In this document: in pieces, positions 1 to 64,000 of the stretch
Numbering within the stretch: position 1 is the stretch's first letter
Layout: each line of letters opens with the position of its first letter
Origin: Desulfovibrionaceae bacterium
GTDB taxonomy: Bacteria; Desulfobacterota; Desulfovibrionia; Desulfovibrionales; Desulfovibrionaceae
Assembly: GCA_031082225.1 (NCBI GenBank)
Contig: JAVHLG010000006.1
Location: forward strand, 16,467-80,466
DNA length: 64,000 nucleotides
Reading direction: 5' to 3'
Notes under the pieces: model-generated
Told to the model about the DNA's origin: nothing
What the model saw: only the letters and a program-made list of their open reading frames with translations
The model's database searches: none
Made by a program: the position numbers and the translations under genes

Positions 1-876
1 GAGCGACGCATAGACACGCAAATCTTCAACCAACTCAGAGTCCGGAAATTCCATGCCGCACGAAAATAAAGCCTCCCCCAAGTTCTTCCCGGTCCCTGTT
101 TCTTGTGCAACGAGGGCAACTCGCTCGCGCAGATAGGCTGTGATGTGGTCACTATTCATCATGCTGTCGAAAATGTGAGTCAGTTGCATGCCTGAGCGCA
201 TGAGGGTGGACAGCGTGTAGAGCCAGACACAACCAACGGTAAGTCTGTAAATGGACCAGGGAGGGATTTGTTCAACGGAGAGCCGCCAGCGGCCTGTCCA
301 TCGGGGCAACGTGATAAGGATGGCGGCCAGGCCAGCCAGAAGCAGAACGAACGTGGCAACGCCAAACGGGGACGTTACAAACGACGTGGCCATGTACATG
401 AGGGCCGCTGGGCCGTGCCAGGCCGTGGGATCGGAGAGCATGGCCAATTTGGGCATGACCAGGACCGACACGACAAGAAGAACCACCGCGACCATGGCCA
501 TCAGAAAGGCAGGGTAAATGAGGGCTCCGGCAACAGCCCGAAGAATCGTTTGGCGTGCTGCAAGCAGGCCTGCGGCAAGGTCAAGGCCCTCGGGAAGGCG
601 GCCTGCCCGTTGGCCGCTTGAGATGAGCATGATCTCCTCTGGCGTGGCAAATCCGGTCAGGCTAGCCCCCAGGTTGTGGCCCCTGCCCAGGTAGTCACTC
701 ACCTGCGCAAAAACGACGGCCGTTGGTGATCGTTGTGCGGCGGCCCGGGCTTGCATTTGCTTCAGGGATTGAGACAGGTTCAATCCGTGGCGGACCTGGG
801 CAGAGAGTTTTTTCCATGTCCTCAGCCGTACAGTGGCGGAAAAGCTTAAACGAGGAAGAATGGATGATGAGAGCAT
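1..876 (-). CDS. pilR: Type IVb pilus inner-membrane platform protein PilR (GspF/PilC family), 5' part; continues past the window edge
   Basis: This gene is absent from the ORF track because it has no stop in the window. My reverse-strand translation starts at the ATG at 876-874, which overlaps the pilQ stop (TAATG). It stays open for all 292 codons: MLSSSILPRLSFSATVRLRTWKKLSAQVRHGLNLSQSLKQMQ... It contains long hydrophobic segments (ALIYPAFLMAMVAVVLLVVSVLVMP, FGVATFVLLLAGLAAILITL). It sits after pilQ, as in R64/PAPI-1 pil clusters. Confidence 0.7.
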   Translation of the reverse strand, partial: MLSSSILPRLSFSATVRLRTWKKLSAQVRHGLNLSQSLKQMQARAAAQRSPTAVVFAQVSDYLGRGHNLGASLTGFATPEEIMLISSGQRAGRLPEGLDLAAGLLAARQTILRAVAGALIYPAFLMAMVAVVLLVVSVLVMPKLAMLSDPTAWHGPAALMYMATSFVTSPFGVATFVLLLAGLAAILITLPRWTGRWRLSVEQIPPWSIYRLTVGCVWLYTLSTLMRSGMQLTHIFDSMMNSDHITAYLRERVALVAQETGTGKNLGEALFSCGMEFPDSELVEDLRVYASL

Positions 877-2423
877 TAAAAACGCCCTCCTTGGACGAAA
901 ATCTGTGTAAAATTCAACGGAACGCCAAGCCGTTCTTCCGCGATGTATGGGTCGACAAGCCCTGCCTTAATCAATTCGACAGCATGCTTCACGTAGCTTT
1001 TCCCTTCTTTCTCCTTAACCCAATATTCATGTGCCCTGGATGTATTGCCAGCACTCAGGTAACTCAGCATCTCCTGGTCAGTGGCGATGAATTCAGCGGC
1101 AACAGTTTGGCCGATAAAGCCTCGTTTCATGCAATTTTCACAGCCATCACCACGAACGTAGACATTTTCAATGTCATCGTTTTTCATTTCACGATAAAGA
1201 CGCTCTTTGACATCTGTAGGAATTGCTTGTTCGCGTTTATCATCAGATAAATCAAAAAAGCGAACTTTGCATATCGGGCATAGTACCGGTATGAGTCTTT
1301 GATACTCAAGACCTGCAAGAACGTTATGATTACAAAGTTGATCTAGTGGATTTTGGAAATGGGTAGCTAGAATCGAAGACATTCTGGCAATAATTCCAAA
1401 AGCATTGTTGGCGTGAAGCGTAGCAAAAACGGCGTGGCCTGTAAGCGCCGCATCGATAGCGGCAACAGCCGCCTCCACATAGCGAATTTCTCCGATCATG
1501 ATCACGTCGGGGTCAGAGCGCATTGCCCCGGCAATAGCGTCTCTGTAGGCGTATGCTCGTTCGATCTTGTCATTGCTGGAAATGAGAACCTGGCGAACCC
1601 CTTTCAAAGGGTACTCCGGCGGGTCTTCGATGCTGAAATAGGCCTTGCCGGGGTTTCTTTCGACTTCAGCCTCCATGATGTGTTTGAGCAATGTGGATTT
1701 CCCGTGGCCGGTAGGTCCGGAAATGATTGTCAGACCGGTGCGCCGGGTTAAAAATTCTGCCGTCTTGCAATGCTCATCGGTAAATCCGAGGCTGGTCATG
1801 CGTTCTGAGAGTGAGCCAGCGGCCGAGGTCGAATCGTACAGAAGACGGAGAGCCATGGAGGTTCCAACGCCATTTTTAGCAAGGGCGCTTTCTATCGGTT
1901 CGCAATGAACGCGAACAGAATGCACTGCGGGAGGGAGATATTCACGCTTTGCGATCCGTCCGTCCTGACGCACGGACGGAGAGAAGCAAGCATCCGCAGA
2001 CTGGCAGAGTTTTTGATATAGGCACCCAATGACTTGTTGGCCGAATTCTCCTTCGAGCTGGGTATAATCAGAAAGCATTCCAAGGATGCGAAACTGGATC
2101 ATGGTGTAAGAACCATAATCAATTAAATGTATGTCAGTTGCCCCTGACGCGTGAGCTTTTGATAATAAATCGATCGCGTATTTCTCTATTTCATTGTCTT
2201 CAAGTTTACCCGTAGAAGATGTAAATTTTGATAATGTGGAATCGAAATATCTTGGATCATGAAACTCACAGGCCAGAATTCCACGACGGCGAAGGCCAGC
2301 AACAAAGGAAACCATTTCGAGATTTCCCTTAAGCTCCTTGCTCATATGTAATGTGCCGTCCAAAAGGACCGTTCGGGAGCGCATGGACTCCGGAAGGTTT
2401 TCCAAGATTGATATTTCCATCAC
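876..2423 (-). CDS. pilQ: Type IVb pilus assembly ATPase PilQ (GspE/PilB family)
   Basis: 515-aa ORF. It has the Walker A GPTGHGKST, an IGEIR Asp-box region and ATLHAN (His box). The tetracysteine CPIC...CENC is typical of the GspE family. Confidence 0.9.
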   Translation of the reverse strand: MMEISILENLPESMRSRTVLLDGTLHMSKELKGNLEMVSFVAGLRRRGILACEFHDPRYFDSTLSKFTSSTGKLEDNEIEKYAIDLLSKAHASGATDIHLIDYGSYTMIQFRILGMLSDYTQLEGEFGQQVIGCLYQKLCQSADACFSPSVRQDGRIAKREYLPPAVHSVRVHCEPIESALAKNGVGTSMALRLLYDSTSAAGSLSERMTSLGFTDEHCKTAEFLTRRTGLTIISGPTGHGKSTLLKHIMEAEVERNPGKAYFSIEDPPEYPLKGVRQVLISSNDKIERAYAYRDAIAGAMRSDPDVIMIGEIRYVEAAVAAIDAALTGHAVFATLHANNAFGIIARMSSILATHFQNPLDQLCNHNVLAGLEYQRLIPVLCPICKVRFFDLSDDKREQAIPTDVKERLYREMKNDDIENVYVRGDGCENCMKRGFIGQTVAAEFIATDQEMLSYLSAGNTSRAHEYWVKEKEGKSYVKHAVELIKAGLVDPYIAEERLGVPLNFTQIFVQGGRF

Positions 2424-2428
2424 CGCTC

Positions 2429-3061
2429 CTATTCAAACGGCAGAATGGTTGCTTTCCCATTCCCGCCACGTCGAATGAAAACGCCGCTACGGCTAACGGA
2501 GGCCACCACGCCTCCGTCAAATCGATCTCCTGGACGCAGTGTCACCAACTCTGATCCCTGGCGAACGATGGCTCTGGCGTGTCCATCAAGACCCTGAACA
2601 GACAAGACGACCGGTCCCGAAGGCGGCGGAGCTGCTGAGGATTTCGGGGGAGCTTCTGCTTCGGAAGGAAGCGATGAGGCGGAATGGGGCGCTGCCACCA
2701 CCACAGGGGCCTTTGGGTTCAGCTTTTCGGCCTCGGCGGCAATGGCGGACTTGAGGCGTATCTCCTCTAGTTCCGCTCGGAGGGCGGTAAGCCCCTCCAG
2801 GTTCCCAGCCACAGGCACTGGAACGGGTTCACGATGAGGGTTGGAGGTGGCCGGTGCCGATGCCTGTCGGCTTCCGGGCCCGGCTTCGCTGGATGATACC
2901 GAGGCAGGTACAGAAAGCGCCGAGCTCGGGGCCGGGGGCAAATGAGGAGATGGAGGAGACGACGTCAGGTGCTCCATGGCCATGGAGGTCATGTAGATAA
3001 GCGGCGGTAAAGCCAAACTGCCGCAGATGATCCAGAAAAGCTTTTTATTCCGGATTTGCAT
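2429..3061 (-). CDS. pilP: Type IVb pilus biogenesis protein PilP-like
   Basis: I trimmed the start to the ATG at 3061 (MQIRNKKLFWIICGSLALPPLIY). The protein has one N-terminal TM segment and a Pro/Ser-rich middle. The C-terminus VLSVQGLDGHARAIVRQGSELVTLRPGDRFDGGVVASV is PilP-like. Its position between pilO and pilQ supports the call. Confidence 0.6.
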   Translation of the reverse strand: MQIRNKKLFWIICGSLALPPLIYMTSMAMEHLTSSPPSPHLPPAPSSALSVPASVSSSEAGPGSRQASAPATSNPHREPVPVPVAGNLEGLTALRAELEEIRLKSAIAAEAEKLNPKAPVVVAAPHSASSLPSEAEAPPKSSAAPPPSGPVVLSVQGLDGHARAIVRQGSELVTLRPGDRFDGGVVASVSRSGVFIRRGGNGKATILPFE

Positions 3062-4304
3062 AGACAACCCCCTTAAGGCTCCATCGGCCTTCTTTGTCCT
3101 GGAAAATTTGTTCGAGAATGAGGCCCGGCAACCCAGTAAATGCCTCGGGAAATGATTGATCGAGAATGATAGCAGCGGGTACGTCACTGAGTTCCCATTG
3201 CCCGCGCTGCCATGGACTTATGATCTCGATCCCTTCTATCGATTTGCGCTCAGGGGAGTGCCAGGACAACTTCAGTCGGCCGCCGATGACCTGCGTTGAC
3301 TGATAGAGCCGCTGTGACGCAGTTTCTCGCATGAACAAAGCATCACCCTGAAGCTGATGGATCTGGGGGATTGCAATCTTAGTGACCGCCTTTTGGGGCG
3401 TTTCGAGGCTCGCGCTTGGAGGGAGGCGGATATAGTCGGCACCCGGCCTGTGCCCCCAGGAAGCGGAAATTTGGTTTGTTTTGGAATCGTAGGCGGCGCC
3501 CTCGATAACCCAGCCGCTGGCCACCGTCGGCAGCGAGAGCATGACCGGAATTATGGCCTGGAGAGTTGAGCGGACATCACTCGCTTCCCGCCAGGGCCGT
3601 GGAAAATGCACTTCAGGGTGAGCCTGGATTTCACGTCGCCGCTGTTCTTTGTTCAGCATGGCCGTGCGGGCAGCTTCCTTGGCCTGAGAGGCGGCGCGTT
3701 GATCGAAAAACAGTTTCAGACCGTAGCCACCCAGAAAGAGAATCCCGAGCGCCGCTGCGATGACGATTCGGTTGCGGCGTTGACTCGGAACCGGATGCAA
3801 AGGATGTAAGGAGCCACGGCGGCGACTCGGCAATGCGAAAGGGAGCGACGGAACGAACGGCGATAACCAGTTCAGGCTGTCAACGGGCGTCTCGCAGGTC
3901 ACCGTTTCCTCAAAATCGGCATCCATGAGCCCACGCAGGGATTTGATCCACGATTCGGCTTCAATCTGTGATGTGAACGCTTGATCACCCATTCCAAGGA
4001 TAAGCCCCTGGGCGGAAGCAAATACCCACCAATACGGACCAGTCTCATCCTCCAGGCAGAACAGACCAAGAAACGAGGGTGAGGGCACCTGGAGAGCGGC
4101 AGCGAGGGCGCGGCGTCCACGCCAGGGTCGAATGTCGCCGCCGGACGAGCCAAATCCGTACTGACGCTGACGGAACACAACCATATCAAACGACTCATCA
4201 TGGCGAGCCTCTTGACGAAGCTCTGAGGTCTTTAATTTGCGGTTGCTCAAAAACCACTGAATGCCAACCGCATATTTTCGATTATGCAATGTGATAGAGC
4301 GCAT
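3045..4304 (-). CDS. pilO: Type IVb pilus biogenesis protein PilO-like
   Basis: 419-aa ORF with one central TM segment (IVIAAALGILFLGGYGLKLFF). It sits between the secretin and pilP. The N-terminus MRSITLHNRKYAVGIQWF resembles ICE/R64 PilO. Confidence 0.6.
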   Translation of the reverse strand: MRSITLHNRKYAVGIQWFLSNRKLKTSELRQEARHDESFDMVVFRQRQYGFGSSGGDIRPWRGRRALAAALQVPSPSFLGLFCLEDETGPYWWVFASAQGLILGMGDQAFTSQIEAESWIKSLRGLMDADFEETVTCETPVDSLNWLSPFVPSLPFALPSRRRGSLHPLHPVPSQRRNRIVIAAALGILFLGGYGLKLFFDQRAASQAKEAARTAMLNKEQRRREIQAHPEVHFPRPWREASDVRSTLQAIIPVMLSLPTVASGWVIEGAAYDSKTNQISASWGHRPGADYIRLPPSASLETPQKAVTKIAIPQIHQLQGDALFMRETASQRLYQSTQVIGGRLKLSWHSPERKSIEGIEIISPWQRGQWELSDVPAAIILDQSFPEAFTGLPGLILEQIFQDKEGRWSLKGVVYANPE

Positions 4305-4305
4305 C

Positions 4306-5889
4306 TTAAACCTCAGCTGATTCGACTGCGATAGTGATGATAAGCAAGGTTCTGTCGGTATTGGTTTTCCTGAACGTGTTGAGAATGCCGACGCTTTTTT
4401 GAATGTCGCGCATTTCTTTTTCGAATCCTGTCAGAACTAGCGTTTGGCCCATTTTCATGGTTGTACGTTGTGAGAAAGCCCGTGTTGATACCTGTGGCAG
4501 TTGGACAGTGATATCACTGGTTGTGAATTCCTTCATTTCATCAAGGGCAGACAAGTTGATATTGTAATGAAGAACAACTCGACGCTGATCCAGGATGTGG
4601 GGGATAACAGTCATGCTAAATCCCGTCGTCACTTCGCCTGGAGTCACCTCCGTGGTCTGCCCGAATTCGCTTTGCGACATCCCCATGCCGGCTAGGTATG
4701 CGGTGCGTTCGATGGCCATGGCCGGGACCGGCTGGTTGCTCATGCAGATGCCTCCGGCAGAAGTAACCTGAGTGGCGTTACCCCACTGTCGGAGCGCTTT
4801 AAGAATTGCCGACGAATCCTTGAGGGTGCCGGATACGATACTTGCGGTCACACTGTTGAGGTCGCCAGACGCCACATTGCCTGTAAATTGAATGTTGCCG
4901 TCTGCAAACATCGACGACACCGAGACACCGATGTCGGAATTGTCATTGACGCTGAGGGACCAGACCTGGATTTTGAGCGCAATCTGGCGCGAAAGTCTTG
5001 TGTTGACGTCGTCAACATAGGTGGTGACTCTGCGGATGATGTCCGGAGCATCGCGGACGGTAATAGTGCCAGCGGCTGGGTTGCTGACAACCGTTCCTTG
5101 TGGAGAGAGCAAGGCTTTGATGGCTGACTCTGTGTCGCTCCAAATGTCAAATTCCCAGGACACGGTGTTTGATTGAGCGTTTTGCGACGATGTATCGGCG
5201 ATAGAGACAGTTTGAGCCGTGCTTCCGATCCCACGCGATCCTGATGAGTCCTTGCTTTTGTTTGTCAGTTGGTTTTCGTAAGTGACCTTCCCTGGAGCAC
5301 CAATGATCGAAAAGGTGCGCACCAACATTTTGGCGAACAGAATGCCTTCGTTCTGGTCATGGTCCCAACCGTATCCGGAGAGCATGGCCACGTGATCCAA
5401 AAGGCCGCGTACGGTCCCTTCGTATGAGATGCTGAGGCCACCGCTGGTGGCGCTCGACACGCCGGCAGAGGGCACCTGGAGCAGGGCCTCCAGATCCATA
5501 TTGATCCCATCCGCCGGCGGCGCGGCGTCGGGATGCGGTTGGGCCGGATGCTTCGGAGCTTTGCCCGGTGCAGTTACGACTGGGGCGCCAGAATCAGTCG
5601 CCACCTGGACAGGGATGCCGAGCAGCGAGCTGATTTCGCTGGCAATCGCAGGGAGCGACCCTTTTGTCCTCAGCGTAACGTGTTTGTTGAGGATCGGATG
5701 CGACATCGGCCCCATGGGGATGGACGTTGCCCCCAGATACGACTCTTCGACAACGTCAACAGTTCGTGGGCGTGACTGTGCCTGAAAAGAGTCGGCTTTT
5801 TCCTCTACGGCCTGCATCATTTTTATGGATTTAGGGTTCGGAGAACATGACATAAGAAGCAAAATAAGAATGATGAATATACGATGCAT
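4306..5889 (-). CDS. pilN: Secretin lipoprotein PilN (type IVb pilus secretin)
   Basis: I set the start at the ATG at 5889 (MHRIFIILILLLMSCSPNP, with a lipobox). The track start at 5907 is a TTG. The secretin-type C-terminal domain reads GQTLVLTGFEKEMRDIQKSVGILNTF...TLLIITI. Confidence 0.8.
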   Translation of the reverse strand: MHRIFIILILLLMSCSPNPKSIKMMQAVEEKADSFQAQSRPRTVDVVEESYLGATSIPMGPMSHPILNKHVTLRTKGSLPAIASEISSLLGIPVQVATDSGAPVVTAPGKAPKHPAQPHPDAAPPADGINMDLEALLQVPSAGVSSATSGGLSISYEGTVRGLLDHVAMLSGYGWDHDQNEGILFAKMLVRTFSIIGAPGKVTYENQLTNKSKDSSGSRGIGSTAQTVSIADTSSQNAQSNTVSWEFDIWSDTESAIKALLSPQGTVVSNPAAGTITVRDAPDIIRRVTTYVDDVNTRLSRQIALKIQVWSLSVNDNSDIGVSVSSMFADGNIQFTGNVASGDLNSVTASIVSGTLKDSSAILKALRQWGNATQVTSAGGICMSNQPVPAMAIERTAYLAGMGMSQSEFGQTTEVTPGEVTTGFSMTVIPHILDQRRVVLHYNINLSALDEMKEFTTSDITVQLPQVSTRAFSQRTTMKMGQTLVLTGFEKEMRDIQKSVGILNTFRKTNTDRTLLIITIAVESAEV

Positions 5890-5893
5890 TGTT

Positions 5894-7045
5894 TTAATCC
5901 TCGGCAACCTCTAAAACATGGTTTCCCTGGTACACTGTGACTCTCAGTGCATGTCCGTTGTTATGGAGGCCACGAAATAGCTGTTTTACAGCGTTCACGA
6001 AGTCGCAATGAAATTGCGATGCGGCAGACATTTCGTAGTCGTTTTTTGACTTCCATATGAGCTTGTACCGGGCACGGCTCGTCCATTCTTCAAGTTGGGT
6101 CAACAGACTGCCTGGCTCGATGCCCCATGTCTCGGCCGGATCGGCCGGGGGGGGCGTTTCTGGTGGGACGGGAACGGGCTCCGGAGCTGGTGTGGACGGC
6201 GACGGGGCCGAGGCCTGCGCCGCAGGTGACGGCGTCTGCTCGGGGAGAGAGGCCGGGGCTTCTTTGTGCAGGTATGGCGACTGGCTCTGCGTGCCCTGGG
6301 CCACCGGGGCAGGAGGAGTCACGGCAGGCGATGTGGCCGGTGCAGCCTCAAGCGACGATGCCAAAACGGGTGGAGTCACTTTCGCGGTGTCCACCGGCGG
6401 AAGCTGCTGAAGGACGGGGGTAACCGCAGGCATGAGCTCCGGAGCTGGTGCGGCCGGCGGCAGGGCTGGGGCTTGCCCTGTGGCAGGCTGCGTCGGTCCG
6501 GACGACGAGGCCGGAGCCTGGGGGGCGGCATCGGGCAGCGTGTAGGACTCAGGAGCCGCCGCAGGAGAGCTCTGTTGGGCATGAAAAGGCTCATCGAGAG
6601 GTGCTGGTGCCTGACGGGTCGATTTCGCTCCAAGGCGGCGCGTCGTACCAAATCCAACGCCGTCCGAGGTTCTCACCTGCAGGTAGCAGACCGAGGGCGT
6701 AGTCTCCTGCACGATGTCGAGAGTGTACGCCACCAGGATACCGGGAGACTCGGGAGTAGCCGGCGCAGACACGGCAAACCCTCGTCCTCTGAGGGCGGAT
6801 TCGAAGTCGGTCCCAAAATACGTGTCGGTCTGCACCAGGGCCAGGGTGGTACCCCCTGGAGGGAATTTCTGGGCAAGGGTGTCGGCGGCCTGGTCGGCCA
6901 AAGCCCGGCCATCGTCCGGATAGTCCTGGCTCATTCCGTCATAGGCAGACAGAGCCAGACCTCCGGAGCCCCGATGTTGATGGACGCAACCAGCACCCCC
7001 AAAAAGGAGGACTACACTCACAGTAATGAAGATGATACGTGCCAT
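5894..7045 (-). CDS. Fusion lipoprotein: TrbH-like N-domain, Pro/Ala-rich linker, PilL/TcpQ-like C-domain
   Basis: The lipobox is LLFGGAGC. The N-terminal ~140 aa (ALADQAADTLAQKFPPGGTTLALVQTDTYFGTDFESALRGRGFAV...LVAYTLD) follow the TrbH pattern. The linker of about 160 aa is P/A/S-rich. The C-terminal ~80 aa (WGIEPGSLLTQLEEWTSRARYKLIWKSKNDYEM...AVKQLF...VYQGNHVLEV) follow the TcpQ/PilL pattern. Confidence 0.65.
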   Translation of the reverse strand: MARIIFITVSVVLLFGGAGCVHQHRGSGGLALSAYDGMSQDYPDDGRALADQAADTLAQKFPPGGTTLALVQTDTYFGTDFESALRGRGFAVSAPATPESPGILVAYTLDIVQETTPSVCYLQVRTSDGVGFGTTRRLGAKSTRQAPAPLDEPFHAQQSSPAAAPESYTLPDAAPQAPASSSGPTQPATGQAPALPPAAPAPELMPAVTPVLQQLPPVDTAKVTPPVLASSLEAAPATSPAVTPPAPVAQGTQSQSPYLHKEAPASLPEQTPSPAAQASAPSPSTPAPEPVPVPPETPPPADPAETWGIEPGSLLTQLEEWTSRARYKLIWKSKNDYEMSAASQFHCDFVNAVKQLFRGLHNNGHALRVTVYQGNHVLEVAED

Positions 7046-7047
7046 GG

Positions 7048-8064
7048 CTACTGTTTCCGTATGGTGATGCGTTGTTGCTTGCTCCCGACGCCGGAAATCA
7101 AAATCGCCTCGGGGAAAACACCGTCAACGATCATGCTCGATTCTTTCATCCGAAAATTTGCCATGGTGTCCTCGCCACCGTTACGGACAAGGAGAACCGG
7201 CGCGTCGCCGGATTGGATTGAGGGCGGAAAATTGATGAACATCTGTTTTCCGTCATCATAGACCTGAAGCGGTTTCCAGGACGTTTTGCCCTTGATGTCG
7301 TAGGCGAAGTTGAGCGTGCTTGGGTCCGAGGCGGGTTCCAGGGACTTCATTTGCTGCTCTTTCTCTCTGGCGTCTTTGGCCACGGAAAGTTTTTCTCGAA
7401 GACTTGATCCGCCAAGCCCCGAGCCACCATCGGGGTAGAGGAATCCCACATAGGGGGTCAGACCGGTGCGTTGGCTAATGAGCTTGAGGTGGTAAACCCG
7501 ACGATCCGTGGTGATGACGGCGCTGGTCATGAGCCCCGCGTCCATGGGCTTAAGTAGAACATGAGTGGTGTCGCCGGATTTGGCGGTATCAGCGATCCAC
7601 CGGGCTGAATCGCCAATCACGACCTCGTTGATATTTTCCCCCGGCTGGAGTTCGATGTCGCAGATCAGATGCGGGACGCCGATGACGGTCGGGTACGACG
7701 CACCGTAGGTGTACATGATCTTGCCGTTGGCCTGGATCGGTGGCGCGCCTTGCGCCTCCCAGGAAGCGGCCAGATTGATCGCGTGGCGTTCCTTGGCCGT
7801 CAGGGGGACTGCGGTTCGGCTCAGATAATCCGCTGGTGGCAACGGGTCAGAGACCCTGCCCCCTTTGGACAGCAGGGAATCCAGATGGTCCAAATTGTCG
7901 GGACGCGCACTCTCGGCGGAGGGGAGCGGGGGCTGCCCAACCGTCTGTGTGGCCGGGGCCGTCTTGGCCTGGGTCTGGGCCAGGCCGGGACTAGGTGTTT
8001 GCTGCGCCTCCGCCGAAAACGGAAGCGAAAGTGCCAGGGCCAACGTGATTAATAACTTGTTCAT
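7048..8064 (-). CDS. trbG: P-type conjugative transfer protein TrbG (VirB9 family)
   Basis: I trimmed the start to the ATG at 8064 (MNKLLITLALALSLPFSAEA signal peptide). Conserved TrbG/VirB9 stretches are ITTDRRVYHLKL, YVGFLYP and QMFINFP. Confidence 0.85.
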   Translation of the reverse strand: MNKLLITLALALSLPFSAEAQQTPSPGLAQTQAKTAPATQTVGQPPLPSAESARPDNLDHLDSLLSKGGRVSDPLPPADYLSRTAVPLTAKERHAINLAASWEAQGAPPIQANGKIMYTYGASYPTVIGVPHLICDIELQPGENINEVVIGDSARWIADTAKSGDTTHVLLKPMDAGLMTSAVITTDRRVYHLKLISQRTGLTPYVGFLYPDGGSGLGGSSLREKLSVAKDAREKEQQMKSLEPASDPSTLNFAYDIKGKTSWKPLQVYDDGKQMFINFPPSIQSGDAPVLLVRNGGEDTMANFRMKESSMIVDGVFPEAILISGVGSKQQRITIRKQ

Positions 8065-8072
8065 CGTGAGTC

Positions 8073-8780
8073 CTATCGCTTGGGTTCCATGATGGTGGAC
8101 GAGGACATGGAAATGACGAAGACGCCTCCCGGATTGCGCAAGATTGCGGAATCCGTTGTGGGCGGCTCGATTTGGACAGCCAGTGTCGCTTGGAACGTCC
8201 CTTGGTTCATCAGGACGCCGGTGTGATTCCGAGTTGTTTCGACCCATTCCACGCGCCACGAATTGGCGCTCACCGGCGACGGCAGTGATTTGATGTCCAC
8301 CTGGACGAGCAAATTCTTGGCGCGCTCATAGGGGTTATTCGCCACAAACCATTCGCGGAGTTCCCCTTTGGCCGCGCCGGCCACGGAAAATTGCAGCCGC
8401 TCCAGCATCCGTTTTTGGAGGTCGAGGTCTGCTGTGACCGTTCTCCAGTTGACGACGAAGTTGGACAATTCCGCCTGGATGACGCGGGTAGGTGTGGCTG
8501 ATGGCACAGATGCTCGATCAACGGCTTTGATGTTGCCGAGGTTGTCTACGGCGACAACATAGGGAACAACCTTGTTTTGCGTTGCCTGGATCACGTTGCC
8601 GCCTACAGCGATAACCGTGACACTGAGGCATATAATTGCTACCCACATCCATCGTCTCTCACGCTGTATGTAACTCCCGTATCGCTCAAGCCATTCCTCG
8701 CGGCCTCGCACGTAAGAGGATTTTTCGGTATCAGGCCGTTGAGCTTCAAAAGCTGCCTTTGTTCGAGATTTCCAAAGCAT
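8073..8780 (-). CDS. trbF: Conjugal transfer protein TrbF (VirB8 family)
   Basis: 235 aa with a single TM segment (WMWVAIICLSVTVIAVGGNVI). The VPYVVAVDNLG motif and NTF2-like C-domain are typical of TrbF/VirB8. Confidence 0.85.
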   Translation of the reverse strand: MLWKSRTKAAFEAQRPDTEKSSYVRGREEWLERYGSYIQRERRWMWVAIICLSVTVIAVGGNVIQATQNKVVPYVVAVDNLGNIKAVDRASVPSATPTRVIQAELSNFVVNWRTVTADLDLQKRMLERLQFSVAGAAKGELREWFVANNPYERAKNLLVQVDIKSLPSPVSANSWRVEWVETTRNHTGVLMNQGTFQATLAVQIEPPTTDSAILRNPGGVFVISMSSSTIMEPKR

Positions 8781-8789
8781 GAGATTCTC

Positions 8790-9032
8790 CTATGAGGGTT
8801 GCTTGAAACCGGTGAGAGCTCCGGCGCGAAGCAGTCGCAGCTTTTGTATTTCCTTGCGCATCTCCGTGAGACTTGCGGACTCGCGCAATGATTTCAGTCT
8901 GCATTTCACAGCATCGACCTTGAAGAAGAGAAAATCCATCTCAGTTTGAAGATCTTCGAGCTGTTCAAGAAGACATTCAAAATCAAGATCACTTTTTTCC
9001 ATGTCCAAAACTTCACCTGGGTTTGTGCTCAT
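8790..9032 (-). CDS. Small acidic coiled-coil hypothetical protein
   Basis: 80-aa ORF between trbL and trbF, with heptad-like LEQLEDLQTEMD...LKSLRES...IQKLRLL. I recognise no family. Confidence 0.4.
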   Translation of the reverse strand: MSTNPGEVLDMEKSDLDFECLLEQLEDLQTEMDFLFFKVDAVKCRLKSLRESASLTEMRKEIQKLRLLRAGALTGFKQPS

Positions 9033-9232
9033 TGGAGTTCAAAATGGAACATCGTCCATCCCCTCCGTATCCGGCGGGGAGGCTGGATCAAACTCTTCAG
9101 CCGAAGGACCGGATTCCGCTTGTTTCTATTGGCCGCCTTTCGAGTAGCTGGATGTATGCGCGGGGGCCGCGTTATCATCGTCTTTTCGTTCTTTAGGCCT
9201 TTCGGTTTTGCAATATTTCGTTCTTTCGTTCT

Positions 9233-10447
9233 TTACGCCTTCCCTCCACCTCCGGATTCACCCGCACTTCCTCCACTGGAGTCTCCGGAACTACCTTTCG
9301 GCTGAGGCGGATTCATCTTCATCTCCTGCAGGCGTGATTTCAGGTGGACACCCATACTTTCAGTGTGCGAAAATTTTCCCTGCGGCTGCTGACGCGCAGC
9401 TTGGTGGCCATCCCACATGGCCCGGGCCGTTGAGGCGACCCGGCCCATGCCTGACTTCCCGGCGGCCCCTGCCACCTGGGAAGCGGTACCGAGGTTTCTG
9501 GCGGTCTGGATCGCCCCCATGGCCCCTCCCACGGCTCCACCCACGGCCCCGCCGACCATGCCGCCCGCCATGCTGGCCAAGCCGCTGCCACTGCTGCTCA
9601 CGTTGGAGCCGGAGATGATCCCGGATGCGATGCCGGGCACTTCCTTGGTCAGGAGCAGGAGGATCAGAACAGCCGCGACGTTGGCCACCAGATCAGCGAT
9701 GGAGAGACTGCCCGTTGACATGCTGCTGATGAACTGCACCCCGATCCCGGCGACGAGGGTCATGACCAGGAGTTTGAACCCGGTAGCAAAGACGTAGCGG
9801 ATGACGTTCACAGCATAGTCCTTGAAGAGCGTGCTCCCGCCCAATCCCATAAGAAGAACGGCCGCTGCAACGCCGATGTAGGCCTCACATTTCGCGAGAA
9901 TTATCATCCCAGTAATCAGGGCAAAGCAAATCAAAGCGATTGCGCATAGGACAATGATGATGAGACCTTTTATTGGCTCCCATCCGGAAAAGCTTTCAAA
10001 GGCAGATACAACCATATTTACACCTATCTCGACGGGGTCTTCAACATTGAACGACGGAGATACATCCCCTGCCAAGGCTGGGACCCCTTTTATTATTCCG
10101 TTTGTCCAGGATTCGTAATTTTCTATGCACCAAAGGAAAAAACCAATCATGAGCAGCATCATGATAAACTGCTTAATGATATTTGGGATGTCGTCTCGAT
10201 TGAGTGCGACATTTACCCCGAGCATGGCTACGCTCAGCATGGCGGACCATCCAAAGAGCTTCATGGCCACCTTCTTCAATGGTTCGATCCATTGTTGTGT
10301 GGCTTGTTCATATTTGCCGACAATCTGGCCGATAATTGTTGCTCCTCCAGTTTGAGCATAAGATTTTTCTTGCATGGCGCACACTATTGTTGCAATAATA
10401 ACTGAAACAACAACAAAGGAGATGGTAATGCGAGTGATGTCTTTCAT
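9233..10447 (-). CDS. trbL: P-type conjugative transfer protein TrbL (VirB6 family)
   Basis: I trimmed the start to the ATG at 10447 (MKDITRITISFVVVSVIIATIVCA). The protein has multiple TM segments and a Gly-rich tail (GGMVGGAVGGAVGGAMG) typical of TrbL. Confidence 0.85.
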   Translation of the reverse strand: MKDITRITISFVVVSVIIATIVCAMQEKSYAQTGGATIIGQIVGKYEQATQQWIEPLKKVAMKLFGWSAMLSVAMLGVNVALNRDDIPNIIKQFIMMLLMIGFFLWCIENYESWTNGIIKGVPALAGDVSPSFNVEDPVEIGVNMVVSAFESFSGWEPIKGLIIIVLCAIALICFALITGMIILAKCEAYIGVAAAVLLMGLGGSTLFKDYAVNVIRYVFATGFKLLVMTLVAGIGVQFISSMSTGSLSIADLVANVAAVLILLLLTKEVPGIASGIISGSNVSSSGSGLASMAGGMVGGAVGGAVGGAMGAIQTARNLGTASQVAGAAGKSGMGRVASTARAMWDGHQAARQQPQGKFSHTESMGVHLKSRLQEMKMNPPQPKGSSGDSSGGSAGESGGGGKA

Positions 10448-10664
10448 GCTTATTTCTCTGCTTGTCTTTATGATTTCTGCATGCAGCGATTCATCAAAGA
10501 TTGATGATCTGACTAAGGAAAACGCCGCTCTTGCAACAGAACTCAAAGAATGCCGTGAAGCTGCAAAAAAGACAGCTCTGCGGGAAGAAGATAATAAAAA
10601 AGAAGCAGAAGCGTTTAAACGCGTCAAAGAGGAGTTAAAAAACATGAATAAAACACCTTTTTAA
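10428..10664 (+). CDS. Small lipoprotein encoded antisense in the trbJ-trbL gap (trbK position)
   Basis: An AAGGAG Shine-Dalgarno lies 6 nt before the ATG at 10428. The N-terminus is MRVMSFMLISLLVFMISAC, with a lipobox ISAC. The mature part is about 60 aa, charged and helical. The last 27 aa are about 70% identical to the TrbJ C-terminus. Confidence 0.55.
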   Translation: MRVMSFMLISLLVFMISACSDSSKIDDLTKENAALATELKECREAAKKTALREEDNKKEAEAFKRVKEELKNMNKTPF

Positions 10665-11461
10665 AATTGTGTCTTGTTCATGTTGCTTAGTTCGTTTTTA
10701 ACTCGTTGAAATGCCTCTATCTCTTTTGCGTTTTCTTCATCTTTGATTTGTTGTCTCTTGCTGTCCTCTGCCATTTTTTGAACGTCAGCCTGGGCAGAAA
10801 CAGCAAGGAGCTGCCTGAGTTTTTGCATCTCATGGAGTTGCATGCCAGCGAGTTGGTTGCCCGCCTGAATGGCCTGCATCTGTCCCTCAGGCGTATCCAG
10901 AAGGTCGTTGAGTTGGGAATCCAGCTCAGCGGCCTTCTCTTCCAATTCTTGGATTTGCTGCCCCGACACCTGGATGGCCGCCTTTTGGGCGCGATCCCCA
11001 TCGTCCGACATCTTGGAGTACATCTCGCGGTATTGGCTCGCCGCGTTGGCCGACCGGGCAATGTCCATGATGCCCGTTCGGCCGGTGTAGACCTGATCAA
11101 AGATCTGGCTCAGTCCCTCCACATCGCCACGCAACGTGTCCAGACTGCGGGTGAGGGACATCAACCTGTTGAATTCACCTTGGAGTTTGCTTTTGATTTG
11201 TCCTGGCAGGCTGACCGTGTTTTTGATCATGTTCTCTAATTGATCGAACGTGTTTGTGACCATCTGTATCTGTTGCTGCGTTTGTTCGATGGCTTCGCTG
11301 ACCTGAGTATAAAGCTCTTGGAGCTGGGATAGATTCGTTATCCTGTCCAGGGCCTGAGTGACCCATTCAGAGCAGTTTGTGCAGTGAACCACCCACTGTG
11401 CATGTGCAGATGTGCTCATCAGGATCATTGCCAGCATGAAAATGACGCGAAGAGATTTCAT
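10661..11461 (-). CDS. trbJ: P-type conjugative transfer protein TrbJ (VirB5-like)
   Basis: I set the start at the ATG at 11461, which has a GGAG 6 nt upstream. The track start at 11473 is a TTG. The signal peptide is MKSLRVIFMLAMILMSTSAHA. The coiled-coil TrbJ pattern is WVVHCTNCSEWVTQALDRITNLSQLQELY. Confidence 0.85.
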   Translation of the reverse strand: MKSLRVIFMLAMILMSTSAHAQWVVHCTNCSEWVTQALDRITNLSQLQELYTQVSEAIEQTQQQIQMVTNTFDQLENMIKNTVSLPGQIKSKLQGEFNRLMSLTRSLDTLRGDVEGLSQIFDQVYTGRTGIMDIARSANAASQYREMYSKMSDDGDRAQKAAIQVSGQQIQELEEKAAELDSQLNDLLDTPEGQMQAIQAGNQLAGMQLHEMQKLRQLLAVSAQADVQKMAEDSKRQQIKDEENAKEIEAFQRVKNELSNMNKTQF

Positions 11462-11482
11462 GGTTTTCTCCAATACGCTTTG

Positions 11483-13891
11483 TTATGACGCACGTTCACG
11501 AAGCCATTCCATTTGCCATGTCTCTCCATGAGAGACTTCAAGCTCTTTTATCCTGGAGATGCTATCAGGATCACTTACACCAACGAACGCCAGAGTCTCT
11601 TTCTGTAACGCTAATTGTATAAGCCTGCGTCCGTTCGGAGTATCCATGTAATAATCACGCTTTGGTGTAGCTGAGGCAATGATTTCAATCTGTCGGTCAT
11701 TTAAACCGAATTTTTTGTACATATCTGCGCGAGTCTCTTGCCGTGCCGTCAGGTCGGCCAAATAAATTTTTGTCGGACACGATTCGACAATGACGTCCAT
11801 GATTCCTGAACTGGCAACGTCAGTAATGCTTTGGGTGGCCAGGATGACAGCGCAGTTCTTTTTGCGCATGACCTTCAATTGTTCTTTGATTTTGGCCTTG
11901 GCAACGGGATCGGCAAACATCACCCAGGCCTCATCGAATATGATGAAACCAGGTTGGCCATGCAGGGATCGCTCGATGTAGCGAAACAGGTAGAGCAGGA
12001 CAGGAATGATATTCTTTGGGCCAAAAGCCATAAGTTCTTCGATTTCAAAGACCATGAAACGTGATATTCCAAAGGAATCCTCGGAAGCGTCGAGCAGGCT
12101 GCCCATGGCTCCTTCAATGGTATAGTGCGTCAGCCCTTCCTTGATACGGTGATCCTGCACCGCGTCCTTGAAATGCGACAGGCTCCGGAACTCCTTCGAG
12201 TCGGCACGGAGCTGGACCATGGCGTTGTGGATGGCCGCACGGTTGCCGGGCGTGACCGTGGTCCCCTGGAGCTCAAGGAGCGTTGCGATCCATTCCTCGG
12301 CCCAGGACATGTCGGCGGGGTCGTCGATGTGGGCCAGGGGCGCGAAGGACAGGGCTTTGCCCGTGCCGATCTCGTAATGGGCGCCGCCGCACCCCTTGCA
12401 GGCGGCGTACATGCTCATGCCCTTGTCAAAGGCAAAAATCTGGGCGTTCGCGTATCTCCGGGTCTGAACGGCGATGAGCGCCAAAAGGGTGGACTTGCCG
12501 GAGCCGGTCGGGCCAAGAATCGCGGTGTGCCCCAGGTCGCGTACATGCAGGTTGAACCAAAACGGCGTGGAACCGTCTGTGGTGCAGACCATCAGCGGCG
12601 GTGAATGCTCTGGATAGAACGGGCACGGGCAGAATTGTTCGCCCGTCCACACGCTGGACAGGGGAAGCAGGTCTGCCAGGTTGAGGGTGTTGAGGATCGG
12701 CCGGCGCAGGTTCGCAAACCAGTTGCCAGGATGCGTCCCGAGCCAGGCTTCCACAGCATTGATGCGCTCAAAGCGGCAGCCGAAACCGAGACTGAGGATC
12801 AGGCGGCGCAGCTCACGTGCCCAGTCGCGTAGAAGTTCCCTGTTGTCGTGCTGGAGGACGATGCACGACGTCAGGAATCCCGCTCCCACGCGGCCGCCCT
12901 GGACGTCCACGAGCGCCTGTTCGGCGTCCTCGACCATCAGGGCCGCGTCACGGTTGGCACGGGCGTTGGGGTTGTTGAAAAACTTGTCGATGAATCGGAA
13001 TACCTTCTGCTGCCAGCCTTTCCGGAAGCTGTTGATTTCCTTGGTAGCTTCCAGTTGGTCCATGCAGATGAACCGGGTGGAATACCGATATTGAAGTTTG
13101 AGGCCGTCCAGGGCCGCCAGCATGGCGGGCCAAGATTCTTGCGGAAAACCGTCAATGCCCAGAACCGCAATGTGTTGTTCACCAACCCTGGGAGCGAGCC
13201 CCGCGATGAAATCGTCGGAGCCCAGGAGGGCATCCAGATACATCGGGATTTTGGGGACACGTACTGGCTGTTCCATCCCGGTGATGCAATGCTGAATATG
13301 AGAGAGCAAAGAACTGTACAAATGTTCTGTGCCGTCATCGTCAACGATGCTGTAATCGTTGAGACGGCGTAGTTTAAGGATTGATGATAGCGCGTCATCC
13401 AGTTCAGAGATGGTGTTTTGAAACGCGTTGATCGCCCGTTCCAGGGCGTTGGATTGCTGCATTCCGGTTTGCGCCAAAGATGAAACCCTGTCACTGCCGA
13501 ATGGAATTTTATAACTCAGGAGAATGACGGTTTTTGTCCGGAAACAGACATCATCACTGAAGAATTTCCGGCGCTCATCGTCGATAAGCTGCGAAACATG
13601 ATCCGGAAAGTGGCTGGCCTCGCGCGGAGGATAGGCGTGGTAGTTCGTCCGGACGGCATCCACCTGGATCATCCAGCCGGAGCCAAGAAGTCTCACGGCG
13701 CTGTTGAACTGCATGGAGACGTAGGCGAGTTCGTCTTCCGTGGAACTGGCCGTGTCCTGGCCCCGGGCTGTGAATCCAGCGATAAGCGTGCCGTCTTTGC
13801 AAAGGACCACGCCCGGCGCGCAAAGGACGGCATAGGGCAGTAAATCCGAAAAACCGCGCTTCTGCGTCCGGAAGTTTCGCAGGTTGAGCAT
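11483..13891 (-). CDS. trbE: Conjugal transfer ATPase TrbE (VirB4 family)
   Basis: 802 aa with the Walker A GPTGSGKSTLL and the Walker B IIFDEAW. Confidence 0.92.
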   Translation of the reverse strand: MLNLRNFRTQKRGFSDLLPYAVLCAPGVVLCKDGTLIAGFTARGQDTASSTEDELAYVSMQFNSAVRLLGSGWMIQVDAVRTNYHAYPPREASHFPDHVSQLIDDERRKFFSDDVCFRTKTVILLSYKIPFGSDRVSSLAQTGMQQSNALERAINAFQNTISELDDALSSILKLRRLNDYSIVDDDGTEHLYSSLLSHIQHCITGMEQPVRVPKIPMYLDALLGSDDFIAGLAPRVGEQHIAVLGIDGFPQESWPAMLAALDGLKLQYRYSTRFICMDQLEATKEINSFRKGWQQKVFRFIDKFFNNPNARANRDAALMVEDAEQALVDVQGGRVGAGFLTSCIVLQHDNRELLRDWARELRRLILSLGFGCRFERINAVEAWLGTHPGNWFANLRRPILNTLNLADLLPLSSVWTGEQFCPCPFYPEHSPPLMVCTTDGSTPFWFNLHVRDLGHTAILGPTGSGKSTLLALIAVQTRRYANAQIFAFDKGMSMYAACKGCGGAHYEIGTGKALSFAPLAHIDDPADMSWAEEWIATLLELQGTTVTPGNRAAIHNAMVQLRADSKEFRSLSHFKDAVQDHRIKEGLTHYTIEGAMGSLLDASEDSFGISRFMVFEIEELMAFGPKNIIPVLLYLFRYIERSLHGQPGFIIFDEAWVMFADPVAKAKIKEQLKVMRKKNCAVILATQSITDVASSGIMDVIVESCPTKIYLADLTARQETRADMYKKFGLNDRQIEIIASATPKRDYYMDTPNGRRLIQLALQKETLAFVGVSDPDSISRIKELEVSHGETWQMEWLRERAS

Positions 13892-14169
13892 CAGTTCTTT
13901 CTCCAGATGCCGGATTTCGCGGGATACATGATCTGGAGCCGCATGTGACGAAACCAGATCTTGCTCATGATCGGATCGGCCTTGGCCATTTTCCTGAGCA
14001 CAAACGTGGTCATGATGTAGAAGAGAACGGCGACGAGCCCGGAAATCAGGGTGAACCCTCCGACGCCGACCAGAAAGGAGAACAAGACGTTCAGCAGCAC
14101 AAGCTCGCGCTCCGCACCCATGACATGGTTGTGCCGGTGCAACGACTGGAAGATAGGATATGCTCGCAT
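13891..14169 (-). CDS. trbD: Conjugal transfer protein TrbD (VirB3 family)
   Basis: 92 aa with two TM segments, located between trbC and trbE. The pattern IFQSLHRHNHVMGAERELV resembles TrbD. Confidence 0.8.
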   Translation of the reverse strand: MRAYPIFQSLHRHNHVMGAERELVLLNVLFSFLVGVGGFTLISGLVAVLFYIMTTFVLRKMAKADPIMSKIWFRHMRLQIMYPAKSGIWRKN

Positions 14170-14179
14170 ACGTTAACTC

Positions 14180-14500
14180 CTAAAGGACCGCGCCCGAGAA
14201 CGAGAACAGACCTTCTACGATCGCAGACGCGAACGCGATGAAGCTGATCCCGAAGACGACGCCGAGGAGCAGCTTGAAGCCGCCCGACAAGTCGTCCTTG
14301 TTGAAGATGTAGACGACTCCGCACAGGGCCATGGCCGTGATCGAAATCCATTTTCCGGCAGGGCCGGTGATCGTGCCCACCACCTTTTCAAGAGGCGTGG
14401 CGAACTGCTCGATCCCACCCGAGGCGAACGCCTGGGGGCAGAAAATCAGAGTCAGGAACAGACAAAAGGGCACCTGTTTGGCAAAGCTCACCAGTCGCAT
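14180..14500 (-). CDS. trbC: Conjugative pilin TrbC (VirB2 family)
   Basis: 106 aa with a long signal peptide and two hydrophobic helices. It is in the canonical position after trbB. Confidence 0.8.
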   Translation of the reverse strand: MRLVSFAKQVPFCLFLTLIFCPQAFASGGIEQFATPLEKVVGTITGPAGKWISITAMALCGVVYIFNKDDLSGGFKLLLGVVFGISFIAFASAIVEGLFSFSGAVL

Positions 14501-15543
14501 TATGCAGCCTCCTCAAGCTTGTATTGTTTCCACCACTGCTCTTCTTTCACTTTCGCATTGTGATAGCGATAAATGAACTCCGTATCGTACTCTTGCTTCG
14601 ATTCGTCATACCCATGCACTTTCATTACTTCGGTTACACGCCTCCCTTCTTCAGTTTTTGCGATAAAAATGATGATATCCACAGCCTGGCCAATCAACGA
14701 TTGCATCGGAGACGAGACGCGTTCGGCAACGAGGTCGCGTAAACGTTGGAAAGTCTCGAACGCGCTGTTGGAGTGCAGCGTCCCCAGGCCCCCGTCATGG
14801 CCGGTATTCCACGATTTCAGCAGATCATGAGCGGAGCCGTCGCGGACTTCGCCGACAATGATGCGGTCGGGGCGCAGCCGGAGCGTGGTTTTGAGCAGTT
14901 TGCCGTGATTCGTGTGGTCGGTGGTTCGAAACTCCACCCGGTTGGCGCTGGTCACCATGAGTTCGCGTGTGTCCTCTATGGTAACGATCCGGTCGTGCGG
15001 ACAAAGCCGCGAGATGGTCTCGATGAGGCTGTTGGTGAGCGTGGTCTTTCCGGAGCCGGTCCCGCCGGCCACCAGGATGTTTTGACGCCGTTCTATGGCA
15101 GCCTCGAAGAAGTTCTTGAGCCCGGCCGGGAAGACTCGAGCGCTCACGTATTCGTCCAAAGTGAAAACCTTGGACGCCTTTTTGCGGATTGCGAAGGCAG
15201 GCCCGGCCACAATGGGCGCGTCCATGCCCTCGAAGCGGGAGCCGTCCAAGGGGAACTCCCCTTCGACCACGGGCTCTTCACGGGTGATGACGGTATTTAG
15301 GGCGGCGGCCACCAGGGAGATGATCCGGCGGCCCTTGTAGGTGTCGATCCGGCCGACGTTCTCCATGGGTCGACCGAACCGTTCGATCCAGAGATTCCCG
15401 TCCGGATTGAGCATGATCTCCAGAACCTCCGGGTCCTGGAGCGCGGCCAGGGCCGTCTCACCCAGGGAGGCCCGCAGGCTGACCAAGCGTTTCTCATGGA
15501 CCTGGCGTTCCGCGTCGGTGGCAAAGGCGGTGGTCTGGTTCAT
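14500..15543 (-). CDS. trbB: Conjugal transfer ATPase TrbB (VirB11 family)
   Basis: I trimmed the start to the ATG at 15543, which overlaps the stop of the upstream ORF (MNQTTAFATDAERQ...). The Walker A is GGTGSGKTT. The motifs IVGEVRD and GHDGGLGTLHSN are typical of VirB11/TrbB. Confidence 0.9.
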   Translation of the reverse strand: MNQTTAFATDAERQVHEKRLVSLRASLGETALAALQDPEVLEIMLNPDGNLWIERFGRPMENVGRIDTYKGRRIISLVAAALNTVITREEPVVEGEFPLDGSRFEGMDAPIVAGPAFAIRKKASKVFTLDEYVSARVFPAGLKNFFEAAIERRQNILVAGGTGSGKTTLTNSLIETISRLCPHDRIVTIEDTRELMVTSANRVEFRTTDHTNHGKLLKTTLRLRPDRIIVGEVRDGSAHDLLKSWNTGHDGGLGTLHSNSAFETFQRLRDLVAERVSSPMQSLIGQAVDIIIFIAKTEEGRRVTEVMKVHGYDESKQEYDTEFIYRYHNAKVKEEQWWKQYKLEEAA

Positions 15544-15980
15544 CAGTGCCCTACGTTGCTCAGGATGACGGCCAGGACGTTTGCCAGGGACATGGCCACT
15601 ACGATGATGGTGAGCCAGCGCATGTTGCTCTGGTATGTCCCGAGACTTTTGTTGCAGCTTTGAAATATAGCTTTGACCTCGGATACAGATGACTGCGAGA
15701 TACCTTTGGTGAGGGTGTCGGCAGCCTGTTTGGCTTGCTCCAAGTATTTCGATCCCTCGCCGTTCAGATACGCAGAGAATCCTTCGCGGTGCTTCGCCGC
15801 GAATGCATCGAACGCTCCCATGTAGGCGTTGAGAATCAAAACCAGGAGGCACAACGGATCATCCCTGTCGATGGAGACGCCAGCCGCGCGGTGCAGGATG
15901 GCTCTGACCTCGTCGATGCTCAGGCCAATTCCTGACTCTGGCACAGACATGGGGGATTCCGTGGTTTCCGAATTGTTCAC
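15543..15980 (-). CDS. Hypothetical protein with a C-terminal TM anchor (traM position)
   Basis: 145-aa ORF with tight overlaps to both neighbours. The C-terminal TM segment is WLTIIVVAMSLANVLAVIL. No motif is recognised, so only the position after the traL-like gene suggests a leader-operon protein. Confidence 0.5.
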   Translation of the reverse strand: MNNSETTESPMSVPESGIGLSIDEVRAILHRAAGVSIDRDDPLCLLVLILNAYMGAFDAFAAKHREGFSAYLNGEGSKYLEQAKQAADTLTKGISQSSVSEVKAIFQSCNKSLGTYQSNMRWLTIIVVAMSLANVLAVILSNVGH

Positions 15981-16825
15981 TGCATCGCTCCGATGGAAAT
16001 GACGTTGGCGTTTTGGAGCTCCTCTTTCACCTCGTTCCAGTAACGCTTCAGCCGATGCCGGGTCATGATCGAACGCGAGCTGCTGTTGATCGCGGCGTCG
16101 AACGTTTCACGCCGCGTGAGCATCGCGGCAAGGTCTTTTCCGAAGGTTGCCGCATCGTGGACCGGCAAGGTGACAACCGCATCAATGGCGAGGCCCAGGT
16201 TTTGGTAGATGCTGAAATCAAAGAATTCCTTGCCTTCGATCTGGATTCTGCCGTCTTTGGGGTTGAGCCAGACGACGAGAGGAATGTCGGAAACCAACTG
16301 GCGCAGGATGTGCTCTCCCTGGATTTCGAAATCGAAAGTGGGCACGTCTTCCGCAGGCTCGCCAAAGATTGGCGCGCTTTTAAAGTTGAAAATCAGGTCG
16401 GAGAGGCCGGTCAGGCTGTCGACCAGGCCACCGCCACCGGCAATCACCGAATGAAGCACGATTTCGTGTCCATGCTGCCGATAAACCCCCTCGGCTCCAA
16501 ATGCATCGACATCGAGGAGGTACTGGCAAAGTTGGGGATAGGCCGACGATCCGGTGTCGATCACCAGGTGGCCGTCTTCGGGCATGGCCTCCGCGATGTC
16601 GGCAATTCGGTCGAATTCCAACGGCTCGATCCTGTTTCCCTCCGCGACGATCGGGAGCACCACCACATCCAACTCACGGTAGGCACCGAACGTGTTGTTG
16701 GCGGCATCCACGTCAATGCCTCGCGCACTGACGCCGGATTCGATCAAATATTGGAGGAGAGTCACCGACGAAAATGATTTTCCAACACCACCCTTGGCAT
16801 TTATAATGTAATGTAGTGTCGCCAT
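15977..16825 (-). CDS. ParA/MinD-type P-loop ATPase (TraL-like)
   Basis: The N-terminus carries the deviant Walker A INAKGGVGKS, and a Walker B-like LVIDTGS is present. Confidence 0.75.
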   Translation of the reverse strand: MATLHYIINAKGGVGKSFSSVTLLQYLIESGVSARGIDVDAANNTFGAYRELDVVVLPIVAEGNRIEPLEFDRIADIAEAMPEDGHLVIDTGSSAYPQLCQYLLDVDAFGAEGVYRQHGHEIVLHSVIAGGGGLVDSLTGLSDLIFNFKSAPIFGEPAEDVPTFDFEIQGEHILRQLVSDIPLVVWLNPKDGRIQIEGKEFFDFSIYQNLGLAIDAVVTLPVHDAATFGKDLAAMLTRRETFDAAINSSSRSIMTRHRLKRYWNEVKEELQNANVISIGAMQ

Positions 16826-16828
16826 GTC

Positions 16829-17206
16829 TTACTCCTTTTTTTCAAGCCCTATGTGGTCGATGCCAGCTATTGTAACAAATGTTTCTTTTTCTTTGTGATG
16901 TCGTTCATGCGGACGTGGACGGTTGATAGGCGTTCGTTGTTTGTCCTGTTTGTTGTCATGTTGCAAAGAATTATTTGAGTAATGACTCTTTTTGCTGCCA
17001 AAAATTTTTCTCACGGCTTTACGGAATGTGTCATACCTCATCGTCGCCATATCTTTTGATCTGAGCAGGCGGTATATGGCTACCACGGGCCATCCCTCAT
17101 CAATCCATCGAGAGATGTCGTCCTTATGCGACAAAATAAGACGGGTTGCCTCGCCAGGGCGGCCGCAAAATTGGGCTAGTGCTATCCTGTCTTCATCAAG
17201 GCTCAT
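16829..17206 (-). CDS. Small basic DNA-binding-like protein (TraK-like position)
   Basis: 125 aa. The segment WPVVAIYRLLRSKDMATMRYDTFRKAVRKIFG resembles the conserved core of IncP-type TraK oriT-binding proteins. That resemblance is from memory and unverified. The tail is basic. Confidence 0.45.
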   Translation of the reverse strand: MSLDEDRIALAQFCGRPGEATRLILSHKDDISRWIDEGWPVVAIYRLLRSKDMATMRYDTFRKAVRKIFGSKKSHYSNNSLQHDNKQDKQRTPINRPRPHERHHKEKETFVTIAGIDHIGLEKKE

Positions 17207-17219
17207 GATGTAACCCTAC

Positions 17220-18185
17220 TTATGAAAAACAATGCAGCTCATTAAAAAATAAACCATTCAACCATTTTGAAAATCTCTCATGCATTCTTACCGCATTTCG
17301 AATTGTCTCTGCGGAAGGAAGTCTGTTCTTGATATACAAAATGTTCCATAGAGCCTTGACCATCGCGGATTCTGCGTCGGTCAACGTGCATTTCCAAAGA
17401 GCAAGGGCCTCTCGGAGCCTGTGTGCGGCCTCGGCTGGAAGCTGGAGGATAGGCGCGGGTGCCGGCTTCTCCTTTTGGAGTAAAACCGGTTTCGTTTGAG
17501 CCTCCGAGGCCCTGGCCGCTTCCAGCGGAAGCGGGTCCTCCCACCGGCGATCTTTGAGCCAGGTGTAGAGGTACGGCGCATAGCCTCGCTGCCATTTGGG
17601 GTTACGGTCACGGTGGACCTGGATCCTCTCCAGGAGGAACTCCAAAGCCGGAGCCGCTCCGGAGCGCGAGAGCCGATGCCAGTGACGCAGGGCGGGTTTT
17701 CGAGCTTCGGACCTCGGATAGGCTTCCCACAGGCGCTGAAATGCGGCTTCCGCCGCCTGCCGGTTGTATGAGGTGGATGGCTTGGCCATAGCTGGAGCTT
17801 TGGCCAGGGATTTTGTCGCTGGCGCTGCCGGGACCGGAGACGAGACCGGTATCCGGGTCTTGACCAGGTCCGGACTCGAACTCGAGTCCGGGGCGGCGGT
17901 CTGCGGATCGAGGATGTAGTAGATATTTCCGCGCCAGGGCCGTTTCCTGATGGCAATAAGGCCCAGCTCCTTCAGGCGGCGCAGATGATTTTGAACGCTC
18001 CGGACAGTCTGCTTGAGCGAGGCGGCAAGATAACGTTGCCCCGGCCAGCAATGATCCTTGTTCCCGGCGCTGTCGCGCAGGAACGCGTAGAGCACTTTTG
18101 CTCCCATGGTCAGATCAGTGCGTTTCATGATGACATCCGGCAAAATTTTTCCACGTTTTTCAAAATTCCCTGTAATAGTTCCCAT
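17220..18185 (-). CDS. Winged-HTH replication-initiator-like protein
   Basis: The N-terminal wHTH (LTMGAKVLYAFLRDSAG...QRYLAASLKQTVRSVQNHLRRLKELGLI) is of the DnaD/phage O type. The C-terminal AFQRLWEAYPRSEARK...YLYTWLKDRRWEDP is common in phage and plasmid replication proteins. An alternative start is the ATG at 18128. Confidence 0.6.
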   Translation of the reverse strand: MGTITGNFEKRGKILPDVIMKRTDLTMGAKVLYAFLRDSAGNKDHCWPGQRYLAASLKQTVRSVQNHLRRLKELGLIAIRKRPWRGNIYYILDPQTAAPDSSSSPDLVKTRIPVSSPVPAAPATKSLAKAPAMAKPSTSYNRQAAEAAFQRLWEAYPRSEARKPALRHWHRLSRSGAAPALEFLLERIQVHRDRNPKWQRGYAPYLYTWLKDRRWEDPLPLEAARASEAQTKPVLLQKEKPAPAPILQLPAEAAHRLREALALWKCTLTDAESAMVKALWNILYIKNRLPSAETIRNAVRMHERFSKWLNGLFFNELHCFS

Positions 18186-18237
18186 CTTTTCAGCCTTTTG
18201 AATCTGGCCAAAAAAAGGATAAAAAAGATGCTGACGC

Positions 18238-18266
18238 TTGACGCGCTACCCCTAAGCGGGTATGGT
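18238..18266 (+). promoter_or_regulatory. Sigma70-like promoter: TTGACG, 17-nt spacer, TATGGT
   Basis: The -35 element lies at 18238-18243 and the -10 element at 18261-18266, with an exactly 17-nt spacer. It points away from all flanking (minus-strand) genes. Confidence 0.4.
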
Positions 18267-18271
18267 TTAGT

Positions 18272-18348
18272 CCAGCCCTTTGAATCGGGGTGGCCCTGCC
18301 ATCCATCTCTTGAAACCCACGACTGCAATCGTGGGTTTCGCCTTTTCT
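18272..18348 (+). ncRNA. Candidate ~75-nt small or antisense RNA, from the promoter above to an intrinsic-terminator-like hairpin
   Basis: A perfect 11-bp stem (GAAACCCACGA, loop CTGCAA, TCGTGGGTTTC) spans 18312-18339 and is followed by GCCTTTTCT on the plus strand. The minus-strand reading has no T-tract. No ORF is present. Confidence 0.3.
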
Positions 18349-18495
18349 AGGCCGATCTTTGTTTCGTCTTCGGCATCTCCGTTGACTTGGTTGTCCGAGC
18401 GGCTGGCTCATCAGGACCGGGGCACCACCCCCGGCCGACCGCCCAGGAATCCGGGCGGTTTCGCCAACTCAGGACGGACTGCGTAGCGGACGGAA

Positions 18496-18963
18496 TCAGA
18501 TCCATGCGCATCCCCACGCCTCATCCCCCGCGCATGCGGAACACAGGCCGGGTTCCACCCACGAGCAGCCCCCTGGGCAAGCGTGGAAATCATCGCAGCC
18601 GCACACCCGGCATTTTTTGATGTTGCCAACGGTCGTGGACATCAACGCCTGGGCCTCTTCCGGCGTTGCGGGCTCAAAAACCGGCACGACGTGGCCATCA
18701 TCCGTAATGACCTCCAGCGTATGGATGCGCAGCATTCCGCCAAGGGTCCAATCGCACCCTGGGCCGCCACTGTTGAAACGGCCCTCACAGCAACAATAGG
18801 CCGTGTTCCCGGCATCTTTGCCCTCCATATACTGGACCAGGGATGCAGGGCTTTGGATGTGCCCGCAGTGAGGGCAGCGGAAGGCGAAATGTTCTGACGG
18901 CACATCCTGCGCTTCAAGCCGGGCCTTGAATTCGTCCATGCTGATCTGCACATGCTTCCTCAT
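18496..18963 (-). CDS. Cysteine-rich hypothetical protein (VVA0879-like core plus a CxxCxC tail)
   Basis: I trimmed the start to the ATG at 18963 (MRKHVQISMDEFKARL). The core reads FRCPHCGHIQS...CCCEGRF...GCDWTLGGMLRIHTLEVI. The extra C-terminal module is KKCRVCGCDDFHACPGGCSWVEPGLCSAC. Confidence 0.55.
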   Translation of the reverse strand: MRKHVQISMDEFKARLEAQDVPSEHFAFRCPHCGHIQSPASLVQYMEGKDAGNTAYCCCEGRFNSGGPGCDWTLGGMLRIHTLEVITDDGHVVPVFEPATPEEAQALMSTTVGNIKKCRVCGCDDFHACPGGCSWVEPGLCSACAGDEAWGCAWI

Positions 18964-19280
18964 GTTGCATCTCCGTTGAATTGACTGCCAGGGCGGCTCA
19001 GCCGTTCGTCCCCGGCGCACGAGTATTCGCGGCAGGTCTCCGGTCGATAGGCATAGATCGCGCATCGGCCGTTCTCGTCCAGATAGACACACGTTCCGTC
19101 CGGAAGCCGGTCCAGGTGGATGATGACCGTCCGGTCCGGATTTATCCGGTAGAGTCCGGACAGATGCTCGTCCACGGTCACAGGCACCTTGAATTTCCGG
19201 CAACAGGCCTGGGAGTATGGGCAGGAGATGCAGCACATGCTCGTGCCTGTGAGAAGTGCCGGGCGCGAGAGAGATGTCAT
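18960..19280 (-). CDS. YkgJ-family (UPF0153) zinc/iron Cys-cluster protein
   Basis: 106 aa with the motifs CCISCPYSQACCRKF and GRCAIYAYRPETCREYSC. It has an ATGA overlap with the downstream gene. Confidence 0.7.
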   Translation of the reverse strand: MTSLSRPALLTGTSMCCISCPYSQACCRKFKVPVTVDEHLSGLYRINPDRTVIIHLDRLPDGTCVYLDENGRCAIYAYRPETCREYSCAGDERLSRPGSQFNGDAT

Positions 19281-19876
19281 TCCTCACCTTCGACTTCCTG
19301 AGCATAGGGGGCCGCCGGCTGACGGTAGACCCCGGTCCGGCGGATCGTGGGGAGGACCTCGGACGTGACCCAGCGGCGAAAGGCCCGGGCCTCGTCTTTG
19401 CGGCTGCGGAAGATCAGCGAGTAGAGGCCGGACTCGGAAATGGTGAGCATTTCCTGGCGACCGCCAGAGGTATTCAGGAATTCTGAACCCCTTTCATCCT
19501 CATCCAATCCTCGTGTGGCCTCGGTCACATTCCCCAATTCCAGCACCCGGCAAACGTCCTTGGCCACGAACCAGGGGTTCCCCTGGGCATCGAGCTTGGC
19601 CCGGACCAGCTCGTCCCCGAATGCAAAAGGGATAATGCCTTCCTTCTGGACGGGCGCGGGGATCGGGCTTGGTTCCACCAAATCCGTCATCCGCCCGCTA
19701 CGGACGGAGCAGAGAAAATCCTCAAGCGACCAGGCGCTCGACAGATGCCCACCGGCCTTGAGCAGGCGAAAGGCCTCTTCCAGGTCGATACCGTGGAGTT
19801 GGACGACGATCCGTTTGAAGAGGCGAACATAGCTTTTGTCGGAAACAAGAAGCACGAATTCAGTGGGTTGTTTCAT
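19277..19876 (-). CDS. Bro-N domain protein with the Bro-N domain in the C-terminal half
   Basis: Residues from about 80 to 190 (IIPFAFGDELVRAKLDAQGNPWFVAKDVCRVLELGN...SESGLYSLIFRSRKDEARAFRRWVTSEVLPTIRRTG) match the Bro-N/antirepressor pattern. The N-terminal 80 aa are unassigned. Confidence 0.7.
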   Translation of the reverse strand: MKQPTEFVLLVSDKSYVRLFKRIVVQLHGIDLEEAFRLLKAGGHLSSAWSLEDFLCSVRSGRMTDLVEPSPIPAPVQKEGIIPFAFGDELVRAKLDAQGNPWFVAKDVCRVLELGNVTEATRGLDEDERGSEFLNTSGGRQEMLTISESGLYSLIFRSRKDEARAFRRWVTSEVLPTIRRTGVYRQPAAPYAQEVEGEE

Positions 19877-19885
19877 GAAGGAGCC

Positions 19886-20215
19886 CTCCGGCGTGCGACC
19901 GCCCCGCCGAATGCGGGGCGGTCAGCGTTAAGGGTTGGGAGGCAAGCGCTGGACGGGAAAGATGCGTTTCTGACGGAAGAGGAAGATGCAGGGAATAATT
20001 CACTCTCACGCCGTGCGACCGCCCCGCCAGATGCGGGGCGGTCAGCGTTGGAGGGTAGGGTGGCAAGCGAAAGGCGGGAAAAGGAGTTTCTGAAGGGAGA
20101 CGAGGGCGAAGGAGATATAACCCTCTGACGCCGGGCGACCGCTCCGCCAAATGCGGAGCGGTCAGCGTTGGAGGGTTGAGTGGATGGCGCGAAAGGGGTA
20201 AAAAAGGAGCAATCG
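19886..20215. repeat. Three tandem 120-bp repeats, each with a GC-rich 11-bp-stem hairpin
   Basis: The core GCGACCGCCCCGCC starts at 19895, 20015 and 20135, an exact 120-nt period. The hairpin is GACCGCCCCGC, a 5-nt loop, then GCGGGGCGGTC. The third copy carries paired C>T and G>A changes that keep the stem. Confidence 0.85.
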
Positions 20216-20281
20216 AAATGGCAGTCGTCGAGGAAAGCCACGCAGGCTGAACGGGAAAGAGAAGCTAGACGGGCAAACAGG

Positions 20282-20332
20282 GAAAGAAAATAGAAAAGCA
20301 CGGTAACTGCCTGCGAAAGCAGACAATTACCG
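20282..20332 (-). terminator. Intrinsic terminator downstream of tRNA-Glu
   Basis: A 14-position stem with 12 pairs and a GAAA loop spans 20301-20332. On the minus strand it is followed by TGCTTTTCTATTTTCTTTCC. Confidence 0.6.
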
Positions 20333-20345
20333 CGCTGATAGATTC

Positions 20346-20421
20346 TGGCGTCCCCAAGGGGGTTTGAACCCCTGTTCCCGGCGTGAGAGGCCGACGTCCT
20401 AGGCCACTAGACGATGGGGAC
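20346..20421 (-). tRNA. tRNA-Glu, anticodon CUC
   Basis: The reverse complement GTCCCCATCGTCTAGTGGCCTAGGACGTCGGCCTCTCACGCCGGGAACAGGGGTTCAAACCCCCTTGGGGACGCCA folds as a cloverleaf. The anticodon loop is CUCUCAC and the CCA end is encoded. Confidence 0.9.
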
Positions 20422-20426
20422 GCATA

Positions 20427-20502
20427 TGGTGGGCCGTGCTGGGATCGAACCAGCGACTCTCTGCTTAAAAGGCAGATACTCTACCGCCTGAGTTAACGGC
20501 CC
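20427..20502 (-). tRNA. tRNA-Lys, anticodon UUU
   Basis: The reverse complement GGGCCGTTAACTCAGGCGGTAGAGTATCTGCCTTTTAAGCAGAGAGTCGCTGGTTCGATCCCAGCACGGCCCACCA folds as a cloverleaf. The anticodon loop is CUUUUAA and the CCA end is encoded. Confidence 0.9.
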
Positions 20503-20516
20503 ACGCGGAAACAGGC

Positions 20517-20545
20517 TTCCTAATCCCATGCCCGCCCCCTGTCAA
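20517..20545 (-). promoter_or_regulatory. Possible promoter of the tRNA-Lys/tRNA-Glu pair
   Basis: On the minus strand there is a perfect TTGACA (20545-20540), a 17-nt spacer and a weak -10 TAGGAA (20522-20517). It lies about 15 nt upstream of the tRNA-Lys 5' end. Confidence 0.35.
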
Positions 20546-20844
20546 GGGCAATTCCCGCGCGGCCATCATCCCGAGCCCGGCCGAGGTGAATGCTTAATCA
20601 AATCCAGGCCCCGCGTCCATCGGAAAATGCGCCTCCGGGCTGCGCCGTCTCCAGGCCTCCGGCCCCACTGCCTGACCACGCCTCGCGGTGGCGAAGGCCG
20701 CAGGGCAGCCGGGAATTGGCCGCAACCGCCTCAAACCGCGGGTTCTTGTGGAACCAAGGGCTGGCGTTTTGGGAAAGGCCCTGCCCCACGGCCACCGCAG
20801 TTTCCCCTGGCGCGCCGGACGCCGCCGGTATATGAGCCCTGGGC

Positions 20845-21795
20845 ATGGATATGGCCGAACTGTGGCGCACGTTGGTGTGGCCCCTGACCCGTCTGCTGGT
20901 GTCGTTGTCCGTGGGCCTTTTGGTGGCCAACCTCATTGAGGCCCTCAACTGGACCCGCTTCATGGCCCGCTTCGCCGCCCCGCTCATCCGCCTGGGGCAC
21001 ATGAAGGACGTGGTGGGGGCCAGCTTCTCCATGGGCTTTTTCTCCGGCATGGCCGCCAACACCATGCTCGCCGAGGCCTACGCCGAAAAGCGCCTCACCC
21101 CGCGCGAACTGGTCCTGGCCAACCTCTTCAACAGCCTGCCCACCTACTTCCTGCATCTGCCCAACATGTTCTTCATCACCGCGCCCTTTCTGGGCTCGGC
21201 CGCCTTTCTCTACGTGGGTCTGACCCTTCTGGCCGCCATCCTGCGCACCCTGGGCATCCTATTCGTGGGCCATCTGCTCCTGCCGCCTTTGCCCGAGGGG
21301 TGCGTGGTCTGCCACCTGGGCGAGGACCGGGTGACGCTGGCAAGCGCCCTGAAAAAAAGCTGGTTCCGCTTCAAGCGCCGCATCAAAACCATCGCCCTGT
21401 TCACCATCCCCACCTATGTGGGCATTCACTTCTTAAGCACCCACGGCTTTTTCGGCTACCTGGAAGGGCTCGTTTCCGAACACCTGGGGGACCTGCCCTG
21501 GCTGTCGCCCCAGGCCATAAGCATCGTCATCTTCCACATGGCCGCCGAGTTCACGGCCGGACTGGCTGCGGCCGGGGCCCTGCTCGGCGCGGGCGACCTG
21601 GACGTCAAGCAGGTGGTCATGGCGCTTCTGGTGGGCAACGTGCTGTCCACGCCCATGCGCGCCTTCCGCCACCAGTTCCCCTATTATGCAGGCATCTTCA
21701 AACCGGCCATGGCCATGCGGCTCATCGCCTGGAACCAGGCCTTCCGGGCCGCCACCATCATCATCGTGGCCGTGGGCTACTTCTACCTGGGATAG
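20845..21795 (+). CDS. Nucleoside-recognition (FeoB gate-like) domain membrane protein
   Basis: 316-aa polytopic membrane protein. Segments such as GASFSMGFFSGMAANTMLAEAY and VGNVLSTPMRAFRHQFPYY resemble the nucleoside recognition domain family. Confidence 0.55.
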   Translation: MDMAELWRTLVWPLTRLLVSLSVGLLVANLIEALNWTRFMARFAAPLIRLGHMKDVVGASFSMGFFSGMAANTMLAEAYAEKRLTPRELVLANLFNSLPTYFLHLPNMFFITAPFLGSAAFLYVGLTLLAAILRTLGILFVGHLLLPPLPEGCVVCHLGEDRVTLASALKKSWFRFKRRIKTIALFTIPTYVGIHFLSTHGFFGYLEGLVSEHLGDLPWLSPQAISIVIFHMAAEFTAGLAAAGALLGAGDLDVKQVVMALLVGNVLSTPMRAFRHQFPYYAGIFKPAMAMRLIAWNQAFRAATIIIVAVGYFYLG

Positions 21796-21917
21796 GGCCG
21801 CCTGACGCCGCGCTTGCCTCGCGGCGCGACCCGGGGCACACTGGGTCCGTTTCGGACCTGCAACCGCCACGGCGACCGGGCCTCCCGCAACCGCCCGGCC
21901 CGACAACGAGGTTCGCC

Positions 21918-22988
21918 ATGATTCCCGGCTCCCCCTCCCCCGCCCCCCGGACCGTCAAGGTCCGGCTTGTCAGCGGCCCCCTGGACTATCTGCGCCTGGC
22001 CCTGCGCGTGCTGTTCTGGGGCCTTGTGCTTTTCGTGGCGTTTTCGGCCTTCGAGACCGACAGCTTCACGGACAAGGGACATGTGGCCTATCTCGACGCC
22101 GCTTTCGAAGAGGTGGCCTGGGAGGACATCGGCGCGGACGACACCGTGGTGGGACTGGTGGAGCTTTCCGGGACCATCGCCAGCTTTGCCGATTCCGATG
22201 TGCTTGCCAGCCAGGGCGGGACGGTGACCCCGGAGGTGGTGCGCGACGCCTTGTCGGTCATGCGCGCGGAAGGCGGGCTGTCCGGACTGGTGATCCGCTT
22301 CGAGACCCCGGGCGGCGAGGTGGCGGCCTCGGACGAGATCCGCAACATCCTGGCCACGTTCAAGGCCCGGGAAGAGATCCCCCTGTATTTCTATTCGAGC
22401 TTCGTCCTGGCGTCCGGCGGCTATTATGCGGCCTGCGCCGCAGACAAGGTGTTCGCGGCCAAAAACGCCGAGGTGGGCAGCATCGGGGTGATCATTGAGA
22501 TGCTCAATTTCCGCAAGCTGGCCACGGACACCCTGGGCGTGAACATGAAGGTCTACAAAAGCGGCGAATTCAAGGACATGGGCAATCCCTTCCGCGATCC
22601 CACCCCGGCCGAGGAGACCCTCCTGGCCCGGGACGTGCGGGAGAGCATGGACGAATTCGTGGCCGAGGTGGCCAAAAGCAGGGACATCCCCGTCGCCCGG
22701 GTGCGTGAGAAGCTGGGCACGGGCGAGGTCTGGAGCGGCAGACGGGCCAAGGAACTGGGGCTGGTGGACGAGGTGCTGTATCCCGAGGAACTGGCCGCCC
22801 GGCTCAAGACCGAGACCGGGGCCAAGGGCCAGGTGTTCTACGCCGCCTACCGGCCGCCCACGGGGCTGTGGCATACCCTGCAGACCGGGGTCCATGCCGC
22901 CCTGGCCGCCGTCGTGCCCAGGCTGCCCCTTCCGGTCTCCCGCCAGGGGTTCCACTCGCCCCGGCTGTACTACCTGCTTCCCCGGTAG
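21918..22988 (+). CDS. sppA: Signal peptide peptidase SppA (S49 family)
   Basis: I trimmed the start to the ATG at 21918 (MIPGSPSP...). The protein has an N-terminal TM segment. S49 motifs are PGGEVAASDEI, ASGGYYAACAADKVFA and GSIGV. Confidence 0.75.
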   Translation: MIPGSPSPAPRTVKVRLVSGPLDYLRLALRVLFWGLVLFVAFSAFETDSFTDKGHVAYLDAAFEEVAWEDIGADDTVVGLVELSGTIASFADSDVLASQGGTVTPEVVRDALSVMRAEGGLSGLVIRFETPGGEVAASDEIRNILATFKAREEIPLYFYSSFVLASGGYYAACAADKVFAAKNAEVGSIGVIIEMLNFRKLATDTLGVNMKVYKSGEFKDMGNPFRDPTPAEETLLARDVRESMDEFVAEVAKSRDIPVARVREKLGTGEVWSGRRAKELGLVDEVLYPEELAARLKTETGAKGQVFYAAYRPPTGLWHTLQTGVHAALAAVVPRLPLPVSRQGFHSPRLYYLLPR

Positions 22989-23480
22989 GGGGTCGGCCCG
23001 TACGGCCTGACGCTGGCCCTCAAGGCCCTCCCGGGCCACATCAGCCCCCTGCGTCAACGTGCGCAATCAGAATGCAGGCATGATGTGAGGCGTCATATCT
23101 TCCTACGACGCGAACACGTCTTCGCTTAATGCATACTATCGCACGAGTTATAACAGATGCACCATTCTGTGGACTTTTTTTTATTTCCCCCTGCCGACGA
23201 AATTTTTATTGCCATCTGTTCCAATCCAAAATACGATATTTTCAAAGAGCATTTCACTTCATCTCCGGCCGCTGTCCTCCGGCCAGTCACCACGGCGCTG
23301 CTGAGTGTGCTGCTTCAGCAGTGAGGCGGAACGCCCGGTACGGTCGGCCCGTGGCGAGGGGCTCCTCCTGGGCCTGCCCTGGAGGCGTTCCAAATGGACA
23401 TGACCGGGACGCACAAGATGCCCGGCGCGTCACGGCAAATTTCTTCATGAACGAAATCACCACGCCGACAGGAGCGCCCC

Positions 23481-25703
23481 ATGTCAACGCCGCCATGCCG
23501 TGTCTTCCCACGCCTCGCCCTGCTGTGCCTGGCGTCCGTCCTGGCCCTGGCCCTGCTCGCACCCTTCCCTGCTGCGGCCAGAAACCCCGACGTCTCAAGC
23601 TGGATGGTCAACCTGTCGTCCGGCAGTGCGATGGAAGACAACGCCAACACCCATCGCTCGCCGGAAATTGCCGTGGTCGGCGACACCGTTCACGCCGTAT
23701 GGGTGACCGAAAGCTCCGATATCTGGCAAATCTGGTACCGCCGTTCCCTGGACGGAGGCTCCACCTGGCAGGAGCGGGTCAAGATCGCCGAGGGCGGCCC
23801 AAACGACATCGACATCGACGAGACGCACAAACGTCTCGCGGTCAGCGGCACGACCGTGCATATCGCTTTCACCGGAACGAACTGGTCTTCGCCCTGGGCA
23901 GGCACATTGTCCTACAGTCGCTCCACGAACAACGGGGCCAGCTTCGAAGCCACCCAAATCCTCTCCCAGACCACCGGCTGCACACTGACAAACAGTTACA
24001 TCGTAAGCGAGGGAATAAACGTCTCCATCGCCCTGCGACTGCGGTCCGGAAGCGGCTACAAACGCGATTCCGGAGAGCTCTTCACGTCCGCAAACGACGG
24101 CGCCTCGTTCACCCACACGCAGATTTTCGAATACGCACACAACGACCCCCCCTATGCCGGGGCGACCGTGTACGACATCCTGCGTTCCGGATCGAACGTC
24201 TACGTCATGTACAACACCTACAACGGCAGGGGATGTAGCTATGAAGGCGAATCCAGGATGTTTCTGGCCTCGTCGACAAATTCCGGAGCCTCGTTTGGCC
24301 AGTCGCTGCTGTCCATTCCCCAGTCCGACGGCTGCTACAAGGCCTCCAGCGGACAGGCATCGCACTATGTGTCCAAAATAGCGGCCGTGGATTCCACCGT
24401 TGCGGCCACATGGACGGGCACCAACACGGACGGCATCCGGACGGTCTTTTATCGCAGGTCCACAAACAACGGGGCCGACTTCCAGTCGCCCATCGAACTG
24501 TACGTCCAGTCGGGCGGCACGGAGATCTCGCCCGGGCAGGAGACCATCAAGGCCAAGGGCTCCATGACCTACGCCATGTGGACGACCACCGGGGCATTGA
24601 TTCCCTTCCGGGCCTCCCTCGACGGCGGCGTCTCCTTCCAGCCCGCCGTGGAGGCCTCCCCGAACGGCTGGTGGCCCCTCATCGACATCGACCCCACCGT
24701 GCCTGACGGCTCGCAGGCCCACCTGTTCTGGCAGGGCAACCTGCGTACGGCCACCAATGGCGGCGCCGCCCTGGGCGGCAAGGCCTATCTCTTCCCGTTT
24801 TTCCGCTTCTCGGCGCTGCGTCGGGAACAGGTGGCCAGCGGCGCGGACGGTTCCCTGCATTACGTCATGGGCGGACTGTTCCACTCCCAGTCCCTGTGCG
24901 GCGGCAACTGCCGGGAGGACATCTTCTATCGCCGCCACTCCTTCACGCCCCCCGCCCCCTCCCAGTCCACAAACCTGCGCGTCATTTCGGATAGAAGCGT
25001 CCCCTTCGAGGAGCGCTTCGACAACATGCACGTTCCCACCACGGCCGACGTGGCCCCGGCCGGGGCCTTCACCCTCGAACTGTGGGTCAAGCCCGCCCAG
25101 GGCGGCGCGGACACCGGTTACACCAACGTCTACCGCCCCGTGGCCTTCAAGCCCTATGGGAACGGCTACTCCTACGCCCTGGGCACCATCATCGCCCACC
25201 AGGGCGGCAGCCCCGCCTCGGACAGGATCATCACCGCCGAGATCACCACGGCGAATGGAACCTACCGCATAAACGACCAATATGCCGACACGGGATACGT
25301 GCCCTATGGCCAGTGGGCGCATCTGGCCATGACCTACAATCCGGCGGCTGGCGCAAACAACTTCAGGCTCTACCTCAACGGCGTCCTCATCGACTCGACT
25401 TCGGCCAGCGGCGCCGTCCTCTCCGACGGCAACCCCTTCGAGGCCGGTCACTACGGAAACTGGGATCTGGACGACCTGCGGATATGGAACAGGGCCTTGA
25501 CCCAGGCCGAGATCGTCGCGAGCAAAAACACGCGGCAAACCGCCGCCTCCGGCCTCGTGGCCAACTACACCTTCAACAACACCGCCAAGGACATCACCAA
25601 CCGGGGCAACAACGGCATCCTCATGTTCAAGGAGCAATACGTTCCGGACTCGCGCCCGACGGTCAGCACCGCCGGGCAGACCGTGCTGCTGCTTGGCGAC
25701 TGA
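23481..25703 (+). CDS. Secreted Asp-box (BNR) repeat protein with a C-terminal LamG/concanavalin-like domain
   Basis: It has a signal peptide (LALLCLASVLALALLAPFPAAA). Asp-boxes are SLDGGSTW, SANDGASF, STNSGASF, STNNGADF and SLDGGVSF. The C-terminal FTLELWVKP...FRLYLNGVLID...DDLRIWNRALTQAEI is LamG-like. Confidence 0.7.
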   Translation: MSTPPCRVFPRLALLCLASVLALALLAPFPAAARNPDVSSWMVNLSSGSAMEDNANTHRSPEIAVVGDTVHAVWVTESSDIWQIWYRRSLDGGSTWQERVKIAEGGPNDIDIDETHKRLAVSGTTVHIAFTGTNWSSPWAGTLSYSRSTNNGASFEATQILSQTTGCTLTNSYIVSEGINVSIALRLRSGSGYKRDSGELFTSANDGASFTHTQIFEYAHNDPPYAGATVYDILRSGSNVYVMYNTYNGRGCSYEGESRMFLASSTNSGASFGQSLLSIPQSDGCYKASSGQASHYVSKIAAVDSTVAATWTGTNTDGIRTVFYRRSTNNGADFQSPIELYVQSGGTEISPGQETIKAKGSMTYAMWTTTGALIPFRASLDGGVSFQPAVEASPNGWWPLIDIDPTVPDGSQAHLFWQGNLRTATNGGAALGGKAYLFPFFRFSALRREQVASGADGSLHYVMGGLFHSQSLCGGNCREDIFYRRHSFTPPAPSQSTNLRVISDRSVPFEERFDNMHVPTTADVAPAGAFTLELWVKPAQGGADTGYTNVYRPVAFKPYGNGYSYALGTIIAHQGGSPASDRIITAEITTANGTYRINDQYADTGYVPYGQWAHLAMTYNPAAGANNFRLYLNGVLIDSTSASGAVLSDGNPFEAGHYGNWDLDDLRIWNRALTQAEIVASKNTRQTAASGLVANYTFNNTAKDITNRGNNGILMFKEQYVPDSRPTVSTAGQTVLLLGD

Positions 25704-25936
25704 TCCGGCCAACGCCTTCCATCCGGCCAGGCTGCGGCGTATCGCGACGCCGTGGCCTGGCCGGTGCGGTTCCAGGGTTTATAATCCCACGGGCGTCCCT
25801 GCACCGGCCCGGAAACGGCACGCGTCTTGCCAGAACGCACACTGCACATCATATGCATGTCGCTGTTGCGACAGGGGACGCGCCATGTACTGGCGAAATA
25901 TCTCCGTCACACATGCCATGCCTGCGGGACAATGCC

Positions 25937-25996
25937 TCCGATCACTTCCGATCGCTTCCGATCGCTTCCGGCCGCCTCCGATCGTCTCCGGCCGCA
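25937..25996. repeat. Six tandem 10-bp repeats (consensus TCCGATCGCT)
   Basis: The units are tccgatcact, tccgatcgct, tccgatcgct, tccggccgcc, tccgatcgtc and tccggccgca. The array is intergenic, about 130-180 nt upstream of the STAS gene. Confidence 0.8.
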
Positions 25997-26167
25997 CGCC
26001 CGCGTTCCCCCACGCTCCGGCACGAGGCGACAGCCTCTCCAGGCAGGCGGGACATACCTGAACCCTTCGACGGCCTTAGGCATCTCTGTACTTTCTCCGA
26101 CCAACTGCGTATGCATGGCGTGACGATGGAGAGCACATCGACCCCCAGAGCGTTCCCCTGCCCCTTG

Positions 26168-26509
26168 ATGGAGACCCTTATGGACAACCCGCTGCGACGG
26201 GAATTGCCGCAGGGCATCGTGGTCCTCACCGCCGGAACCCGTCTGGATTCGACCAACGCGGCCGATTTCAAGAAACGCTTTCAGGCCGAGGCGGGCCGCG
26301 TCGTCCTGGACATGTCGGCCCTCGAATTCATCGACAGCATGGGCCTGGGGGCCCTGGTCATCGCCCTGAAGACCATCCTGGCCAAGGGCGGCGACATCCG
26401 GCTGGCCTCGCTTCCCCCCGAGGTCAGAAGCCTTGTCGAGCTCACGCGCCTGGACAAGATCTTCGACATCCATGAAACCGTGGACACGGCCGTTGCCAGC
26501 TACGCCTGA
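26168..26509 (+). CDS. STAS-domain anti-sigma-factor antagonist (SpoIIAA/RsbV-like)
   Basis: The sequence LDMSALEFIDSMGLGALVIALK contains the conserved phosphorylatable Ser context. The start is uncertain: candidate ATGs are at 26126, 26168 and 26180. Confidence 0.75.
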   Translation: METLMDNPLRRELPQGIVVLTAGTRLDSTNAADFKKRFQAEAGRVVLDMSALEFIDSMGLGALVIALKTILAKGGDIRLASLPPEVRSLVELTRLDKIFDIHETVDTAVASYA

Positions 26510-26529
26510 CCTGCGGCGGGCCGCCGCCC

Positions 26530-27339
26530 ATGGGGACGTTTTCACATCAAGGGGCCACGTTCCAATCCGGCTGGCAGCGTGAGGAAGAAAAACGGGACAT
26601 GGGACACGACCGAGAGGAACGCCAACGCCGGATGGACGATCTCCTGCGCCTTTACGGTTCCGGGACGGGCCGGTTCTCCCGGCATTCCCCCCGCCTGCGC
26701 GCCCTGCGCAAAAAACTCATGTGGAACGCCGTCATCTGGTTCTCCCGGGCCATCAAGCGCGGCCTGGACATCGCTGGGGCCCTGGTCGGCCTGACGCTTT
26801 TCTCTCCGGTAATGGCCCTGGCCGCCCTTTTGATCCTCATGGAGGACGGTCGCCCGGTCATCTTCAGCCAGATCCGCGTCGGCAAACATGGTCGGACCTT
26901 CCGGATGTACAAGTTCCGGTCCATGGTCAAAAACGCCGAGGAGCTGCAAGAAGGCCTTGAAGCGGACAACGAAGCCGGGGATGTCCTGTTCAAGATCCGG
27001 CGCGATCCGCGCCTGACCCGGGTGGGAGCGGTGCTGCGCCGCTCCAGCATGGACGAACTGCCCCAGTTCGTAAACGTGCTGCTCGGGGACATGTCCCTGG
27101 TGGGGCCGCGGCCGCCGACCCCCGCGGAGGTGGCCAGATACGACTACGACGACCGCGTCCGCCTGCGTGTCGCCCCGGGCATCACCTGCCTGTGGCAGAT
27201 CAGCGGCCGCAGTCGGCTCACGTTCAAGGAACAGGTGGCCTTGGACCGGCAGTACGTGGAGAGCCAGTCCTTTTGGCAGGACGTGCTGATCCTCCTGCGC
27301 ACCATACCCGCAGTGCTCAGCGGCAAGGGGGCCTATTGA
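26530..27339 (+). CDS. Small (monotopic-type) phosphoglycosyl transferase of the bacterial sugar transferase family
   Basis: Motifs present are IKRGLDIAGALVGL, YKFRSM, the MDELPQFVNVLLGDMSLVGPRP signature and APGITCLWQISGR. Confidence 0.85.
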   Translation: MGTFSHQGATFQSGWQREEEKRDMGHDREERQRRMDDLLRLYGSGTGRFSRHSPRLRALRKKLMWNAVIWFSRAIKRGLDIAGALVGLTLFSPVMALAALLILMEDGRPVIFSQIRVGKHGRTFRMYKFRSMVKNAEELQEGLEADNEAGDVLFKIRRDPRLTRVGAVLRRSSMDELPQFVNVLLGDMSLVGPRPPTPAEVARYDYDDRVRLRVAPGITCLWQISGRSRLTFKEQVALDRQYVESQSFWQDVLILLRTIPAVLSGKGAY

Positions 27340-27444
27340 GACGCCGTGGCCACGACCGGTCCGGGAATCCGGACACCGCCGCCGCCCCCGCGACGCGCCC
27401 CGGCCCCCGACGACCCCGCCGCAGCCTCTGATCCGGACCATGCC

Positions 27445-28881
27445 ATGGACGCCGTCATCTTCACCGATACCCATGCCGACTTCCCCAGGGAGCTTCTGGC
27501 CCGCCGTCCTCCCGCCCTCATGCCCCTGGCCGGGGGCCCGGTCGCGGAACTCATGCTGGAAGGCCTGGCCCGGTCCGGGGCCCGCCGGGTGGTTTTCGTC
27601 GCCTCCGACACGCCATACCTCCTGGAGCGGCGGTTCGGGCACGGCGAACGCTTCGGCCTGGACATCCGCTACATCCTGCGCCGGGCCGTGGCCGGGATGC
27701 GGGAGGGGCTCGTCAAGGCCACCCCCCTCCTGGATCGGACCTTCCTGGTCTACGACCGGCTCCTGGTCACGGACATCGACCCCGGACCGGTCCTCGCCGC
27801 CCACCGGGAGGCGGGGGCCATGCTGACCGTGTGCGCGCCCCGGCCGGATCCTGCCGACCCTCCCGGTCCCGCCTTCCACGTCCTTGACCGCGACGCGGCC
27901 AAAGACATCCCGGCCGACTTCCAGGATCTTTCCGGATGGGCGGCGACCCTGCCCCGACACGCCGTGCACACCCTTCATCCGGCCGGGGTCTCGGTCGCCG
28001 TGGACGGCCTGCCCACCTATCACCGGGCCGTCCTGGCCTCCCTGGCCGGATTGCCGCCCTTTTCCCCAAGCCCCGGCGGCGTCGCCCTGGGGCGGCAGTG
28101 CGAGGTGCACCCCACGGCCCGGCTGGTTCCTCCGGTCAGCCTCGGCGATTTCACCTCCATCGGCCGGGAATGCGTCATCGGCCCCATGGCCCTGCTCGGG
28201 GAACGGTGCGTGGTGGACGCCCGGTCGGAGATCCTGCGCTCGGTGGTCTTTTCTGACGGCTATGTCGGCCGGGAGGTGACCCTGGACGGTCGCGTCGTGG
28301 ACCGGAACCTTTTGGTCTCGCCGGAAAACGGAACCGTGGTCCGCGTCCCGGACGCCTTCCTGCTTGGCGACGCCGCCGACCCGGGGCTGGCCCAGGCGGT
28401 CTCGCGTCTGCTCCAGCGGCTTCTGGCCCTGGCGGCCCTGATCCCGTCCTGTCTCGTCCTGCTGCCGGTCCTTCTCGTGCCGGGCTGGCGGCGACGCCTG
28501 ATCCGCCGGGAAGCTGCCGGGGAATACGTGCAACGCGACCTCAGGGGCGGCAAGGAACTCCGGCGGTTCCATATGCATGAACTGCGCGTGGTCAACCGAT
28601 TTCTGCGCCGCCTCCCGGCCTTGTGGGACGTGGCCGCCGGTCGGCTCAACCTGGTGGGCGTTGAGCCCTTGTCCCCCGAAGAGGCCGAATCCTGGCGCGG
28701 CTCCTGGGCCGACGACCGGTTCAAGCGGCCGCCGGGTCTGGTCACCCCCTGGCGGGCCATGACCTCCCGGGAACCGGAGAGCGACGAAAAACGCGTCATG
28801 GAGAACTACTATGTTCAGACTTGGTCACTGGGCGAGGACATGCGCATCCTCGTAAAAAACCTGTTTGTGCGGCGAGGCTGA
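27445..28881 (+). CDS. Fusion protein: NTP-transferase-like domain, left-handed beta-helix, TM segment, and a degenerate sugar-transferase-like domain
   Basis: I set the start at the ATG at 27445 (MDAVIFTD). LMPLAGGPVAELMLEGLARSGARRVVFV is nucleotidyltransferase-like. Hexapeptide-like repeats occupy about aa 250-320. The C-terminal RFLRRLPALWDVAAGRLNLVGVEP and PPGLVTPW align with the PGT signatures, but DE(L/M)PQ is replaced by RRLPA. Confidence 0.65.
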   Translation: MDAVIFTDTHADFPRELLARRPPALMPLAGGPVAELMLEGLARSGARRVVFVASDTPYLLERRFGHGERFGLDIRYILRRAVAGMREGLVKATPLLDRTFLVYDRLLVTDIDPGPVLAAHREAGAMLTVCAPRPDPADPPGPAFHVLDRDAAKDIPADFQDLSGWAATLPRHAVHTLHPAGVSVAVDGLPTYHRAVLASLAGLPPFSPSPGGVALGRQCEVHPTARLVPPVSLGDFTSIGRECVIGPMALLGERCVVDARSEILRSVVFSDGYVGREVTLDGRVVDRNLLVSPENGTVVRVPDAFLLGDAADPGLAQAVSRLLQRLLALAALIPSCLVLLPVLLVPGWRRRLIRREAAGEYVQRDLRGGKELRRFHMHELRVVNRFLRRLPALWDVAAGRLNLVGVEPLSPEEAESWRGSWADDRFKRPPGLVTPWRAMTSREPESDEKRVMENYYVQTWSLGEDMRILVKNLFVRRG

Positions 28882-28949
28882 CGGCGGCCGACGTCTTGTG
28901 CGGACCCTGGCGCGCATGGCTGTTTGTTTTCCGGGCCGTTGCTGGTAGC

Positions 28950-30200
28950 ATGCGGCGAAAACACGGCAACCCTCCACCGGAGGCATGGATGGATTTTCGC
29001 CACCTGTACCTGGATATCCTCGACGGCCTGGGGGCCTCCCTGCTGCTGACCGACCCGGACTCCCTGCGCATCGTCTGGTCCAACGCCACGGCCGAAAACC
29101 TGCTCCGCGCCCCGGCCGGGGGGCTGGCAGGCCGGGACCGGGCCGCCATCCGCCTGGCGCGCGAGGAGACCCCGGACACGCCCCTGCCCTGGCCGCCCTC
29201 CGAGGACCGCATCCGGGACATCCCGGTTCTTCTGGCCCGGGACGACGCCACCCTGGTTCCCGTGTCCTGGCACCTCATGCCCTTGCGGCACGACGGAAAA
29301 GCCTTCATCGGCGAGGTTTTCTTCGACATCGCCGCCCGCCGCGTCCGGCAACTCCGACAAGGCATGGCCAAACGGCTGGAGGCCATCGGCGGACTGGCCG
29401 CGGGCATCGCCCACGAGATCAACACCCCCGTGCAGTACATCGGCGACAGCATGACCTTTCTCGCGGAGGCCGGAGAGGACATGGACCGCCTGTTCGACCT
29501 GTACCGGGAACTGGAGCGGACCGCCCCGGACACCCCCGGTCTGCGGGACGTCCGGGACCGCATCCGGCGCACCGCTGCGGAGATCGACGCGGCCTTCCTG
29601 CTGGAGGAGATCCCCCGGGCCCGGGCCCGGATCACGGAAGGCGTGACCCGGATCACGGACATCGTGCTGGCCATGAAGCGCTTCGCCCATCCCGGCGGGG
29701 AGGAAAAACGCCTCGTGGATCTCAACAGGGCCCTTGAGGACACCATCACCGTGACCCGCAACGAATGGAAATACGCGGCCAGGCTGGAAACCGACCTGGA
29801 CCGGGGGCTGCCCCTGGTTCCGGCCCACGCCGGGGACTTGAGCCAGGTCTTTCTCAACCTCGTGGTCAACGCCGCCCAGGCCGTGGCCGAGGCCGTGGGC
29901 GACTCCGGGGAAAAGGGGTCGATCCGGGTGAAAACCAGGCTTTCCGGAGACCGGGCGGTGGTGTGCGTATCGGACACGGGCCCAGGCGTGCCCCAGGCCC
30001 TGCAGGAGACCATCTTCGATCCCTTTTTCACCACCAAGGAGGTGGGAAAGGGCACGGGGCAGGGTCTGGCCCTGGTCCACGACATCGTGGTCAACAAGCA
30101 CGGCGGAACTGTCCGCCTGGAATCCAGCCCGGGACAAGGGGCGACCTTCACCGTCGAGCTGCCCCTCGCCGCCCGGGAAACCCACCCGGAAGCCACATGA
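28950..30200 (+). CDS. PAS-type sensor histidine kinase (cytoplasmic)
   Basis: The H-box is GLAAGIAHEINTPVQYI, the N-box is VFLNLVVNAAQA and the G-boxes are DTGPGV and GTGQGLALV. The start could be the ATG at 28950 or at 28989. Confidence 0.85.
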   Translation: MRRKHGNPPPEAWMDFRHLYLDILDGLGASLLLTDPDSLRIVWSNATAENLLRAPAGGLAGRDRAAIRLAREETPDTPLPWPPSEDRIRDIPVLLARDDATLVPVSWHLMPLRHDGKAFIGEVFFDIAARRVRQLRQGMAKRLEAIGGLAAGIAHEINTPVQYIGDSMTFLAEAGEDMDRLFDLYRELERTAPDTPGLRDVRDRIRRTAAEIDAAFLLEEIPRARARITEGVTRITDIVLAMKRFAHPGGEEKRLVDLNRALEDTITVTRNEWKYAARLETDLDRGLPLVPAHAGDLSQVFLNLVVNAAQAVAEAVGDSGEKGSIRVKTRLSGDRAVVCVSDTGPGVPQALQETIFDPFFTTKEVGKGTGQGLALVHDIVVNKHGGTVRLESSPGQGATFTVELPLAARETHPEAT

Positions 30201-31450
30201 ACAGCATCCTCTACGCGGACAGCGAGCCCCTTGCCGTGCGGGCCCTGGGCGCGGCCCTGCACCGCCACCGGGACCGGTTCCGCATCGTGGCCGCCGACAG
30301 CGGCGCGGCGGCCCTGGGCCTCATGGAACAGGAACCCTTCGACATCATCATGGCCGACATCCGCCTTGCGGACATGCGCGGGGAACAACTGCTCCAGGCC
30401 GCGCGCGAGCGCCAGCCCCAGGCCGTGCGCATCATCCTGACCGGCTCTCCGGACCAGGAGCAGGCCATGCGCACGGTCAAGGTGGCCCACCAGTTTTTGA
30501 CCAAGCCCTGCCCTCCGGAGACCATCAGCGCCGCCATCCTGCGCTGCCTGCGCCTGCGCAAGGTCTTCCTCAACGAACACACGGCCCGGGTCATCGCCGC
30601 CGTGGACGTCCTGCCCGCCCTGCCCGACATCTACCTGCGCCTGACCCACGAACTGGCCAAGGAATATCCCTCCATCAACGCCGTGGCCGGGCTGGTGGGC
30701 AGCGACGTGAGCATGACCGCAAGCCTGCTCAAGCTGGTCAATTCCACGTTTTTCGGCCTCTATGAGCGCATATCCAGCCCCAAACGGGCCATCGCCCTGC
30801 TTGGCATGGACATCGTCAAGGGCGTGGTCCTGGGCATGAAGCTCTTCCAGAGCTTCAACATGATCCGCTTCAAGGACTTCTCCCTGTCCCAGTTGCAGGA
30901 GCACAGCACCCGCTGCTGTTTTTTCGCCAGAAGCATCGCCGAGATGGAGGGCCTTGGCCCTGGGGACCGGGACACGGCCTTTCTGGCGGGACTGCTCCAC
31001 GACATCGGCAAGCTCCTTCTGGCCAGCAGTTTCACGGATAAGTACCTGGAGGTTCTGCAAACATCCCAGCGGGAGAACATCCCCCTGACCAACGCAGAAC
31101 TGGACGTCCTGGGATATACCCACGCCGAGATCGGGGCCTACCTGCTGGGCCTGTGGGGATTTTCCGACGACCTTGTGGAGGCCGTCTACGCCCACCACGA
31201 CATGTCCCGGTCCTCCGAGGGCCTGACCCCCGGGGTCATCGTGCACGCCGCCAACAGCCTCGACCACGAACTGTTCATCTTCCACGGCGACTACGCCCTG
31301 CATCCGCCGGACATGTTCTGGCTTGACCGCAACGACCTTTTGGCGCGCTACAAGGCCTGGCGTCTGGCCTGCATGGAGGTCGCCGACCGCGATCCGGCCA
31401 ACCTGCGCCGGGGCATGGCCCTGGCCGCAACCATTGAGGAACGGGCATGA
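30197..31450 (+). CDS. Response regulator with an HDOD output domain
   Basis: The start has an ATGA overlap with the kinase stop. The receiver Asp is in FDIIMADIRLADMRG. The HDOD region is LPALPDIYLRL...LLKLVNSTFFGL...GLLHDIGKL. Confidence 0.85.
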   Translation: MNSILYADSEPLAVRALGAALHRHRDRFRIVAADSGAAALGLMEQEPFDIIMADIRLADMRGEQLLQAARERQPQAVRIILTGSPDQEQAMRTVKVAHQFLTKPCPPETISAAILRCLRLRKVFLNEHTARVIAAVDVLPALPDIYLRLTHELAKEYPSINAVAGLVGSDVSMTASLLKLVNSTFFGLYERISSPKRAIALLGMDIVKGVVLGMKLFQSFNMIRFKDFSLSQLQEHSTRCCFFARSIAEMEGLGPGDRDTAFLAGLLHDIGKLLLASSFTDKYLEVLQTSQRENIPLTNAELDVLGYTHAEIGAYLLGLWGFSDDLVEAVYAHHDMSRSSEGLTPGVIVHAANSLDHELFIFHGDYALHPPDMFWLDRNDLLARYKAWRLACMEVADRDPANLRRGMALAATIEERA

Positions 31451-32616
31451 GGCCGCGCATCCTGTTCGTGGACGACGACCCCAACATCCTGGACTCCTTC
31501 CGGGCCAGCCTGCGTCGGCACTTCAACCTGGACACGGCCGAAGGCCCGCTGCGGGGGCTGGAGATGGTCCGCTCCTGCGGCCCCTACGAGGTGGTGGTCT
31601 CGGATCTGCGCATGCCGGACATGGACGGGGTGCGCTTTTTGAGCGAGGTGGCCACGATCCTGCCCGATGCGGCCCGCATCATGCTCACGGGCCACGCCGA
31701 CCTTGAGGCCTCCATGAACGCGGTCAACGAGGGCCGCATCTTCCGCTTTCTGACCAAGCCCGCCGCCACCGCCGCCCTGATCAAGAGCCTGGACGCAGGC
31801 GTGGCCCAGTACCGCCTGGTGACCGCCGTCAAGGAGAAGCAGCGGCAGCTCGAACGCGATCTGGAGGCAGCCGCCTACGTACAGCGCCGCTTCCTGCCCC
31901 AGACGCCGCCGGACGTCCCCGGCCTGTCCGTGGCCTGGAGGTTCATGCCCTGCGCCGAGCTCGGCGGAGACATGTTCCACGTTTTCGTCCTGTCGCCGGG
32001 AAGCCTCGGATTGTACATGCTCGACGTCAGCGGCCACGGCGCGCCCTCGGCCCTGGTGGCCGTTTCCCTGTCCCAACTGCTCATGCCCCAGTCGGGCTAT
32101 CTGGTGCGCCAAGGGGCGATCATCCCCCCGGGGGAGGTGCTTGCGGCCCTGGATCGGGATTTCCCCATGGAGCGCTTCGAAAAGCACTTCACCATCTTCT
32201 ACGGGGTGCTCGATCTGGCTTCGGGGCGGCTGCGCTACAGCGGGGCCGGGCACAATCCGCCCCTGGTCCTACGGGCCGACGGCGGCCTGGAGCGTCTGAG
32301 CCGGGGCGGCCCCATGATCGGCCTGGGCTTTCCCGCCGCCTTCGACGAGGGAACGGTCACCCTCAACACCGCCGACAAGCTCCTGGTATACACCGACGGG
32401 CTGATCCAGTATCAGGCGGCGGACGGCGGCATGTTCTCCCAGGGACGGCTGGAGGCCTGCGCCCTGGACCGTCGGGAACTGCCTCCCGAACGGCTGGTCG
32501 AGGCGCTTGTCGCGGCCATGCTCGAATTCGGCGGCCATGCTTTGCCCATGGACGACGTCAGCCTCCTGTGCCTGGAGATGGCCCGGCCCGGGGGCACGGA
32601 AACGCGCCGATCCTGA
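31447..32616 (+). CDS. Response regulator with a PP2C/SpoIIE-type Ser phosphatase domain (RsbU-like)
   Basis: The start overlaps the upstream stop. The receiver Asp is in YEVVVSDLRMPDMDG. The phosphatase motifs are GGDMFHVF, MLDVSGHG, SGAGHNPP and VYTDGL. Confidence 0.85.
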   Translation: MRPRILFVDDDPNILDSFRASLRRHFNLDTAEGPLRGLEMVRSCGPYEVVVSDLRMPDMDGVRFLSEVATILPDAARIMLTGHADLEASMNAVNEGRIFRFLTKPAATAALIKSLDAGVAQYRLVTAVKEKQRQLERDLEAAAYVQRRFLPQTPPDVPGLSVAWRFMPCAELGGDMFHVFVLSPGSLGLYMLDVSGHGAPSALVAVSLSQLLMPQSGYLVRQGAIIPPGEVLAALDRDFPMERFEKHFTIFYGVLDLASGRLRYSGAGHNPPLVLRADGGLERLSRGGPMIGLGFPAAFDEGTVTLNTADKLLVYTDGLIQYQAADGGMFSQGRLEACALDRRELPPERLVEALVAAMLEFGGHALPMDDVSLLCLEMARPGGTETRRS

Positions 32617-32730
32617 CGGGACAGGGGCAGACGCCTTTTTCTTTTCTTTTCTTTCCTGTATAAAGTGTCGTTCCCGGCGGTGGGTGCGCCAGATTCCGCC
32701 CCGCCTCACTTGTGCCCGGCAAGGTGCCCC

Positions 32731-33546
32731 ATGGCGAAAAAAAACGGCCTGAAAACCACGGAACGGCTGCTCGGCATCATCAAAAACGGCGGCAACGGGC
32801 AGGATCAACGCCTGTTCCGCATCGTGCAAAACAAGGACATGGCCTCCGACTCCACGGTCCTTGGACGCAACAACCGCCATTTCTGCGAGATCTCCTTTTC
32901 CGAGCAGGCCATGCCCAGGGTCCGGGCCCAACTCGACGCCATCTGGAGCAACATCCTCCTCAGCCAGGGCGCCCCTCCCCACAGCGTCCTTCTGACCTCC
33001 GCGTCGAAAGGCGAGGGCGTCACGTATGTTTCCGAGCGCCTAAGCCTGTATCTGGCCACGGCCTACAACCACAACGTCCTCTACGTGAACGTGGCCAACC
33101 AGATTTTGGCCCCCAACGCCCCGCCGTGCCCGTCTGCCGAGGAGGTCGTGGCCTGCCTGACCTCAGGCCGGGGAATCGACGATCTGGTGGCGGCCTCGTC
33201 AACGCCCGGCCTGTGGGTGCTCAATCTCGGCATCACCGAGGGCCAGCACGCCCTGCCCTGGCTGTTGCCGGAAAAAGACGTGCTGGGAAGCCTCCTGCGC
33301 CAGACCCGGGAACGTTTCGACGTGGTGGTGTTCGACGCCCAGTCCGTATTAAGCGCCCCCTGGACGGCCACCATGGCCAAGCCCCTGGATGTGAATCTTC
33401 TCGTATGCCGCTTTGCCGTCACCCGGCGCGAGGTCTTAAACACCCTTTTGGACGCCTTCCGGGCCGCCGGCGTCGCCCCCCAGGGGGTCATCCTCAACGC
33501 CCGGCGTTACAGCGTGCCGCAATTTTTCTATAAACTGCTGAAATAG
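32731..33546 (+). CDS. BY-kinase-like (CpsD/Wzc C-domain-like) P-loop protein with a degenerate Walker A
   Basis: I set the start at the ATG at 32731 (MAKKNGLK). VLLTSASKGEGVTYVSERLS aligns with the TSxxxGEGK[ST] Walker A, but the Lys is replaced by Val. FDVVVFDAQS is a Walker A'-like motif. No C-terminal Tyr cluster is present. Confidence 0.6.
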   Translation: MAKKNGLKTTERLLGIIKNGGNGQDQRLFRIVQNKDMASDSTVLGRNNRHFCEISFSEQAMPRVRAQLDAIWSNILLSQGAPPHSVLLTSASKGEGVTYVSERLSLYLATAYNHNVLYVNVANQILAPNAPPCPSAEEVVACLTSGRGIDDLVAASSTPGLWVLNLGITEGQHALPWLLPEKDVLGSLLRQTRERFDVVVFDAQSVLSAPWTATMAKPLDVNLLVCRFAVTRREVLNTLLDAFRAAGVAPQGVILNARRYSVPQFFYKLLK

Positions 33547-33562
33547 CCCCCCAGGATCGTGG

Positions 33563-34750
33563 ATGATGGCCGCACGCGTCGTTTTGCATGTGATCGACGC
33601 CCTCAACGTCGGCGGCGCCCAGGAACTGGTGCTGCTCCTGGCCCGGCACGCACCGCCCGGACAACGGACCGTGGTCTGCGTGCTGCAGCCCGATCTGGCC
33701 ATGCGGGAACGCCTTGCAGCGGCCGGGGCCGAGGTGACGGCCCTGAACCGGGCCCGGCCGTCCATCCTGTCCCCCCTGCGCTTTCTGGCCTATTTCCTTT
33801 GCGGGGTGCGCGACGTGGCGCGCCTGTGCCGACGACTGGGGGCGGGCGCGGTGCACTGCCACCTGGGGGACGCCGAGATCATCGGCATCCTGGCCGGGAG
33901 GCTGGCCGGGGTCCGCACGACCCTGGTCACCGTCCACAACCCCATCCTGTTCCAGAAGCGCCGCACGGGCGACCCCCGCAACTTCCTGCACCGGGCCTCC
34001 CTCACCATTCTGTACCGCCTGGCCTGGCGGGTGGTGGCCGTATCCCGGCAGACCGAAAGGGTGCTGCAGCGGGAGTTGGGACTTACGCCGCCGCGGCTGG
34101 TCTGCATCCGAAACGGCGTGGACGTGGCCCGCCTCGAGGCCGCCGTCCGCTCCGAGGCGCTGCGCCGGGACTGCGGCGCGGGGCCGGACGATTTTCTGAT
34201 CATCAATATCGGCCGCCTGGAAGACCAGAAACGCCAGGACGTGCTCCTCGCTGCCATGGCCATCCTGTCCCGGGAATGCCCCCGGGCCCGCCTGTGCATC
34301 GCCGGGACCGGCAGCCTGGAACATGCCCTGGCCCGCCAGGCAAAGGAGCTTGGCGTCGCCGACCGGGTTCGCCTGCTTGGGGAGCGAAGCGACATTCCCG
34401 AACTGCTTGGCGCGGCGGACATGGTGGCCGTGGCCTCGGTCTGGGAGGGCACCTCCCTGTCGCTCATGGAATCCATGGCCGCAGCCAGACCCATCGTGGC
34501 CACGGACATCCCGGGGAACCGGGAGCTGCTCGACCCGGGGCAGGCCCTGCTGGTCCCGGCGGGCGACGTCCGGGCCATGGCCCGGGCCATGGCCGAACTG
34601 GCCGCCGATCCGGCCATGGGCCGGACCCTGGGACAGGCCGCCCGGGAAAAGGCCCGGCGGGTTTTCGACATCCGCATCGTGGCCGCGGCCTACCAGGCCC
34701 TGTGGGACAAAGACGCCAGGGGCGATCCTCCCGCCTGCGCCGCCGGTTGA
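33563..34750 (+). CDS. Glycosyltransferase family 4
   Basis: The N-terminus is VLHVIDALNVGGAQELV and the E-x7-E region is EGTSLSLMESMAAARPIVATDIPGNRELL. Confidence 0.85.
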   Translation: MMAARVVLHVIDALNVGGAQELVLLLARHAPPGQRTVVCVLQPDLAMRERLAAAGAEVTALNRARPSILSPLRFLAYFLCGVRDVARLCRRLGAGAVHCHLGDAEIIGILAGRLAGVRTTLVTVHNPILFQKRRTGDPRNFLHRASLTILYRLAWRVVAVSRQTERVLQRELGLTPPRLVCIRNGVDVARLEAAVRSEALRRDCGAGPDDFLIINIGRLEDQKRQDVLLAAMAILSRECPRARLCIAGTGSLEHALARQAKELGVADRVRLLGERSDIPELLGAADMVAVASVWEGTSLSLMESMAAARPIVATDIPGNRELLDPGQALLVPAGDVRAMARAMAELAADPAMGRTLGQAAREKARRVFDIRIVAAAYQALWDKDARGDPPACAAG

Positions 34751-34813
34751 CGCGGCGTCCGGGCGCGACGCCAAAACCGGGGCACGGCGCGCCCCCCAGC
34801 CCAGGAAAGGCAC

Positions 34814-35989
34814 GTGAGCCATCGCGAAAAAACCAACCGCCGCATCGCCGTGACCGGAACCCGGGGCATCCCCGCCACCTGGGGGGGCGTCGAGCGCCAG
34901 TGCGAGGAGTTGTATTCCCGCCTGGCGGCCATGGGCTTCGACATCCTCCTCTACGCCCGCCGGGACTACGTGGGCGGCGAGGTGGCCAGCCACCGGGGGG
35001 TCGCCGTCAAGACCCTGCCCGCGCCGCGCTCCACCCACCTGGAGGCCCTGGTCCACACCTTTTTGTCCGTGCTGCACATGGCCTTCGTCTCCCGGCCGCG
35101 CATCGTGCACGTCTATTCCCAGGGGCCGTGCCTGCTTCTGCCCCTGGTCCGGCTGCTTCTGCCCCGGGCCACGATCTTTTTTACCTGCGGCGGCCTGGAC
35201 TGGCAGCGGCGCAAATGGTCCCGGGCGGCCGCCCTGGCCCTGCGCCTGGGCGAATGGTTCTCGGCGAGGCTGACGGACGTGCGGATCATGGTTTCAAACG
35301 ACCTGGCCCGGTCCTACCGGGAGCGCTTCCACTGCGCCTGCGAGGTCATCCACAACGGGGTCAGCCTCCCGGGCAAGGCCGACGCCACCCCCCTGGCGGC
35401 CATGGGCTTGGCCCCGGGCGGCTACGCCCTGTCCGTGGGGCGGCTGACCCCGGAAAAACGGGTGGAGGACATGGTGGCCGCCGCGTGTCGCACCACCACC
35501 CCGGTCCGGCTGGCCGTGACCGGGGACGACGCCTCGGGGTCGGGATATCTGGAGCGTCTGCGCCTTTTGGCCGCCGGACGGCCGGAGGTGGCGTTCACCG
35601 GCTACCGGTTCGACGCGGACCTGGCCGCCCTGTTCACCGGGGCCATGGCCTTCGTCACCGCATCGGAACTGGAGGGCCTGCCCCTGACGCTGCTTGAGGC
35701 CATGTCCTACGGCATCCCGTGCCTGGCCAGCGACATCCCGCCCCACCGGGAGGTTCTGGGCGACGACCATCCCTGGTTCTTCCCCGTCGGGGATGTTACG
35801 ATGCTGGCCGCCCTTCTGGATACGGCCGCCGCCTCGCCGGGCCTTCGGGCAAAACTCGGCGAACGGGGCCGCAGACGGGTGGCCGGACAGTTCAGTTGGG
35901 ACAAGGCCGCCGCCGCCGTGGCCGCCCTCTATGACCGGGCCCTGGACCGGACGGTCCCGGGCCGGAACCGCCCCAAGGAGCGCCCATGA
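34814..35989 (+). CDS. Glycosyltransferase family 4
   Basis: The start is a GTG with AGGAAAGG upstream. Motifs are IAVTGTRGIPATWGGVERQCEEL and SELEGLPLTLLEAMSYGIPCLASDIPPHREVL. Confidence 0.85.
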   Translation: MSHREKTNRRIAVTGTRGIPATWGGVERQCEELYSRLAAMGFDILLYARRDYVGGEVASHRGVAVKTLPAPRSTHLEALVHTFLSVLHMAFVSRPRIVHVYSQGPCLLLPLVRLLLPRATIFFTCGGLDWQRRKWSRAAALALRLGEWFSARLTDVRIMVSNDLARSYRERFHCACEVIHNGVSLPGKADATPLAAMGLAPGGYALSVGRLTPEKRVEDMVAAACRTTTPVRLAVTGDDASGSGYLERLRLLAAGRPEVAFTGYRFDADLAALFTGAMAFVTASELEGLPLTLLEAMSYGIPCLASDIPPHREVLGDDHPWFFPVGDVTMLAALLDTAAASPGLRAKLGERGRRRVAGQFSWDKAAAAVAALYDRALDRTVPGRNRPKERP

Positions 35990-36102
35990 GTTCCAACAGA
36001 CGCCTCGTGCAGACCTACGTGATCCTGGCCGCCGTAACCGTGATCCTTTTCAATCTGCTCCTTTTGATCAACTTTCCGGACTTTTTCAGGGGGCTGCTCT
36101 AG
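35986..36102 (+). CDS. Possible 38-aa hydrophobic micro-protein
   Basis: This ORF falls below the track's size cut-off. Its ATG overlaps the upstream GT stop (ATGA) and its stop lies 2 nt before the next gene. The sequence is MSSNRRLVQTYVILAAVTVILFNLLLLINFPDFFRGLL, with one TM helix. Confidence 0.35.
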   Translation: MSSNRRLVQTYVILAAVTVILFNLLLLINFPDFFRGLL

Positions 36103-36104
36103 CC

Positions 36105-37538
36105 ATGGCGCATTCCATTCTTGATGAACGCCGCACGCTCGTGGAACGACTGGCGACCGTAGCGGAAATTCTGGGCGTCGTGGGGGCGTATGTCCTGGCC
36201 CTGACCCTCTGTCTGCCGCAACATGCCGTGTTGCGCGGGGAGTCCGGCCTGTTCGTCTCCCAGTCCGTGCTGCTGGTCAATCTCCTGGAGCTTCTGGTCC
36301 TGATCGGGGCGCGGCTCAGCCTCAAACGGGACCGCGGGCAGACCGACTGCATCCAGCGCCCCGGGACGCTTCAGAAACTCTGGGCCGCGCGCCGGGAGAC
36401 CCTGCTGTCCGATACGGCCCTGACCGTGCTGTTCTGGCTCGTCTTCCAGGCGCAATCCAGGCCCGTCCTGTTCATCGCCCTGTTCCTGATCCTGGCCCCC
36501 CTGCTGCGTCTCGTCTTCCGTTTTCTGCTCTCCCTGTTGCTGCGCTCGGGCCTGTTGCGGCGCAACACGATCCATCTGCTCATCGTGGGGGCCAATGAAC
36601 GCGGCGCGGAACTGTATCAGGAAAGCCTGGACTATCCGTTCCTCGGCATCTCCGTCGTGGGGGTTGTGGACGATGCCGACCATACCAAGGGGGCGGTCCC
36701 CCTGATCGGAGGCTTAAGCGATCTGGTGCCCATCCTGCGCAAGGAGATCGTGGACGTGGTGGTCATCTGCCTGCCCATCCGGAGCCACTACGACGCCATC
36801 CTGACGGCCATGCAGGACGGCACGAACCAGGGCATCCCGTGCGAATGCCCGGGCTCGTTTTTTCCTCCCAACGCCTGCAAGATGGGCGAGGACGCCGAAG
36901 GACAGCCCATCATCGCCTCCTGTCCGGCGGCGAATTCCTACGACCTGGCCAAACGGGCCTTCGACGTGGCGGCCACCCTGGCGCTCCTGGTCGTCTTTTC
37001 CCCGGTCATGCTCCTGGCCGCCATCCGCATCAAGCTGGAGGACGGGGGGCCGCTTTTCTACGTCCAGCCCAGAATCGGGCTCAACAAGCGCATCTTCAGC
37101 CTCTACAAGTTCCGATCCATGGTCCCGGACGCGGAAAAACGCCAGCCCGCCCTGGAGGGGGCCAACGAGATGGACGGGCCGGTGTTCAAGATCGCCGACG
37201 ACCCCCGGGTGACCAGGGTGGGCCGCTGGCTGCGCAAGTACAACATCGACGAGATGCCGCAACTGATCAACGTGCTGCGCGGCGAGATGAGCGTGGTCGG
37301 CCCGAGGCCCATGTCCCTTCGCGACTACGACCGGCTCAGCGAGGACTGGATACGCCGCCGGTTCACGGTCAAACCCGGCCTGACCTGCTACTGGCAGACC
37401 ATGCCCCATCGCAACGCCATGCGGTTTTCCGAATGGATGACCCTGGACATGCGCTACATTGAAAACTGCAGCCTTTGGGAGGACGTCGCCATATGCCTGC
37501 GGACCATTCCGGCCTTGCTGCGCGGCTCGGGCGTCTGA
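36105..37538 (+). CDS. Polyprenyl glycosylphosphotransferase, large WbaP/EpsB-type
   Basis: I trimmed the start to the ATG at 36105 (MAHSILDERR). It has N-terminal TM helices and a central Rossmann-like region (LLIVGANERG). The C-terminal signature includes YKFRSM, IDEMPQLINVLRGEMSVVGPRP and KPGLTCYWQ. Confidence 0.85.
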   Translation: MAHSILDERRTLVERLATVAEILGVVGAYVLALTLCLPQHAVLRGESGLFVSQSVLLVNLLELLVLIGARLSLKRDRGQTDCIQRPGTLQKLWAARRETLLSDTALTVLFWLVFQAQSRPVLFIALFLILAPLLRLVFRFLLSLLLRSGLLRRNTIHLLIVGANERGAELYQESLDYPFLGISVVGVVDDADHTKGAVPLIGGLSDLVPILRKEIVDVVVICLPIRSHYDAILTAMQDGTNQGIPCECPGSFFPPNACKMGEDAEGQPIIASCPAANSYDLAKRAFDVAATLALLVVFSPVMLLAAIRIKLEDGGPLFYVQPRIGLNKRIFSLYKFRSMVPDAEKRQPALEGANEMDGPVFKIADDPRVTRVGRWLRKYNIDEMPQLINVLRGEMSVVGPRPMSLRDYDRLSEDWIRRRFTVKPGLTCYWQTMPHRNAMRFSEWMTLDMRYIENCSLWEDVAICLRTIPALLRGSGV

Positions 37539-38152
37539 CGGCGGCGACCCTGGCCGCCCTCGTGGTCTGGCTTCCGGCCAGGGCGTGCCTGGGACAGTCC
37601 GTCCTGGAAGACGTCAACGAAAATTCCAAATATTTCCTGCTGACCCTCTCCGGGCTGGCGGGCAAAACGTCCTTTCAAAACGTCCGGGCCATGCTCGTCC
37701 TGGCCGCGTCCCCGCCGGGTTCGATCCACGACTATCTGGTCACCATCAACGGCTGGCCGGAGAGCAACGGGGAAAACACCTTTGTCTGGAACTCCGAGGA
37801 TTCGTACATGGACTCCCTGGCCGGCCGGGTGACCTGCCGCATCGCCAACACCTTTTCCCGATCCCCGAACATCTTCTTTTTCCATCTGAGCCCGGCCCTT
37901 TTCAAACAGGAGGGGATGCTCACCCAGCGCGAGAGCGAACGCATCCGCCAGACGCTTACGGAGGCCCTGCCCACCAAGGTGCAGGCCGTGGCCGGGGAGA
38001 TGACCCTGGACGTCACCGGGCAGCAGGTCACCGGGAAGGTCTGGATGAATGGCTATGATGCCGTGGAAAAGGCCAACATCCGCTATCAGGCGACGTTTCA
38101 CGGGGTGCTGTCCGAAGAGCTCACCGCCACGCTGCGGGGCGGAAAGAAATGA
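37493..38152 (+). CDS. Secreted hypothetical protein
   Basis: The signal-like N-terminus is LTAATLAALVVWLPARACLGQS. No family is recognised. The start is uncertain, and the ORF overlaps the 3' end of the PGT gene. Confidence 0.5.
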   Translation: MPADHSGLAARLGRLTAATLAALVVWLPARACLGQSVLEDVNENSKYFLLTLSGLAGKTSFQNVRAMLVLAASPPGSIHDYLVTINGWPESNGENTFVWNSEDSYMDSLAGRVTCRIANTFSRSPNIFFFHLSPALFKQEGMLTQRESERIRQTLTEALPTKVQAVAGEMTLDVTGQQVTGKVWMNGYDAVEKANIRYQATFHGVLSEELTATLRGGKK

Positions 38153-40203
38153 TGCGCCTGGCGCTTTTCATCGGCCTGTTTGTGGCCCAGTCCCTCCTGG
38201 CCTGGGCCACAAGCCCGGCCCTGGTCCCATCCGGATACGGCGGCGGCGGGCGGTTCACGGCCCTGGCCGTGGACCCGGGCGACCCGCATCTGGTCGTTGC
38301 GGGCTCGGACGTGGCCGGGCTGTTCGTGAGCCGCGACGGCGGGGACTCCTTTGTCCCGCGCGGGGCGGGCCTCCTGGGCCTGGCCGTGGCCGGGCTGGCC
38401 TTCGACCCCGGGCGGCCGGGAACCCTGGCCGTGATGACCGACGAGGGGCTGTATCTGAGCCGCGACGGCGGGGACACCCTTGTCCGCCTGGGGGATATGG
38501 CCTACGGCGACCGCTTTTTCGGTTCCCATCTGCTGGTCCCCCTGGGCGACGACCTTCTGGTCGCCACCCGGTCCCGGGGCGTCTTCCGGGTGGCCTGGCG
38601 GCAGGCCGCGCCCGCCGTGACCCCCCTGCCCGGCCTTGAGGGACGAAAGATCAACAGTCTGGCCCGGCTCGGAAACGATCTTTTCGCGGCCACCCCGGCC
38701 GGGGCCTTTGTGCTGCGCGACGGCCGGTTCGTGGCCGCGAACGCCGGACTCGGGTCCGGAAAAAATCTCACGGACATGGCCGCCACGTCTGCCTCGGGGC
38801 TGTTCGCCGTGGAGGAAAAAACCGGCTTGTGGCGCTACCATGCCGAAAAAAACGCCTGGGAGCGGCCCGGCCCCCTGCCCGACCTGCCCCCCGGGGCCAA
38901 GTCCCCGGCCCGGTTCAAGACCCTGGCCCTGGACCCGGCCTTCCCGGGGCGGGTCTTTCTGGCCACCCACCCGGACTACTGGCCCTATCTGTTGTTCGTC
39001 TCCGAGGACGGAGGCCGACGCTTTTCCCCGGTCACGGCGTTCGCCCTGGCCCCGGACGGCCCGCCCAACTATCCCACGGGCCTGGAATCGGTGGAGGCCC
39101 TGGCCGTGGCCCCGGACGGGAAAACCGTCTTTGCGGCCGACTGGTGGAACCTGTGGAGAAGCCGGGACGGCGGCGACCGCTTCGAGCAACGGCACACGGG
39201 GCTGCAAAACACGGTGGTCAACGCCCTGGCCCCCGTCCCCGGCCAGCCGGAGGCCATCCTGGCGGCCACGGCCGACAACGGGCTCATGGCCTCGCCGGAC
39301 GCCGGGGCGACCTGGGCCAGGGACATGGCCGGGGTGGCCGACGGCCACGTCAAGGACATCCGCATAAGCCCCTTTGACCCGGCCAAGCGCTATCTTTTGG
39401 CCGAGCCCTGGAAGCCCGGCCACGCCCCCGGCAGCGTCACCCTGCACCTGTACCGCAGCCTGGACGGCGGGGCATCCTGGCAGGCCCTGCCGGTCACGGT
39501 TGCGGCCCGGCCCCTGCCCGGGGCCTTCGCCAGCGGCCGCCCCACCCTTTTGGTCATCGATCCGGCCAACGACGACGCGGTCATGCTCGGCACGGGCGGG
39601 CACGGCCTGTTCCGGGTGGACGTCCCGGCCCTGGCCCGGGGCGAGGGGCCAGCCGCCGTGACGGACATCGGGCGCGGCCTGCCCCGGCCCGTCTTTTTCG
39701 GCCCCCAGAGCCTTGTGGCCTTTGCGGAGAAACCGGGCCTTTTGGTGGCGGCCACCGTGTCCGGGGGGATATGGCGCAGCCTGGACGGCGGCCGCTCCTG
39801 GGCGACGGCCACGGCCCCGGGGCTTTTCGTGTTCTGCCTGGCCGCCGATCCCGCCCGGCCCGGGCATCTTGTGGCCGGACTGCCGGAAAAACGCCTGCTG
39901 GAGAGCCGGGACTACGGGGCCACCTGGAAGGAGCGCACCCTGCCCGGGGAGCGGCCGCCGCACATCGCCGTCCAGGCCATGGCCTTCGACCCGGCCCGGC
40001 CGGGGCTTATGGCCGTGGGCACCTCGGCCTACGACAACAAGGCGGCGGATGGGCTGTACGTCAGCCGCGACAGCGGCGCGACCTTCTCCCGGGTCGCAAC
40101 GGATACGGCCCAGGTAGGCGTCACGGCCATCTCCCCCGGCCCGGGCGGCCTGTGGGTCGGCTTCAACGGCCTGGGGCTGTGGCGTCTGCCGGACGGGCGG
40201 TAA
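38149..40203 (+). CDS. Secreted Asp-box (BNR) repeat beta-propeller protein, probably a double propeller
   Basis: It has a signal peptide (MMRLALFIGLFVAQSLLAWA). Nine Asp-box-like motifs are present: SRDGGDSF, SRDGGDTL, SEDGGRRF, SRDGGDRF, SPDAGATW, SLDGGASW, SLDGGRSW, SRDYGATW and SRDSGATF. Confidence 0.75.
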   Translation: MMRLALFIGLFVAQSLLAWATSPALVPSGYGGGGRFTALAVDPGDPHLVVAGSDVAGLFVSRDGGDSFVPRGAGLLGLAVAGLAFDPGRPGTLAVMTDEGLYLSRDGGDTLVRLGDMAYGDRFFGSHLLVPLGDDLLVATRSRGVFRVAWRQAAPAVTPLPGLEGRKINSLARLGNDLFAATPAGAFVLRDGRFVAANAGLGSGKNLTDMAATSASGLFAVEEKTGLWRYHAEKNAWERPGPLPDLPPGAKSPARFKTLALDPAFPGRVFLATHPDYWPYLLFVSEDGGRRFSPVTAFALAPDGPPNYPTGLESVEALAVAPDGKTVFAADWWNLWRSRDGGDRFEQRHTGLQNTVVNALAPVPGQPEAILAATADNGLMASPDAGATWARDMAGVADGHVKDIRISPFDPAKRYLLAEPWKPGHAPGSVTLHLYRSLDGGASWQALPVTVAARPLPGAFASGRPTLLVIDPANDDAVMLGTGGHGLFRVDVPALARGEGPAAVTDIGRGLPRPVFFGPQSLVAFAEKPGLLVAATVSGGIWRSLDGGRSWATATAPGLFVFCLAADPARPGHLVAGLPEKRLLESRDYGATWKERTLPGERPPHIAVQAMAFDPARPGLMAVGTSAYDNKAADGLYVSRDSGATFSRVATDTAQVGVTAISPGPGGLWVGFNGLGLWRLPDGR

Positions 40204-40215
40204 GGAGGGACACGC

Positions 40216-42423
40216 ATGACACACAGACCCGTGCTCGGCGTGCTCGTCTCCACCCTGGCCGTCGGCGGGGCCGAGCAACTCCTTTTGGAGCTGTTGCGCC
40301 GCCTGGACCAGGGCCGCTTCGAGCCGCGCCTGTACTGTCTGCGGGAACCCGGCCCCATCGGACAGGAGATCGCGGCCCTGGGCGTCCCGGTCAGGTCCGG
40401 CCTGGGGGGCGGACCTCTGCGTACCATATGCCGCCTGCGCCGGGTCTTTCGCCAGGACCGCCTGGACGCCCTTTTGCTCATCAACCACCGCAACTGCCTG
40501 TTTTACGGCCTGCCCGCCGCCCGGCTGGCCGGGGTGCGGGCCGTCGTCAACTGGCAAAACGAGACCTTCAAGCGACACAGCCACCACGAACTCTACATGC
40601 TCGCCCGCCGGGGCGTGGTCTGGGGCCTGGACGCCCTGACGGCGGCCTCCAGGGGCCATGCCGGATACCTCGTGACGGTGGAGGGCGTGCCGGTGCGCAA
40701 GGTGCTGGCCATCCAAAACGGCGTGGATGCGGCGGCCTTTCGCTCGGAATTGTCGCCACAAGAGGCCCGGCGGCGTCTTGGCCTCCCCGGGGACGCGCCC
40801 ACCGTCGGGATCATCGCCGCCCTGCGCCCGGACAAGGCCCACGAGGTGTTTTTGCAGGCCGCTGCCCAGGTGACGGCCGTGGCCGCTGCCCGAATGACAG
40901 CCGTGGCCGCCGCCGTCCGCTTCCTGGTCGTCGGCGACGGGCCACAGCGCGCCTTCCTGGAGGACTTGGCCGACCGGCTGGGCCTTGGCGGCCAGGTGCG
41001 GTTTCTGGGATTTCGACGCGACGTGCCCGACATCCTGGCCGCCCTGGATCTGGCTGTTTTGTCCTCCGACCCCCAGCAGGAGACCCTGTCCGTGGCCGCC
41101 CTGGAGGCCATGGCCGCCGGGGTGCCCATGGTCGCCACAAGGGTGGGCTTTATGGACGAGATTGTCCGCGACGGGGTGACCGGCCGTCTGGTTCCGCCCC
41201 GCGATCCCGAGGCCCTGGCCGGGGCCATGCTGGACCTTCTTGGCGACGACGCGGCGCGGCGGGAGATGGGACGCCGGGCCAGGGCCCTGGTGGGCCAGGG
41301 CCACACGCTTTCGGGCATGGCCCGGGGCTTCGAGAATCTTTTCACCGAGATTTTGGCCGGACGGCCGCCACGGCAAAACCTGTGCCCCCTGTCCCAGCGG
41401 CGGGTGAGCCTTGGGCTGTACTGGGCCGAGACGGGACAGTGGCGGCTTCTGCACCTGCTGCGTCGGGATCTGGCCGCCGTGGAATATGTCCGTCTGGGCG
41501 ACCGCACCCGACGCGTCCTGGCCCGGCTGGGCCGCCTGTCGGCCTGGGCCTCGGCCGCGTGTCTGGCCGTGAAGCAGGTCGCGCGCGCCTGGCGAAGCGA
41601 CGCGGTCCTGTCCTGGGCCCTGCCCCTTGGGGTCTGCACCGGGCTTCTTTTGCGGTTTGTGCCGCCCCGGTTGCGGCCGGTCCATGTGCTCCGGGACTTC
41701 CACCTGAACCTCTCCCGCACGGACGCGGCCTACCGCCTGCGGCTGGCCGTGTTGCGCCTGGCCCTGCCCGGCATCGACGCCCTGTGGTGCACCTCCGAGG
41801 CGGAGCGCACGCTCTACGCCGACATGCTCGGGCTGCCCGAGACGGCCGTGTCCTTTTATCCGGACGAGCCGCCCAGCCAGTACCTGGAACTGCCGGACGT
41901 TCCGTGCCAGGGGTATGTCTTTGCCTACGGCAACAGCGACCGGGATTTCGAGAGCCTTGTGGCCGTGGCCGATGCAATTGGCCGGGAGGTGGTGATCCTG
42001 AGCCAGTCCTTCGCCTTCCCCGAGCCCCTGCCCGCCAATGTGCGGGCCATGCGCTCCAGGGTGTCCGAGGCGGAGATGGTGGGGCTTTTGCAGGCCGCGG
42101 CCGTGGTGGTGGTGCCCACCAGGGACCGCCGTCTGGCCGCAGGGCAAAACGGGCTGTTGGAGTCCATGGCCCTGGGGCGGCCGGTGGTGGCGGCGGCCAA
42201 TGTGGCGGTTTTGGAATACGCCGGGCACGGGGAGGAGGCGCTTTTCTACGAGCCCGGGGATCGGGAAGGCCTGCTGCAGGCGGTGCGGGCCGTGCTGGAC
42301 GATCCGGACGAAGCCCGGGAGATGGGACGGCGGGCCCGGGAGCGGTGTCGCCGGATGCTGGCCGAGCAACCGTTCCGGTTTCTGGCCCTGTTATCCAAAG
42401 CGATCCGGCTGGCGGGGAAGTGA
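40216..42423 (+). CDS. Two-domain glycosyltransferase: an N-terminal GT4 unit plus a second GT-B-like C-terminal unit
   Basis: The N-terminal half has VLVSTLAVGGAEQLL and ETLSVAALEAMAAGVPMVATRVG. The C-terminal half has GQNGLLESMALGRPVVAAANVAVLEY. Confidence 0.8.
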   Translation: MTHRPVLGVLVSTLAVGGAEQLLLELLRRLDQGRFEPRLYCLREPGPIGQEIAALGVPVRSGLGGGPLRTICRLRRVFRQDRLDALLLINHRNCLFYGLPAARLAGVRAVVNWQNETFKRHSHHELYMLARRGVVWGLDALTAASRGHAGYLVTVEGVPVRKVLAIQNGVDAAAFRSELSPQEARRRLGLPGDAPTVGIIAALRPDKAHEVFLQAAAQVTAVAAARMTAVAAAVRFLVVGDGPQRAFLEDLADRLGLGGQVRFLGFRRDVPDILAALDLAVLSSDPQQETLSVAALEAMAAGVPMVATRVGFMDEIVRDGVTGRLVPPRDPEALAGAMLDLLGDDAARREMGRRARALVGQGHTLSGMARGFENLFTEILAGRPPRQNLCPLSQRRVSLGLYWAETGQWRLLHLLRRDLAAVEYVRLGDRTRRVLARLGRLSAWASAACLAVKQVARAWRSDAVLSWALPLGVCTGLLLRFVPPRLRPVHVLRDFHLNLSRTDAAYRLRLAVLRLALPGIDALWCTSEAERTLYADMLGLPETAVSFYPDEPPSQYLELPDVPCQGYVFAYGNSDRDFESLVAVADAIGREVVILSQSFAFPEPLPANVRAMRSRVSEAEMVGLLQAAAVVVVPTRDRRLAAGQNGLLESMALGRPVVAAANVAVLEYAGHGEEALFYEPGDREGLLQAVRAVLDDPDEAREMGRRARERCRRMLAEQPFRFLALLSKAIRLAGK

Positions 42424-42431
42424 TCTAGCAG
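42091..42431 (+). repeat. Direct repeat, left copy (3' end of the glycosyltransferase gene)
   Basis: This 341-bp stretch is repeated at 44374-44714, an offset of 2283 nt. I see only three A/G differences in the coding part, all at synonymous third positions (GAA/GAG, CAA/CAG, AAA/AAG). Confidence 0.9.
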
Positions 42432-42678
42432 GACAGATCACTGTACAAATAGTAACAGTTTCCTGACTCCTTGCTGGACTCGTTTGCAGTTGTATACTCT
42501 TGCAATAATTCCTAACAAGAATTATTTTTCAGGATGTATCCCATGTCTGCAATGAAATAGAAGTATTTTCAAATGGTTGATATTAGTATTCGTACCAGAC
42601 GGTGTCATTTAGACTAACGTATGTCCGGGTCGGCACATATGGTGCTCAAGACGAATCATAAAAAAACGGCCACTTAAT

Positions 42679-43692
42679 ATGGGTAAAAGACAATTTTTTC
42701 TTTTCGTGTTGGCGGTGTTTTCTTTATTCTGTTCGCAACAGGCTCTATCAGCGCCAATCGCCTACAACGCTGATTATTCCGTTGTGAAGCCGTTGCTCTC
42801 CACTCCCCAGGCTGCCGCAGAATACATGACAGCCTACTTTCAATATGAGTCACACTGGGGTTACACGCCGATGTCTCCTTCCGCTTTCAATTCGAGCAAG
42901 CGAGGAGATTGCAAGGATTATGCGACATTTTTTGGCGACATTCTTCTTTATCATTCGTACGCAGTGAAAAAGTATGCTTTCAGATATGATACTGTAAATG
43001 GCTGGAGTCATATCGTTATCATTTTTACAGACACAGATGGAAAGCAATATGTAGCGAGTAACAAAGGCAGCACACAGCGAATATATGGACCTGTCAACAG
43101 TCTCGAAGAAGCGGGAAATCTGCTCCTGGCCGACGGCGTACTGCCGGATGGATCGGTCGCGGACCAATGGCTCAAGTACCCCGCCGATTTCACAGGCCAA
43201 TTGCAGGACTCCAAAGGATTTGTCTATAACGCCGACTACCAAACTGCCACGGCCCAATTTCAGTATTTTCAACACCCGGCCATTTACATGACGGCATTTT
43301 TTTCCCTTGGCCCCCATCCTGGGGAATATGCCTTTCCACCGGAAGAACTCAACCTGCTGAAGTCCGGAGAAGCGAAAGATTTTGCAGTGTTCAGCGCCAA
43401 AAATACAAACTCGGATATCTATTCTTTCAGATGTAACGCCGCGACAAACGCCGGACATGTCATTTCCGTGACTACATACGAGGATAAATACTATTTTCAA
43501 AGCAACCAGTATTTCTTTGGGCCGGTTGACTCCTTTGACGATATGGTGCCCCTCCTCAAGGAGAACAGGCATATCCCTGTAGATTGCGTCGCGGACAGGT
43601 GGCAATCCTATCCATCCACGTATACGGGGCCGTTCCCTGTTGCCAATTCAGTACGATTTAATCCCGTCTCATTGCTCCTCCTGGACAACTAG
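42679..43692 (+). CDS. Secreted protein with two tandem transglutaminase-like cysteine-peptidase (BTLCP/LapG-like) domains
   Basis: It has a signal peptide (FLFVLAVFSLFCSQQALSA). Domain 1 reads RGDCKDYATFF...GWSHIVIIF...ASN. Domain 2 aligns as SGEAKDFAVFS...NAGHVISVT...QSN. The surrounding DNA is AT-rich. Confidence 0.55.
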   Translation: MGKRQFFLFVLAVFSLFCSQQALSAPIAYNADYSVVKPLLSTPQAAAEYMTAYFQYESHWGYTPMSPSAFNSSKRGDCKDYATFFGDILLYHSYAVKKYAFRYDTVNGWSHIVIIFTDTDGKQYVASNKGSTQRIYGPVNSLEEAGNLLLADGVLPDGSVADQWLKYPADFTGQLQDSKGFVYNADYQTATAQFQYFQHPAIYMTAFFSLGPHPGEYAFPPEELNLLKSGEAKDFAVFSAKNTNSDIYSFRCNAATNAGHVISVTTYEDKYYFQSNQYFFGPVDSFDDMVPLLKENRHIPVDCVADRWQSYPSTYTGPFPVANSVRFNPVSLLLLDN

Positions 43693-44189
43693 TGTAATGC
43701 TCCACAAACAAGCATGCACTTCATTTGGCAGAAAGCAGTGTTTTTAAGCCATTGCTTGGTGGCCACGACCGCAATATAATGCCTATCTATTTTTGGAACG
43801 CGACACTAGTGTCGTATCCTTGAAATACGCATGTGCGGATTTCTAAAATAAAAGTCTGAAACTATTGTTTATTTCAAAAACTGGCATTTTTCAAGTGGCG
43901 TGACACTAGCGCGTGAGCCCCCCTATACCTGAGAGGCCGTAGCAACCGGAAAGAGGATGCGTAGGTTCTCCACTCATTGCCAAGCAAAAAGACGAACCAT
44001 GCGCTTTTTTGGTTGCATTTTCCTGTTGTTCATATTGGTTCCTGGTGCCCGGTTGGATTTCCCACTAGCCTCGTCTTCGGACAAAATTCGGGATAAACGG
44101 CCCCTAAAGGAGAAGCCCCGATGAAAGTGACGGCGTGTCCGGATCGGACATGCCGGGGACGCTGGCGTTTTCGGGCCGCATCCGCCGCC

Positions 44190-44373
44190 GTGTCTACTCC
44201 CTGGCCCGGCTCCAGGGCAGGACCATGCCCAGGCACCAGCGTATCTCCGTATCCCGTGAAAGGGACAGGCTCCCCAGAAAAAAACCGCCCCGAAGGACAG
44301 GGCCGCCGCCGGAAAGGCCCACACCACGGGAAGCCCCAGACCGGCCAGTCCCGCCTTGGCGGCCAAGGGCAGT
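44190..44373 (-). pseudogene. Remnant of a flippase (murJ-like) 3' end
   Basis: It aligns with 46650-46835, the real flippase 3' end, at roughly four-fifths identity by eye, with indels and a frameshift. The peptide ...LSRDTEIRWCLGMVLPWSRAR compares with ...LSRDTEIRWCLGMVLPWGRAR. Confidence 0.75.
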
Positions 44374-44706
44374 CAGGCCGCGGCCGTGGTGGTGGTGCCC
44401 ACCAGGGACCGCCGTCTGGCCGCAGGGCAAAACGGGCTGTTGGAGTCCATGGCCCTGGGGCGGCCGGTGGTGGCGGCGGCCAATGTGGCGGTTTTGGAAT
44501 ACGCCGGGCACGGGGAGGAGGCGCTTTTCTACGAGCCCGGGGATCGGGAAGGCCTGCTGCAGGCGGTGCGGGCCGTGCTGGACGATCCGGACGAGGCCCG
44601 GGAGATGGGACGGCGGGCCCGGGAGCGGTGTCGCCGGATGCTGGCCGAGCAGCCGTTCCGGTTTCTGGCCCTGTTATCCAAGGCGATCCGGCTGGCGGGG
44701 AAGTGA
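44374..44706 (+). pseudogene. Duplicated 3' fragment of the glycosyltransferase gene (right copy of the direct repeat)
   Basis: It encodes the last ~110 aa of the 40216-42423 product. It has no own N-terminal domain, and its upstream end is joined directly to the flippase remnant. Confidence 0.8.
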
Positions 44707-44720
44707 TCGAGCAGTTCAGT

Positions 44721-45209
44721 CTATCTGTTCCATGGAAACAAAGCTGGATTTATTAATTTTTTCTCAATATTCTTGTGATTTCGTATCTGATGAAACCACA
44801 AAGCGACAACATCTCCTTTTAAAATATGGTCATGAATCAGATTGTTGATCCTGCAGTTCGTTTGCTGTCCACCGATATAGCAATTTCTTGGCGATATATT
44901 ACCGTATCCAGTGTTGTATCTTTTAGATAGGTTGACGCATTCACCGATATAGCGATTGTCACCGTTCAAAGTTATAATATATACTCCGCATGTATTTGTT
45001 ATTCCGCTGAGTTTAAATTTGCAAAATGGACCATATCCATATTCATGAAATGCTAGATTTTTCTTGTTGCCATACCTTGGCTGAGGGAAATTATAAAAAT
45101 TTGTAACATTGATATTGCATACATATGAAAATATATATGAAGCCCCGTTTGTATCAAATAGAGTGATCGCTTGGAGATTACGTCCGCACATTTTGGAGTC
45201 TCGCCTCAT
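44721..45209 (-). CDS. GIY-YIG nuclease family protein
   Basis: 162 aa. The sequence GVYIITLNGDNRYIGECVNLSKRYN...N...NNLI follows the GIY...YIG...R...N pattern. The DNA here is strongly AT-rich relative to the flanks. Confidence 0.6.
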   Translation of the reverse strand: MRRDSKMCGRNLQAITLFDTNGASYIFSYVCNINVTNFYNFPQPRYGNKKNLAFHEYGYGPFCKFKLSGITNTCGVYIITLNGDNRYIGECVNLSKRYNTGYGNISPRNCYIGGQQTNCRINNLIHDHILKGDVVALWFHQIRNHKNIEKKLINPALFPWNR

Positions 45210-45262
45210 GCATTGCGTGTCGTGAGAACCCTGGACAGTTTGCTACACTAGCTTTCGCAAGA

Positions 45263-46381
45263 TTATCCGAGCCGCGACAGCTTCTCCCCAACCAGGGAGG
45301 CCGCATACCGGGTCAGACGCCCGAAGTTGCGCACCGGGCGGCGCAGCACGCTGAATTTGTAGTTGATGCTCATCTGGCAGGAGCAGCGGTTGCAGGCCGG
45401 GGGGAATTGTCCGTCCCGGATGGCCTCGCGCACCGGCCGCATCTTCTCCACCAACGCGGACAGGGGCTCCTCCTGCACGTTCCCGGCCGGGGGCAACAGG
45501 GCGCAGGGCAAAACCGACCCGTCGGCGTCCACAAAGAGCTTGGCGGCGATCTCCAGGCAGGAGAAATCCTTCAGGCAGCGCCGCATCCACAGGGACGATT
45601 CGTCCAGACAGTGTTCGAAATACTGGCGCATCCACGGCGCGACATGGGGGATGTTGGTGCGTACCCCGAACTTGCGGGCCAGCCGCGCCAGTTCCCGGAA
45701 ATGCTCCGGCAGATGCGCCACCTGTTCCGGGGTCGGCAGCATGTCGCTTTTGTCGTCGGCCTCCACGTCGTGGTAATTGTTCCAGACATGCAGCGGCTGG
45801 AAATTGATGTAGTCCACGGCGTGTTCTTTGGCGAAGGCGATGACCCCGGGAAGCTCCGCATAGTTCTGGCGGCAGACGGTGGTGTTGATGTTCACCTTCA
45901 GGCCGATGCTTTTCAGGATGCGGATGCCGCCGGTGGTCCGTTTCAAAAACCCCTTGCCGCCACGCAGGAAGTCGTGGGTTTCCGGGCGGCCTGATTCCAG
46001 GGAAATGTCGATCCACTGGGCGTTTTTGAGCAGATCGAGCTGGGCCGGGAGGAAGTTTTCCACCAACAGGCCGTTGGAGACCACGGAAAACCGCAGGCCC
46101 AGGGACAGGATCTTCTCGATGAGCTCCCACACGTCGCGCCGGAAAAACGGCTCCCCCCCGGAGAGGTAGATGTGCGGAACGCCCGCCTGCCGGGCCTCCT
46201 CGAACAGGGAAAAAAGCCGGGCCTGATCGAGTTCCCGCGCCGCGTCAAGCTTGTAGGCCTCGCAGTAGCGGCACCGGGAATTGCACCGGCTGGTGATGTT
46301 CACGAACAAGCAGCCGTAGCCCAGTTCGCCCCGGTTGTACCGCCTGACCTCATCGATCATGCCCAACAGTCTGCGTAGCAT
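45263..46381 (-). CDS. Radical SAM / SPASM-domain protein
   Basis: I trimmed the start to the ATG at 46381 (MLRRLLGMIDEV). The CxxxCxxC cluster is in NITSRCNSRCRYCEAY. The SPASM-like C-terminus is DGSVLPCALLPPAGNV...PPACNRCSCQ. Confidence 0.8.
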   Translation of the reverse strand: MLRRLLGMIDEVRRYNRGELGYGCLFVNITSRCNSRCRYCEAYKLDAARELDQARLFSLFEEARQAGVPHIYLSGGEPFFRRDVWELIEKILSLGLRFSVVSNGLLVENFLPAQLDLLKNAQWIDISLESGRPETHDFLRGGKGFLKRTTGGIRILKSIGLKVNINTTVCRQNYAELPGVIAFAKEHAVDYINFQPLHVWNNYHDVEADDKSDMLPTPEQVAHLPEHFRELARLARKFGVRTNIPHVAPWMRQYFEHCLDESSLWMRRCLKDFSCLEIAAKLFVDADGSVLPCALLPPAGNVQEEPLSALVEKMRPVREAIRDGQFPPACNRCSCQMSINYKFSVLRRPVRNFGRLTRYAASLVGEKLSRLG

Positions 46382-46649
46382 TGAGCGCGCCTTGCGGGTG
46401 TGCCGCTTCGTTGTGGTGAACCGTCCGGACCCGGACGCGACAGGAGGATGCGGCTTTTCCGGGCCCGGGACAGGCCGGACGCCCTGGCCGCCTGGGCCGG
46501 AAATCCCGCGTCCATCCCATGAACAGGGATGCGCCCACGGCGTTTTCCTCACTCTGCGGCAGCCCTTGGTTTGCGGGCGTGAAACTAGCACGGGCCGCAG
46601 GGCGAGACAATGCCCGCCGGATTAAGACGCGCCGCACCGTCCTGCGGCG

Positions 46650-48197
46650 TTACGGCCTGGCCCGACCCCAGGGCAGGACCATACCCAGGCACCAGCGTAT
46701 CTCCGTGTCCCGGGAAAGGACCAGGCTCCCGAGAAAGCCCCCCCCGAAGACCAGGGCCGCGGCCGGAAAGGCCCACAGCCCGGCAAGGCCCAGCCAGGCC
46801 AATCCGAGCTTGGCGGCCAAGGCCAGCCCCACCGCCGCAAGGGTGGCCCCGGCCACCTGGAGAAAGGGCCAGGCGCGCGGCGGTTCGTTAAAGACGCCCA
46901 GGGCGCGCTGGATGATGGCCAGGAAGATCAGGCAGGTCAGGGCCATGGTCACGGTGGTGGACATGGCCACGGCCTCGGGGCCGCCGATGGTCCGGATGAA
47001 CCAGAGGTTGAAGATGGCGTTGAGGAGCATGGTGACCACGCCCACGACCAGAAGCGTCACGTTTTTGCGCAGCGCGGTGAAAAACACCCCGTTGAGCACG
47101 GCGTATGCGGCGAAAAGCATCCCCGTCGCGTACCAGGACAGGGTCAGGGCCGTGGAGGCCACGGCCTGGTCCCCGAAGGCCCCGCGCCGCAGCAGCAAGG
47201 CGACGATCTCCGTGGAAAAAAGCAGGACAAAGGCCGTCATCCCGGCCGAGACCATGCACGAAAAGAGCACCCCGCGCCAGAACACCCGGCGCATGCCCAG
47301 GACGTCGTGCCCCTCGGCCTGTTCGCTCACGTAGGGGAAAATAGCCCGGGCCGCCGCCATCACGAACAGTTGCAGGGGCAGGTCGTTGATGCGGTAGGCG
47401 TAGCGCAGGGCGGACACCGACCCGGACGGCAGTTCCGTGCTCATGACCTGATCGACCAGGATGTTGGAATTGACCACCAGGCCGCCGACCACCAGGGGCC
47501 AGGCCAGGAGAACGAATTCGCGCAAGGCGGGCCTAACCGGCGGGCGCGGCGGCCCCAGGGGAAAACGCGACCCGCGCAGGGCCACGGCCATGACCACCGC
47601 CTTGGCCGCCGTGCCCGCCAGAAATCCCACGGCCAGGGCGTGCACGCCCATGTCCCCGAACGCCGCCAGGGTTCCGATGATGGCCAGGTTGATGCAAAGC
47701 TGGGCCCCGTACAGGGCCAGGAAAGATTTCTCCGCCTGCAGCACCCCGGCCATGACCGCCGCGCCGCCCTCCAGAAAGATGAGCCAGACCAAAAGACGAA
47801 TCAGGGAATCGCCCAGGGCCTTTTCCCCCTCGGGAAACCCGTAGCCGATCACGGCCATGATGGGTGCGGACCACACGGCGCAGACCACGGTCAGGGCCAG
47901 GAAAAAAAGGAGGGCGAGAAGGCCCAGGTTGGCCAGGTTGCGGCGCAGTTCCTCCGGCCCCCGCCCCCGCCAGGTCATGTACAGGGGAACCAGGGCCGAG
48001 ATCACGGCCTGCCCCAGGAGCATGGCCAGAATGGCCGGGAAGGCGTAGGCCACGTTGAACACGTCCAGTTCCCGGGAGATGCCGAAGCGGTAGGCGAACA
48101 GCATCTCCTTGCCCAACGCCAGGATCTTGTCCACAAGCGTCAGGCCCACGATGACGAGCGTGGAGCGGCGGATGCCGTCCATGACCTCCTGGCTCAT
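46650..48197 (-). CDS. MOP-superfamily flippase (MurJ/MviN-like)
   Basis: I trimmed the start to the ATG at 48197 (MSQEVMDGIRRSTLVIV). The sequence GKEMLFAYRFGISRELDVFNVAYAFPAIL is MurJ-like. The protein has about 14 TM helices. Confidence 0.8.
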   Translation of the reverse strand: MSQEVMDGIRRSTLVIVGLTLVDKILALGKEMLFAYRFGISRELDVFNVAYAFPAILAMLLGQAVISALVPLYMTWRGRGPEELRRNLANLGLLALLFFLALTVVCAVWSAPIMAVIGYGFPEGEKALGDSLIRLLVWLIFLEGGAAVMAGVLQAEKSFLALYGAQLCINLAIIGTLAAFGDMGVHALAVGFLAGTAAKAVVMAVALRGSRFPLGPPRPPVRPALREFVLLAWPLVVGGLVVNSNILVDQVMSTELPSGSVSALRYAYRINDLPLQLFVMAAARAIFPYVSEQAEGHDVLGMRRVFWRGVLFSCMVSAGMTAFVLLFSTEIVALLLRRGAFGDQAVASTALTLSWYATGMLFAAYAVLNGVFFTALRKNVTLLVVGVVTMLLNAIFNLWFIRTIGGPEAVAMSTTVTMALTCLIFLAIIQRALGVFNEPPRAWPFLQVAGATLAAVGLALAAKLGLAWLGLAGLWAFPAAALVFGGGFLGSLVLSRDTEIRWCLGMVLPWGRARP

Positions 48198-48309
48198 GGG
48201 CGTCTGCCCCGGGCCATGGGGGCGCCAGACGCCCCTTTGGGCGGCGGCCCTCCCGGGGCAATGCGGTCGGCGGCGGCGGATGCCCGCCGGGCCCAGGCGT
48301 CCGGACGCA

Positions 48310-49671
48310 TCAGACGGCCCCGTCCAGGATGTCGGGATGCTCCAGCAGGCGGCAGGCCAGTCCGGCGAAGGTGAAGGTGGCCACGTTGATGAACGGGCAC
48401 AGGGAGGCCTCGACAAAGACGTTGTTCACCAGGGCCGCCGTGATGCCAAGGGTGAGCAGGATGACCATGTTGGCCCAGGCGTTTCGGTCCACCCGGGGAT
48501 CCCTGGTCAGGGCGTACAGCCTGCGAAAGATGAGGACGAGCAGGGCCAGATAGACGGACATCCCGACGAGGCCCAGTTCCACGGCCATGCCGATGAGGTG
48601 GTTGTGCTGGTTGTCCTGGAAGGTTTCGGGCGAATCGGACACGGAGAAATGGGCCAGCCCCACCCCGAAGACCGGATGCTCACGGATCAGGCGCAACGAT
48701 TTGGCGATAAGCTGAAAACGGATCTCCACCTCCTCCACCTGGGCGATGCCGCCGAGCTCCCGGCTGGAGGAGAACAGCCGCTCGGAGTTGGCCGCGATGC
48801 CGAACAGGCACACCGCCAGGACCAGGGGGGCCAGCTTCCACCTGGGCCATCCGGTGCGCACAAAAAACAGCACCGTCCCAAGCGCCAGCAGGAAGACGAG
48901 ATAGGCCGAGCGGGTGGAGGTGAAAAACACCCCCGGGAAAAAAAGCGGCACAAGGCCCAGGATCAGAAAACGGCCTCCCGGCCCGACCAGGGGCAACAGC
49001 ATCATGCCGGCCGTAAAGCAGATGGTCATGGCCAGCCCGTTGAAGGCCGCATTGAGCAGCGGTCCCCGGGAACGGTCAAGGTGCAGGGGAAATCTTTCGT
49101 CCGTGATGTAGGCGGGATGGACCAGGGAGTTGAGGTCGTAGCGTTCCAGAATGGAAATGAGGCACAGATAGACGCCCAGGGCAAAAAGCACAGCCAACAG
49201 TATCTTGAGGCTTCGGATATCCCCGAAAAAATACTTCGCAAAAAAAAATGCCATAAACGGGACGAAGTATCCGGAAAAAAACACATACCACGGTTTCGGG
49301 GCATAGGCGTACATGGCCGCAAAGCCGTTCAAGGACATGGAGACGACGCAGATCACAAGGAAGATGAACATCACAAGCTCAAGGGTATGATCCCCTGCAA
49401 GCTGAACCCTCTTGGTGAAGAGCTGGTACGCGGCGGAAACGCTGAGCAGAACAAAGAGGAACCGCTCCACGGAGAGGTCGAAGAGTCCAAAAATCTTGTA
49501 CGAGGCGAAATAGGTGTTCCACACCACCACCGAGACGATCCATACGCTGAATAGGATCGGGAAAACCGTATAGTGCGCCGAGGATTTCCGCCTCGCCCAG
49601 GACAGGCGCAGGATGAAAAGCCCTGCCACGACCGCCATGGCCAGGACGGCCAGGGACAGGATCAGTTCCAT
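48310..49671 (-). CDS. O-antigen ligase / Wzy-like polymerase family membrane protein
   Basis: 453 aa and polytopic. A TSTRSAYLVFLL loop region and the NQHNHLIGMAVELGLVG motif are typical of the O-antigen ligase family. Confidence 0.7.
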   Translation of the reverse strand: MELILSLAVLAMAVVAGLFILRLSWARRKSSAHYTVFPILFSVWIVSVVVWNTYFASYKIFGLFDLSVERFLFVLLSVSAAYQLFTKRVQLAGDHTLELVMFIFLVICVVSMSLNGFAAMYAYAPKPWYVFFSGYFVPFMAFFFAKYFFGDIRSLKILLAVLFALGVYLCLISILERYDLNSLVHPAYITDERFPLHLDRSRGPLLNAAFNGLAMTICFTAGMMLLPLVGPGGRFLILGLVPLFFPGVFFTSTRSAYLVFLLALGTVLFFVRTGWPRWKLAPLVLAVCLFGIAANSERLFSSSRELGGIAQVEEVEIRFQLIAKSLRLIREHPVFGVGLAHFSVSDSPETFQDNQHNHLIGMAVELGLVGMSVYLALLVLIFRRLYALTRDPRVDRNAWANMVILLTLGITAALVNNVFVEASLCPFINVATFTFAGLACRLLEHPDILDGAV

Positions 49672-50076
49672 GGCCTGACGCCGAATTTTCGTGATCCGCG
49701 CATCCGAACCTCCACGGCCGCCTGCCTGAAAAATTCGCCATCTTCACACGAAGCGCCGTTGTTTTTGCCCTGCGCACGGCACTGCTGCGTCCAGAACGCA
49801 TCCGCCGACAGTTTCGACAACCAAAACGCTTCAGCCTGTCATCCCATCCGGAACCCGCAGACCGGTTTCGCGGGCGTCAAACCAGCATGGCGTCCCATGA
49901 GCACCATGCCCGTTTACAAAATAGAAACAACCTCGTTGCACAGCACCCGATTCAACATCCAGGGCCTCCGGCTGCGCGGACGCGGGGCGCGTGTCGCACC
50001 CCGCGCCGAGGCCCCTCTCCCGAGGCGTTCATGCGGCCACGGCTCGCATGATCCAGGGGGCGTGTCGCGCATCGGG

Positions 50077-51495
50077 CTAAGGCCCCGTTTGGGAAATGGA
50101 CCCGAGCAGCGGCACGTCGCACCAGCGTTCGATATCCTCCGGGGTCTTGAGGGTGTGGTCGAAGTAGTCCAGGGTGAAGGCCGCCGCCAGTCCCGCCGCG
50201 ATGCCGAGGAAAAGGCCCAGAACGATCAGGCCGATCCGGTTGGGCTTGTACGGGGTCATGGGTTCCACGGCCGGATCGACCAGGGTCACGAGCAGGTCCG
50301 GCCGGGACAGGGCGTTGGCCTGCCTGGCCTGTTCCAGCTTGGCGCTGGCCTCGGCGTAGGCTGCTTTCGCCAGTTCGTAATCGTTGTTGAGAAAGGCGTA
50401 GGTGGAGCGCTGTTGGGCCGTTGCGCGCAGGGACTCCTCCAACTCGGCGATGGCCGCATCCAGTTCCACGATCATGCTGGTGATGCTTTGGGCCTGAATC
50501 CGCTTGCCTTCGATATAACGCCCGGTCTCGTTGCGCAAAAGCCCGACGTTGGCCTCCAGTTCCTGCTTGAGACGCCGCAGGGGTTCGTACTGGGGCGTGA
50601 ACTGGGTCTCCATCTCCTGGATCTGCATGCGCAACTGGGCCACCTTGTACCGGTAGGCGGTGATGGCCTTGCCGCTGCCCTCCATGTCCGGCAGGATGGC
50701 CGGTCCCTGGTCGTCGGCCATGCTGGACTCCAGGTCGGTGATGGTCCTTTCCAGTCCCACATACTCCTCCCGCAGGGCCTGGCGTTTGGACTGGACCGCG
50801 TTGAGCCGGGTCTTGGCCCCGGCTTCGGCGTTGGCCTTGTTGCCTTCGAGATTGAGGATGTCCACAAGCGCCAGGGCGTTTTCGCCCTCGTAGGTCTTGA
50901 GCAGGTCCGCCTTCCCGCGCATGATCGCGTAGAGGCTTTCCACCTGCTCCTTGAAGAAGTCGTAGGAATATTCCGTGCGCTGCTTGGCGATCTCCTCGAA
51001 GACCTCCAGATAGGCCTGGGAAACCTCCTTGACCATGTTGTAGGCCATGCGCGGGTCGCTGTCGTCGTAGCTCAGGATGAAGTCGCTGGTGGCCTCGAAG
51101 GTCTCGCCCTTGGGGGGGCCCACCTCGATGTCCTTGCCCAGCTTGGCGACGATTTTCTGATACTGGGCCTCGGTCTTGCCGGGATACAGGACGGTCGCCG
51201 CGCGCATAAGCACCCGGTTGGAGAGGATGATCTCCTTTTGTCCCGAGAGCACGCGCACGTATTGGTTCTTGGAGTCGGTGTACACGTCCTTTTGCAAGGG
51301 ATCGATCTGCTGGCTCATGGTCACGGAGAACTTGGCCCGGCACAGATACTGGGCAGGCAGAAGCACGGCCAGGGCCAGGGAGAGCAGAAAGATTCCCCCT
51401 GCGATCTTGAGGATCAGCCGTTTGTGGTAAAAAACGATGAAGACGACTTCACGCAGGATGTTGCCTGATTCGCGGCTGGCGTACTTGTCGGTCAT
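50077..51495 (-). CDS. Polysaccharide co-polymerase (Wzz/GumC-type chain-length determinant) without a kinase domain
   Basis: It has an N-terminal TM segment (ILKIAGGIFLLSLALAVLLP), a long coiled-coil periplasmic region and a C-terminal TM segment (IGLIVLGLFLGIAAGLAAAF). Confidence 0.8.
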   Translation of the reverse strand: MTDKYASRESGNILREVVFIVFYHKRLILKIAGGIFLLSLALAVLLPAQYLCRAKFSVTMSQQIDPLQKDVYTDSKNQYVRVLSGQKEIILSNRVLMRAATVLYPGKTEAQYQKIVAKLGKDIEVGPPKGETFEATSDFILSYDDSDPRMAYNMVKEVSQAYLEVFEEIAKQRTEYSYDFFKEQVESLYAIMRGKADLLKTYEGENALALVDILNLEGNKANAEAGAKTRLNAVQSKRQALREEYVGLERTITDLESSMADDQGPAILPDMEGSGKAITAYRYKVAQLRMQIQEMETQFTPQYEPLRRLKQELEANVGLLRNETGRYIEGKRIQAQSITSMIVELDAAIAELEESLRATAQQRSTYAFLNNDYELAKAAYAEASAKLEQARQANALSRPDLLVTLVDPAVEPMTPYKPNRIGLIVLGLFLGIAAGLAAAFTLDYFDHTLKTPEDIERWCDVPLLGSISQTGP

Positions 51496-51512
51496 GGCGG
51501 CGGCCTTTCCTG

Positions 51513-52715
51513 CTAGTTGGTATTGACCCTGAGCGACGGGGTGATGTCGTAGTTGACATTGAACGAACTGGTGAATGGCACCACGGCGTACAGGCCCTTG
51601 GTGAAGATCTTGGCGATCAGATCGTTGACGTTGTCCAGCGTCCCCTTGGGCACATAGACGATGTCTGCGGGCTGCACGTACAGGTCGTCATACATTTTCC
51701 CGGTGTCCAGCAGGCGTTGCAGGTCCACCCGGTAGGCCATGGGCTTGAGCAGGCCGTTGTTGCGAAAGACCAGGACGTCGCGCAGATTGGCGCTGTCCTT
51801 GAAGCCCCCGGCCTGGCCCAGGGCCTGGGCCAGATTGAGGCGTCCCTGGAGTTCGTAGACCCCGGGGGTGTTCACCTCGCCGTAGACGTAGAGCTTGTTG
51901 TTGTGGATCTCCAAAAGGATCAGGGTGACCTGGAGGTCGTCCACGTATTTGGCGTAGCGCTCGTTGATGGCCTTCTCCAACTGGGCCACGGTCAGGCCCG
52001 AGGCGTCGACGTTGCCGATGATGGGGAAGCCCACCCGGCCGTCGGGGGCAATGGGCGCGATCTTGCTCTGGCCCCGGGGGGCGGTGGTGATGGCCTTTTT
52101 GAGCTCGTCGATGCGCACGTTGAACTCCTCCAGGCTCACGGTCAGGGAGGGCTTCTTGATGAAGGCCGCATAGCGCCTGTCCAGATCCGTCGTGACCTCG
52201 CTCATGCTCATGCCGACCACCTTGACCTCGCCGACCAGGGGCAGGGAAATCTTGCCGTCGGCCCGGATCAGGGTGCTGACGTTGAACTGGGGATGGTAGG
52301 GAAAGGCGATGCTGATGCGGTCCTGGATGTCCAGGCGGTAGTCCTTCACGGTGATGTCGTGGCGGATGTGGTAGACCACCTCCAGCACGTCCCCGGGGCC
52401 CATGCGGTAGGTGGGGATATCCGGCACGGCCTCGCCGTCCAGCACCTTGAACGCGGGGTTGTCCCCCACGCTGGCCGGGGTCAGTTCCAGTTGCCTTTGC
52501 TGGTCCAAAACCTCCTGCACCCCGGCCTGGTCCGTGACGGTGACCACCGGATCGGGCGAGTCCGTGTGCGACCTGGCGCACCCCCAGGCAAAGAGGAGAC
52601 TGGCGGCGAGGGCCAGAACCAACGTCCCCGTGGCCATACGGCCGTCAGGGCGTGCGGCGAGGCCTTTGTGTTGCATCATTGAGGTGGCCATACGAATGTC
52701 TCCTGGGGTCGGCAC
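51513..52715 (-). CDS. Polysaccharide export outer-membrane protein (Wza-like)
   Basis: It has a lipobox-like LLFAWGCA. The polysaccharide export motif is YRMGPGDVLEV, and SLBB-like repeats are present (GEVKVVGMS, GNVDASGLTVAQLE, GEVNTPGVY). The start is uncertain, with several in-frame ATGs. Confidence 0.8.
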   Translation of the reverse strand: MPTPGDIRMATSMMQHKGLAARPDGRMATGTLVLALAASLLFAWGCARSHTDSPDPVVTVTDQAGVQEVLDQQRQLELTPASVGDNPAFKVLDGEAVPDIPTYRMGPGDVLEVVYHIRHDITVKDYRLDIQDRISIAFPYHPQFNVSTLIRADGKISLPLVGEVKVVGMSMSEVTTDLDRRYAAFIKKPSLTVSLEEFNVRIDELKKAITTAPRGQSKIAPIAPDGRVGFPIIGNVDASGLTVAQLEKAINERYAKYVDDLQVTLILLEIHNNKLYVYGEVNTPGVYELQGRLNLAQALGQAGGFKDSANLRDVLVFRNNGLLKPMAYRVDLQRLLDTGKMYDDLYVQPADIVYVPKGTLDNVNDLIAKIFTKGLYAVVPFTSSFNVNYDITPSLRVNTN

Positions 52716-53052
52716 TCACGCGAACATGGCCGAAATGTGTTTTGCTTGGCCCGGGCAGGCCGGTGCGGGGAGGGCCGCAGAACCTGCCCCTGGCGGCGAC
52801 GACGCCGCATCCCGATCCTGCCCCCTGCGCCTTCCGACGCTTCCGTATCACTCTGCTGACAGCATCCTGTTTCACTCGGTTAAACAGTGAAAATCCCCGT
52901 TGCCGTGCCCGGACCGCCATTGCTTTGGCGAAGGATGCAGTTTTGCGCTTCAACCCTCTGTTCTCGTTGCAGTCTTCGCCCGCGCCCCGTTTCGAATCGC
53001 GGACGCTGCAGCACGGGGCCGCGAGCCTGGCCGGGAACTCCATACCGCTATT

Positions 53053-53068
53053 GTCAAAAAACGTGCCA
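53053..53068 (-). promoter_or_regulatory. Sigma54-like -24/-12 element
   Basis: The minus strand reads TGGCAC GTTTT TTGAC, compared with the consensus TGGCAC-N5-TTGCW. It lies about 340 nt upstream of the wza-like start. The -12 element is imperfect. Confidence 0.3.
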
Positions 53069-53121
53069 TAAGACAGGCTGTGCAGGATGCGCCAGCCCGG
53101 ACGGCAAAAGGACGGCAAATG

Positions 53122-53277
53122 CAGGGGCCTCGCCAGGGGACAGGGCGCGAAGCAGGTCCGGTCAGTTCGCAAGCGGGAGCAAAACGTCTTTTGGGGTCTC
53201 AGGGGCGTCGCCAGGGGACGGCGAGGGAAACAGCTCCGGCCGGTTCGCGGACGGGAGCGAAACGTCTTTGGGGGATC
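53122..53277. repeat. Two tandem 78-bp repeats immediately 3' of the GT4 gene
   Basis: The copies span 53122-53199 and 53200-53277. Both begin CAGGGGC(C/G)TCGCCAGGGGAC and end GGGAGC(A/G)AAACGTCTTTxGGGG. The second copy overlaps the GT4 stop codon. Confidence 0.75.
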
Positions 53278-54538
53278 AGCAGGGGCGAAGCGAGCGGAAC
53301 AGGTCCAGCAGCCGGGCCAGATGGTCGTCCAGGGCGCCCAGGCGCAGGGCCCGTTCCCTGGCGGCCAGCCCCATGGCCGCCAGGCCCGGCCGGTCGGCCA
53401 GCAGACGGCCCAGCCTGTCCGCCAGGTCGGCCGCCGAGTCAGGGGCGAACAGCGCGCCCGTGACCCCGTCCTCCACCAGTTCGGGGATGCCGCCGATGCG
53501 TGCGGCCAGGACCGGGACGCCATGCATGGCGCTTTCCAGCACGGACAGGGGGGCGTTGTCATACCAGCGGCTGGGGGTGACGCTGACAAGGGCCCGGGAA
53601 ATCAGTCCGGACAGCTCCGCCCCCTGCACGAACCCGGCGAAGCGGACGCGCCCCTCGAACCCAGGCCGGACCAGACGCCGCAACGTATCCTCATAGCCGC
53701 CCACGCCCCGCCCGGCCAGGACCAGATCCACGTCCGGGGCCAGGGTCTGGTAGGCCTCAAGGAGCGCATCCAGCCCCTTTTCCGGACTGAGGCGTCCGAA
53801 ATAGAGGATGTAGTGCCCCTTTTCGCCCGAGGGCGCAGGAACGTCGCTCGCAACCCCCTGGCGGACGACGTGGATTTTGTGCTCCGGGAAGCCGCCCTGG
53901 ATCAGTTTTGCGCGCATGAAGTCGCAGGGGGCCACAAAGGCGTCCACCCGGTGGTAGACGCCAAGCAGCCGGTGGACATACATGGCCGCGCCGCGCACCA
54001 GGGAGGCGGGCAGGCTGCCCTTGACGCAACGCCGGACCATGCCGTTCCAATAGGCCCCGTGCAGGCAGCGCTCACAGGGCCGGTTTTTATATAATAATTG
54101 GTAGTTCAGGCACAGCAGGTGGTAGTCCCCCAGGCGCATGGCCACGGGGATGCCGCGCTCCTTGAAGGCGGCGATGACGCTTGGGGACATGTAATTGTAG
54201 ATGTTGAGGACGTAGCCGATGTCCACCTCGCCCAGGGCGTCCAGCAGGCGGTGCAGATACCGTTTGGCCTCAAAGGACCACACGGCCCGGCCCACCAGCC
54301 GGGGCAGCCTGGCCACGGCCCCAAGGCCCCGGGACAGGGTGTTGAAGTGGGTCTGGCCGGGATCGCCCGGCGGGGGCAGGAAATACGGGGCATAGGGCGA
54401 GGGGCGGCTTCCGGCGTAGGCCACGGAAAACGGCACGGCCTGGCACCCGAAGTGCGGCAGGCGCTCCAGGATGCGGAACAGATACTGTTCCGTGCCGCCG
54501 TTGACGAAAAAATACTTGTTGCAGCACACGATCCTCAT
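53276..54538 (-). CDS. Glycosyltransferase family 4
   Basis: I trimmed the start to the ATG at 54538, which has an ATGA overlap with the asnB stop (MRIVCCNKYFFVNGGTEQY). The C-terminal region reads SRWYDNAPLSVLESAMHGVPVLAARIGGIPELV. Confidence 0.85.
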   Translation of the reverse strand: MRIVCCNKYFFVNGGTEQYLFRILERLPHFGCQAVPFSVAYAGSRPSPYAPYFLPPPGDPGQTHFNTLSRGLGAVARLPRLVGRAVWSFEAKRYLHRLLDALGEVDIGYVLNIYNYMSPSVIAAFKERGIPVAMRLGDYHLLCLNYQLLYKNRPCERCLHGAYWNGMVRRCVKGSLPASLVRGAAMYVHRLLGVYHRVDAFVAPCDFMRAKLIQGGFPEHKIHVVRQGVASDVPAPSGEKGHYILYFGRLSPEKGLDALLEAYQTLAPDVDLVLAGRGVGGYEDTLRRLVRPGFEGRVRFAGFVQGAELSGLISRALVSVTPSRWYDNAPLSVLESAMHGVPVLAARIGGIPELVEDGVTGALFAPDSAADLADRLGRLLADRPGLAAMGLAARERALRLGALDDHLARLLDLFRSLRPC

Positions 54539-56541
54539 GCCGACCAATCCCCGGTCCACGTCGTTTCCCGGGGCCTGGGGCCGACCGGGGACGGGGTTTC
54601 GTCCGATCCGCCCCGGACAAGCCAGCGGGCGGCCCACATCTGAAAATTGAACAACAGCCAGATCTGCTGGGTGTAGAGCCCCTCCCCGGCGAAAAAGCGG
54701 TCCCGGAGAAGGCCCGCCTCGTCCGGGTCCAGGACGCCGACCCGGACGAGGCTCTCCCGGCCAAGGGCCTCCCGGACCAGGGGGGCGTGGGGGCCGCGCA
54801 GCCAGGCGGCCAGGGGGATGTCGAAGCCCTGCTTGGGCTGCTCGGCCAGGCCCCCCGGGACGCGGCGGCGCAGCAGGTCGCGCAGGAGGCGCTTGTCCTG
54901 CCCGTCCTTGACGAGAAACTCCATGGGCAGGCTGAAGGCCAGTTCCGCGATGCGGTGATCCAACAGCGGGTCGCGGCATTCCAGGGAGGCGGCCATGGAG
55001 GCCCGGTCCACCTTGAACAGGATGTCCTCGGGCAGCCAGGAGGCGAAGTCCCGGCGCATGAGCCAGTCGGCGAGCCCGGCGGCGTCCGTAGGCTCCGGGA
55101 CGTGAAACGGCGGAAAGGGGTCGGTCTCGGGAGGCGGCATGCCCAGCAGGCGGCTTGCGGCCTGTTCCGGAAGGCCCCGGGCGGCATAAAGATCGACCAG
55201 CCCCCGGGGATCGCGGATATCCAGGAGGTCGAGGAAACGCCCAAGCCTGGCGGCCCGGTCCGGGGACAGGGCCGTGCGGTCGGCCCCCAGCAGGCGGGCG
55301 TCGGCCAGACGCTCCCAGGGCAGGGCGCGCAACCCCCTGGCCACGGCCCGGCGCACCAGCATGGGAACGGGCCGCAGGGCGTAAAAAAGCCCCGGATAGC
55401 GCCGGTAGCCGGTATAGCCGCAGAACTGCTCATCCCCGCCGTCTGCCGACAGGGCCACCTTGACGTGCTCCCGGGCGAACCGGGACAGGATGGCCGTGGG
55501 GATGCCCGAGGCGTCCCCAAAGGGTTCGTCAAAGACCTCGCAGAAGTCGAGCAGGGCCTGCCGGGCCGTCTCCGGGGTCACGCGCAGCACCTTGTGGGCC
55601 ACCCCCAGGCTTTTGGCCAGGGCCTCGGCCTTGGCCGTCTCGTCGTGGCGGGGTTCGGCGAAGCCGATGGTGAAGTGGGTGACGTCCGCGCCCACGTCCT
55701 TTCGCAGCACGGCCGAGACCAGGGAGGAGTCCACCCCGCCTGAGAGGAACATGCCCACGGGCACGTCGGACACCAGACGCAGGGCAAAGGCGTCGCGGCA
55801 CAGGGCCCCCAGTTCCTCCCGGGCCTGGGCGTAGGTTCCTTGGTAGGAGCCCCGGGCGGCGGCGCTGATGTCGAAGTACCGGGTCTCCCGGTATGATCCG
55901 TCGGCCCGGATCGTGGCCAGGGTGCCGGGAGGGAGCTTTTTGACGCTGCGAAACACCGTGTCCGGGCCCTCGAAATAGCCGGTACGGAAATGGCGGAACA
56001 GGGCCCGGCGGTCGATGTCCGGGGCGAAGTCCGGACGGGCCAGGAAGGCGCGCATCTCCGAACCGAACAGGCAGGCCCCGGGGGTGCGGCTGACGTACAG
56101 GGGCTTGACCCCCACCCGGTCCCGGCAAAGAGAGAGGGTTTTTTCCCGGAAATCCCACCAGGCCAGGGCGAACATGCCCAGGAAACGGGACACGGCCTGC
56201 GCAGGCCCGAAGACGGCGGCGGCGTTGACCGCCACCTCCGTGTCCGAGCCGCCCCGGAAGACCACCCCCCGGGCCTCCAGGTCGCGGCGGATGTCCTGGT
56301 GGTTGTAGATCTCGCCGTTGAAGACGATGGCGAAGCGGCCGTCGGCGCTGACCATGGGCTGGCGGCCCAGGGGGGAAAGATCGATGATGGACAGGCGGCG
56401 ATGCCCCAGGCCCAGGGGGCCGTCGAGTAGGATTCCGGCGTCGTCCGGGCCGCGATGGCGCAGGGAGTCGCGCATGGCCAGGAGGTCGCCCTCCCGGACC
56501 TCACGCCCGTCCAGGCGCAGTTCTCCGCAGATGCCGCACAT
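54535..56541 (-). CDS. asnB: Asparagine synthase (glutamine-hydrolysing), polysaccharide-locus type
   Basis: The N-terminal nucleophile is MCGI. Other motifs are HRGPDD, FNGEIYN and the PP-loop LSGGVDSS. Confidence 0.9.
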   Translation of the reverse strand: MCGICGELRLDGREVREGDLLAMRDSLRHRGPDDAGILLDGPLGLGHRRLSIIDLSPLGRQPMVSADGRFAIVFNGEIYNHQDIRRDLEARGVVFRGGSDTEVAVNAAAVFGPAQAVSRFLGMFALAWWDFREKTLSLCRDRVGVKPLYVSRTPGACLFGSEMRAFLARPDFAPDIDRRALFRHFRTGYFEGPDTVFRSVKKLPPGTLATIRADGSYRETRYFDISAAARGSYQGTYAQAREELGALCRDAFALRLVSDVPVGMFLSGGVDSSLVSAVLRKDVGADVTHFTIGFAEPRHDETAKAEALAKSLGVAHKVLRVTPETARQALLDFCEVFDEPFGDASGIPTAILSRFAREHVKVALSADGGDEQFCGYTGYRRYPGLFYALRPVPMLVRRAVARGLRALPWERLADARLLGADRTALSPDRAARLGRFLDLLDIRDPRGLVDLYAARGLPEQAASRLLGMPPPETDPFPPFHVPEPTDAAGLADWLMRRDFASWLPEDILFKVDRASMAASLECRDPLLDHRIAELAFSLPMEFLVKDGQDKRLLRDLLRRRVPGGLAEQPKQGFDIPLAAWLRGPHAPLVREALGRESLVRVGVLDPDEAGLLRDRFFAGEGLYTQQIWLLFNFQMWAARWLVRGGSDETPSPVGPRPRETTWTGDWSA

Positions 56542-56897
56542 GACGCCTCCGGGGCAGGCCTGTACTGCGGCCTGGTTGCTTTGTACCTGCCTGTACCATC
56601 ATCCTCGGGGCAATGAAATCCCCGCCCGGTCCCTGCCGGTGACGCCCTGCCCCGCCGCTTCTCGTGGTACGTCCGGTCCTTCCCGTCATGGTGCAGCAGC
56701 CAGCAACACCCTGAATTTATGATTTTTATTCAAAAAATACATGTATTTTTCGTGAGCGCCACACGAGCCGCGCCGGGCCTGCGGCCGTATCGAACTGCCG
56801 GAGGGGAAAGGAGAAAGGCTGCCGCGAAAAGTTCCATTGACTTCTGCATCAAACAAAATATGTTTCTCCCCATTCACATGAAAACATGGAGATCAAC

Positions 56898-57215
56898 ATG
56901 CCCCGCGCCACCAAATTCGATGCCGTAAAACTGCGCAGCCTCATTCAGGAAGGAAAAACGGCGCAGCAGATCATGGATGCCTTCGGAGTGAAAAAACCGA
57001 TTCTCAAAGGCTACCTGACCAAGCTGATGAGCCTTGACGAAAAATTTTACAAGATCCCCGGGCTGGAAGGACGCACCGTTTCCGGGAATCTCAGGTTCAC
57101 CAAGCTCGGCCTGCGTCTGAGCCCCACCATGCTGGCGAACTACGGCTTTTCCATTGACGACGAGTTTCGGTGCTCCTGCCAGGAAGACGGCAAGATCCTC
57201 CTGGAAAAAATCTAG
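56898..57215 (+). CDS. Small hypothetical protein
   Basis: I prefer the ATG at 56898, which has a GGAG 6 nt upstream. The track start is at 56886. The 105-aa product has an HTH-like N-terminal part (GKTAQQIMDAFGVKKPILKGYL). No family is recognised. Confidence 0.45.
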   Translation: MPRATKFDAVKLRSLIQEGKTAQQIMDAFGVKKPILKGYLTKLMSLDEKFYKIPGLEGRTVSGNLRFTKLGLRLSPTMLANYGFSIDDEFRCSCQEDGKILLEKI

Positions 57216-57333
57216 CCGTCCCCCTCGGAAACCCCGCGGCGGCTGCGCCCATGCCCAGGGCCTGCCCATGGCGCGCCCCCGGGCGCGTCCGGCATTTCCT
57301 GTCCGCCCCGAACTGCCACCACGCCCCACTCTC

Positions 57334-57386
57334 CGGGCACGTCTTGCGTCCTCCCCGGCGACAGCCCAGGACGAGGGACGTGCCCG
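57334..57386. other. Large GC-rich hairpin between convergent genes
   Basis: The outer stem is CGGGCACGTC / GACGTGCCCG (10 bp) and the inner stem is CGTCCT / AGGACG (6 bp), with a 15-nt loop. There is no T-tract on either strand. Confidence 0.4.
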
Positions 57387-57630
57387 GTTGCATCCAGGGA
57401 GGCGCCGCCTTCCGCAGAGGGACCGGCGCTCCATGACGGTTGTGGCCGCCAAAAACCGGCGGAAAAACATGGTGTTCGCCAGGACGCAATACATCCTTCG
57501 GTGTGGCGCTTCACATTCGTGTTCTGCGCCACAAACAGGCTTGTCCTTCGATTGGCCAAAAGCCGTGTTTTGAGCCAGTGCCTGGTCGCCAGGACCGCAC
57601 TCTATGCCTCGCAATTTGCAAAACGCGACA

Positions 57631-59016
57631 CTAGCGGCTGTCCATCCTGGCCAGAACGGCCGACGTGACATCCTCGACCCCGAGACGTTTCACCTGGGCG
57701 TACCCACCCGTGTTGGCCATGCTCAAAAAGGCCTCGACGGTCTTGCTGTTGACGTAGGAAAGCGCCTCAAGACGCAGCCTGCCGGTTTTCGCGAATTCCG
57801 CCAGGGCCGACACGCTGAGGACCACGTCAAAGTCGTTCTCCATGGCATAGGCGTCCGTCTCGGCCATGATGGCCTCCACGAGGGGCTTGACCTCGGCCAG
57901 GATGCGCGCGTCCCTGTCCGGGCTGTTTCGCTGGCCTGCCAGTCGTTCCCTGGCCTTTTTCCCGGCCCGGGACTCTCTGGCCACGGCTTCGGTGTCGATG
58001 GAGCCGATCTTAAACGACGACGGCGCGGCGGGTGTCCGCACTGGCGCGGCGACCTGCGGCCGCTGTCCCCCGGCGTCCCCCATGCCGTCCCTTTCCGTGC
58101 CGACCGGCGTTCTGTGCTCGGTAAGCGTTCTATTCGTCACGGCGTCATCAGGGAGAGAAAGCATCTCCTTTCTGATTTCCTTGATGAGACGCATCCTTGC
58201 CGACTGGTCGAGATTCGGCGTGACCAACGAGACGAACTTGAAGGTCTCCTGGTCGTCATAGCCGGCCATGATCGAATAATAGGCCACGAACACCGCGCGG
58301 GCGTACAACTCGGCTTTTTCCTTTGCCGGCGGCTTGGCCGTGGCCTCGTCGAGCTGCGCCACCAGACGTTTCTTGTATTCAAGGGCAAGCTCTCCGGGCT
58401 TGGCGGCAACCCATTGTCCATTCTTGAAAAAGATGAGGATATCGGGTCGCGGGGTGCACGCCGCGCACCATCCGGAAAAATGCGGATCGACCTTCTCCAT
58501 GCCGAGCGTGCTGGCCGACATCCCCTGCGGTATCGGTCTGCCGGTCTCCATGTCTTTCTTGTCGATCCCCCCGCCGCTCATAAAATTGAAACTGGCCACG
58601 GAGAGACCCGTGTCCGATTTCGTCACAAAATAATCCACGGTGCAGCATGTGCCGCCCCCGGTGAAGAGCGGCATCCACAACGTCGTCATGCCCTTTTGCG
58701 GATAATCGGAGACGACGAGCGCCTCTTTGAGGCTGTCAGCCTCGCCGAACATCGGGATTCCGACCTCCTGAGAGATGATCTCTTTTTTATTGTAATACCC
58801 CTTCACAAACTCCTTCGTCTCTTTTATCTCGACACCGTAAAACACTATTTTCTTTTTTGAATACGAAATATCCTGATTTTTCCCTTTTGCATACTGAGAG
58901 ATAGGAACAATTGATGCGGCATCTGCCGATCTGTGCAACCATACCGATGACAGAAGCAAGACGAAAATGACCATGCCTATCGTTTTCACAAAACGTCTCT
59001 TCGCTGTATTTCTCAT
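57631..59016 (-). CDS. Secreted hypothetical protein
   Basis: I trimmed the start to the ATG at 59016 (MRNTAKRRFVKTIGMVIFVLLLSSVWLHRSADA signal). No family is recognised with confidence. Confidence 0.5.
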   Translation of the reverse strand: MRNTAKRRFVKTIGMVIFVLLLSSVWLHRSADAASIVPISQYAKGKNQDISYSKKKIVFYGVEIKETKEFVKGYYNKKEIISQEVGIPMFGEADSLKEALVVSDYPQKGMTTLWMPLFTGGGTCCTVDYFVTKSDTGLSVASFNFMSGGGIDKKDMETGRPIPQGMSASTLGMEKVDPHFSGWCAACTPRPDILIFFKNGQWVAAKPGELALEYKKRLVAQLDEATAKPPAKEKAELYARAVFVAYYSIMAGYDDQETFKFVSLVTPNLDQSARMRLIKEIRKEMLSLPDDAVTNRTLTEHRTPVGTERDGMGDAGGQRPQVAAPVRTPAAPSSFKIGSIDTEAVARESRAGKKARERLAGQRNSPDRDARILAEVKPLVEAIMAETDAYAMENDFDVVLSVSALAEFAKTGRLRLEALSYVNSKTVEAFLSMANTGGYAQVKRLGVEDVTSAVLARMDSR

Positions 59017-59710
59017 GACATCCTCATTGTTGTGTCCCGCCAGGCATTCCACATCAGATCCACAGCATCCACGAAAACAGGTTCCGTATCGACTCCACCC
59101 ATGCGCTTTTCGTCTCAAAAAATTTCCATCCCCGCAAGAGCGGAAACAGGCCCCGCATCGCTACAAAACCGCCCATGCCTTGCCATCCATGGCCCGTATC
59201 GCCTCGACCGTGTCAAGAAAACGCGTCTCAACCGCTGCCATGATCCCTTCTTTCATATCCCGCGATACGCATATTCCATGAAGGCCTCCTCGCGGGCCGA
59301 TGCATGAGGACAAACAACATCCATGCCCCAGGCCGATTGCGCAGCCATGCCCCCTTAGGCGACATGCCGACCATCGCCTGCCGCGCCCCGTGGCGGACAC
59401 ATCGGACCGCCGGAGACGCAACCGGGTCGCCGCGCCCCCGGGCATGCGGCATACGATGAATAACGGACGTTGTATACAGCCCAAGGCGGAGACGGTGGCT
59501 TTTGCGCAGGAGGGTGCGGCATGCGATGAAGAATTGAACGATGGAGATCGCGAACGCAGACCATGCGCCGCGAGCACCGCCTGGGTTCCGCGCCGACTGG
59601 TCCCAAGGCCGCACAAAGCCGCACGCCTGGCCTGTCGCGGCCCGGGGGGCCGGGCGCGGACGAGCGACCCGCCGGATTTCCCTAAAAAAAGAGCCTTCGC
59701 GAAACTATCG

Positions 59711-61051
59711 CTACAGCAGGCATTGCAGCCCGCCCATGCACCACAGGCAGTGACCGCAGGGCACTGTGCCGCCCAGGCAGTCGGCCTCGAAGGGGGAGAC
59801 GTCGCCGATGATGTCGTCGCAGGGAACCAGGGCGCAGTTGGCGCAATACGGAGAGGCGTATTCCAGGACATCGCGGCGGAACTCCGCATAGGCCGGAGAC
59901 GCCCACACGGCGTCAAGCGGTTCGGATCCCAGATTCCCGAAGGTCACGGGGCGGATATGCTTTTGCACCCCGTCCATGTGGCAGGCATAGCGATGCCAGA
60001 GGAACTGGCACGGACTGACGTCGCCCCGGGCGGTCACACAGGCCGCCCCATCCTCGATGAAATGGCAGCGTCGGGCGTCCTCGGCCTGAAGCGGCGGCAG
60101 GCGCAGTTCCAGGCCGCCTTCCCGGGCGACCGCCCGGGCCTCGGCAAAAAGGTTCGCAAGCCGACCCCCATCCCGCCGGTTGCGCCGGTCCCAGTCGAGC
60201 AGGTTGCGCAGATGCAGCCAGACGCCCTGGCCGTGGGCATCCTCGTGCATGCGCCGGACAAGCTCCGTGAGGCGCTTTTGGCCGTCCGTCCGGTGATACG
60301 TGGTCAGAAACGACAGGCTGTCGTGGATATCCAGCCCCTCCTGCGCCGCCCTGGCCTTCCATTTTTGAAAAACCGCCGTGGCCTTCACCGTGTTCGGATT
60401 GAACAGGGACTGGCCCTGCATGGCCGCATCATAGGCCAGCACATGGGAGACGATGGCGAAGACCGCGCCCCGCTCTCCGGCCCAGCGGACCACGGCGGGC
60501 AACTGAGGCGCGGTGTCGGCCATGAGCACGAATTCCACCCCGAGCCGCAAGGGCCGGGGCGACCGGGCAAAGGCCCGGTGCAGCATGTCGCAGGTCCGGG
60601 CCAGACGATCCGTCTCCCCCTGGCCGTGCAGCACCCCGCCCGGGGCCGCGTGGTCCAGGGTGTCCACGGACAGGCAGATGGTGTCCACCCCGGCGGCCGA
60701 CAGGCGACGGGCCAGTTCCGGCGTCAGCAGCAGGCCGTTGGTCTGAAAGCCCAGCATGGACGTATCCGGCATCCTGGCCCGGGCAAAGGCCGCCATGCCC
60801 GGCAGGTCGGGATGCAGAAGCGGTTCGCCGATGCCGCTTAAGACCAGGGCCTCGCATGTGGGCAGGGCCGGGGCGATGTTCCTGAAGACGTCCAGGGGCA
60901 GATCCCCCTCGGGGATGGCGCATCCCGCCGCGCTTTTGACGCACATGGCGCAGCGCAGGTTGCAGCGGGTGGTGACCTCCACCTGGATCTTGGCCGGAAA
61001 CGGGCGCAGGACGGCCCGGCCGACAACGCTCTCCCCCATCTGTCCGGTCAT
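59711..61051 (-). CDS. Radical SAM / SPASM-domain protein
   Basis: The start ATG at 61051 overlaps the acr3 stop (ATGA). The radical SAM cluster is in [14 protein letters not shown]. The Cys-rich C-terminus is [20 protein letters not shown]...[10 protein letters not shown]...[13 protein letters not shown]. Confidence 0.8.
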
Positions 61052-62154
61052 CGGGCCCCCGGCGCAGGTTTGCAGCGTACGTGGCACACCCCGCCCGGGG
61101 TCTGCACGACATGGGGGAAAAAGCGCCGCTTGAAATACAGGGCCACATTGACCAGGGCGATCAGCACCGGAACCTCCACCAGGGGCCCGATGACCGCGGC
61201 GAAGGCCTCGCCGGAGTTGATGCCGAAGACCGCGATGGCCACGGCGATGGCCAGCTCGAAGTTGTTGGAGGCCGCGGTGAAGCTCAGGGTCGTGGCCTGC
61301 TCGTAGGTGGCCCCGGCCCTATGCGACATGAAAAAGGACGCCAGGAACATGACCAGGAAATAGATGGTCAGCGGAATGGCGATGCGGATGACGTCAAAAG
61401 GCAGTTGCACCACCTTCTCGCCCTTGAGGGAGAACATGACCAGGATGGTGAACAGGAGAAACACCAGGGTCAGAGGGCTGATCTTCGGGATGAACACCCG
61501 CTCGTACCAGTCCTTTCCCTTGACCTTAAGCCCCACGAACCGGGTCAGCATGCCCGCCAGGAAGGGGATGCCCAGATAGATGAACACGCTTTCCGCGATC
61601 TGGCCCATGGAGATGTCCACCACCACGCCCGACAGCCCGAACCACCCCGGCAGGACGGTGATGAACAGGTAGGCGTAGGCCGAGAAAAAAAGCACCTGGA
61701 AGATGGAATTGAAGGCCACCAGCCCGGCGCAGTATTCGCAGTCGCCCTTGGCCAGGTCGTTCCAGACGATGACCATGGCGATGCACCGGGCCAGGCCGAT
61801 GAGGATAAGCCCCACCATGTATTCATGGTATCCGGACAAAAAGGCCACGGCCAGCCCGAACATGAGCACCGGCCCGACGATCCAGTTCTGGACAAGGGAC
61901 AGGGCCAGCACCTTGACGTTGCGGAAGACCTGGCCCAGTTCCTCGTATTTCACCTTGGCCAGGGGCGGATACATCATGAGGATGAGCCCGATGGCGATGG
62001 GAATGTTGGTCGTGCCCACCTGAAAGGCGTCGATGACGTCTTTTATGCCGGGAAAAAAGTAGCCGCCGCCCACGCCCAGGCCCATGGCCAGAAAGATCCA
62101 CACCGTCAGATACCTGTCCAGAAAGGACAGCCTTTTTATTACGGAATCAGACAT
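61048..62154 (-). CDS. acr3: ACR3-family arsenite efflux transporter
   Basis: I trimmed the start to the ATG at 62154. [28 protein letters not shown]...[19 protein letters not shown] is the canonical ACR3 N-terminus. Confidence 0.9.
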
Positions 62155-62183
62155 GATCCGTCTCCTTGCCCCATGGTCTTTGG

Positions 62184-62531
62184 TTAGTCGCACGCCGCGT
62201 CGGTCTTGGCCTTGAGATGCCCGCACAACCGGGCCTGGTCCTCCCGGGCCGTGGCCAGGCCGGGCAGGGTCTCCCGCAACGCCGCCAGCACCCGGGCCTG
62301 GACAGGGTCAGCCGGTTCGGCCAGACGGTAATACACCCACTTGCCCTTGCGCGTGCCGGATATCCAGCCGGACTTGTCCAGATAGGCCAGATGCCGCGAC
62401 ACCAACGATTGCGGCAAATCCAGGGCCGCCATCACGTCGCAGACGCACAACTCGCCGTCCTCCAAAAGCCTCAGGATGCGCAGCCGGGTCGGGTCGGACA
62501 GGGCCTTGAGGCGTTTCGCGATGTCAATCAT
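62184..62531 (-). CDS. arsR: ArsR-family arsenic-responsive repressor
   Basis: [26 protein letters not shown] carries the ELCVCD As(III)-binding motif. A wHTH follows ([14 protein letters not shown]). Confidence 0.9.
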
Positions 62532-62541
62532 GGCTTGATTG

Positions 62542-62559
62542 TATTCGCATATGCGAATA
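62542..62559. promoter_or_regulatory. Perfect 18-bp palindrome TATTCGCATATGCGAATA, a probable ArsR operator
   Basis: It lies 11 nt upstream of the arsR start codon. ArsR/SmtB repressors bind inverted repeats that overlap their own promoters. Confidence 0.5.
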
Positions 62560-62957
62560 TGTCAACCAGAATCTGCCCGCCTGTCGGGCTCGACAGGCGC
62601 ATCAGGCCGGGCGCCATGGCGGCAATGAGCCTGTCCAGCGACTGGCCGGACGCAAGATGCATATCATCCCTTTGAACGCACCACGTCGCGATCCGGGGGC
62701 CTGAGACATTTTTCCCCTCAGGCATGAAATGGATGGAGGAAGACATGGTTCCCTAAAAACTGTTCGCGGGGCAGGCTCCAATACGCGCCCCAGCAGCACG
62801 GCGAACGCTGCGCCGCACCGTTCCCCCATCTCATTTGGGCATTGACAAAACGACACGGATTTTCAAAAAAGGCCAATCGATTTTTTTCGCGATTCCAAAG
62901 ACATTGCATATCGCAAAACTCGACTTTTTTCGCAGCCCCACACCCCAGGGAGGACGC

Positions 62958-64000
62958 ATGCGCGCCTGGAAATCGTGTTGTCTGTTGCTGGTGGTCGCCC
63001 TTGTGGCCGGGTGCGCCAAAAACAAGGAGCTGGCCCATGAGATGGCGGCGCAAAACCTCTACCAGGAGGCCGCCTATGCCAACATGGACCAGCCCGGGCC
63101 CAGCGTGGTGGTGCTGCCCGGCAGGATAACCTCTTCCAGCTACGAGTTCCTGGCCCTGGTCAACCCCGACAGCCTGCGCGAATTCGGCGAGCTTGAGCTT
63201 GCCAAGGCCAATTTCACGGTTCGCGAAAAGGCCTCCCTGGCCGACATCTACCAGGAAATCGCCCTGGCTGCGAACCTCGGGGACGGTTCCGCAGCCCGGC
63301 GTTTCGCCCGGCTCGGCGTCACGCCGCCCCAGTGGTTCGTGGTGTTCGACGTGGTGGACGTCAAGACCCAGACCACGGATTTCTCCTTCACCGACAAAAA
63401 CGCCGCCGCCGTGGCCGGGGCCCTGATGGGCGGCCTGTTTCTCGGCTCGGCCGGGGCCCAGATGGGCGCAGGTCTTGTCGGCTCCGTCAACGCCGCCAAG
63501 GAGCAGCGCCGCTGGGACATCACCCTGCAGTACCGCATCCTGGACGGCGACAGCGGACAACAGATCGCCCAGGGCTCGTTCACGGAACAGGCCGTGATCA
63601 CGAGCGAACTCAATGGATTTTTGGGCATCGACGCCGGCCAGACAGGCGGAATCACCTTAAGCACCGCAGCCCGGCGGCTGATCCAAAACGCCGTTATGGA
63701 CATCGACGCCTCGCACAAGCTGCCCGCCGTGGCCGCCGCCAAGGCCACCGCCGAGACAGCCGCCGAGACGGCCGACCGGCCCAAGCCGGGCAAGGCGGCG
63801 AAGGCGGGCAGGCAGCAGGAGACGGACCTTCTGGCCGACCTGCCGCAGGCCGGGGAATCCGAACCGGAGATGGTCTGCGCCGAAAAAAGGCTGGACGCCT
63901 TCGTGTGCCAGATGCCCGTCCAGTGGTCCACGTCCTCCCCGCCGAGCGCCCTGGAGGTGGCCCTGGCCAAGAAACCGCAGCTTGGCAAGCTCATGGAGCA
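62958..64000 (+). CDS. Lipoprotein, CsgG/HfaB-like N-terminal region; continues past the right edge
   Basis: This ORF is absent from the track because it has no stop in the window. The ATG at 62958 follows GGGAGGA. The N-terminus MRAWKSCCLLLVVALVAGCAK has a lipobox. VVVLPGRI...ELELAKANFTVREKASLADIYQEIALA resembles the CsgG family. The frame stays open to base 64000. Confidence 0.5.
   Translation, partial: MRAWKSCCLLLVVALVAGCAKNKELAHEMAAQNLYQEAAYANMDQPGPSVVVLPGRITSSSYEFLALVNPDSLREFGELELAKANFTVREKASLADIYQEIALAANLGDGSAARRFARLGVTPPQWFVVFDVVDVKTQTTDFSFTDKNAAAVAGALMGGLFLGSAGAQMGAGLVGSVNAAKEQRRWDITLQYRILDGDSGQQIAQGSFTEQAVITSELNGFLGIDAGQTGGITLSTAARRLIQNAVMDIDASHKLPAVAAAKATAETAAETADRPKPGKAAKAGRQQETDLLADLPQAGESEPEMVCAEKRLDAFVCQMPVQWSTSSPPSALEVALAKKPQLGKLME

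Follow-up and report, generated by a model that had tools for sequence, protein, structure and literature searches.

A type IVb pilus cassette nested in the Ti-type trb operon of a Desulfovibrionaceae element, with a TrbH-PilL hybrid lipoprotein at the junction

Association of a P/VirB-type type IV secretion system (T4SS) with a type IVb thin pilus is already known from several elements. In IncI2 plasmids (R721, TP114, mcr-1 plasmids), such a T4SS is accompanied by an accessory thin pilus (PilL-N-O-P-Q-R-S-...-V); mating depends on this pilus both in liquid and in the gut (PMC9045228, PMC7508951). In R721, typed as MPF_T, pilL/M, virB1-11/virD4 and pilN-V are interleaved and co-oriented in one array. 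In Polaromonas sp. JS666 plasmid 1 and Thioalkalivibrio K90mix pTK9001, a VirB/Trb operon runs unbroken into TcpQ-pilN-O-P-Q-R-S(-T-M-V), the TcpQ gene standing directly after virB9-virB10. The pil clusters of PAPI-1, R64 and pDsulf-L2-2 share the gene set pilL-N-O-P-Q-R-S-T-M/V and form separate operons accompanying MPF_I or MPF_G systems. A sequence-only reading of the locus described here had assigned type IVb pili to such other mating-pair-formation types; R721, pTK9001 and JS666 plasmid 1 contradict this.

We analysed a 64,000-nt stretch of DNA from a Desulfovibrionaceae bacterium (GCA_031082225.1, JAVHLG010000006.1:16467-80466; hereafter the window). Genes were assigned to families with Pfam and NCBIfam profiles, which confirmed the gene order proposed earlier, trbB-C-D-E-J-L-F-G followed by a pilL-like gene and pilN-O-P-Q-R, every gene of the array lying on the minus strand (Table 1).

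Table 1. Features of the element and its boundary in the window, in the direction of transcription
Feature	Position	Strand	Evidence
tRNA-Glu(CUC) + tRNA-Lys(UUU)	20346..20502	-	ARAGORN; right-hand boundary of lower-GC island
TraL-like ParA ATPase	15977..16825	-	Pfam CbiA; NCBIfam PRK13886 TraL 2.4e-52
145-aa ORF, directly upstream of trbB	15543..15980	-	without family match
trbB (VirB11-type ATPase, 347 aa)	14500..15543	-	TIGR02782 TrbB_P 8.3e-120, above cutoff
trbC (VirB2-type conjugative pilin)	14180..14500	-	Pfam TrbC 4.7e-16
trbD (VirB3)	13891..14169	-	Pfam VirB3 2.4e-14; NCBIfam TrbD 1e-22
trbE (VirB4 ATPase), MDQ7830659.1	11483..13891	-	PRK13830 898.7 bits vs cutoff 810; exact protein match
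trbJ (VirB5-like)	10661..11473	-	TIGR02780 TrbJ_Ti 1.6e-36, above cutoff
small antisense lipoprotein gene, trbK position, trbJ/trbL interval	10428..10664	+	weak EexN match 2e-4
trbL (VirB6)	9233..10447	-	Pfam TrbL 1.2e-21; TIGR02783 9.7e-43, above cutoff
small conserved ORF (80 aa), trbL/trbF interval	8790..9032	-	positional homologues in L081 and L092; without family match
trbF (VirB8), MDQ7830654.1	8073..8780	-	Pfam VirB8 1.1e-44; exact protein match
trbG (VirB9, 338 aa), MDQ7830653.1	7048..8064	-	TIGR02775 TrbG_Ti 7.7e-59, above cutoff; exact protein match
trbH::pilL hybrid lipoprotein gene (383 aa)	5894..7045	-	Pfam TcpQ 7.9e-17; NCBIfam TrbH best 1.9e-11
pilN (type IVb pilus secretin lipoprotein), MDQ7830652.1	4306..5889	-	TIGR02520 2.9e-71, 240 bits, below 288-bit cutoff; Pfam Secretin
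pilO (PilO2-type), MDQ7830651.1	3045..4304	-	Pfam PAP_PilO 7.4e-7, above cutoff; exact protein match
pilP	2429..3061	-	TIGR03021 1.1e-5, sub-threshold; position conserved across all relatives
pilQ (assembly ATPase), MDQ7830650.1	876..2423	-	Pfam T2SSE 2e-55; exact protein match
pilR (platform protein, T2SSF)	1..876	-	Pfam T2SSF 1.9e-18; cut by window end

The trb part contains TrbB, C, D, E, J, L, F and G of the Ti-type MPF_T set in Ti-type order. Four of these proteins exceed the cutoffs of curated NCBIfam equivalogs (TrbB_P, TrbJ_Ti, TrbL_P, TrbG_Ti), TrbE exceeds that of PRK13830, and Pfam backs the remaining Trb genes. Upstream of trbB lies a conserved module, HTH_36 - DUF5338 - ParA/TraL - x, found likewise in the related loci L085/L086 and L096-L099. 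The stop codon of its last, 145-aa ORF overlaps the trbB ATG, and a 145-aa gene occupies the equivalent place in L092, a relative from an independent sample whose TrbB is 100% identical to that of the window. The small antisense lipoprotein gene and the 80-aa ORF had been left out of the earlier description. The former possibly encodes an entry-exclusion protein, as its profile match suggests. Owing to a 79-nt inverted repeat at 10584-10741, the C-terminal ~20 residues of this lipoprotein mirror the C-terminus of TrbJ, and the two C-termini co-vary (L081, L087, L088, L092).

The pil part comprises the PilN secretin, PilO, PilP, the PilQ ATPase and the PilR platform protein of a thin pilus. PilN matches BfpB in the PDB at 9.4e-36; being below the curated TIGR02520/TIGR03021 cutoffs, PilN and PilP are divergent family members. 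Only the first 292 of ~353 pilR codons lie in the window, and this N-terminal part is 100% identical to PilR of L092. In the NCBI protein records for this MAG the start of MDQ7830650.1 (pilQ) is called at ATG 2345, and neither the fusion gene nor pilP has an entry, both being intact ORFs in the window.

Genes of the array are separated by 1-8 nt or overlap. The trbG TAG is followed by 'cc' and then by the ATG of the hybrid gene, and pilQ and pilR share TAATG, as noted before. A scan for promoters and terminators at the trbG/pil junction, based on the sigma-70 consensus and not calibrated for Desulfovibrionaceae, gave nothing beyond chance level. The part of the earlier proposal that described a single P-type T4SS/pilus unit stands, as far as a packed, co-oriented array with no detectable separate pil promoter goes.

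The other part, which put pil genes in the place of VirB10/TrbI, does not. It is literally true that no TrbI-like sequence is found in the 64-kb window by tblastn, because the window stops inside pilR. L092, 97.5% identical at the nucleotide level over window positions 1-9014, continues beyond the corresponding edge as pilR-pilS-pilT-pilM-pilV-trbI. Very probably, trbI of the window copy is located in the same way after pilV, ~3.2 kb past window position 1. A trbI at this place is one half of what the earlier proposal itself took as its refutation; the other half, a pil promoter of its own, did not show up in the scan. TrbI is also present in 7-8 further loci, i.e. all whose sequence extends there, with PilQ identities of 46-98%; these proteins (PF03743, 405-426 aa) match the IncP type at 2e-81. 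The gene next after trbI is traG, for the coupling protein, in L081, L087, L089, L090, L091 and L001, and traF then follows in L081, L087 and L089 (TraF_Ti 1.3e-38, above cutoff). PilS major pilin, PilV adhesin (Shufflon_N), PilM and PilT are encoded in both L092 and L081 with 93-99% mutual identity. Across relatives, pilV is followed either directly by trbI or by a gene with a phage tail-collar domain, the latter in some of them. Between pilL and trbI, no A24 peptidase (PilU), shufflon or Rci recombinase was found in any relative. Since the cassettes lack a prepilin peptidase, pilin maturation is predicted to depend on a host enzyme.

The most interesting feature of the locus is the TrbH-PilL hybrid lipoprotein. 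In the T4SS core, TrbH is the outer-membrane lipoprotein that resembles VirB7; the TcpQ domain is secretin-binding. Behind the lipobox of the hybrid (G19-C20), residues ~40-137 form the TrbH domain, and a Pro-rich, disordered stretch (142-299) links this to a TcpQ/BfpG-like domain that occupies residues 300-383; the AF2 model of the protein likewise shows two confident domains joined by a disordered linker. The NCBIfam TrbH profile matches all eight members of the hybrid family examined (8/8). Compared with the stand-alone TrbH of L096, an element without pil genes, the N-terminal domain is 42% identical (BLASTP, E 2e-15), and hhalign relates it to stand-alone TrbH with 99% probability. The C-terminal domain resembles BfpG of the 17:17 BfpB-BfpG secretin complex (9u5s) both in sequence (E 1e-4) and in fold (TM 0.79, Foldseek top match).

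Four pil-less sister elements (L096-L099) reveal how the arrangement arose. They share the DUF5338-TraL...trbI-traG-traF-ArdC backbone, in which trbG is followed by trbH (155 aa) and trbI, so that the ~10.5-kb pil cassette must have been inserted at the trbH|trbI boundary. The cassette pilL'-N-O-P-Q-R-S-T-M-V sits exactly between these two genes; when it was inserted, trbH became joined in one reading frame with the TcpQ part of pilL. Genes for an integrase, for AlpA and for a MOB relaxase are also found in the sisters; traG is truncated in two of them (L098, L099).

The cassette behaves as an exchangeable module. Positions 9735-20285 of L092 and 5098-15655 of L081 are 92% identical in nucleotide sequence, whereas the flanks are only 45-70% identical and the TrbI proteins share 51% of residues. 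Identity breaks at window position 7311, which places the last ~264 nt of trbG (7048-7311) within the exchanged high-identity segment. In relatives from the human gut (L085, L086, L108-L128), the cassette is found between trbD and trbE instead, and trbG adjoins trbI. The gene order of the locus is conserved in relatives down to 46% PilQ identity.

How does the locus compare with the systems described above? With the Ti-plasmid trb operon (trbB-C-D-E-J-K-L-F-G-H-I) it shares gene order and families, TrbB_P, TrbJ_Ti, TrbG_Ti, TrbL_P and TraF_Ti all exceeding curated cutoffs. Unlike in the Ti-type operon and the pil-less sisters, 10.5 kb of pil genes part trbH from trbI, and trbH has no stop codon of its own. 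In Polaromonas and pTK9001, the PilL-like protein is also a hybrid with a domain of the T4SS outer-membrane core (in Polaromonas, a VirB9 C-terminal domain, Pfam CagX 4.3e-15, with OmpA and TcpQ domains). There, however, the fused domain is VirB9-like rather than TrbH-like, the pil genes are added behind virB10 instead of being nested ahead of it, and the hosts are proteobacteria. R721 has pilL-pilM ahead of virB1, pilN-V after virD4 and VirB10 upstream of the main pil block; its PilL lacks a TrbH-like domain, it possesses PilU peptidase and a shufflon, its PilT is a lytic transglycosylase, and it is an enterobacterial plasmid rather than a chromosomal island. On account of this gene order and of the low identity of R721 proteins to the window family (22-33%), membership in the IncI2 family was rejected. 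PAPI-1 resembles our locus in its ATPase-type PilT and the lack of a dedicated peptidase, and the closest plasmid homologues are those of pDsulf-L2-2 (Nitratidesulfovibrio vulgaris, MPF_I; PilN 34.5%, PilS 39%, PilM 41%, PilV 37%), but PilL of PAPI-1, R64 and pDsulf-L2-2 has no TrbH domain. The combination of MPF_T with a type IVb pilus is therefore already recorded. This exact order is common among Desulfovibrionaceae genomes and metagenomes; in the literature we found no paper describing a Desulfovibrionaceae element family with it. The locus combines familiar machines in a novel layout and does not represent a new type of apparatus.

The array belongs to an island with 47-62% GC in 2-kb blocks (chromosome mostly 61-72%), abutting tRNA-Glu at 20346-20421, and its chromosomal neighbours belong to Desulfolutivibrio-like clusters. 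Such tRNA-adjacent integration and distinct base composition are those of an integrative conjugative element (ICE). Most probably, an integrated conjugative element lies here in a MAG related to Desulfolutivibrio, and its right-hand 20 kb fall within the window; its Ti-type trb operon carries a nested pil cassette, trbI being retained after pilV, and the pilus would serve as an accessory mating organelle. From the relatives we infer that trbI, traG, relaxase and integrase belong to the window copy as well.

It is conceivable, though unlikely, that the cassette is cargo encoding an adhesion, biofilm or host-colonisation pilus that is not involved in DNA transfer. Colonisation is the role of type IVb pili such as TCP and BFP, the secretin and the TcpQ domain are similar to BfpB and BfpG, there is no shufflon, and some relatives have the tail-collar gene 3' of pilV. 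However, among the loci examined the cassette never occurs alone and is always nested in a trb operon, where its junctions overlap; a T4SS component is fused to the product of its first gene, PilV has the Shufflon_N domain of conjugative adhesins, and the nearest plasmid relatives (pDsulf-L2-2, R721) are conjugative thin-pilus clusters. Still less probable is a decaying, transfer-deficient remnant whose arrangement has no present function. The missing protein records for the fusion gene and pilP, the truncated traG of the two sisters, and the lack of integrase and relaxase in a window ending in pilR might be read that way, but all 20 window ORFs are intact with coupled junctions, L092 encodes a 100% identical 383-aa hybrid, and the family keeps its order over great divergence. 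Finally, a truly chimeric channel, in which the pil block replaces VirB10/TrbI and the PilN secretin is the outer-membrane conduit of the T4SS, deserves hardly any credence: pil genes do come directly after trbG and the fusion gene in a window devoid of TrbI, and a comparable chimera was proposed for PAPI-1 (PMC12857230), but TrbI after pilV in L092 and in every other relative with sufficient sequence refutes it for the relatives, and trbG and trbI are adjacent in the gut variant.

Under the accessory-organelle reading, the operon plan would be trbB-C-D-E-J-(antisense small lipoprotein)-L-x-F-G-H...I-traG-traF, with the pil cassette between H and I. The DNA channel would be formed by the Trb system, which has a pilin of its own, TrbC. 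The thin pilus, built from PilS pilin, PilV tip adhesin, PilQ and PilT ATPases and PilN secretin, would be co-transcribed with it and may stabilise mating pairs, catching recipients in liquid. The hybrid lipoprotein may work for both machines, and nesting in the trb operon would let the pilus be regulated together with the T4SS. In liquid as well as in the gut, type IVb pili are accessory to mating (PMC12282955, PMC9045228, PMC12857230), and by analogy with R64, TP114 and PAPI-1 the pilus of this Desulfovibrionaceae family would have such an accessory role as well.

Profile searches, on which the gene identities of the trb/pil array rest, bore out the order proposed by the sequence-only reading. 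The trb genes run directly into the pil genes, and every gene of the array lies on the minus strand. The tight junctions were also as described: two nucleotides separate the trbG stop codon (TAG) from the ATG of the lipoprotein gene, and TAATG is common to pilQ and pilR. A consensus scan of the trbG/pil junction revealed no promoter or terminator above chance. In the NCBI record of this MAG, the accessions MDQ7830650 (PilQ), 651 (PilO), 652 (PilN) and 653 (TrbG) are consecutive. The record has no protein for the lipoprotein gene or for pilP, both intact ORFs, which are apparently unannotated there.

Features of the trb/pil array and of the region between the module upstream of trbB and the tRNA genes (window positions)
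Feature	Position	Strand	Basis or remark
trbB	14500-15543	-	TrbB_P, 8e-120
trbC	14180-14500	-	family match
trbD	13891-14169	-	family match
trbE	11483-13891	-	PRK13830, 898 bits, above cutoff
trbJ	10661-11473	-	TrbJ_Ti, 1.6e-36
trbL	9233-10447	-	TrbL_P, 1e-42
trbF	8073-8780	-	family match
trbG	7048-8064	-	TrbG_Ti, 8e-59
lipoprotein gene (383 aa)	5894-7045	-	TcpQ domain at C-terminus
pilN	4306-5889	-	PilN-family secretin, 3e-71
pilO	3045-4304	-	family match
pilP	2429-3061	-	family match
pilQ	876-2423	-	family match
pilR	1-876	-	only first 292 codons within window
HTH_36 protein (321 aa), DUF5338 protein, VVA0879-family CxxC protein (269-aa ORF), Bro-N domain protein	16829-19876

A TrbI-like ORF had been reported absent. 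This is correct for the whole window and very probably does not hold for the DNA beyond it. The 383-aa protein was found, identical, on a 29.7-kb Logan contig (L092), which matches the window at 97.5% identity over 1-9014 and 91% over 9171-15544. Outside the window, L092 carries the remainder of pilR and then pilS, pilT (an ATPase), pilM, pilV and trbI, the last of these (405 aa, PF03743) beginning some 3.2 kb past window position 1. Seven other loci repeat this order from pilR through pilV to trbI; their PilQ is 98% (L081), 71% (L087 and L088), 56% (L089), 48% (L090), 47% (L001) and 46% (L091) identical to the window protein. After trbI, these seven usually encode the coupling protein TraG and the pilin peptidase TraF. 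Since trbI follows pilV in L092 and all seven loci, the missing VirB10 is very probably an effect of the window end. A T4SS devoid of VirB10 is a tempting but very probably wrong inference; a placement of the pil genes in the VirB10/TrbI slot, and with it a new chimeric apparatus, is not supported. L001 was the single syntenic genome recovered in a PilQ scan of genome contigs, the others being generic PilB/GspE loci.

Between pilV and trbI, the marine Maridesulfovibrio-type relatives carry a protein of about 200 aa with a phage tail-collar domain (L001 15724-16350, L090 16290-16892, L091 15832-16428), which is absent from the window lineage (L081, L092). It may be an extra tip or receptor-binding component.

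How the two gene sets came together can be read from sister elements reached via TrbG homologues at 48% identity (L096-L099). These have the same backbone and no pil genes: DUF5338, a TraL-like ParA gene and one further gene precede trbB-C-D-E-J-L-F-G, and trbG is followed by trbH (155 aa), trbI, traG, traF, a small ORF and ArdC/Toprim. Residues 48-132 of the 383-aa lipoprotein are 42% identical to the stand-alone TrbH of a sister element (E 2e-15), and hhalign aligns the N-terminal domain with TrbH at a probability of 99% (E 4.5e-18). The window protein itself is sub-threshold in Pfam (E 0.007), so that the similarity might have been taken for noise. This is rejected both by the direct comparison with stand-alone TrbH and by the NCBIfam TrbH models, which match eight of eight family members tested (best E 1.9e-11). 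From the pil-less backbone and the homology of the N-terminal domain to TrbH, it follows that the pil cassette entered precisely between trbH and trbI and that trbH was joined to the TcpQ domain of pilL. Among plasmids, megablast of the 15.6-kb region returned nothing beyond a trivial trbB match, in a truncated trb operon with no trbH to compare.

AlphaFold2, run with 21 homologues, predicts confident domains at about residues 40-137 and 300-383 of the hybrid, with a disordered stretch between them, a proline-rich linker some 160 residues long. The C-terminal domain resembles BfpG of the 17:17 BfpB-BfpG type IVb secretin complex (PDB 9u5s), both in sequence (E 1e-4) and in fold (TM 0.79, E 2e-5), and PilN matches BfpB (9e-36). 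By this homology, the C-terminal domain probably binds the secretin. Searches with the TrbH-like domain against PDB sequences returned chance matches only (E > 0.2), and Foldseek found no convincing match for it, LptE and HPRT being weak. By the textbook pairing of VirB7 with VirB9, the partner of the TrbH domain would be the C-terminal domain of TrbG.

Judged from sequence, the TrbH-TcpQ architecture is widespread. Both domains are matched by approximately 88 of the best 150 representatives (50%-identity level), the named carriers being Maridesulfovibrio ferrireducens, Maridesulfovibrio frigidus, Solidesulfovibrio carbinoliphilus and Desulfovibrio spp. Linker length varies, compact forms having about 240 aa in total, and some relatives have a LysM domain inside the linker. 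A TrbH-like domain is not a trait of all PilL proteins, as PilL of R721 and of pDsulf-L2-2 have no TrbH similarity. Nothing relevant on a TrbH/PilL fusion, or on an ICE of Desulfovibrio that encodes a type IV pilus, was found in the literature searched.

Comparison of L092 with L081 shows that the cassette moves as a unit. L092 9735-20285 aligns to L081 5098-15655 at 92% nucleotide identity, and this stretch comprises the last 264 nt of trbG through the stop codon of pilV. In the flanking trb genes, identity is just 45-70% (TrbI 51% and TrbL 35% at the amino acid level). In human-gut relatives of the D. falkowii type (L085/L086), the cassette, again with the TrbH-TcpQ gene first, lies between trbD and trbE. 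In this human-gut variant, a single nucleotide separates trbG from trbI, no stand-alone trbH is present in the examined sequence (L108-L128), and the only TrbH-like domain is that of the hybrid protein. This suggests, without proving it, that the hybrid still serves the T4SS there. A whole thin-pilus gene set can therefore act as an exchangeable cassette within a conjugation operon, at two operon positions.

The window element itself is a mosaic. At window position 7311, inside trbG, identity to L081 falls from about 90% to 65-70%, and identity to L092 steps from 97.5% to 91% between 9014 and 9171. L092 also has about 1.6 kb of additional DNA separating trbL from trbF, with PFIN and HTH_3 genes on the opposite strand; the window has no such block.

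The sequence-only reading had linked type IVb pili to systems other than the P type, a premise that is incorrect, as R721, Thioalkalivibrio pTK9001 and Polaromonas sp. JS666 plasmid 1 are all MPF_T. In R721 (IncI2), pil and virB genes form one co-oriented array in the order pilL-pilM-x-virB1-B2-B3-B4-B8-B9-B10-B11-virD4-x-pilN-...-pilV, and the thin pilus of IncI2 plasmids is known to stabilise mating pairs (PMC9045228, PMC7508951, PMC12282955). In pTK9001 and the Polaromonas plasmid, virB9-virB10 run straight into TcpQ-pilN-O-P-Q-R-S. These two proteobacterial plasmids also have PilL-like hybrids bearing a T4SS core-complex domain. In the Polaromonas protein (L095 11993-13306), the C-terminal domain of VirB9 (Pfam CagX, 4.3e-15) is joined with OmpA and TcpQ domains, and the start of its gene overlaps the stop codon of virB10; the pTK9001 protein (L093 13142-13849) shows a weaker version of this pattern. 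Among the plasmids examined, the closest to the window pil proteins is the N. vulgaris MPF_I plasmid pDsulf-L2-2 (PilN 34.5%, PilS 39%, PilV 37% identity), R721 being more distant (PilN 26%, PilV 28%). The closeness of pDsulf-L2-2 suggests that the cassette was recruited within the mobilome of Desulfovibrionaceae.

In 2-kb blocks, GC is 47-62% over the first 20.3 kb of the window and mostly 61-72% over the remainder, and the low-GC region stops at tRNA-Glu(CUC) and tRNA-Lys. On these grounds, the region represents the end of an integrated element. By exact protein look-ups (MDQ7830650-670), the chromosomal neighbour proteins have clusters in common with Desulfolutivibrio sulfodismutans. The last gene set in the table sits between the module upstream of trbB and the tRNA. 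The HTH_36-DUF5338-ParA/TraL module ahead of trbB is kept in relatives with and without the pil cassette. At the island edge, between the Bro-N gene and tRNA-Glu, a 120-bp tandem repeat (19892-20183; 2.4 copies, 81% matches) produces a spurious 142-aa ORF at 19873-20301; the repeat could be related to the attachment site.

At window 10374-10741, trbJ (minus strand) and a small lipoprotein gene (plus strand) converge. Their 3' ends share a 79-nt inverted repeat without spacer (10584-10741), and TrbJ and the small protein therefore end in nearly the same peptide (...EAFQRVKNELSNMNKTQF and ...EAFKRVKEELKNMNKTPF, respectively). The tail of the small protein varies among L081, L087, L088 and L092, yet matches the TrbJ of its own locus in each. 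The similarity of the small protein to EexN entry-exclusion lipoproteins is weak (E 2e-4). The shared tail may be explained in two ways: exclusion specificity via TrbJ mimicry, or concerted evolution via the palindrome.

The Ti-type Trb system thus appears complete, trbI, traG and traF being established by proxy from relatives, and an apparently complete thin-pilus set is nested within the same tightly coupled gene array. Between pilL and trbI, none of the relatives has a dedicated prepilin peptidase or a shufflon. Given the nesting, the pilus would be co-expressed with the T4SS. By analogy with R64, TP114 and PAPI-1, the thin pilus would extend, PilV would bind recipients and the pilus, whose PilT ATPase is present, would retract, thereby stabilising mating pairs in liquid, and the Trb channel would carry the DNA.

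The hybrid lipoprotein either is bifunctional, serving each machine separately, or is a physical tether between both. As a tether, it would dock the Trb outer-membrane core to the PilN secretin, so that the DNA channel and the retractile pilus would form next to each other as one mating organelle, a reading we put forward with considerable doubt. Its N-terminal domain would sit on the C-terminal domain of TrbG and its C-terminal domain on the secretin, like BfpG on BfpB. Two observations are compatible with the tether: the C-terminal 88 aa of TrbG move with the exchanged cassette, and the human-gut variant has no stand-alone trbH. Were it true, independent fusions such as the VirB9-CTD-OmpA-TcpQ protein of Polaromonas would reflect selection for coupling in MPF_T-linked type IVb pili.

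These elements probably form an ICE family of Desulfovibrionaceae, marked by a TrbH-PilL hybrid lipoprotein and by an exchangeable type IVb pilus cassette lying inside the trb operon; no description of such a family was found in the literature searched. Its TrbH-TcpQ protein, together with the Polaromonas hybrid, provides a handle on whether accessory type IV pili physically integrate with the secretion channel. The mobile elements of Desulfovibrionaceae, a clade that takes in human-gut Desulfovibrio, are poorly described. Accessory type IVb pili are known to raise transfer both in liquid and in the gut, and the family may therefore have a bearing on how sulfate reducers exchange genes.

Follow-up and report, generated by a model that had tools for sequence, protein, structure and literature searches.

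A TrbH-like module and a TcpQ/PilL domain are joined in one lipoprotein encoded between the trb and pil genes of a Desulfovibrio-like conjugative element

We find that, in a Desulfovibrio-like bacterium, a real and conserved gene of a Trb-type (MPF_T) integrative conjugative element joins a TrbH-like module and a TcpQ/PilL domain in one polypeptide, and that the resulting outer-membrane lipoprotein probably serves both the T4SS and the pilus. The gene occupies 5894..7045 on the minus strand of the window (the whole 64,000-nucleotide stretch of DNA analysed here, to which all positions refer), where translation gives an uninterrupted ORF (7045→5894) of 383 aa plus stop, and Pfam and NCBIfam matches divide it into the TrbH-like module, a disordered linker and the TcpQ/PilL domain. 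Residues 1–20 (MARIIFITVSVVLLFGGAGC; 6986..7045, minus strand) read as a signal peptide that ends in the lipobox ...LLFGGAGC, with Cys20 as the presumed lipidated residue; a scan of the whole protein shows this to be its sole hydrophobic, signal-like segment, and the lipobox Cys is conserved in at least 90% of homologs. An earlier note on this DNA had described the ORF at 5894-7045 as a lipoprotein, with the junction of T4SS and pilus inside one protein and the secretin PilN encoded next. The lipoprotein ORF is confirmed, on the minus strand (which that note did not give), both modules are matched in a gene that lies at the junction of trbG and pilN, and pilN follows 4 nt downstream.

All the genes surrounding the fusion gene also lie on the minus strand. 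Its ATG is 2 nt past the stop codon of trbG (7048..8064, ATG at 8064), which encodes the 338-aa VirB9 equivalent and has CagX and TrbG_Ti matches, and the ATG of pilN (5889) begins 4 nt beyond the end of the fusion gene. The latter neighbour (4306..5889; TIGR02520 PilN and Secretin matches) encodes a lipoprotein-type secretin of type IVb pili, 527 aa long and with the lipobox LLMSC, and trbG and pilN genes of these same product lengths are also called in the relative L045. On the trb side, Pfam matches and the L045 gene calls place trbF at 8073-8780, trbE at 11483-13891, and trbL, a trbJ-like gene, trbD, trbC and trbB within 8073..15852. On the pil side, Pfam and NCBIfam matches identify pilO (3045-4304), pilP (~2429-3067) and the gene for the PilQ ATPase (876-2423), and such matches, together with the translation at the edge, identify a pilR within 1..4304 that is cut by the window edge. 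In the close relatives L001 and L045 the pil cluster runs on through pilR-S-T-M-V and then to trbI, the gene order in both being trbB-C-D-E-J-L-F-G-[fusion]-pilN...pilV-trbI, and the pilN-pilV cluster that separates the fusion gene from trbI in them is 9 kb long. The fusion gene is the point at which a complete R64-type thin-pilus cluster nests between trbH and trbI.

In known type IVb pili an N0-like domain of the TcpQ/BfpG/PilL type binds the lipoprotein-type secretin. The C-terminal domain of the fusion (aa 306-383; 5897..6130, minus strand) belongs to this type and has an N0-like fold: Pfam TcpQ (PF10671) matches aa 306-382 with E=7.9e-17 and 61.5 bits (cut-off 27), the profile of the domain family matches BfpG among PDB sequences (PDB 9u5s chain R, E=1e-9), and the AlphaFold2 prediction for the domain (pLDDT 85-94) is aligned with BfpG by Foldseek at a probability of 1.00, with a TM of 0.68 and an rmsd of 2.8 Å over 81 columns. 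The window's PilN is homologous to BfpB (PDB 9u5s chain A, E=9e-36). Since BfpB and BfpG assemble 17:17 into a secretin complex of solved structure (PMC12531336), we infer by analogy that the C-terminal module would bind PilN. A scan of the fusion sequence found no start codon with its own signal peptide for the C-domain, and an internal start giving a separately exported C-domain was rejected because a second signal-like segment is absent from the protein.

In known systems the outer-membrane core complex of the T4SS has its VirB9/TrbG capped by a VirB7-class protein. For this complex TrbH is listed as the equivalent of VirB7 (PMC12624023), and several comparisons connect the N-terminal module (aa 21-140; 6626..6985, minus strand), a tail with the conserved motif D-G-x-S..YP.D followed by an alpha/beta domain (AlphaFold2 pLDDT 84), with TrbH. 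Profile-profile comparison by hhalign with R751 TrbH, the IncP reference, gave a probability of 96.8% and E=2.3e-10 over 97 columns. A word-index profile search with the module, which missed the fusions themselves, returned two proteins, the stand-alone relatives P0018 (E=2.6e-39) and P0019 (E=3.6e-16), the second of which is encoded between trbG and trbI in an element without pil genes, and the N-domains of 99 fusion clusters are conserved at the same positions as stand-alone TrbH. Scores against the curated families are low; Pfam TrbH (PF07283) matches the window protein with E=0.0074 and 17 bits against a gathering cut-off of 22.5, and NCBIfam TrbH with E=2.4e-5 and 1.6e-4 (24.3 bits versus 160), far under the full-length cut-offs. 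The stand-alone Desulfovibrio-type TrbH proteins, identified by position, are also under the cut-offs (19.6-20.9 bits). No match to the module's profile was found among PDB sequences and none at E<0.04 in a PDB fold search, and its fold matches to LptE, the N-terminal domain of TolB, GNA1162 and HPRT are so weak (TM 0.3-0.4) that no fold assignment is possible. By its sequence the module is a divergent TrbH. The earlier note had called the N-terminal ~140 aa TrbH-like and the last ~80 aa TcpQ/PilL-like and had proposed a Pfam check of each half; the second reading stands above its cut-off and as a sequence and fold homolog of BfpG, and the first is upheld by the hhalign result, the TrbH half itself falling below the curated cut-offs.

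The two modules are separated by a linker of 165 aa (aa 141-305; 6131..6625, minus strand), close to the Pro/Ala/Ser-rich ~160 aa read at the first inspection of the sequence and composed of 26% Pro, 21% Ala, 10% Ser, 8% Thr and 8% Gln. AlphaFold2 predicts it to be disordered (pLDDT <50), with no secondary structure at aa 149-285. Linker length ranges from 32 to 305 aa across the fusion relatives, with the reading frame kept in all, and therefore no fixed spacing is conserved. Many relatives carry a LysM domain here, between the TrbH and TcpQ modules (43 of the ~99 fusion clusters among the best 150 cluster representatives; in P0004 it scores 21.5 bits for a cut-off of 20.9), and Pfam finds no LysM match in the window protein.

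A survey of homologs for a recurring fusion, suggested in the earlier note, found the same architecture in 17 word-index homologs of 35-80% identity, in about 99 representatives among the 150 best clusters at 50% identity and in most of the 24 genome loci examined, from several Desulfovibrionales genera; a product identical to the window fusion is called on the independent contig L045. The fusion gene is adjacent to pilN wherever pilN falls on the fetched contig. Gene order around it varies; L015 and the trbD|trbE arrangement both have it at a distance from trbG (at least 6 kb). The TrbH-like part is absent from the canonical PilL proteins examined in L005 and L006, of which that of L005 is a lipoprotein with a long region ahead of its C-terminal TcpQ, and at least one relative, L030, has a short PilL that consists of a lipobox and TcpQ only, so that the TcpQ end can work without TrbH. 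When the fusion was compared by tblastn with 72,556 plasmids the N-module was never matched and the TcpQ domain alone was matched in 20 records, and the stand-alone TrbH P0019 gave no match in the plasmid search. A search of the literature for a fusion of TrbH with PilL/TcpQ, or for trb+pil elements in Desulfovibrio, gave no relevant result, and the fusion seems to be undescribed so far.

Every locus, across all the element types examined, gives a single TrbH-like and a single TcpQ-like match, both of them in the fusion, and no separate TrbH-like protein was found outside the fusion in any element checked; in L015 and D. falkowii L032 trbG abuts or overlaps trbI. As far as these matches identify them, the N-module is the element's only TrbH and the C-module its only N0-like domain of the TcpQ/BfpG/PilL type. 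In figures uncorrected for phylogeny, the identity of the TrbG C-terminal segment tracks that of the TrbH module (Pearson r=0.82) and the identity of the TrbG middle does not (r=0.36). The C-terminal domain of VirB9 is its VirB7-binding part (PMC3093366), and both the co-variation with the C-terminal segment of TrbG and the sole-copy status of the N-module indirectly support our inference that this module binds TrbG. The last ~88 codons of trbG (below a breakpoint at ~7311) are part of a shared recombination tract, the exchanged cassette being the last ~88 aa of TrbG plus the fusion, and TrbH modules that are 90% identical occur beside TrbG proteins that are 61% identical overall. The fusion gene has moved between diverged Trb backbones within the pil cassette; it always travels with pilN and not with trbG.

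The reading that we prefer, of one outer-membrane lipoprotein that serves both machines, would work as follows: the TrbH signal peptide and lipobox would bring about export and anchoring of the whole chain, the TrbH end would dock on the C-terminal domain of TrbG, and the spacer would allow the TcpQ end to reach down to the PilN ring. The protein would have its dual role because its two ends make these two contacts, and the amounts and positions of both machines would probably be coupled, with the mating pilus emerging beside the DNA-transfer channel. The fusion hints that T4SS and pilus are built side by side, and the two pores could plausibly be tethered physically. That one molecule binds TrbG and PilN simultaneously, as a true tether, is possible but rather short of an even chance; the data are explained no better by a stable tether than by ends that act in turn or independently of each other, or by a chain that is cut once exported. 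The sole-copy status and the co-variation with TrbG sharpen the tethering that the earlier note had suggested, and the constant company of pilN, the distance from trbG in other arrangements, the exchange between Trb backbones and the variable linker complicate it. Points against the shared role are also the low curated scores and the missing fold relative of the TrbH module, its occurrence beside TrbG proteins of much lower identity, and the short PilL of L030. More tentative still is a twin-pore conjugation super-complex, in which the ~14 fusion copies in the T4SS outer-membrane core complex would at the same time hold, like a staple, a PilN secretin ring alongside.

R64 thin pili are dispensable for conjugation on solid surfaces. 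The protein could act in the pilus only, as a PilL in which a TrbH-derived module has been co-opted as lipid anchor and spacer and has no T4SS role. This would agree with a fusion gene that always lies by pilN and changes backbone and operon position together with the pil cassette, and with the canonical PilL of L005, which is likewise a lipoprotein with a long region before its C-terminal TcpQ. We nevertheless consider it improbable, since no element checked has a second TrbH-like protein and relatives that lack pil genes retain TrbH as a separate protein, all TrbH-conserved positions are kept in the N-module across the 99 clusters, and the module co-varies with the C-terminal segment of TrbG. 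If the fusion were a PilL only, the T4SS would have no VirB7-like lipoprotein, or an unrecognised one.

The chain could also be a source of two products if the linker were cleaved after export and lipidation: a normal TrbH lipoprotein, and a TcpQ-like protein that is soluble in the periplasm. No tether would then exist. In favour of this are a linker that is long, disordered, protease-accessible and unconstrained in length and content, and the non-lipoprotein nature of BfpG (PMC12531336); comparison of the homologs, however, found no conserved cleavage motif in the linker, and the PilL-type relatives L005 and L030 are anchored proteins with TcpQ at the far end, so that we give this reading about one chance in ten.

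Much less likely is a role in the T4SS only, in which the N0-like domain would form an extra ring on the T4SS core and be unrelated to PilN. The model for it is the VirB7 of Xanthomonas citri, in which a VirB7 motif is combined with an N0 domain that lies at the C-terminus and decorates the core complex (PMC3093366); BfpG and TcpQ resemble this N0 domain in structure (PMC12531336). Against it, the C-domain of the fusion belongs by sequence to the TcpQ (61.5 bits) and BfpG families, it is the only TcpQ-type protein of a pil cluster whose pilN its gene always abuts, the TrbH of elements without pil genes has no N0-like domain, and X. citri VirB7 gave no sequence match and is absent from the top 50 fold matches of the fusion domain. 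That a frameshift or assembly error merged two separate genes has next to no probability and was rejected, nothing having been found in its favour, because the fusion recurs across clusters and genera (~99 diverged clusters and most of 24 loci, with variable linkers always in frame), its product is identical on the independent contig L045, and the C-domain has no start codon and signal peptide of its own.

The T4SS of conjugation and its accessory type IVb mating pili are regarded as separate machines that merely cooperate. A single conserved polypeptide that is the sole representative of both the VirB7 class and the TcpQ class makes the coordination of the two machines, in space and in stoichiometry, directly testable, and if the staple-like arrangement is true, a retractile mating pilus and a DNA-transfer channel would be assembled as one unit, and the nesting of pil genes in the trb operon would be this unit's imprint on the gene order. 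The comparisons also document a group of Desulfovibrionales mobile elements in which the trb operon contains the pil cassette at varying positions and the cassette is exchanged between backbones; several of these elements come from gut or faecal metagenome assemblies (e.g. Bilophila, D. piger). The fusion proteins are at present annotated only as "TcpQ domain-containing protein", which the TrbH assignment made here corrects.

Among known systems the fusion most directly invites comparison with the IncP TrbH proteins (RP4, R751; PF07283), with which it shares a lipobox, a gene placed directly after trbG, the motifs ...LA..A...LA..Y.P.RT.L.L....FGQ.L...LR..G[FY]...Y.LD and the status of the operon's only such protein. 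The IncP proteins stand alone and are ~160 aa long, whereas the fusion adds 243 residues ending in the TcpQ domain, its gene is not next to trbI (the 9-kb pil cluster lies between), and it falls under the curated Pfam and NCBIfam cut-offs, as does the stand-alone Desulfovibrio-type TrbH. With R64-type PilL, TcpQ, BfpG, CofC and LngC (PF10671) it has in common an above-threshold TcpQ domain of BfpG-like N0 fold; as for PilL, its gene directly precedes that of a lipoprotein-type secretin (pilN), and as in PilL-type relatives its TcpQ ends a long region of a lipoprotein. It differs from the canonical PilL of L005 and L006 in that its N-terminal anchor region is a T4SS component, and from BfpG, which is soluble and has no lipoprotein anchor (PMC12531336), in being a lipoprotein. 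Like X. citri VirB7 (XAC2622), it extends a T4SS lipoprotein of the VirB7 class by an N0-type domain at the C-terminus; the X. citri domain, however, comes immediately after the tail that binds VirB9, and it decorates the T4SS itself, whereas in the fusion 165 aa of disordered linker intervene and the N0-like domain belongs to the TcpQ family and is encoded together with a pilus secretin. Finally, IncI1 R64 and the Nitratidesulfovibrio plasmid pDsulf-L2-2 carry the same set of pil genes beside conjugation genes, but in both the T4SS is Dot/Icm-like, the pil cluster is a separate block and PilL is unfused.

The fusion gene was confirmed to be the single ORF that the earlier note on this DNA had placed at window 5894–7045; it has 383 uninterrupted codons and is read from the minus strand. 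Its ATG lies 2 nt past the stop codon of the upstream trbG gene, its TAA stop codon is 4 nt ahead of the ATG of the downstream pilN gene, and a GAGGA in its last codons is suitably positioned to be a candidate ribosome-binding site for pilN. A mechanical ORF list starts three minus-strand genes of this region too far upstream (4306–5907, 7048–8259 and 14500–15852); gene calls in L045, an independent contig whose fusion product is identical, indicate that the most likely starts are 5889 for pilN (527 aa, with its own lipobox LLMSC), 8064 for trbG (338 aa, with its own signal peptide) and near 15543 for trbB (347 aa).

Translation and composition show that the features first described by eye, a lipobox signal peptide and a linker rich in Pro, Ala and Ser, are correct. 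The fusion N-terminus, MARIIFITVSVVLLFGGAGC, is a signal peptide with the lipobox cysteine at its end, and it is the single hydrophobic signal-like segment in the whole protein; since the C-terminal domain lacks a separate signal peptide, the fusion is its only route to the periplasm. The linker (aa 141–305, window 6131–6625) is 26% Pro, 21% Ala, 10% Ser, 8% Thr and 8% Gln, and in the full-length AlphaFold2 model aa 149–285 have pLDDT values below 50 and no secondary structure.

The N-terminal module matches library models of TrbH weakly (17 bits against the Pfam cut-off of 22.5, and E = 2.4e-5 and 1.6e-4 with NCBIfam models, far under their full-length cut-offs). Stand-alone TrbH proteins identified by position likewise fall under the Pfam cut-off, so this TrbH lineage is simply divergent from the Pfam seed. 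In profile searches two stand-alone lipoproteins are its relatives: P0018 (164 aa) is 49% identical to the module (E = 2.6e-39), and P0019 (160 aa, E = 3.6e-16) is encoded by a gene flanked directly by trbG and trbI in canonical trbB-C-D-E-J-L-F-G-H-I operons (L002–L004). An hhalign comparison of the module profile with TrbH of the IncP plasmid R751 gave a probability of 96.8% and E = 2.3e-10 over 97 aligned columns with common motifs, and the conserved positions are equal in the modules of 99 fusion clusters and 8 stand-alone relatives. On these sequence comparisons the identification of the module as TrbH, which had been suggested from its pattern, is settled. Its model (pLDDT 84, pTM 0.78) is an alpha-beta-alpha unit followed by four strands; among solved structures it has no significant relative, with weak LptE-, TolB-N- and GNA1162-like matches only. 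A review gives TrbH as the counterpart of VirB7 in the outer-membrane core complex (PMC12624023).

The C-terminal assignment to TcpQ/PilL also stands: aa 306–382 are a TcpQ domain (PF10671, E = 7.9e-17, 61.5 bits against a cut-off of 27). The TcpQ-family profile matches chain R of PDB 9u5s (E = 1e-9), which is BfpG, the 17-copy partner in the BfpB–BfpG secretin complex, and the AlphaFold2 model of the domain (pLDDT 85–94) matches the same chain with Foldseek probability 1.00, TM 0.68 and rmsd 2.8 Å. The adjoining PilN matches TIGR02520 and is homologous to the secretin BfpB of 9u5s (E = 9e-36). BfpG, a TcpQ homolog with an N0-like fold that is required for pilus biogenesis, is bound to the N-terminal LG region of a lipoprotein-type secretin at 17:17 around the N3 ring (PMC12531336).

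The minus strand of the window reads trbB-C-D-E-J-L-F-G-[fusion]-pilN-O-P-Q-R, the window edge cutting pilR; in L045 and in L001, whose fusion is 77% identical, pilR-S-T-M-V follow and then trbI, so the stretch from trbH to trbI encloses an entire R64-type thin-pilus cluster. Judged by this gene order, the first gene of the nested pil cluster is fused to trbH. Other arrangements are trbF-G-I, a gap of ~6 kb and [fusion]-pil (L015), trbF-I-x-G-[fusion]-pil with trbI ahead of trbG (L018 and L022), and, in D. falkowii (L014/L032), Bilophila and others, trbB-C-D-[fusion]-pilN...pilV, a putative lytic transglycosylase gene and IS, and then trbE-J-L-...-F-G-I. In all of these orders the fusion is immediately upstream of pilN, and it contains the only TrbH-like and the only TcpQ-like domain that HMM scans find. 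In elements with a remote fusion, trbG and trbI adjoin or overlap (3022/3030 in L015, 15211/15208 in L032), so no trbH gene would fit between them; in relatives that lack pil genes a stand-alone trbH is retained. The pilV–trbE gap of D. falkowii, at the edge of the pil module (L032 4578–6439), was seen by eye to hold a putative lytic transglycosylase gene and, on the opposite strand, a possible transposase ORF. TrbL, which has a long Gly/Ser/Ala-rich tail (window 9233–~9560), is the least conserved backbone protein among related elements (33–38% identity).

Does the fusion recur? Both domains are present in 17 of 17 word-index homologs (35–80% identity), and when 1.84 billion cluster representatives were searched exhaustively with a profile, 116 matched at E ≤ 1e-30. 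Among the best 150 representatives the two domains occur together in ~99, 43 of which have a LysM domain between them; the others are LysM-TcpQ (17), TcpQ only (26) or N-module only (10). A frameshift or assembly artefact is refuted by this recurrence and by the identical product of L045. Linkers range from 32 to 305 aa across the fusions. The LysM (peptidoglycan-binding) segment, for example aa 197–241 of P0004, has been cleanly lost from the window fusion and its two closest relatives, and LysM-TcpQ proteins that lack TrbH also exist. Named bearers belong to Desulfovibrio, Solidesulfovibrio, Halodesulfovibrio and Maridesulfovibrio, and a scan with one genome per species found 24 loci, nearly all in Desulfovibrionaceae, with Bilophila, D. 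falkowii and D. piger among them. Variant or decayed forms lie in the same genomes: a PilL of ~125 aa that has just a lipobox and TcpQ and is encoded immediately downstream of a ParA gene (L030 6998–7377), a remnant that carries fragments of pil genes and is flanked by trbB and trbE (L026), and a TcpQ protein whose N-terminus is unrelated (L023 9440–10492).

Over a 10.6-kb tract the DNA of the window and L045 is 90–92% identical to L001 (window ~7311 down to 1, L045 9735–20285, L001 9735–20292). It starts ~265 nt ahead of the trbG stop codon and ends exactly at the pilV/trbI junction, and the flanking trb genes are just 65–75% identical between the same elements; thus the moved unit comprises the last ~88 aa of TrbG, the fusion and pilN–pilV. 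Across 16 elements, identity of the TrbG C-terminal segment tracks that of the TrbH module (Pearson r = 0.82) and that of TrbG residues 100–250 does not (r = 0.36), in a statistic that ignores kinship. In VirB systems VirB7 is bound by the VirB9 C-terminal domain (PMC3093366), and the co-variation is consistent with a retained TrbH–TrbG contact.

The best-supported reading is that one lipoprotein serves both the T4SS and the pilus. The analysis shows the homology, synteny, sole-copy status and conservation; its binding to TrbG and PilN we infer. The lipid-anchored TrbH end would dock on TrbG of the T4SS core complex, and the spacer would give the TcpQ end reach to the PilN ring. That a single molecule holds both partners simultaneously, the tether proposed in the earlier note, is a tentative idea that we lean slightly against. 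Rival explanations are that the N-terminal module is a mere anchor for PilL, or that the chain is cut within the linker after export. Decoration of the T4SS by an N0-like domain in the style of Xanthomonas VirB7 is unlikely, since the domain belongs to the TcpQ family, is the sole TcpQ-type domain that the pil cluster encodes and does not occur in elements lacking pil genes.

The trb/pil element is an integrated conjugative element. Its end and attachment region are probably at window 20346–20502, where tRNA-Glu(ctc) and tRNA-Lys(ttt) genes lie and G+C climbs from ~0.47–0.60 in the island to 0.63–0.72 in the chromosome. Farther on, G+C is low (0.51–0.57) at 42–46 kb inside ~0.65–0.72 chromosome, and AT skew is unusually strong (0.24–0.26) at 46–50 kb; window 42001–50000 may represent a further island or a gene of unusual composition.

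The fusion is common in one bacterial order without proper annotation, all named members being called merely “TcpQ domain-containing protein”, and it offers a direct handle on coordination between a T4SS and its mating pilus. Our literature search found no description of a TrbH–TcpQ/PilL fusion or of Desulfovibrionales trb operons that enclose pil clusters, and the N-terminal module has no plasmid match in PLSDB. Each half is a member of a known family. The canonical PilL proteins compared here, encoded on pDsulf-L2-2 of Nitratidesulfovibrio and on a Salmonella plasmid, differ from the fusion in having no TrbH part, and the Xanthomonas VirB7 with its N0 domain is a loose precedent for an N0-type addition to a VirB7-class lipoprotein.

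Follow-up and report, generated by a model that had tools for sequence, protein, structure and literature searches.

An antisense lipoprotein gene between trbJ and trbL of a Desulfovibrionaceae trb operon shares the C-terminal tail of its cognate TrbJ and is a putative counterpart of trbK

In the IncP-1 plasmids (RP4/RK2, R751), the gene for the small lipoprotein TrbK lies between trbJ and trbL, TrbK of the Ti plasmids occupies the same slot, and EexN of the IncN and IncW plasmids (R46/pKM101, R388) is a lipoprotein encoded between virB5 and virB6. TrbK was described as an exclusion factor that is dispensable for transfer (PMC8923210; PMC11045733), and a passage in PMC8923210 citing Haase 1996 names its C-terminus as essential for exclusion. 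TrbJ itself contributes to the exclusion by RP4 recipients (PMC11045733; bioRxiv 10.64898/2026.09.24.754286), and for Ti plasmids a passage in PMC3907764 citing Cho et al. 2009 states that TrbJ and TrbK both act in exclusion. VirB5 is located first on VirB6 and later at the tip of the pilus, and no donor target of the MPF_T exclusion proteins is named in a 2025 review of type IV secretion systems (PMC12624023).

The window, a stretch of 64,000 nucleotides from a Desulfovibrionaceae genome, has on its minus strand an operon for type IV secretion of the P-type (Trb; Table 1), in which TrbF and TrbG follow TrbL. A sequence-only reading of this DNA had claimed that the 213-nt gap between trbJ and trbL (10448–10660) is filled by a plus-strand ORF with a Shine-Dalgarno sequence and a lipobox. 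This ORF (10428–10664), for which a gene call is already present in the public collection, was found as described, including AAGGAG, the 6-nt spacing, the ATG at 10428 and the lipobox. It is divergent from trbL, with which it shares 20 nt at the 5′ ends (trbL ATG at 10447, minus strand), and convergent with trbJ, the two stop codons overlapping in the TTAA at 10661–10664 as had been read before.

The TrbL proteins of relatives align from residues 1–7 of the 404-aa version, for which reason a longer trbL frame reaching up to 10645 is regarded as merely shadowing the plus-strand gene. The possibility that the gap contains a TrbK on the same strand was considered and rejected: the sole frame of the minus strand extends trbL upstream, is rich in Ser/Phe/Leu and lacks a signal peptide, and the alignments with TrbL homologues begin no earlier than the ATG at 10447. 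The AT-rich patch at 9900–10800 was unconvincing as an imported cassette, the G + C content ranging from 0.44 to 0.73 throughout the trb region and the identity to the orthologous locus L066 showing no local break.

Table 1. Coordinates of the features at the trbJ–trbL junction of the window
Feature	Position	Strand	Basis
TrbE	11483–13891	−	
trbJ (VirB5-type), 270 aa, TTG start 11473; alternative ATG four codons in, 11461	10661–11473	−	NCBIfam TIGR02780 (TrbJ_Ti), 126 bits, cut-off 100.55
Right arm, C-terminal 26 codons of trbJ	10664–10741	−	
Left arm, C-terminal 26 codons of the lipoprotein gene (TrbJ-tail copy)	10584–10661	+	
Lipoprotein gene, 78 aa, trbK/eex slot, antisense to the trb operon	10428–10664	+	Translation
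Lipoprotein signal peptide, lipobox I-S-A-C, Cys19	10428–10484	+	Translation: positive n-region, hydrophobic core, lipobox
Shine-Dalgarno AAGGAG, 6 nt 5′ of the ATG	10416–10421	+	Direct sequence reading
Candidate sigma-70-type promoter, TTCATA-18 nt-GATAAT, within the 5′ coding part of trbL	10307–10336	+	Consensus scan, 9/12 matches
trbL (VirB6-type), 404 aa, ATG 10447	9233–10447	−	NCBIfam TIGR02783, 146.9 bits, cut-off 128.85; Pfam PF04610 match

When 1.84 billion representatives were searched exhaustively with HMMER, two full-length orthologues of the small protein with 69% and 49% identity were found, both of which are encoded on metagenome contigs (L066 and L067) in the same antisense layout between the TrbL gene and the end of the TrbJ gene. 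A word-based homologue search with the ORF returned the ORF itself only, and a blastn search of 9200–11500 against plasmids gave zero matches. The start methionine and the tail are common to the window ORF and both orthologues, Cys19 (codon 10482–10484, plus strand) and the adjoining serine are identical in all three, and the GGAG with its spacing is unchanged at both orthologous loci. In comparison with the closer orthologue L066, a dN of 0.20 and a dS of 1.83 were determined (dN/dS about 0.11), and the mismatches are distributed over the codon positions as 15/10/42, the third position being dominant. Due to the low dN/dS, the excess of third-position mismatches and the conserved start, GGAG, cysteine and tail, the plus-strand ORF is a genuine protein-coding lipoprotein gene under purifying selection. 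The −10 ATAAT of the candidate promoter is also unchanged in both orthologous loci, an observation that is confounded by the coding of trbL on the opposite strand.

The AlphaFold2 model, computed from a three-sequence alignment only, is a single helix (residues 2–75, mean pLDDT 76). This fits a weak match to the Lpp/OprI-type alanine-zipper lipoproteins (NF040598; 24.1 bits, below the cut-off of 43), a likeness that concerns the build alone, i.e., a lipid anchor and one long helix. The mature lipoprotein is predicted to consist of one long helix of about 55 residues that is lipid-tethered to the membrane.

The protein was compared with the models of the named exclusion families, by which the positive controls were recognised (R751 TrbK 102 bits, Ti TrbK 93.5 bits, R46 EexN 70.7 bits). 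There was no match at E ≤ 0.01 to TrbK_RP4 (TIGR04359, cut-off 23 bits) and none to TrbK_Ti (TIGR04361, cut-off 50 bits). The sole match to an exclusion family is that to EexN (NF033894; 21.2 bits, E = 2e-4, residues 6–48), which lies below the cut-off of 33 bits and mostly over the signal peptide. The window gene resembles IncP-1 trbK in its position and in coding for a small lipoprotein, but it runs on the other strand and overlaps trbL with its 5′ end, and the lipid-modified cysteine of its product is followed by Ser instead of Asp. Ti TrbK differs in build, having a membrane-helix N-terminus and no lipobox, and its gene is same-strand and translationally coupled. The eexN gene is likewise same-strand, unlike the window gene.

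In the window, 18 of the 27 C-terminal residues are identical between the lipoprotein and TrbJ. The earlier count of 19 of 27 includes the stop codon, while the match as such proved to be real: when the ORF was searched in six frames against the 4.08-Mb genome from which the window comes, the ORF and the TrbJ tail were the only matches, the latter with E = 1.2e-7. The alignment of both arms that had been proposed as a check gave 58 of 84 identical nucleotides, the innermost bases agreeing at 19 of 23 positions. By a repeat search, two abutting arms of 79 nt each (10584–10662 and 10663–10741) with 71% complementarity and no spacer could be identified, in agreement with the imperfect inverted duplication of about 80 nt noted before. 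The cognate tail score is 98, as compared to at most 30 for non-cognate pairs. Furthermore, the two tails changed in parallel: TrbJ and the ORF of the window both read EAF.RVK.EL, whereas both L066 proteins read ESL.RVE.E.

A search for related small lipoproteins beside trbJ, suggested by the same sequence-only reading, was successful beyond the two orthologues. By searching 200 genomes of Desulfovibrionaceae for TrbJ, 30 loci were obtained, of which 18 with an antisense slot protein were scored. Gaps of more than about 100 nt between trbJ and trbL (109–461 nt here) hold an antisense gene, the product of which is exported and usually a lipoprotein; most of the antisense slot proteins have a lipobox, and larger ones with an extra domain occur. 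The 4-nt overlap of the stop codon with that of trbJ is present in 12 of the 18 loci. For 13 of the 18 proteins the tail of their own TrbJ is the best match, and in the remaining five the tail match is absent, so that the tail is not obligatory for the role of the slot gene. The mean cognate score over all 18 loci is 44 compared to 19 for non-cognate pairs (sd 5.5), and none of 20,000 permutations reached the observed sum. The tails themselves vary widely among the loci (e.g., ...PVTSNNF, ...SKADPF, ...KKSPGNTF). Tail copies also occur, in either orientation, in further families of the phylum, and the layout recurs across independent assemblies and metagenomes. In one pair of close relatives, a hypervariable block covers the tail of TrbJ together with the small gene and roughly 500 nt at the start of trbL.

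The same matching was found in ten pairs of TrbJ and a slot protein of the same-strand type, with a cognate mean of 53.8 against 17.7 for non-cognate pairs (0 of 20,000 permutations). The Ti-plasmid proteins share ...RGGQ.M.PRW, the last 12 residues of Ti TrbK being nearly a copy of the cognate TrbJ tail (score 72 vs. 25). The R751 pair shares ...SP.R.W (...SPARTW in TrbK, ...SPKREW in TrbJ; score 53 vs. at most 21). Unnamed slot proteins of Pseudomonas and Comamonas plasmids have ...KGY in common with TrbJ, and the product of an unannotated ORF on a Nitrosomonas plasmid has ...KEF. The EexN tails show a short resemblance to TraC/TrwJ, the IncN and IncW pairs not being individually above non-cognate scores. 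In a full-text literature search, no statement of the similarity between the TrbJ and TrbK tails was found; an earlier description is possible, at least for the Ti plasmids.

Taken by position, the window protein agrees with the exclusion proteins of the MPF_T class, as a small lipid-anchored protein encoded between trbJ and trbL. It also copies the tail of its cognate VirB5/TrbJ protein, a mark of the class that derives from the present analysis and not from a published criterion. Its gene departs from the same-strand orientation of the class, as do the slot genes of 25 of the 38 loci in its clade (see below). By position, build and tail, the window protein thus resembles the exclusion lipoproteins; by sequence, it does not belong to a named family.

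The lipoprotein is probably a recipient-side entry-exclusion decoy that shows the TrbJ tail, its gene being the functional counterpart of trbK/eex. This reading gains weight from the fact that proven exclusion proteins, R751 TrbK and Ti TrbK, copy the tails of their cognate TrbJ. The mimicry of the TrbJ (VirB5-like) tail that had been proposed from the sequence is borne out by the cognate matching and by selection at the protein level (see below), and an exclusion role is its best-supported reading. In a cell bearing the element, the helical stalk, tethered by its lipid, would display a copy of the element's own C-terminal TrbJ peptide, TrbJ being the VirB5-type protein that is seated on TrbL/VirB6 in the stalk and finally reaches the pilus tip. 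The decoy tail would then occupy the site for the TrbJ tail in an incoming cognate machine and the mating would be aborted; since the copy changes along with the tail, only 'self' would be blocked. The most plausible carriers of this site are TrbL/VirB6 and the TrbJ pentamer. Of these, TrbL/VirB6 is preferred because VirB6-like proteins are the target in other conjugation types and because the hypervariable block, seen in one pair, reaches into the first approximately 500 nt of trbL. The proposal is similar to the F (TraS–TraG) and SXT/R391 (Eex–TraG) systems, in which an inner-membrane protein of the recipient recognises the cognate channel protein of the donor. The specificity of TraS/TraG co-varies within the pair (PMC12624023). 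In contrast to the window protein, the F and SXT/R391 exclusion proteins are polytopic and have a VirB6-like target, and the copying of a peptide is not described for them.

An alternative that we consider unlikely is an accessory factor of the donor, in which the TrbJ-like tail docks the lipoprotein at the TrbJ site of the cell's own machine, with no action in recipients. It could, for instance, serve assembly as a chaperone or placeholder, regulate the initiation of pili, or be displayed at the surface as a partner of the tip protein. This would suit a gene that is embedded in a T4SS operon, overlapping trbL and adjoining trbJ, as well as the larger slot proteins with an extra domain, and the tail match proves just that both proteins see one partner. 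According to a title cited in PMC11045733, a pKM101 tip protein and a partner are moreover reported to assemble together on the cell surface. However, the TrbK proteins that copy the tail are experimentally established exclusion factors that can be dispensed with in transfer (PMC8923210; PMC11045733), and the slot gene is absent in 13 of the 38 loci of the antisense clade, which would be unexpected for a core assembly factor.

The sequence-only reading had also offered an attenuator hairpin or an antisense control inside the trb operon. Accordingly, the palindrome itself could be under selection as a hairpin between trbJ and trbL that attenuates or stabilises the trb mRNA, or as an antisense transcript controlling trbL, the ORF being incidental. 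The layout does give convergent, overlapping transcription, and the 79-nt imperfect hairpin folds with −51.9 kcal/mol (plus strand) and −46.3 kcal/mol (minus strand), corresponding to a z of about −5 relative to sequences with shuffled dinucleotides. Plain shuffling is not the proper null model, though, because two similar peptides coded tail-to-tail must yield a palindrome. For this reason, a null model was used in which both peptides were kept and the synonymous codons were drawn at random. The energies of this null model (means −56.6 and −51.4 kcal/mol, sd about 8) include the observed ones, which are slightly weaker than the means, and the arm identity of 0.631 equals the 0.638 ± 0.028 obtained with randomised codons. 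The hairpin is therefore a by-product.

Furthermore, different codons are used at 10 of the 18 identical residues of the window arms, and in 11 of 14 loci the dS of one arm against the other has reached saturation. Over these 14 loci, 48 of 130 identical degenerate residues have the same codon, compared to 56.4 ± 5.4 expected by chance, and the codons are randomised even in the best peptide matches. On the basis of this same-codon test, a recent origin of the match by duplication or gene conversion was rejected. Since the synonymous sites are randomised and the hairpin equals its null model, the tail match is held by selection on the two proteins and not at the DNA or RNA level. In addition, the peptide match is kept in same-strand systems, in which a palindrome is impossible, the ORF has a dN/dS of about 0.11, and the junction of trbJ and the small gene has no site resembling an intrinsic terminator. 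A selected palindrome is accordingly very improbable. Finally, the 3′ end of trbJ could have been duplicated in inverted form, leaving a neutral remnant that is open by chance, or the layout could be an assembly artefact. The abutment of the arms without a spacer and the overlapping stops would be in keeping with such a duplication, but both explanations are hardly credible in view of the 29% divergence of the arms with saturated synonymous change and a conserved peptide, the recurrence of the layout in independent assemblies and metagenomes, and the purifying selection over the whole ORF.

The history of the antisense orientation was followed in a TrbJ tree of 51 loci, which shows a deep, fully supported split into 38 and 13 loci. 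The clade of 38 loci, which is of the Desulfobacterota type and includes the window, has 25 antisense slots, 13 empty ones and no same-strand gene. The clade of 13 contains all nine same-strand cases, namely the classical plasmids and some Desulfobacterota loci, as well as three loci without a slot gene and one antisense case, which is nested beside R751 with a support of 99/89. Owing to this distribution, the antisense layout is old and stable in the clade of the window and has at least two origins. For the exclusion decoy favoured here, the antisense site together with its own Shine-Dalgarno sequence and the candidate promoter would make the gene independent of the trb operon, so that exclusion could be expressed apart from a normally silent transfer operon.

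Tail copying may, more tentatively, be a general recognition principle of VirB/Trb-type (MPF_T) exclusion, the exclusion protein being a tethered decoy of the VirB5/TrbJ docking peptide. If so, it would explain both the part of TrbJ itself in exclusion and the essential C-terminus of TrbK. Exclusion groups would then diverge as the tail, its copy and possibly the N-terminus of TrbL are swapped or drift as a cassette, and in the Desulfobacterota clade the module would function just as well from an antisense gene with a transcription of its own. The shared, co-changing tail offers a concrete, testable peptide for the recognition of cognate machines by TrbK/Eex, and the tail match predicts the specificity determinant of exclusion groups. 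A rule based on the tail could find exclusion genes outside the named families, such as the antisense genes of the window's clade and the ORF of the Nitrosomonas plasmid. In the one annotated record that was examined, the antisense genes of this clade are listed as 'hypothetical'.

The trbJ genes of L043 and L045, two of the related trbJ-trbL loci compared with the window, are closely related and share 70–87% nucleotide identity. In the comparison of both loci, which were oriented beforehand (trbJ stop of L043 at 1768), the identity goes down to about 20–50%, starting roughly 38 codons 5′ of the trbJ stop, and remains low across the antisense gene and on into trbL for its first ~500 nt, beyond which it recovers. 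Judging from this alignment, the small gene of L043/L045 seems to form a single swapped or hypervariable cassette with the TrbJ tail and the N-terminus of TrbL, and for this reason the TrbL N-terminal part is hinted to be the partner of the TrbJ tail. The same drop was found for the pairs L013/L023 and L006/L008, but weaker than in L043/L045; between the window and L066, the locus of its closest orthologue, no such drop was detected.

Across all TrbJ loci examined, the last residue of the TrbJ tails and of their copies is nearly always aromatic (F, W or Y), with small or polar residues in front of it. L014, L033 and L051 are the few exceptions, and in each of them both partners are altered.

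Besides the small lipoprotein, antisense slot proteins of a second type were identified in the gap between trbJ and trbL. These are larger (about 115–190 aa) and have the motif G-(W/A/Y)-W-(K/Q/S)-(S/T) in common, located immediately C-terminal to the signal peptide. Some of these proteins carry the cognate TrbJ tail, i.e., that of the same locus, and those of one TrbJ sub-clade (L016, L021, L047, L054, L057) lack it. The ORF in the trbK slot of the Nitrosomonas europaea plasmid ends with KPHNSPSKEF, copying the TrbJ tail KPVNSSGKEF. For the lipoprotein encoded on the plasmid of Desulfotalea psychrophila, which belongs to a different class of the same phylum, no match between its tail and the TrbJ tail was found.

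Features of the window's trb region and slot genes of other TrbJ loci
Feature	Location	Strand	Remark
trbL frame open upstream of real start	window 9233-10645	-	66 extra codons, antisense to lipoprotein gene
Protein after TrbG	window 5894-7045	-	weak TrbH-like N-terminal match; TcpQ/PilL-type C-terminal domain
80-aa ORF between trbL and trbF	window 8790-9032	-	
64-aa ORF in trbK slot	L038:3060-3254	+	unannotated; Nitrosomonas europaea plasmid NZ_CP157070
Hypothetical lipoprotein, antisense, between trbJ and trbL	L035:3332-3661	-	RefSeq annotation; Desulfotalea psychrophila plasmid NC_006139
Larger antisense slot type	L016, L017, L021, L024, L030, L034, L043, L047, L054, L057		

For the 80-aa ORF, a family match was found in neither Pfam nor NCBIfam. 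In the protein following TrbG, the C-terminal domain is clear (PF10671, E = 8e-17) and the N-terminal resemblance to TrbH is weak. The upstream extension of trbL is a Ser/Phe/Leu-rich shadow ORF, which could lead gene callers astray and result in a 470-aa TrbL.
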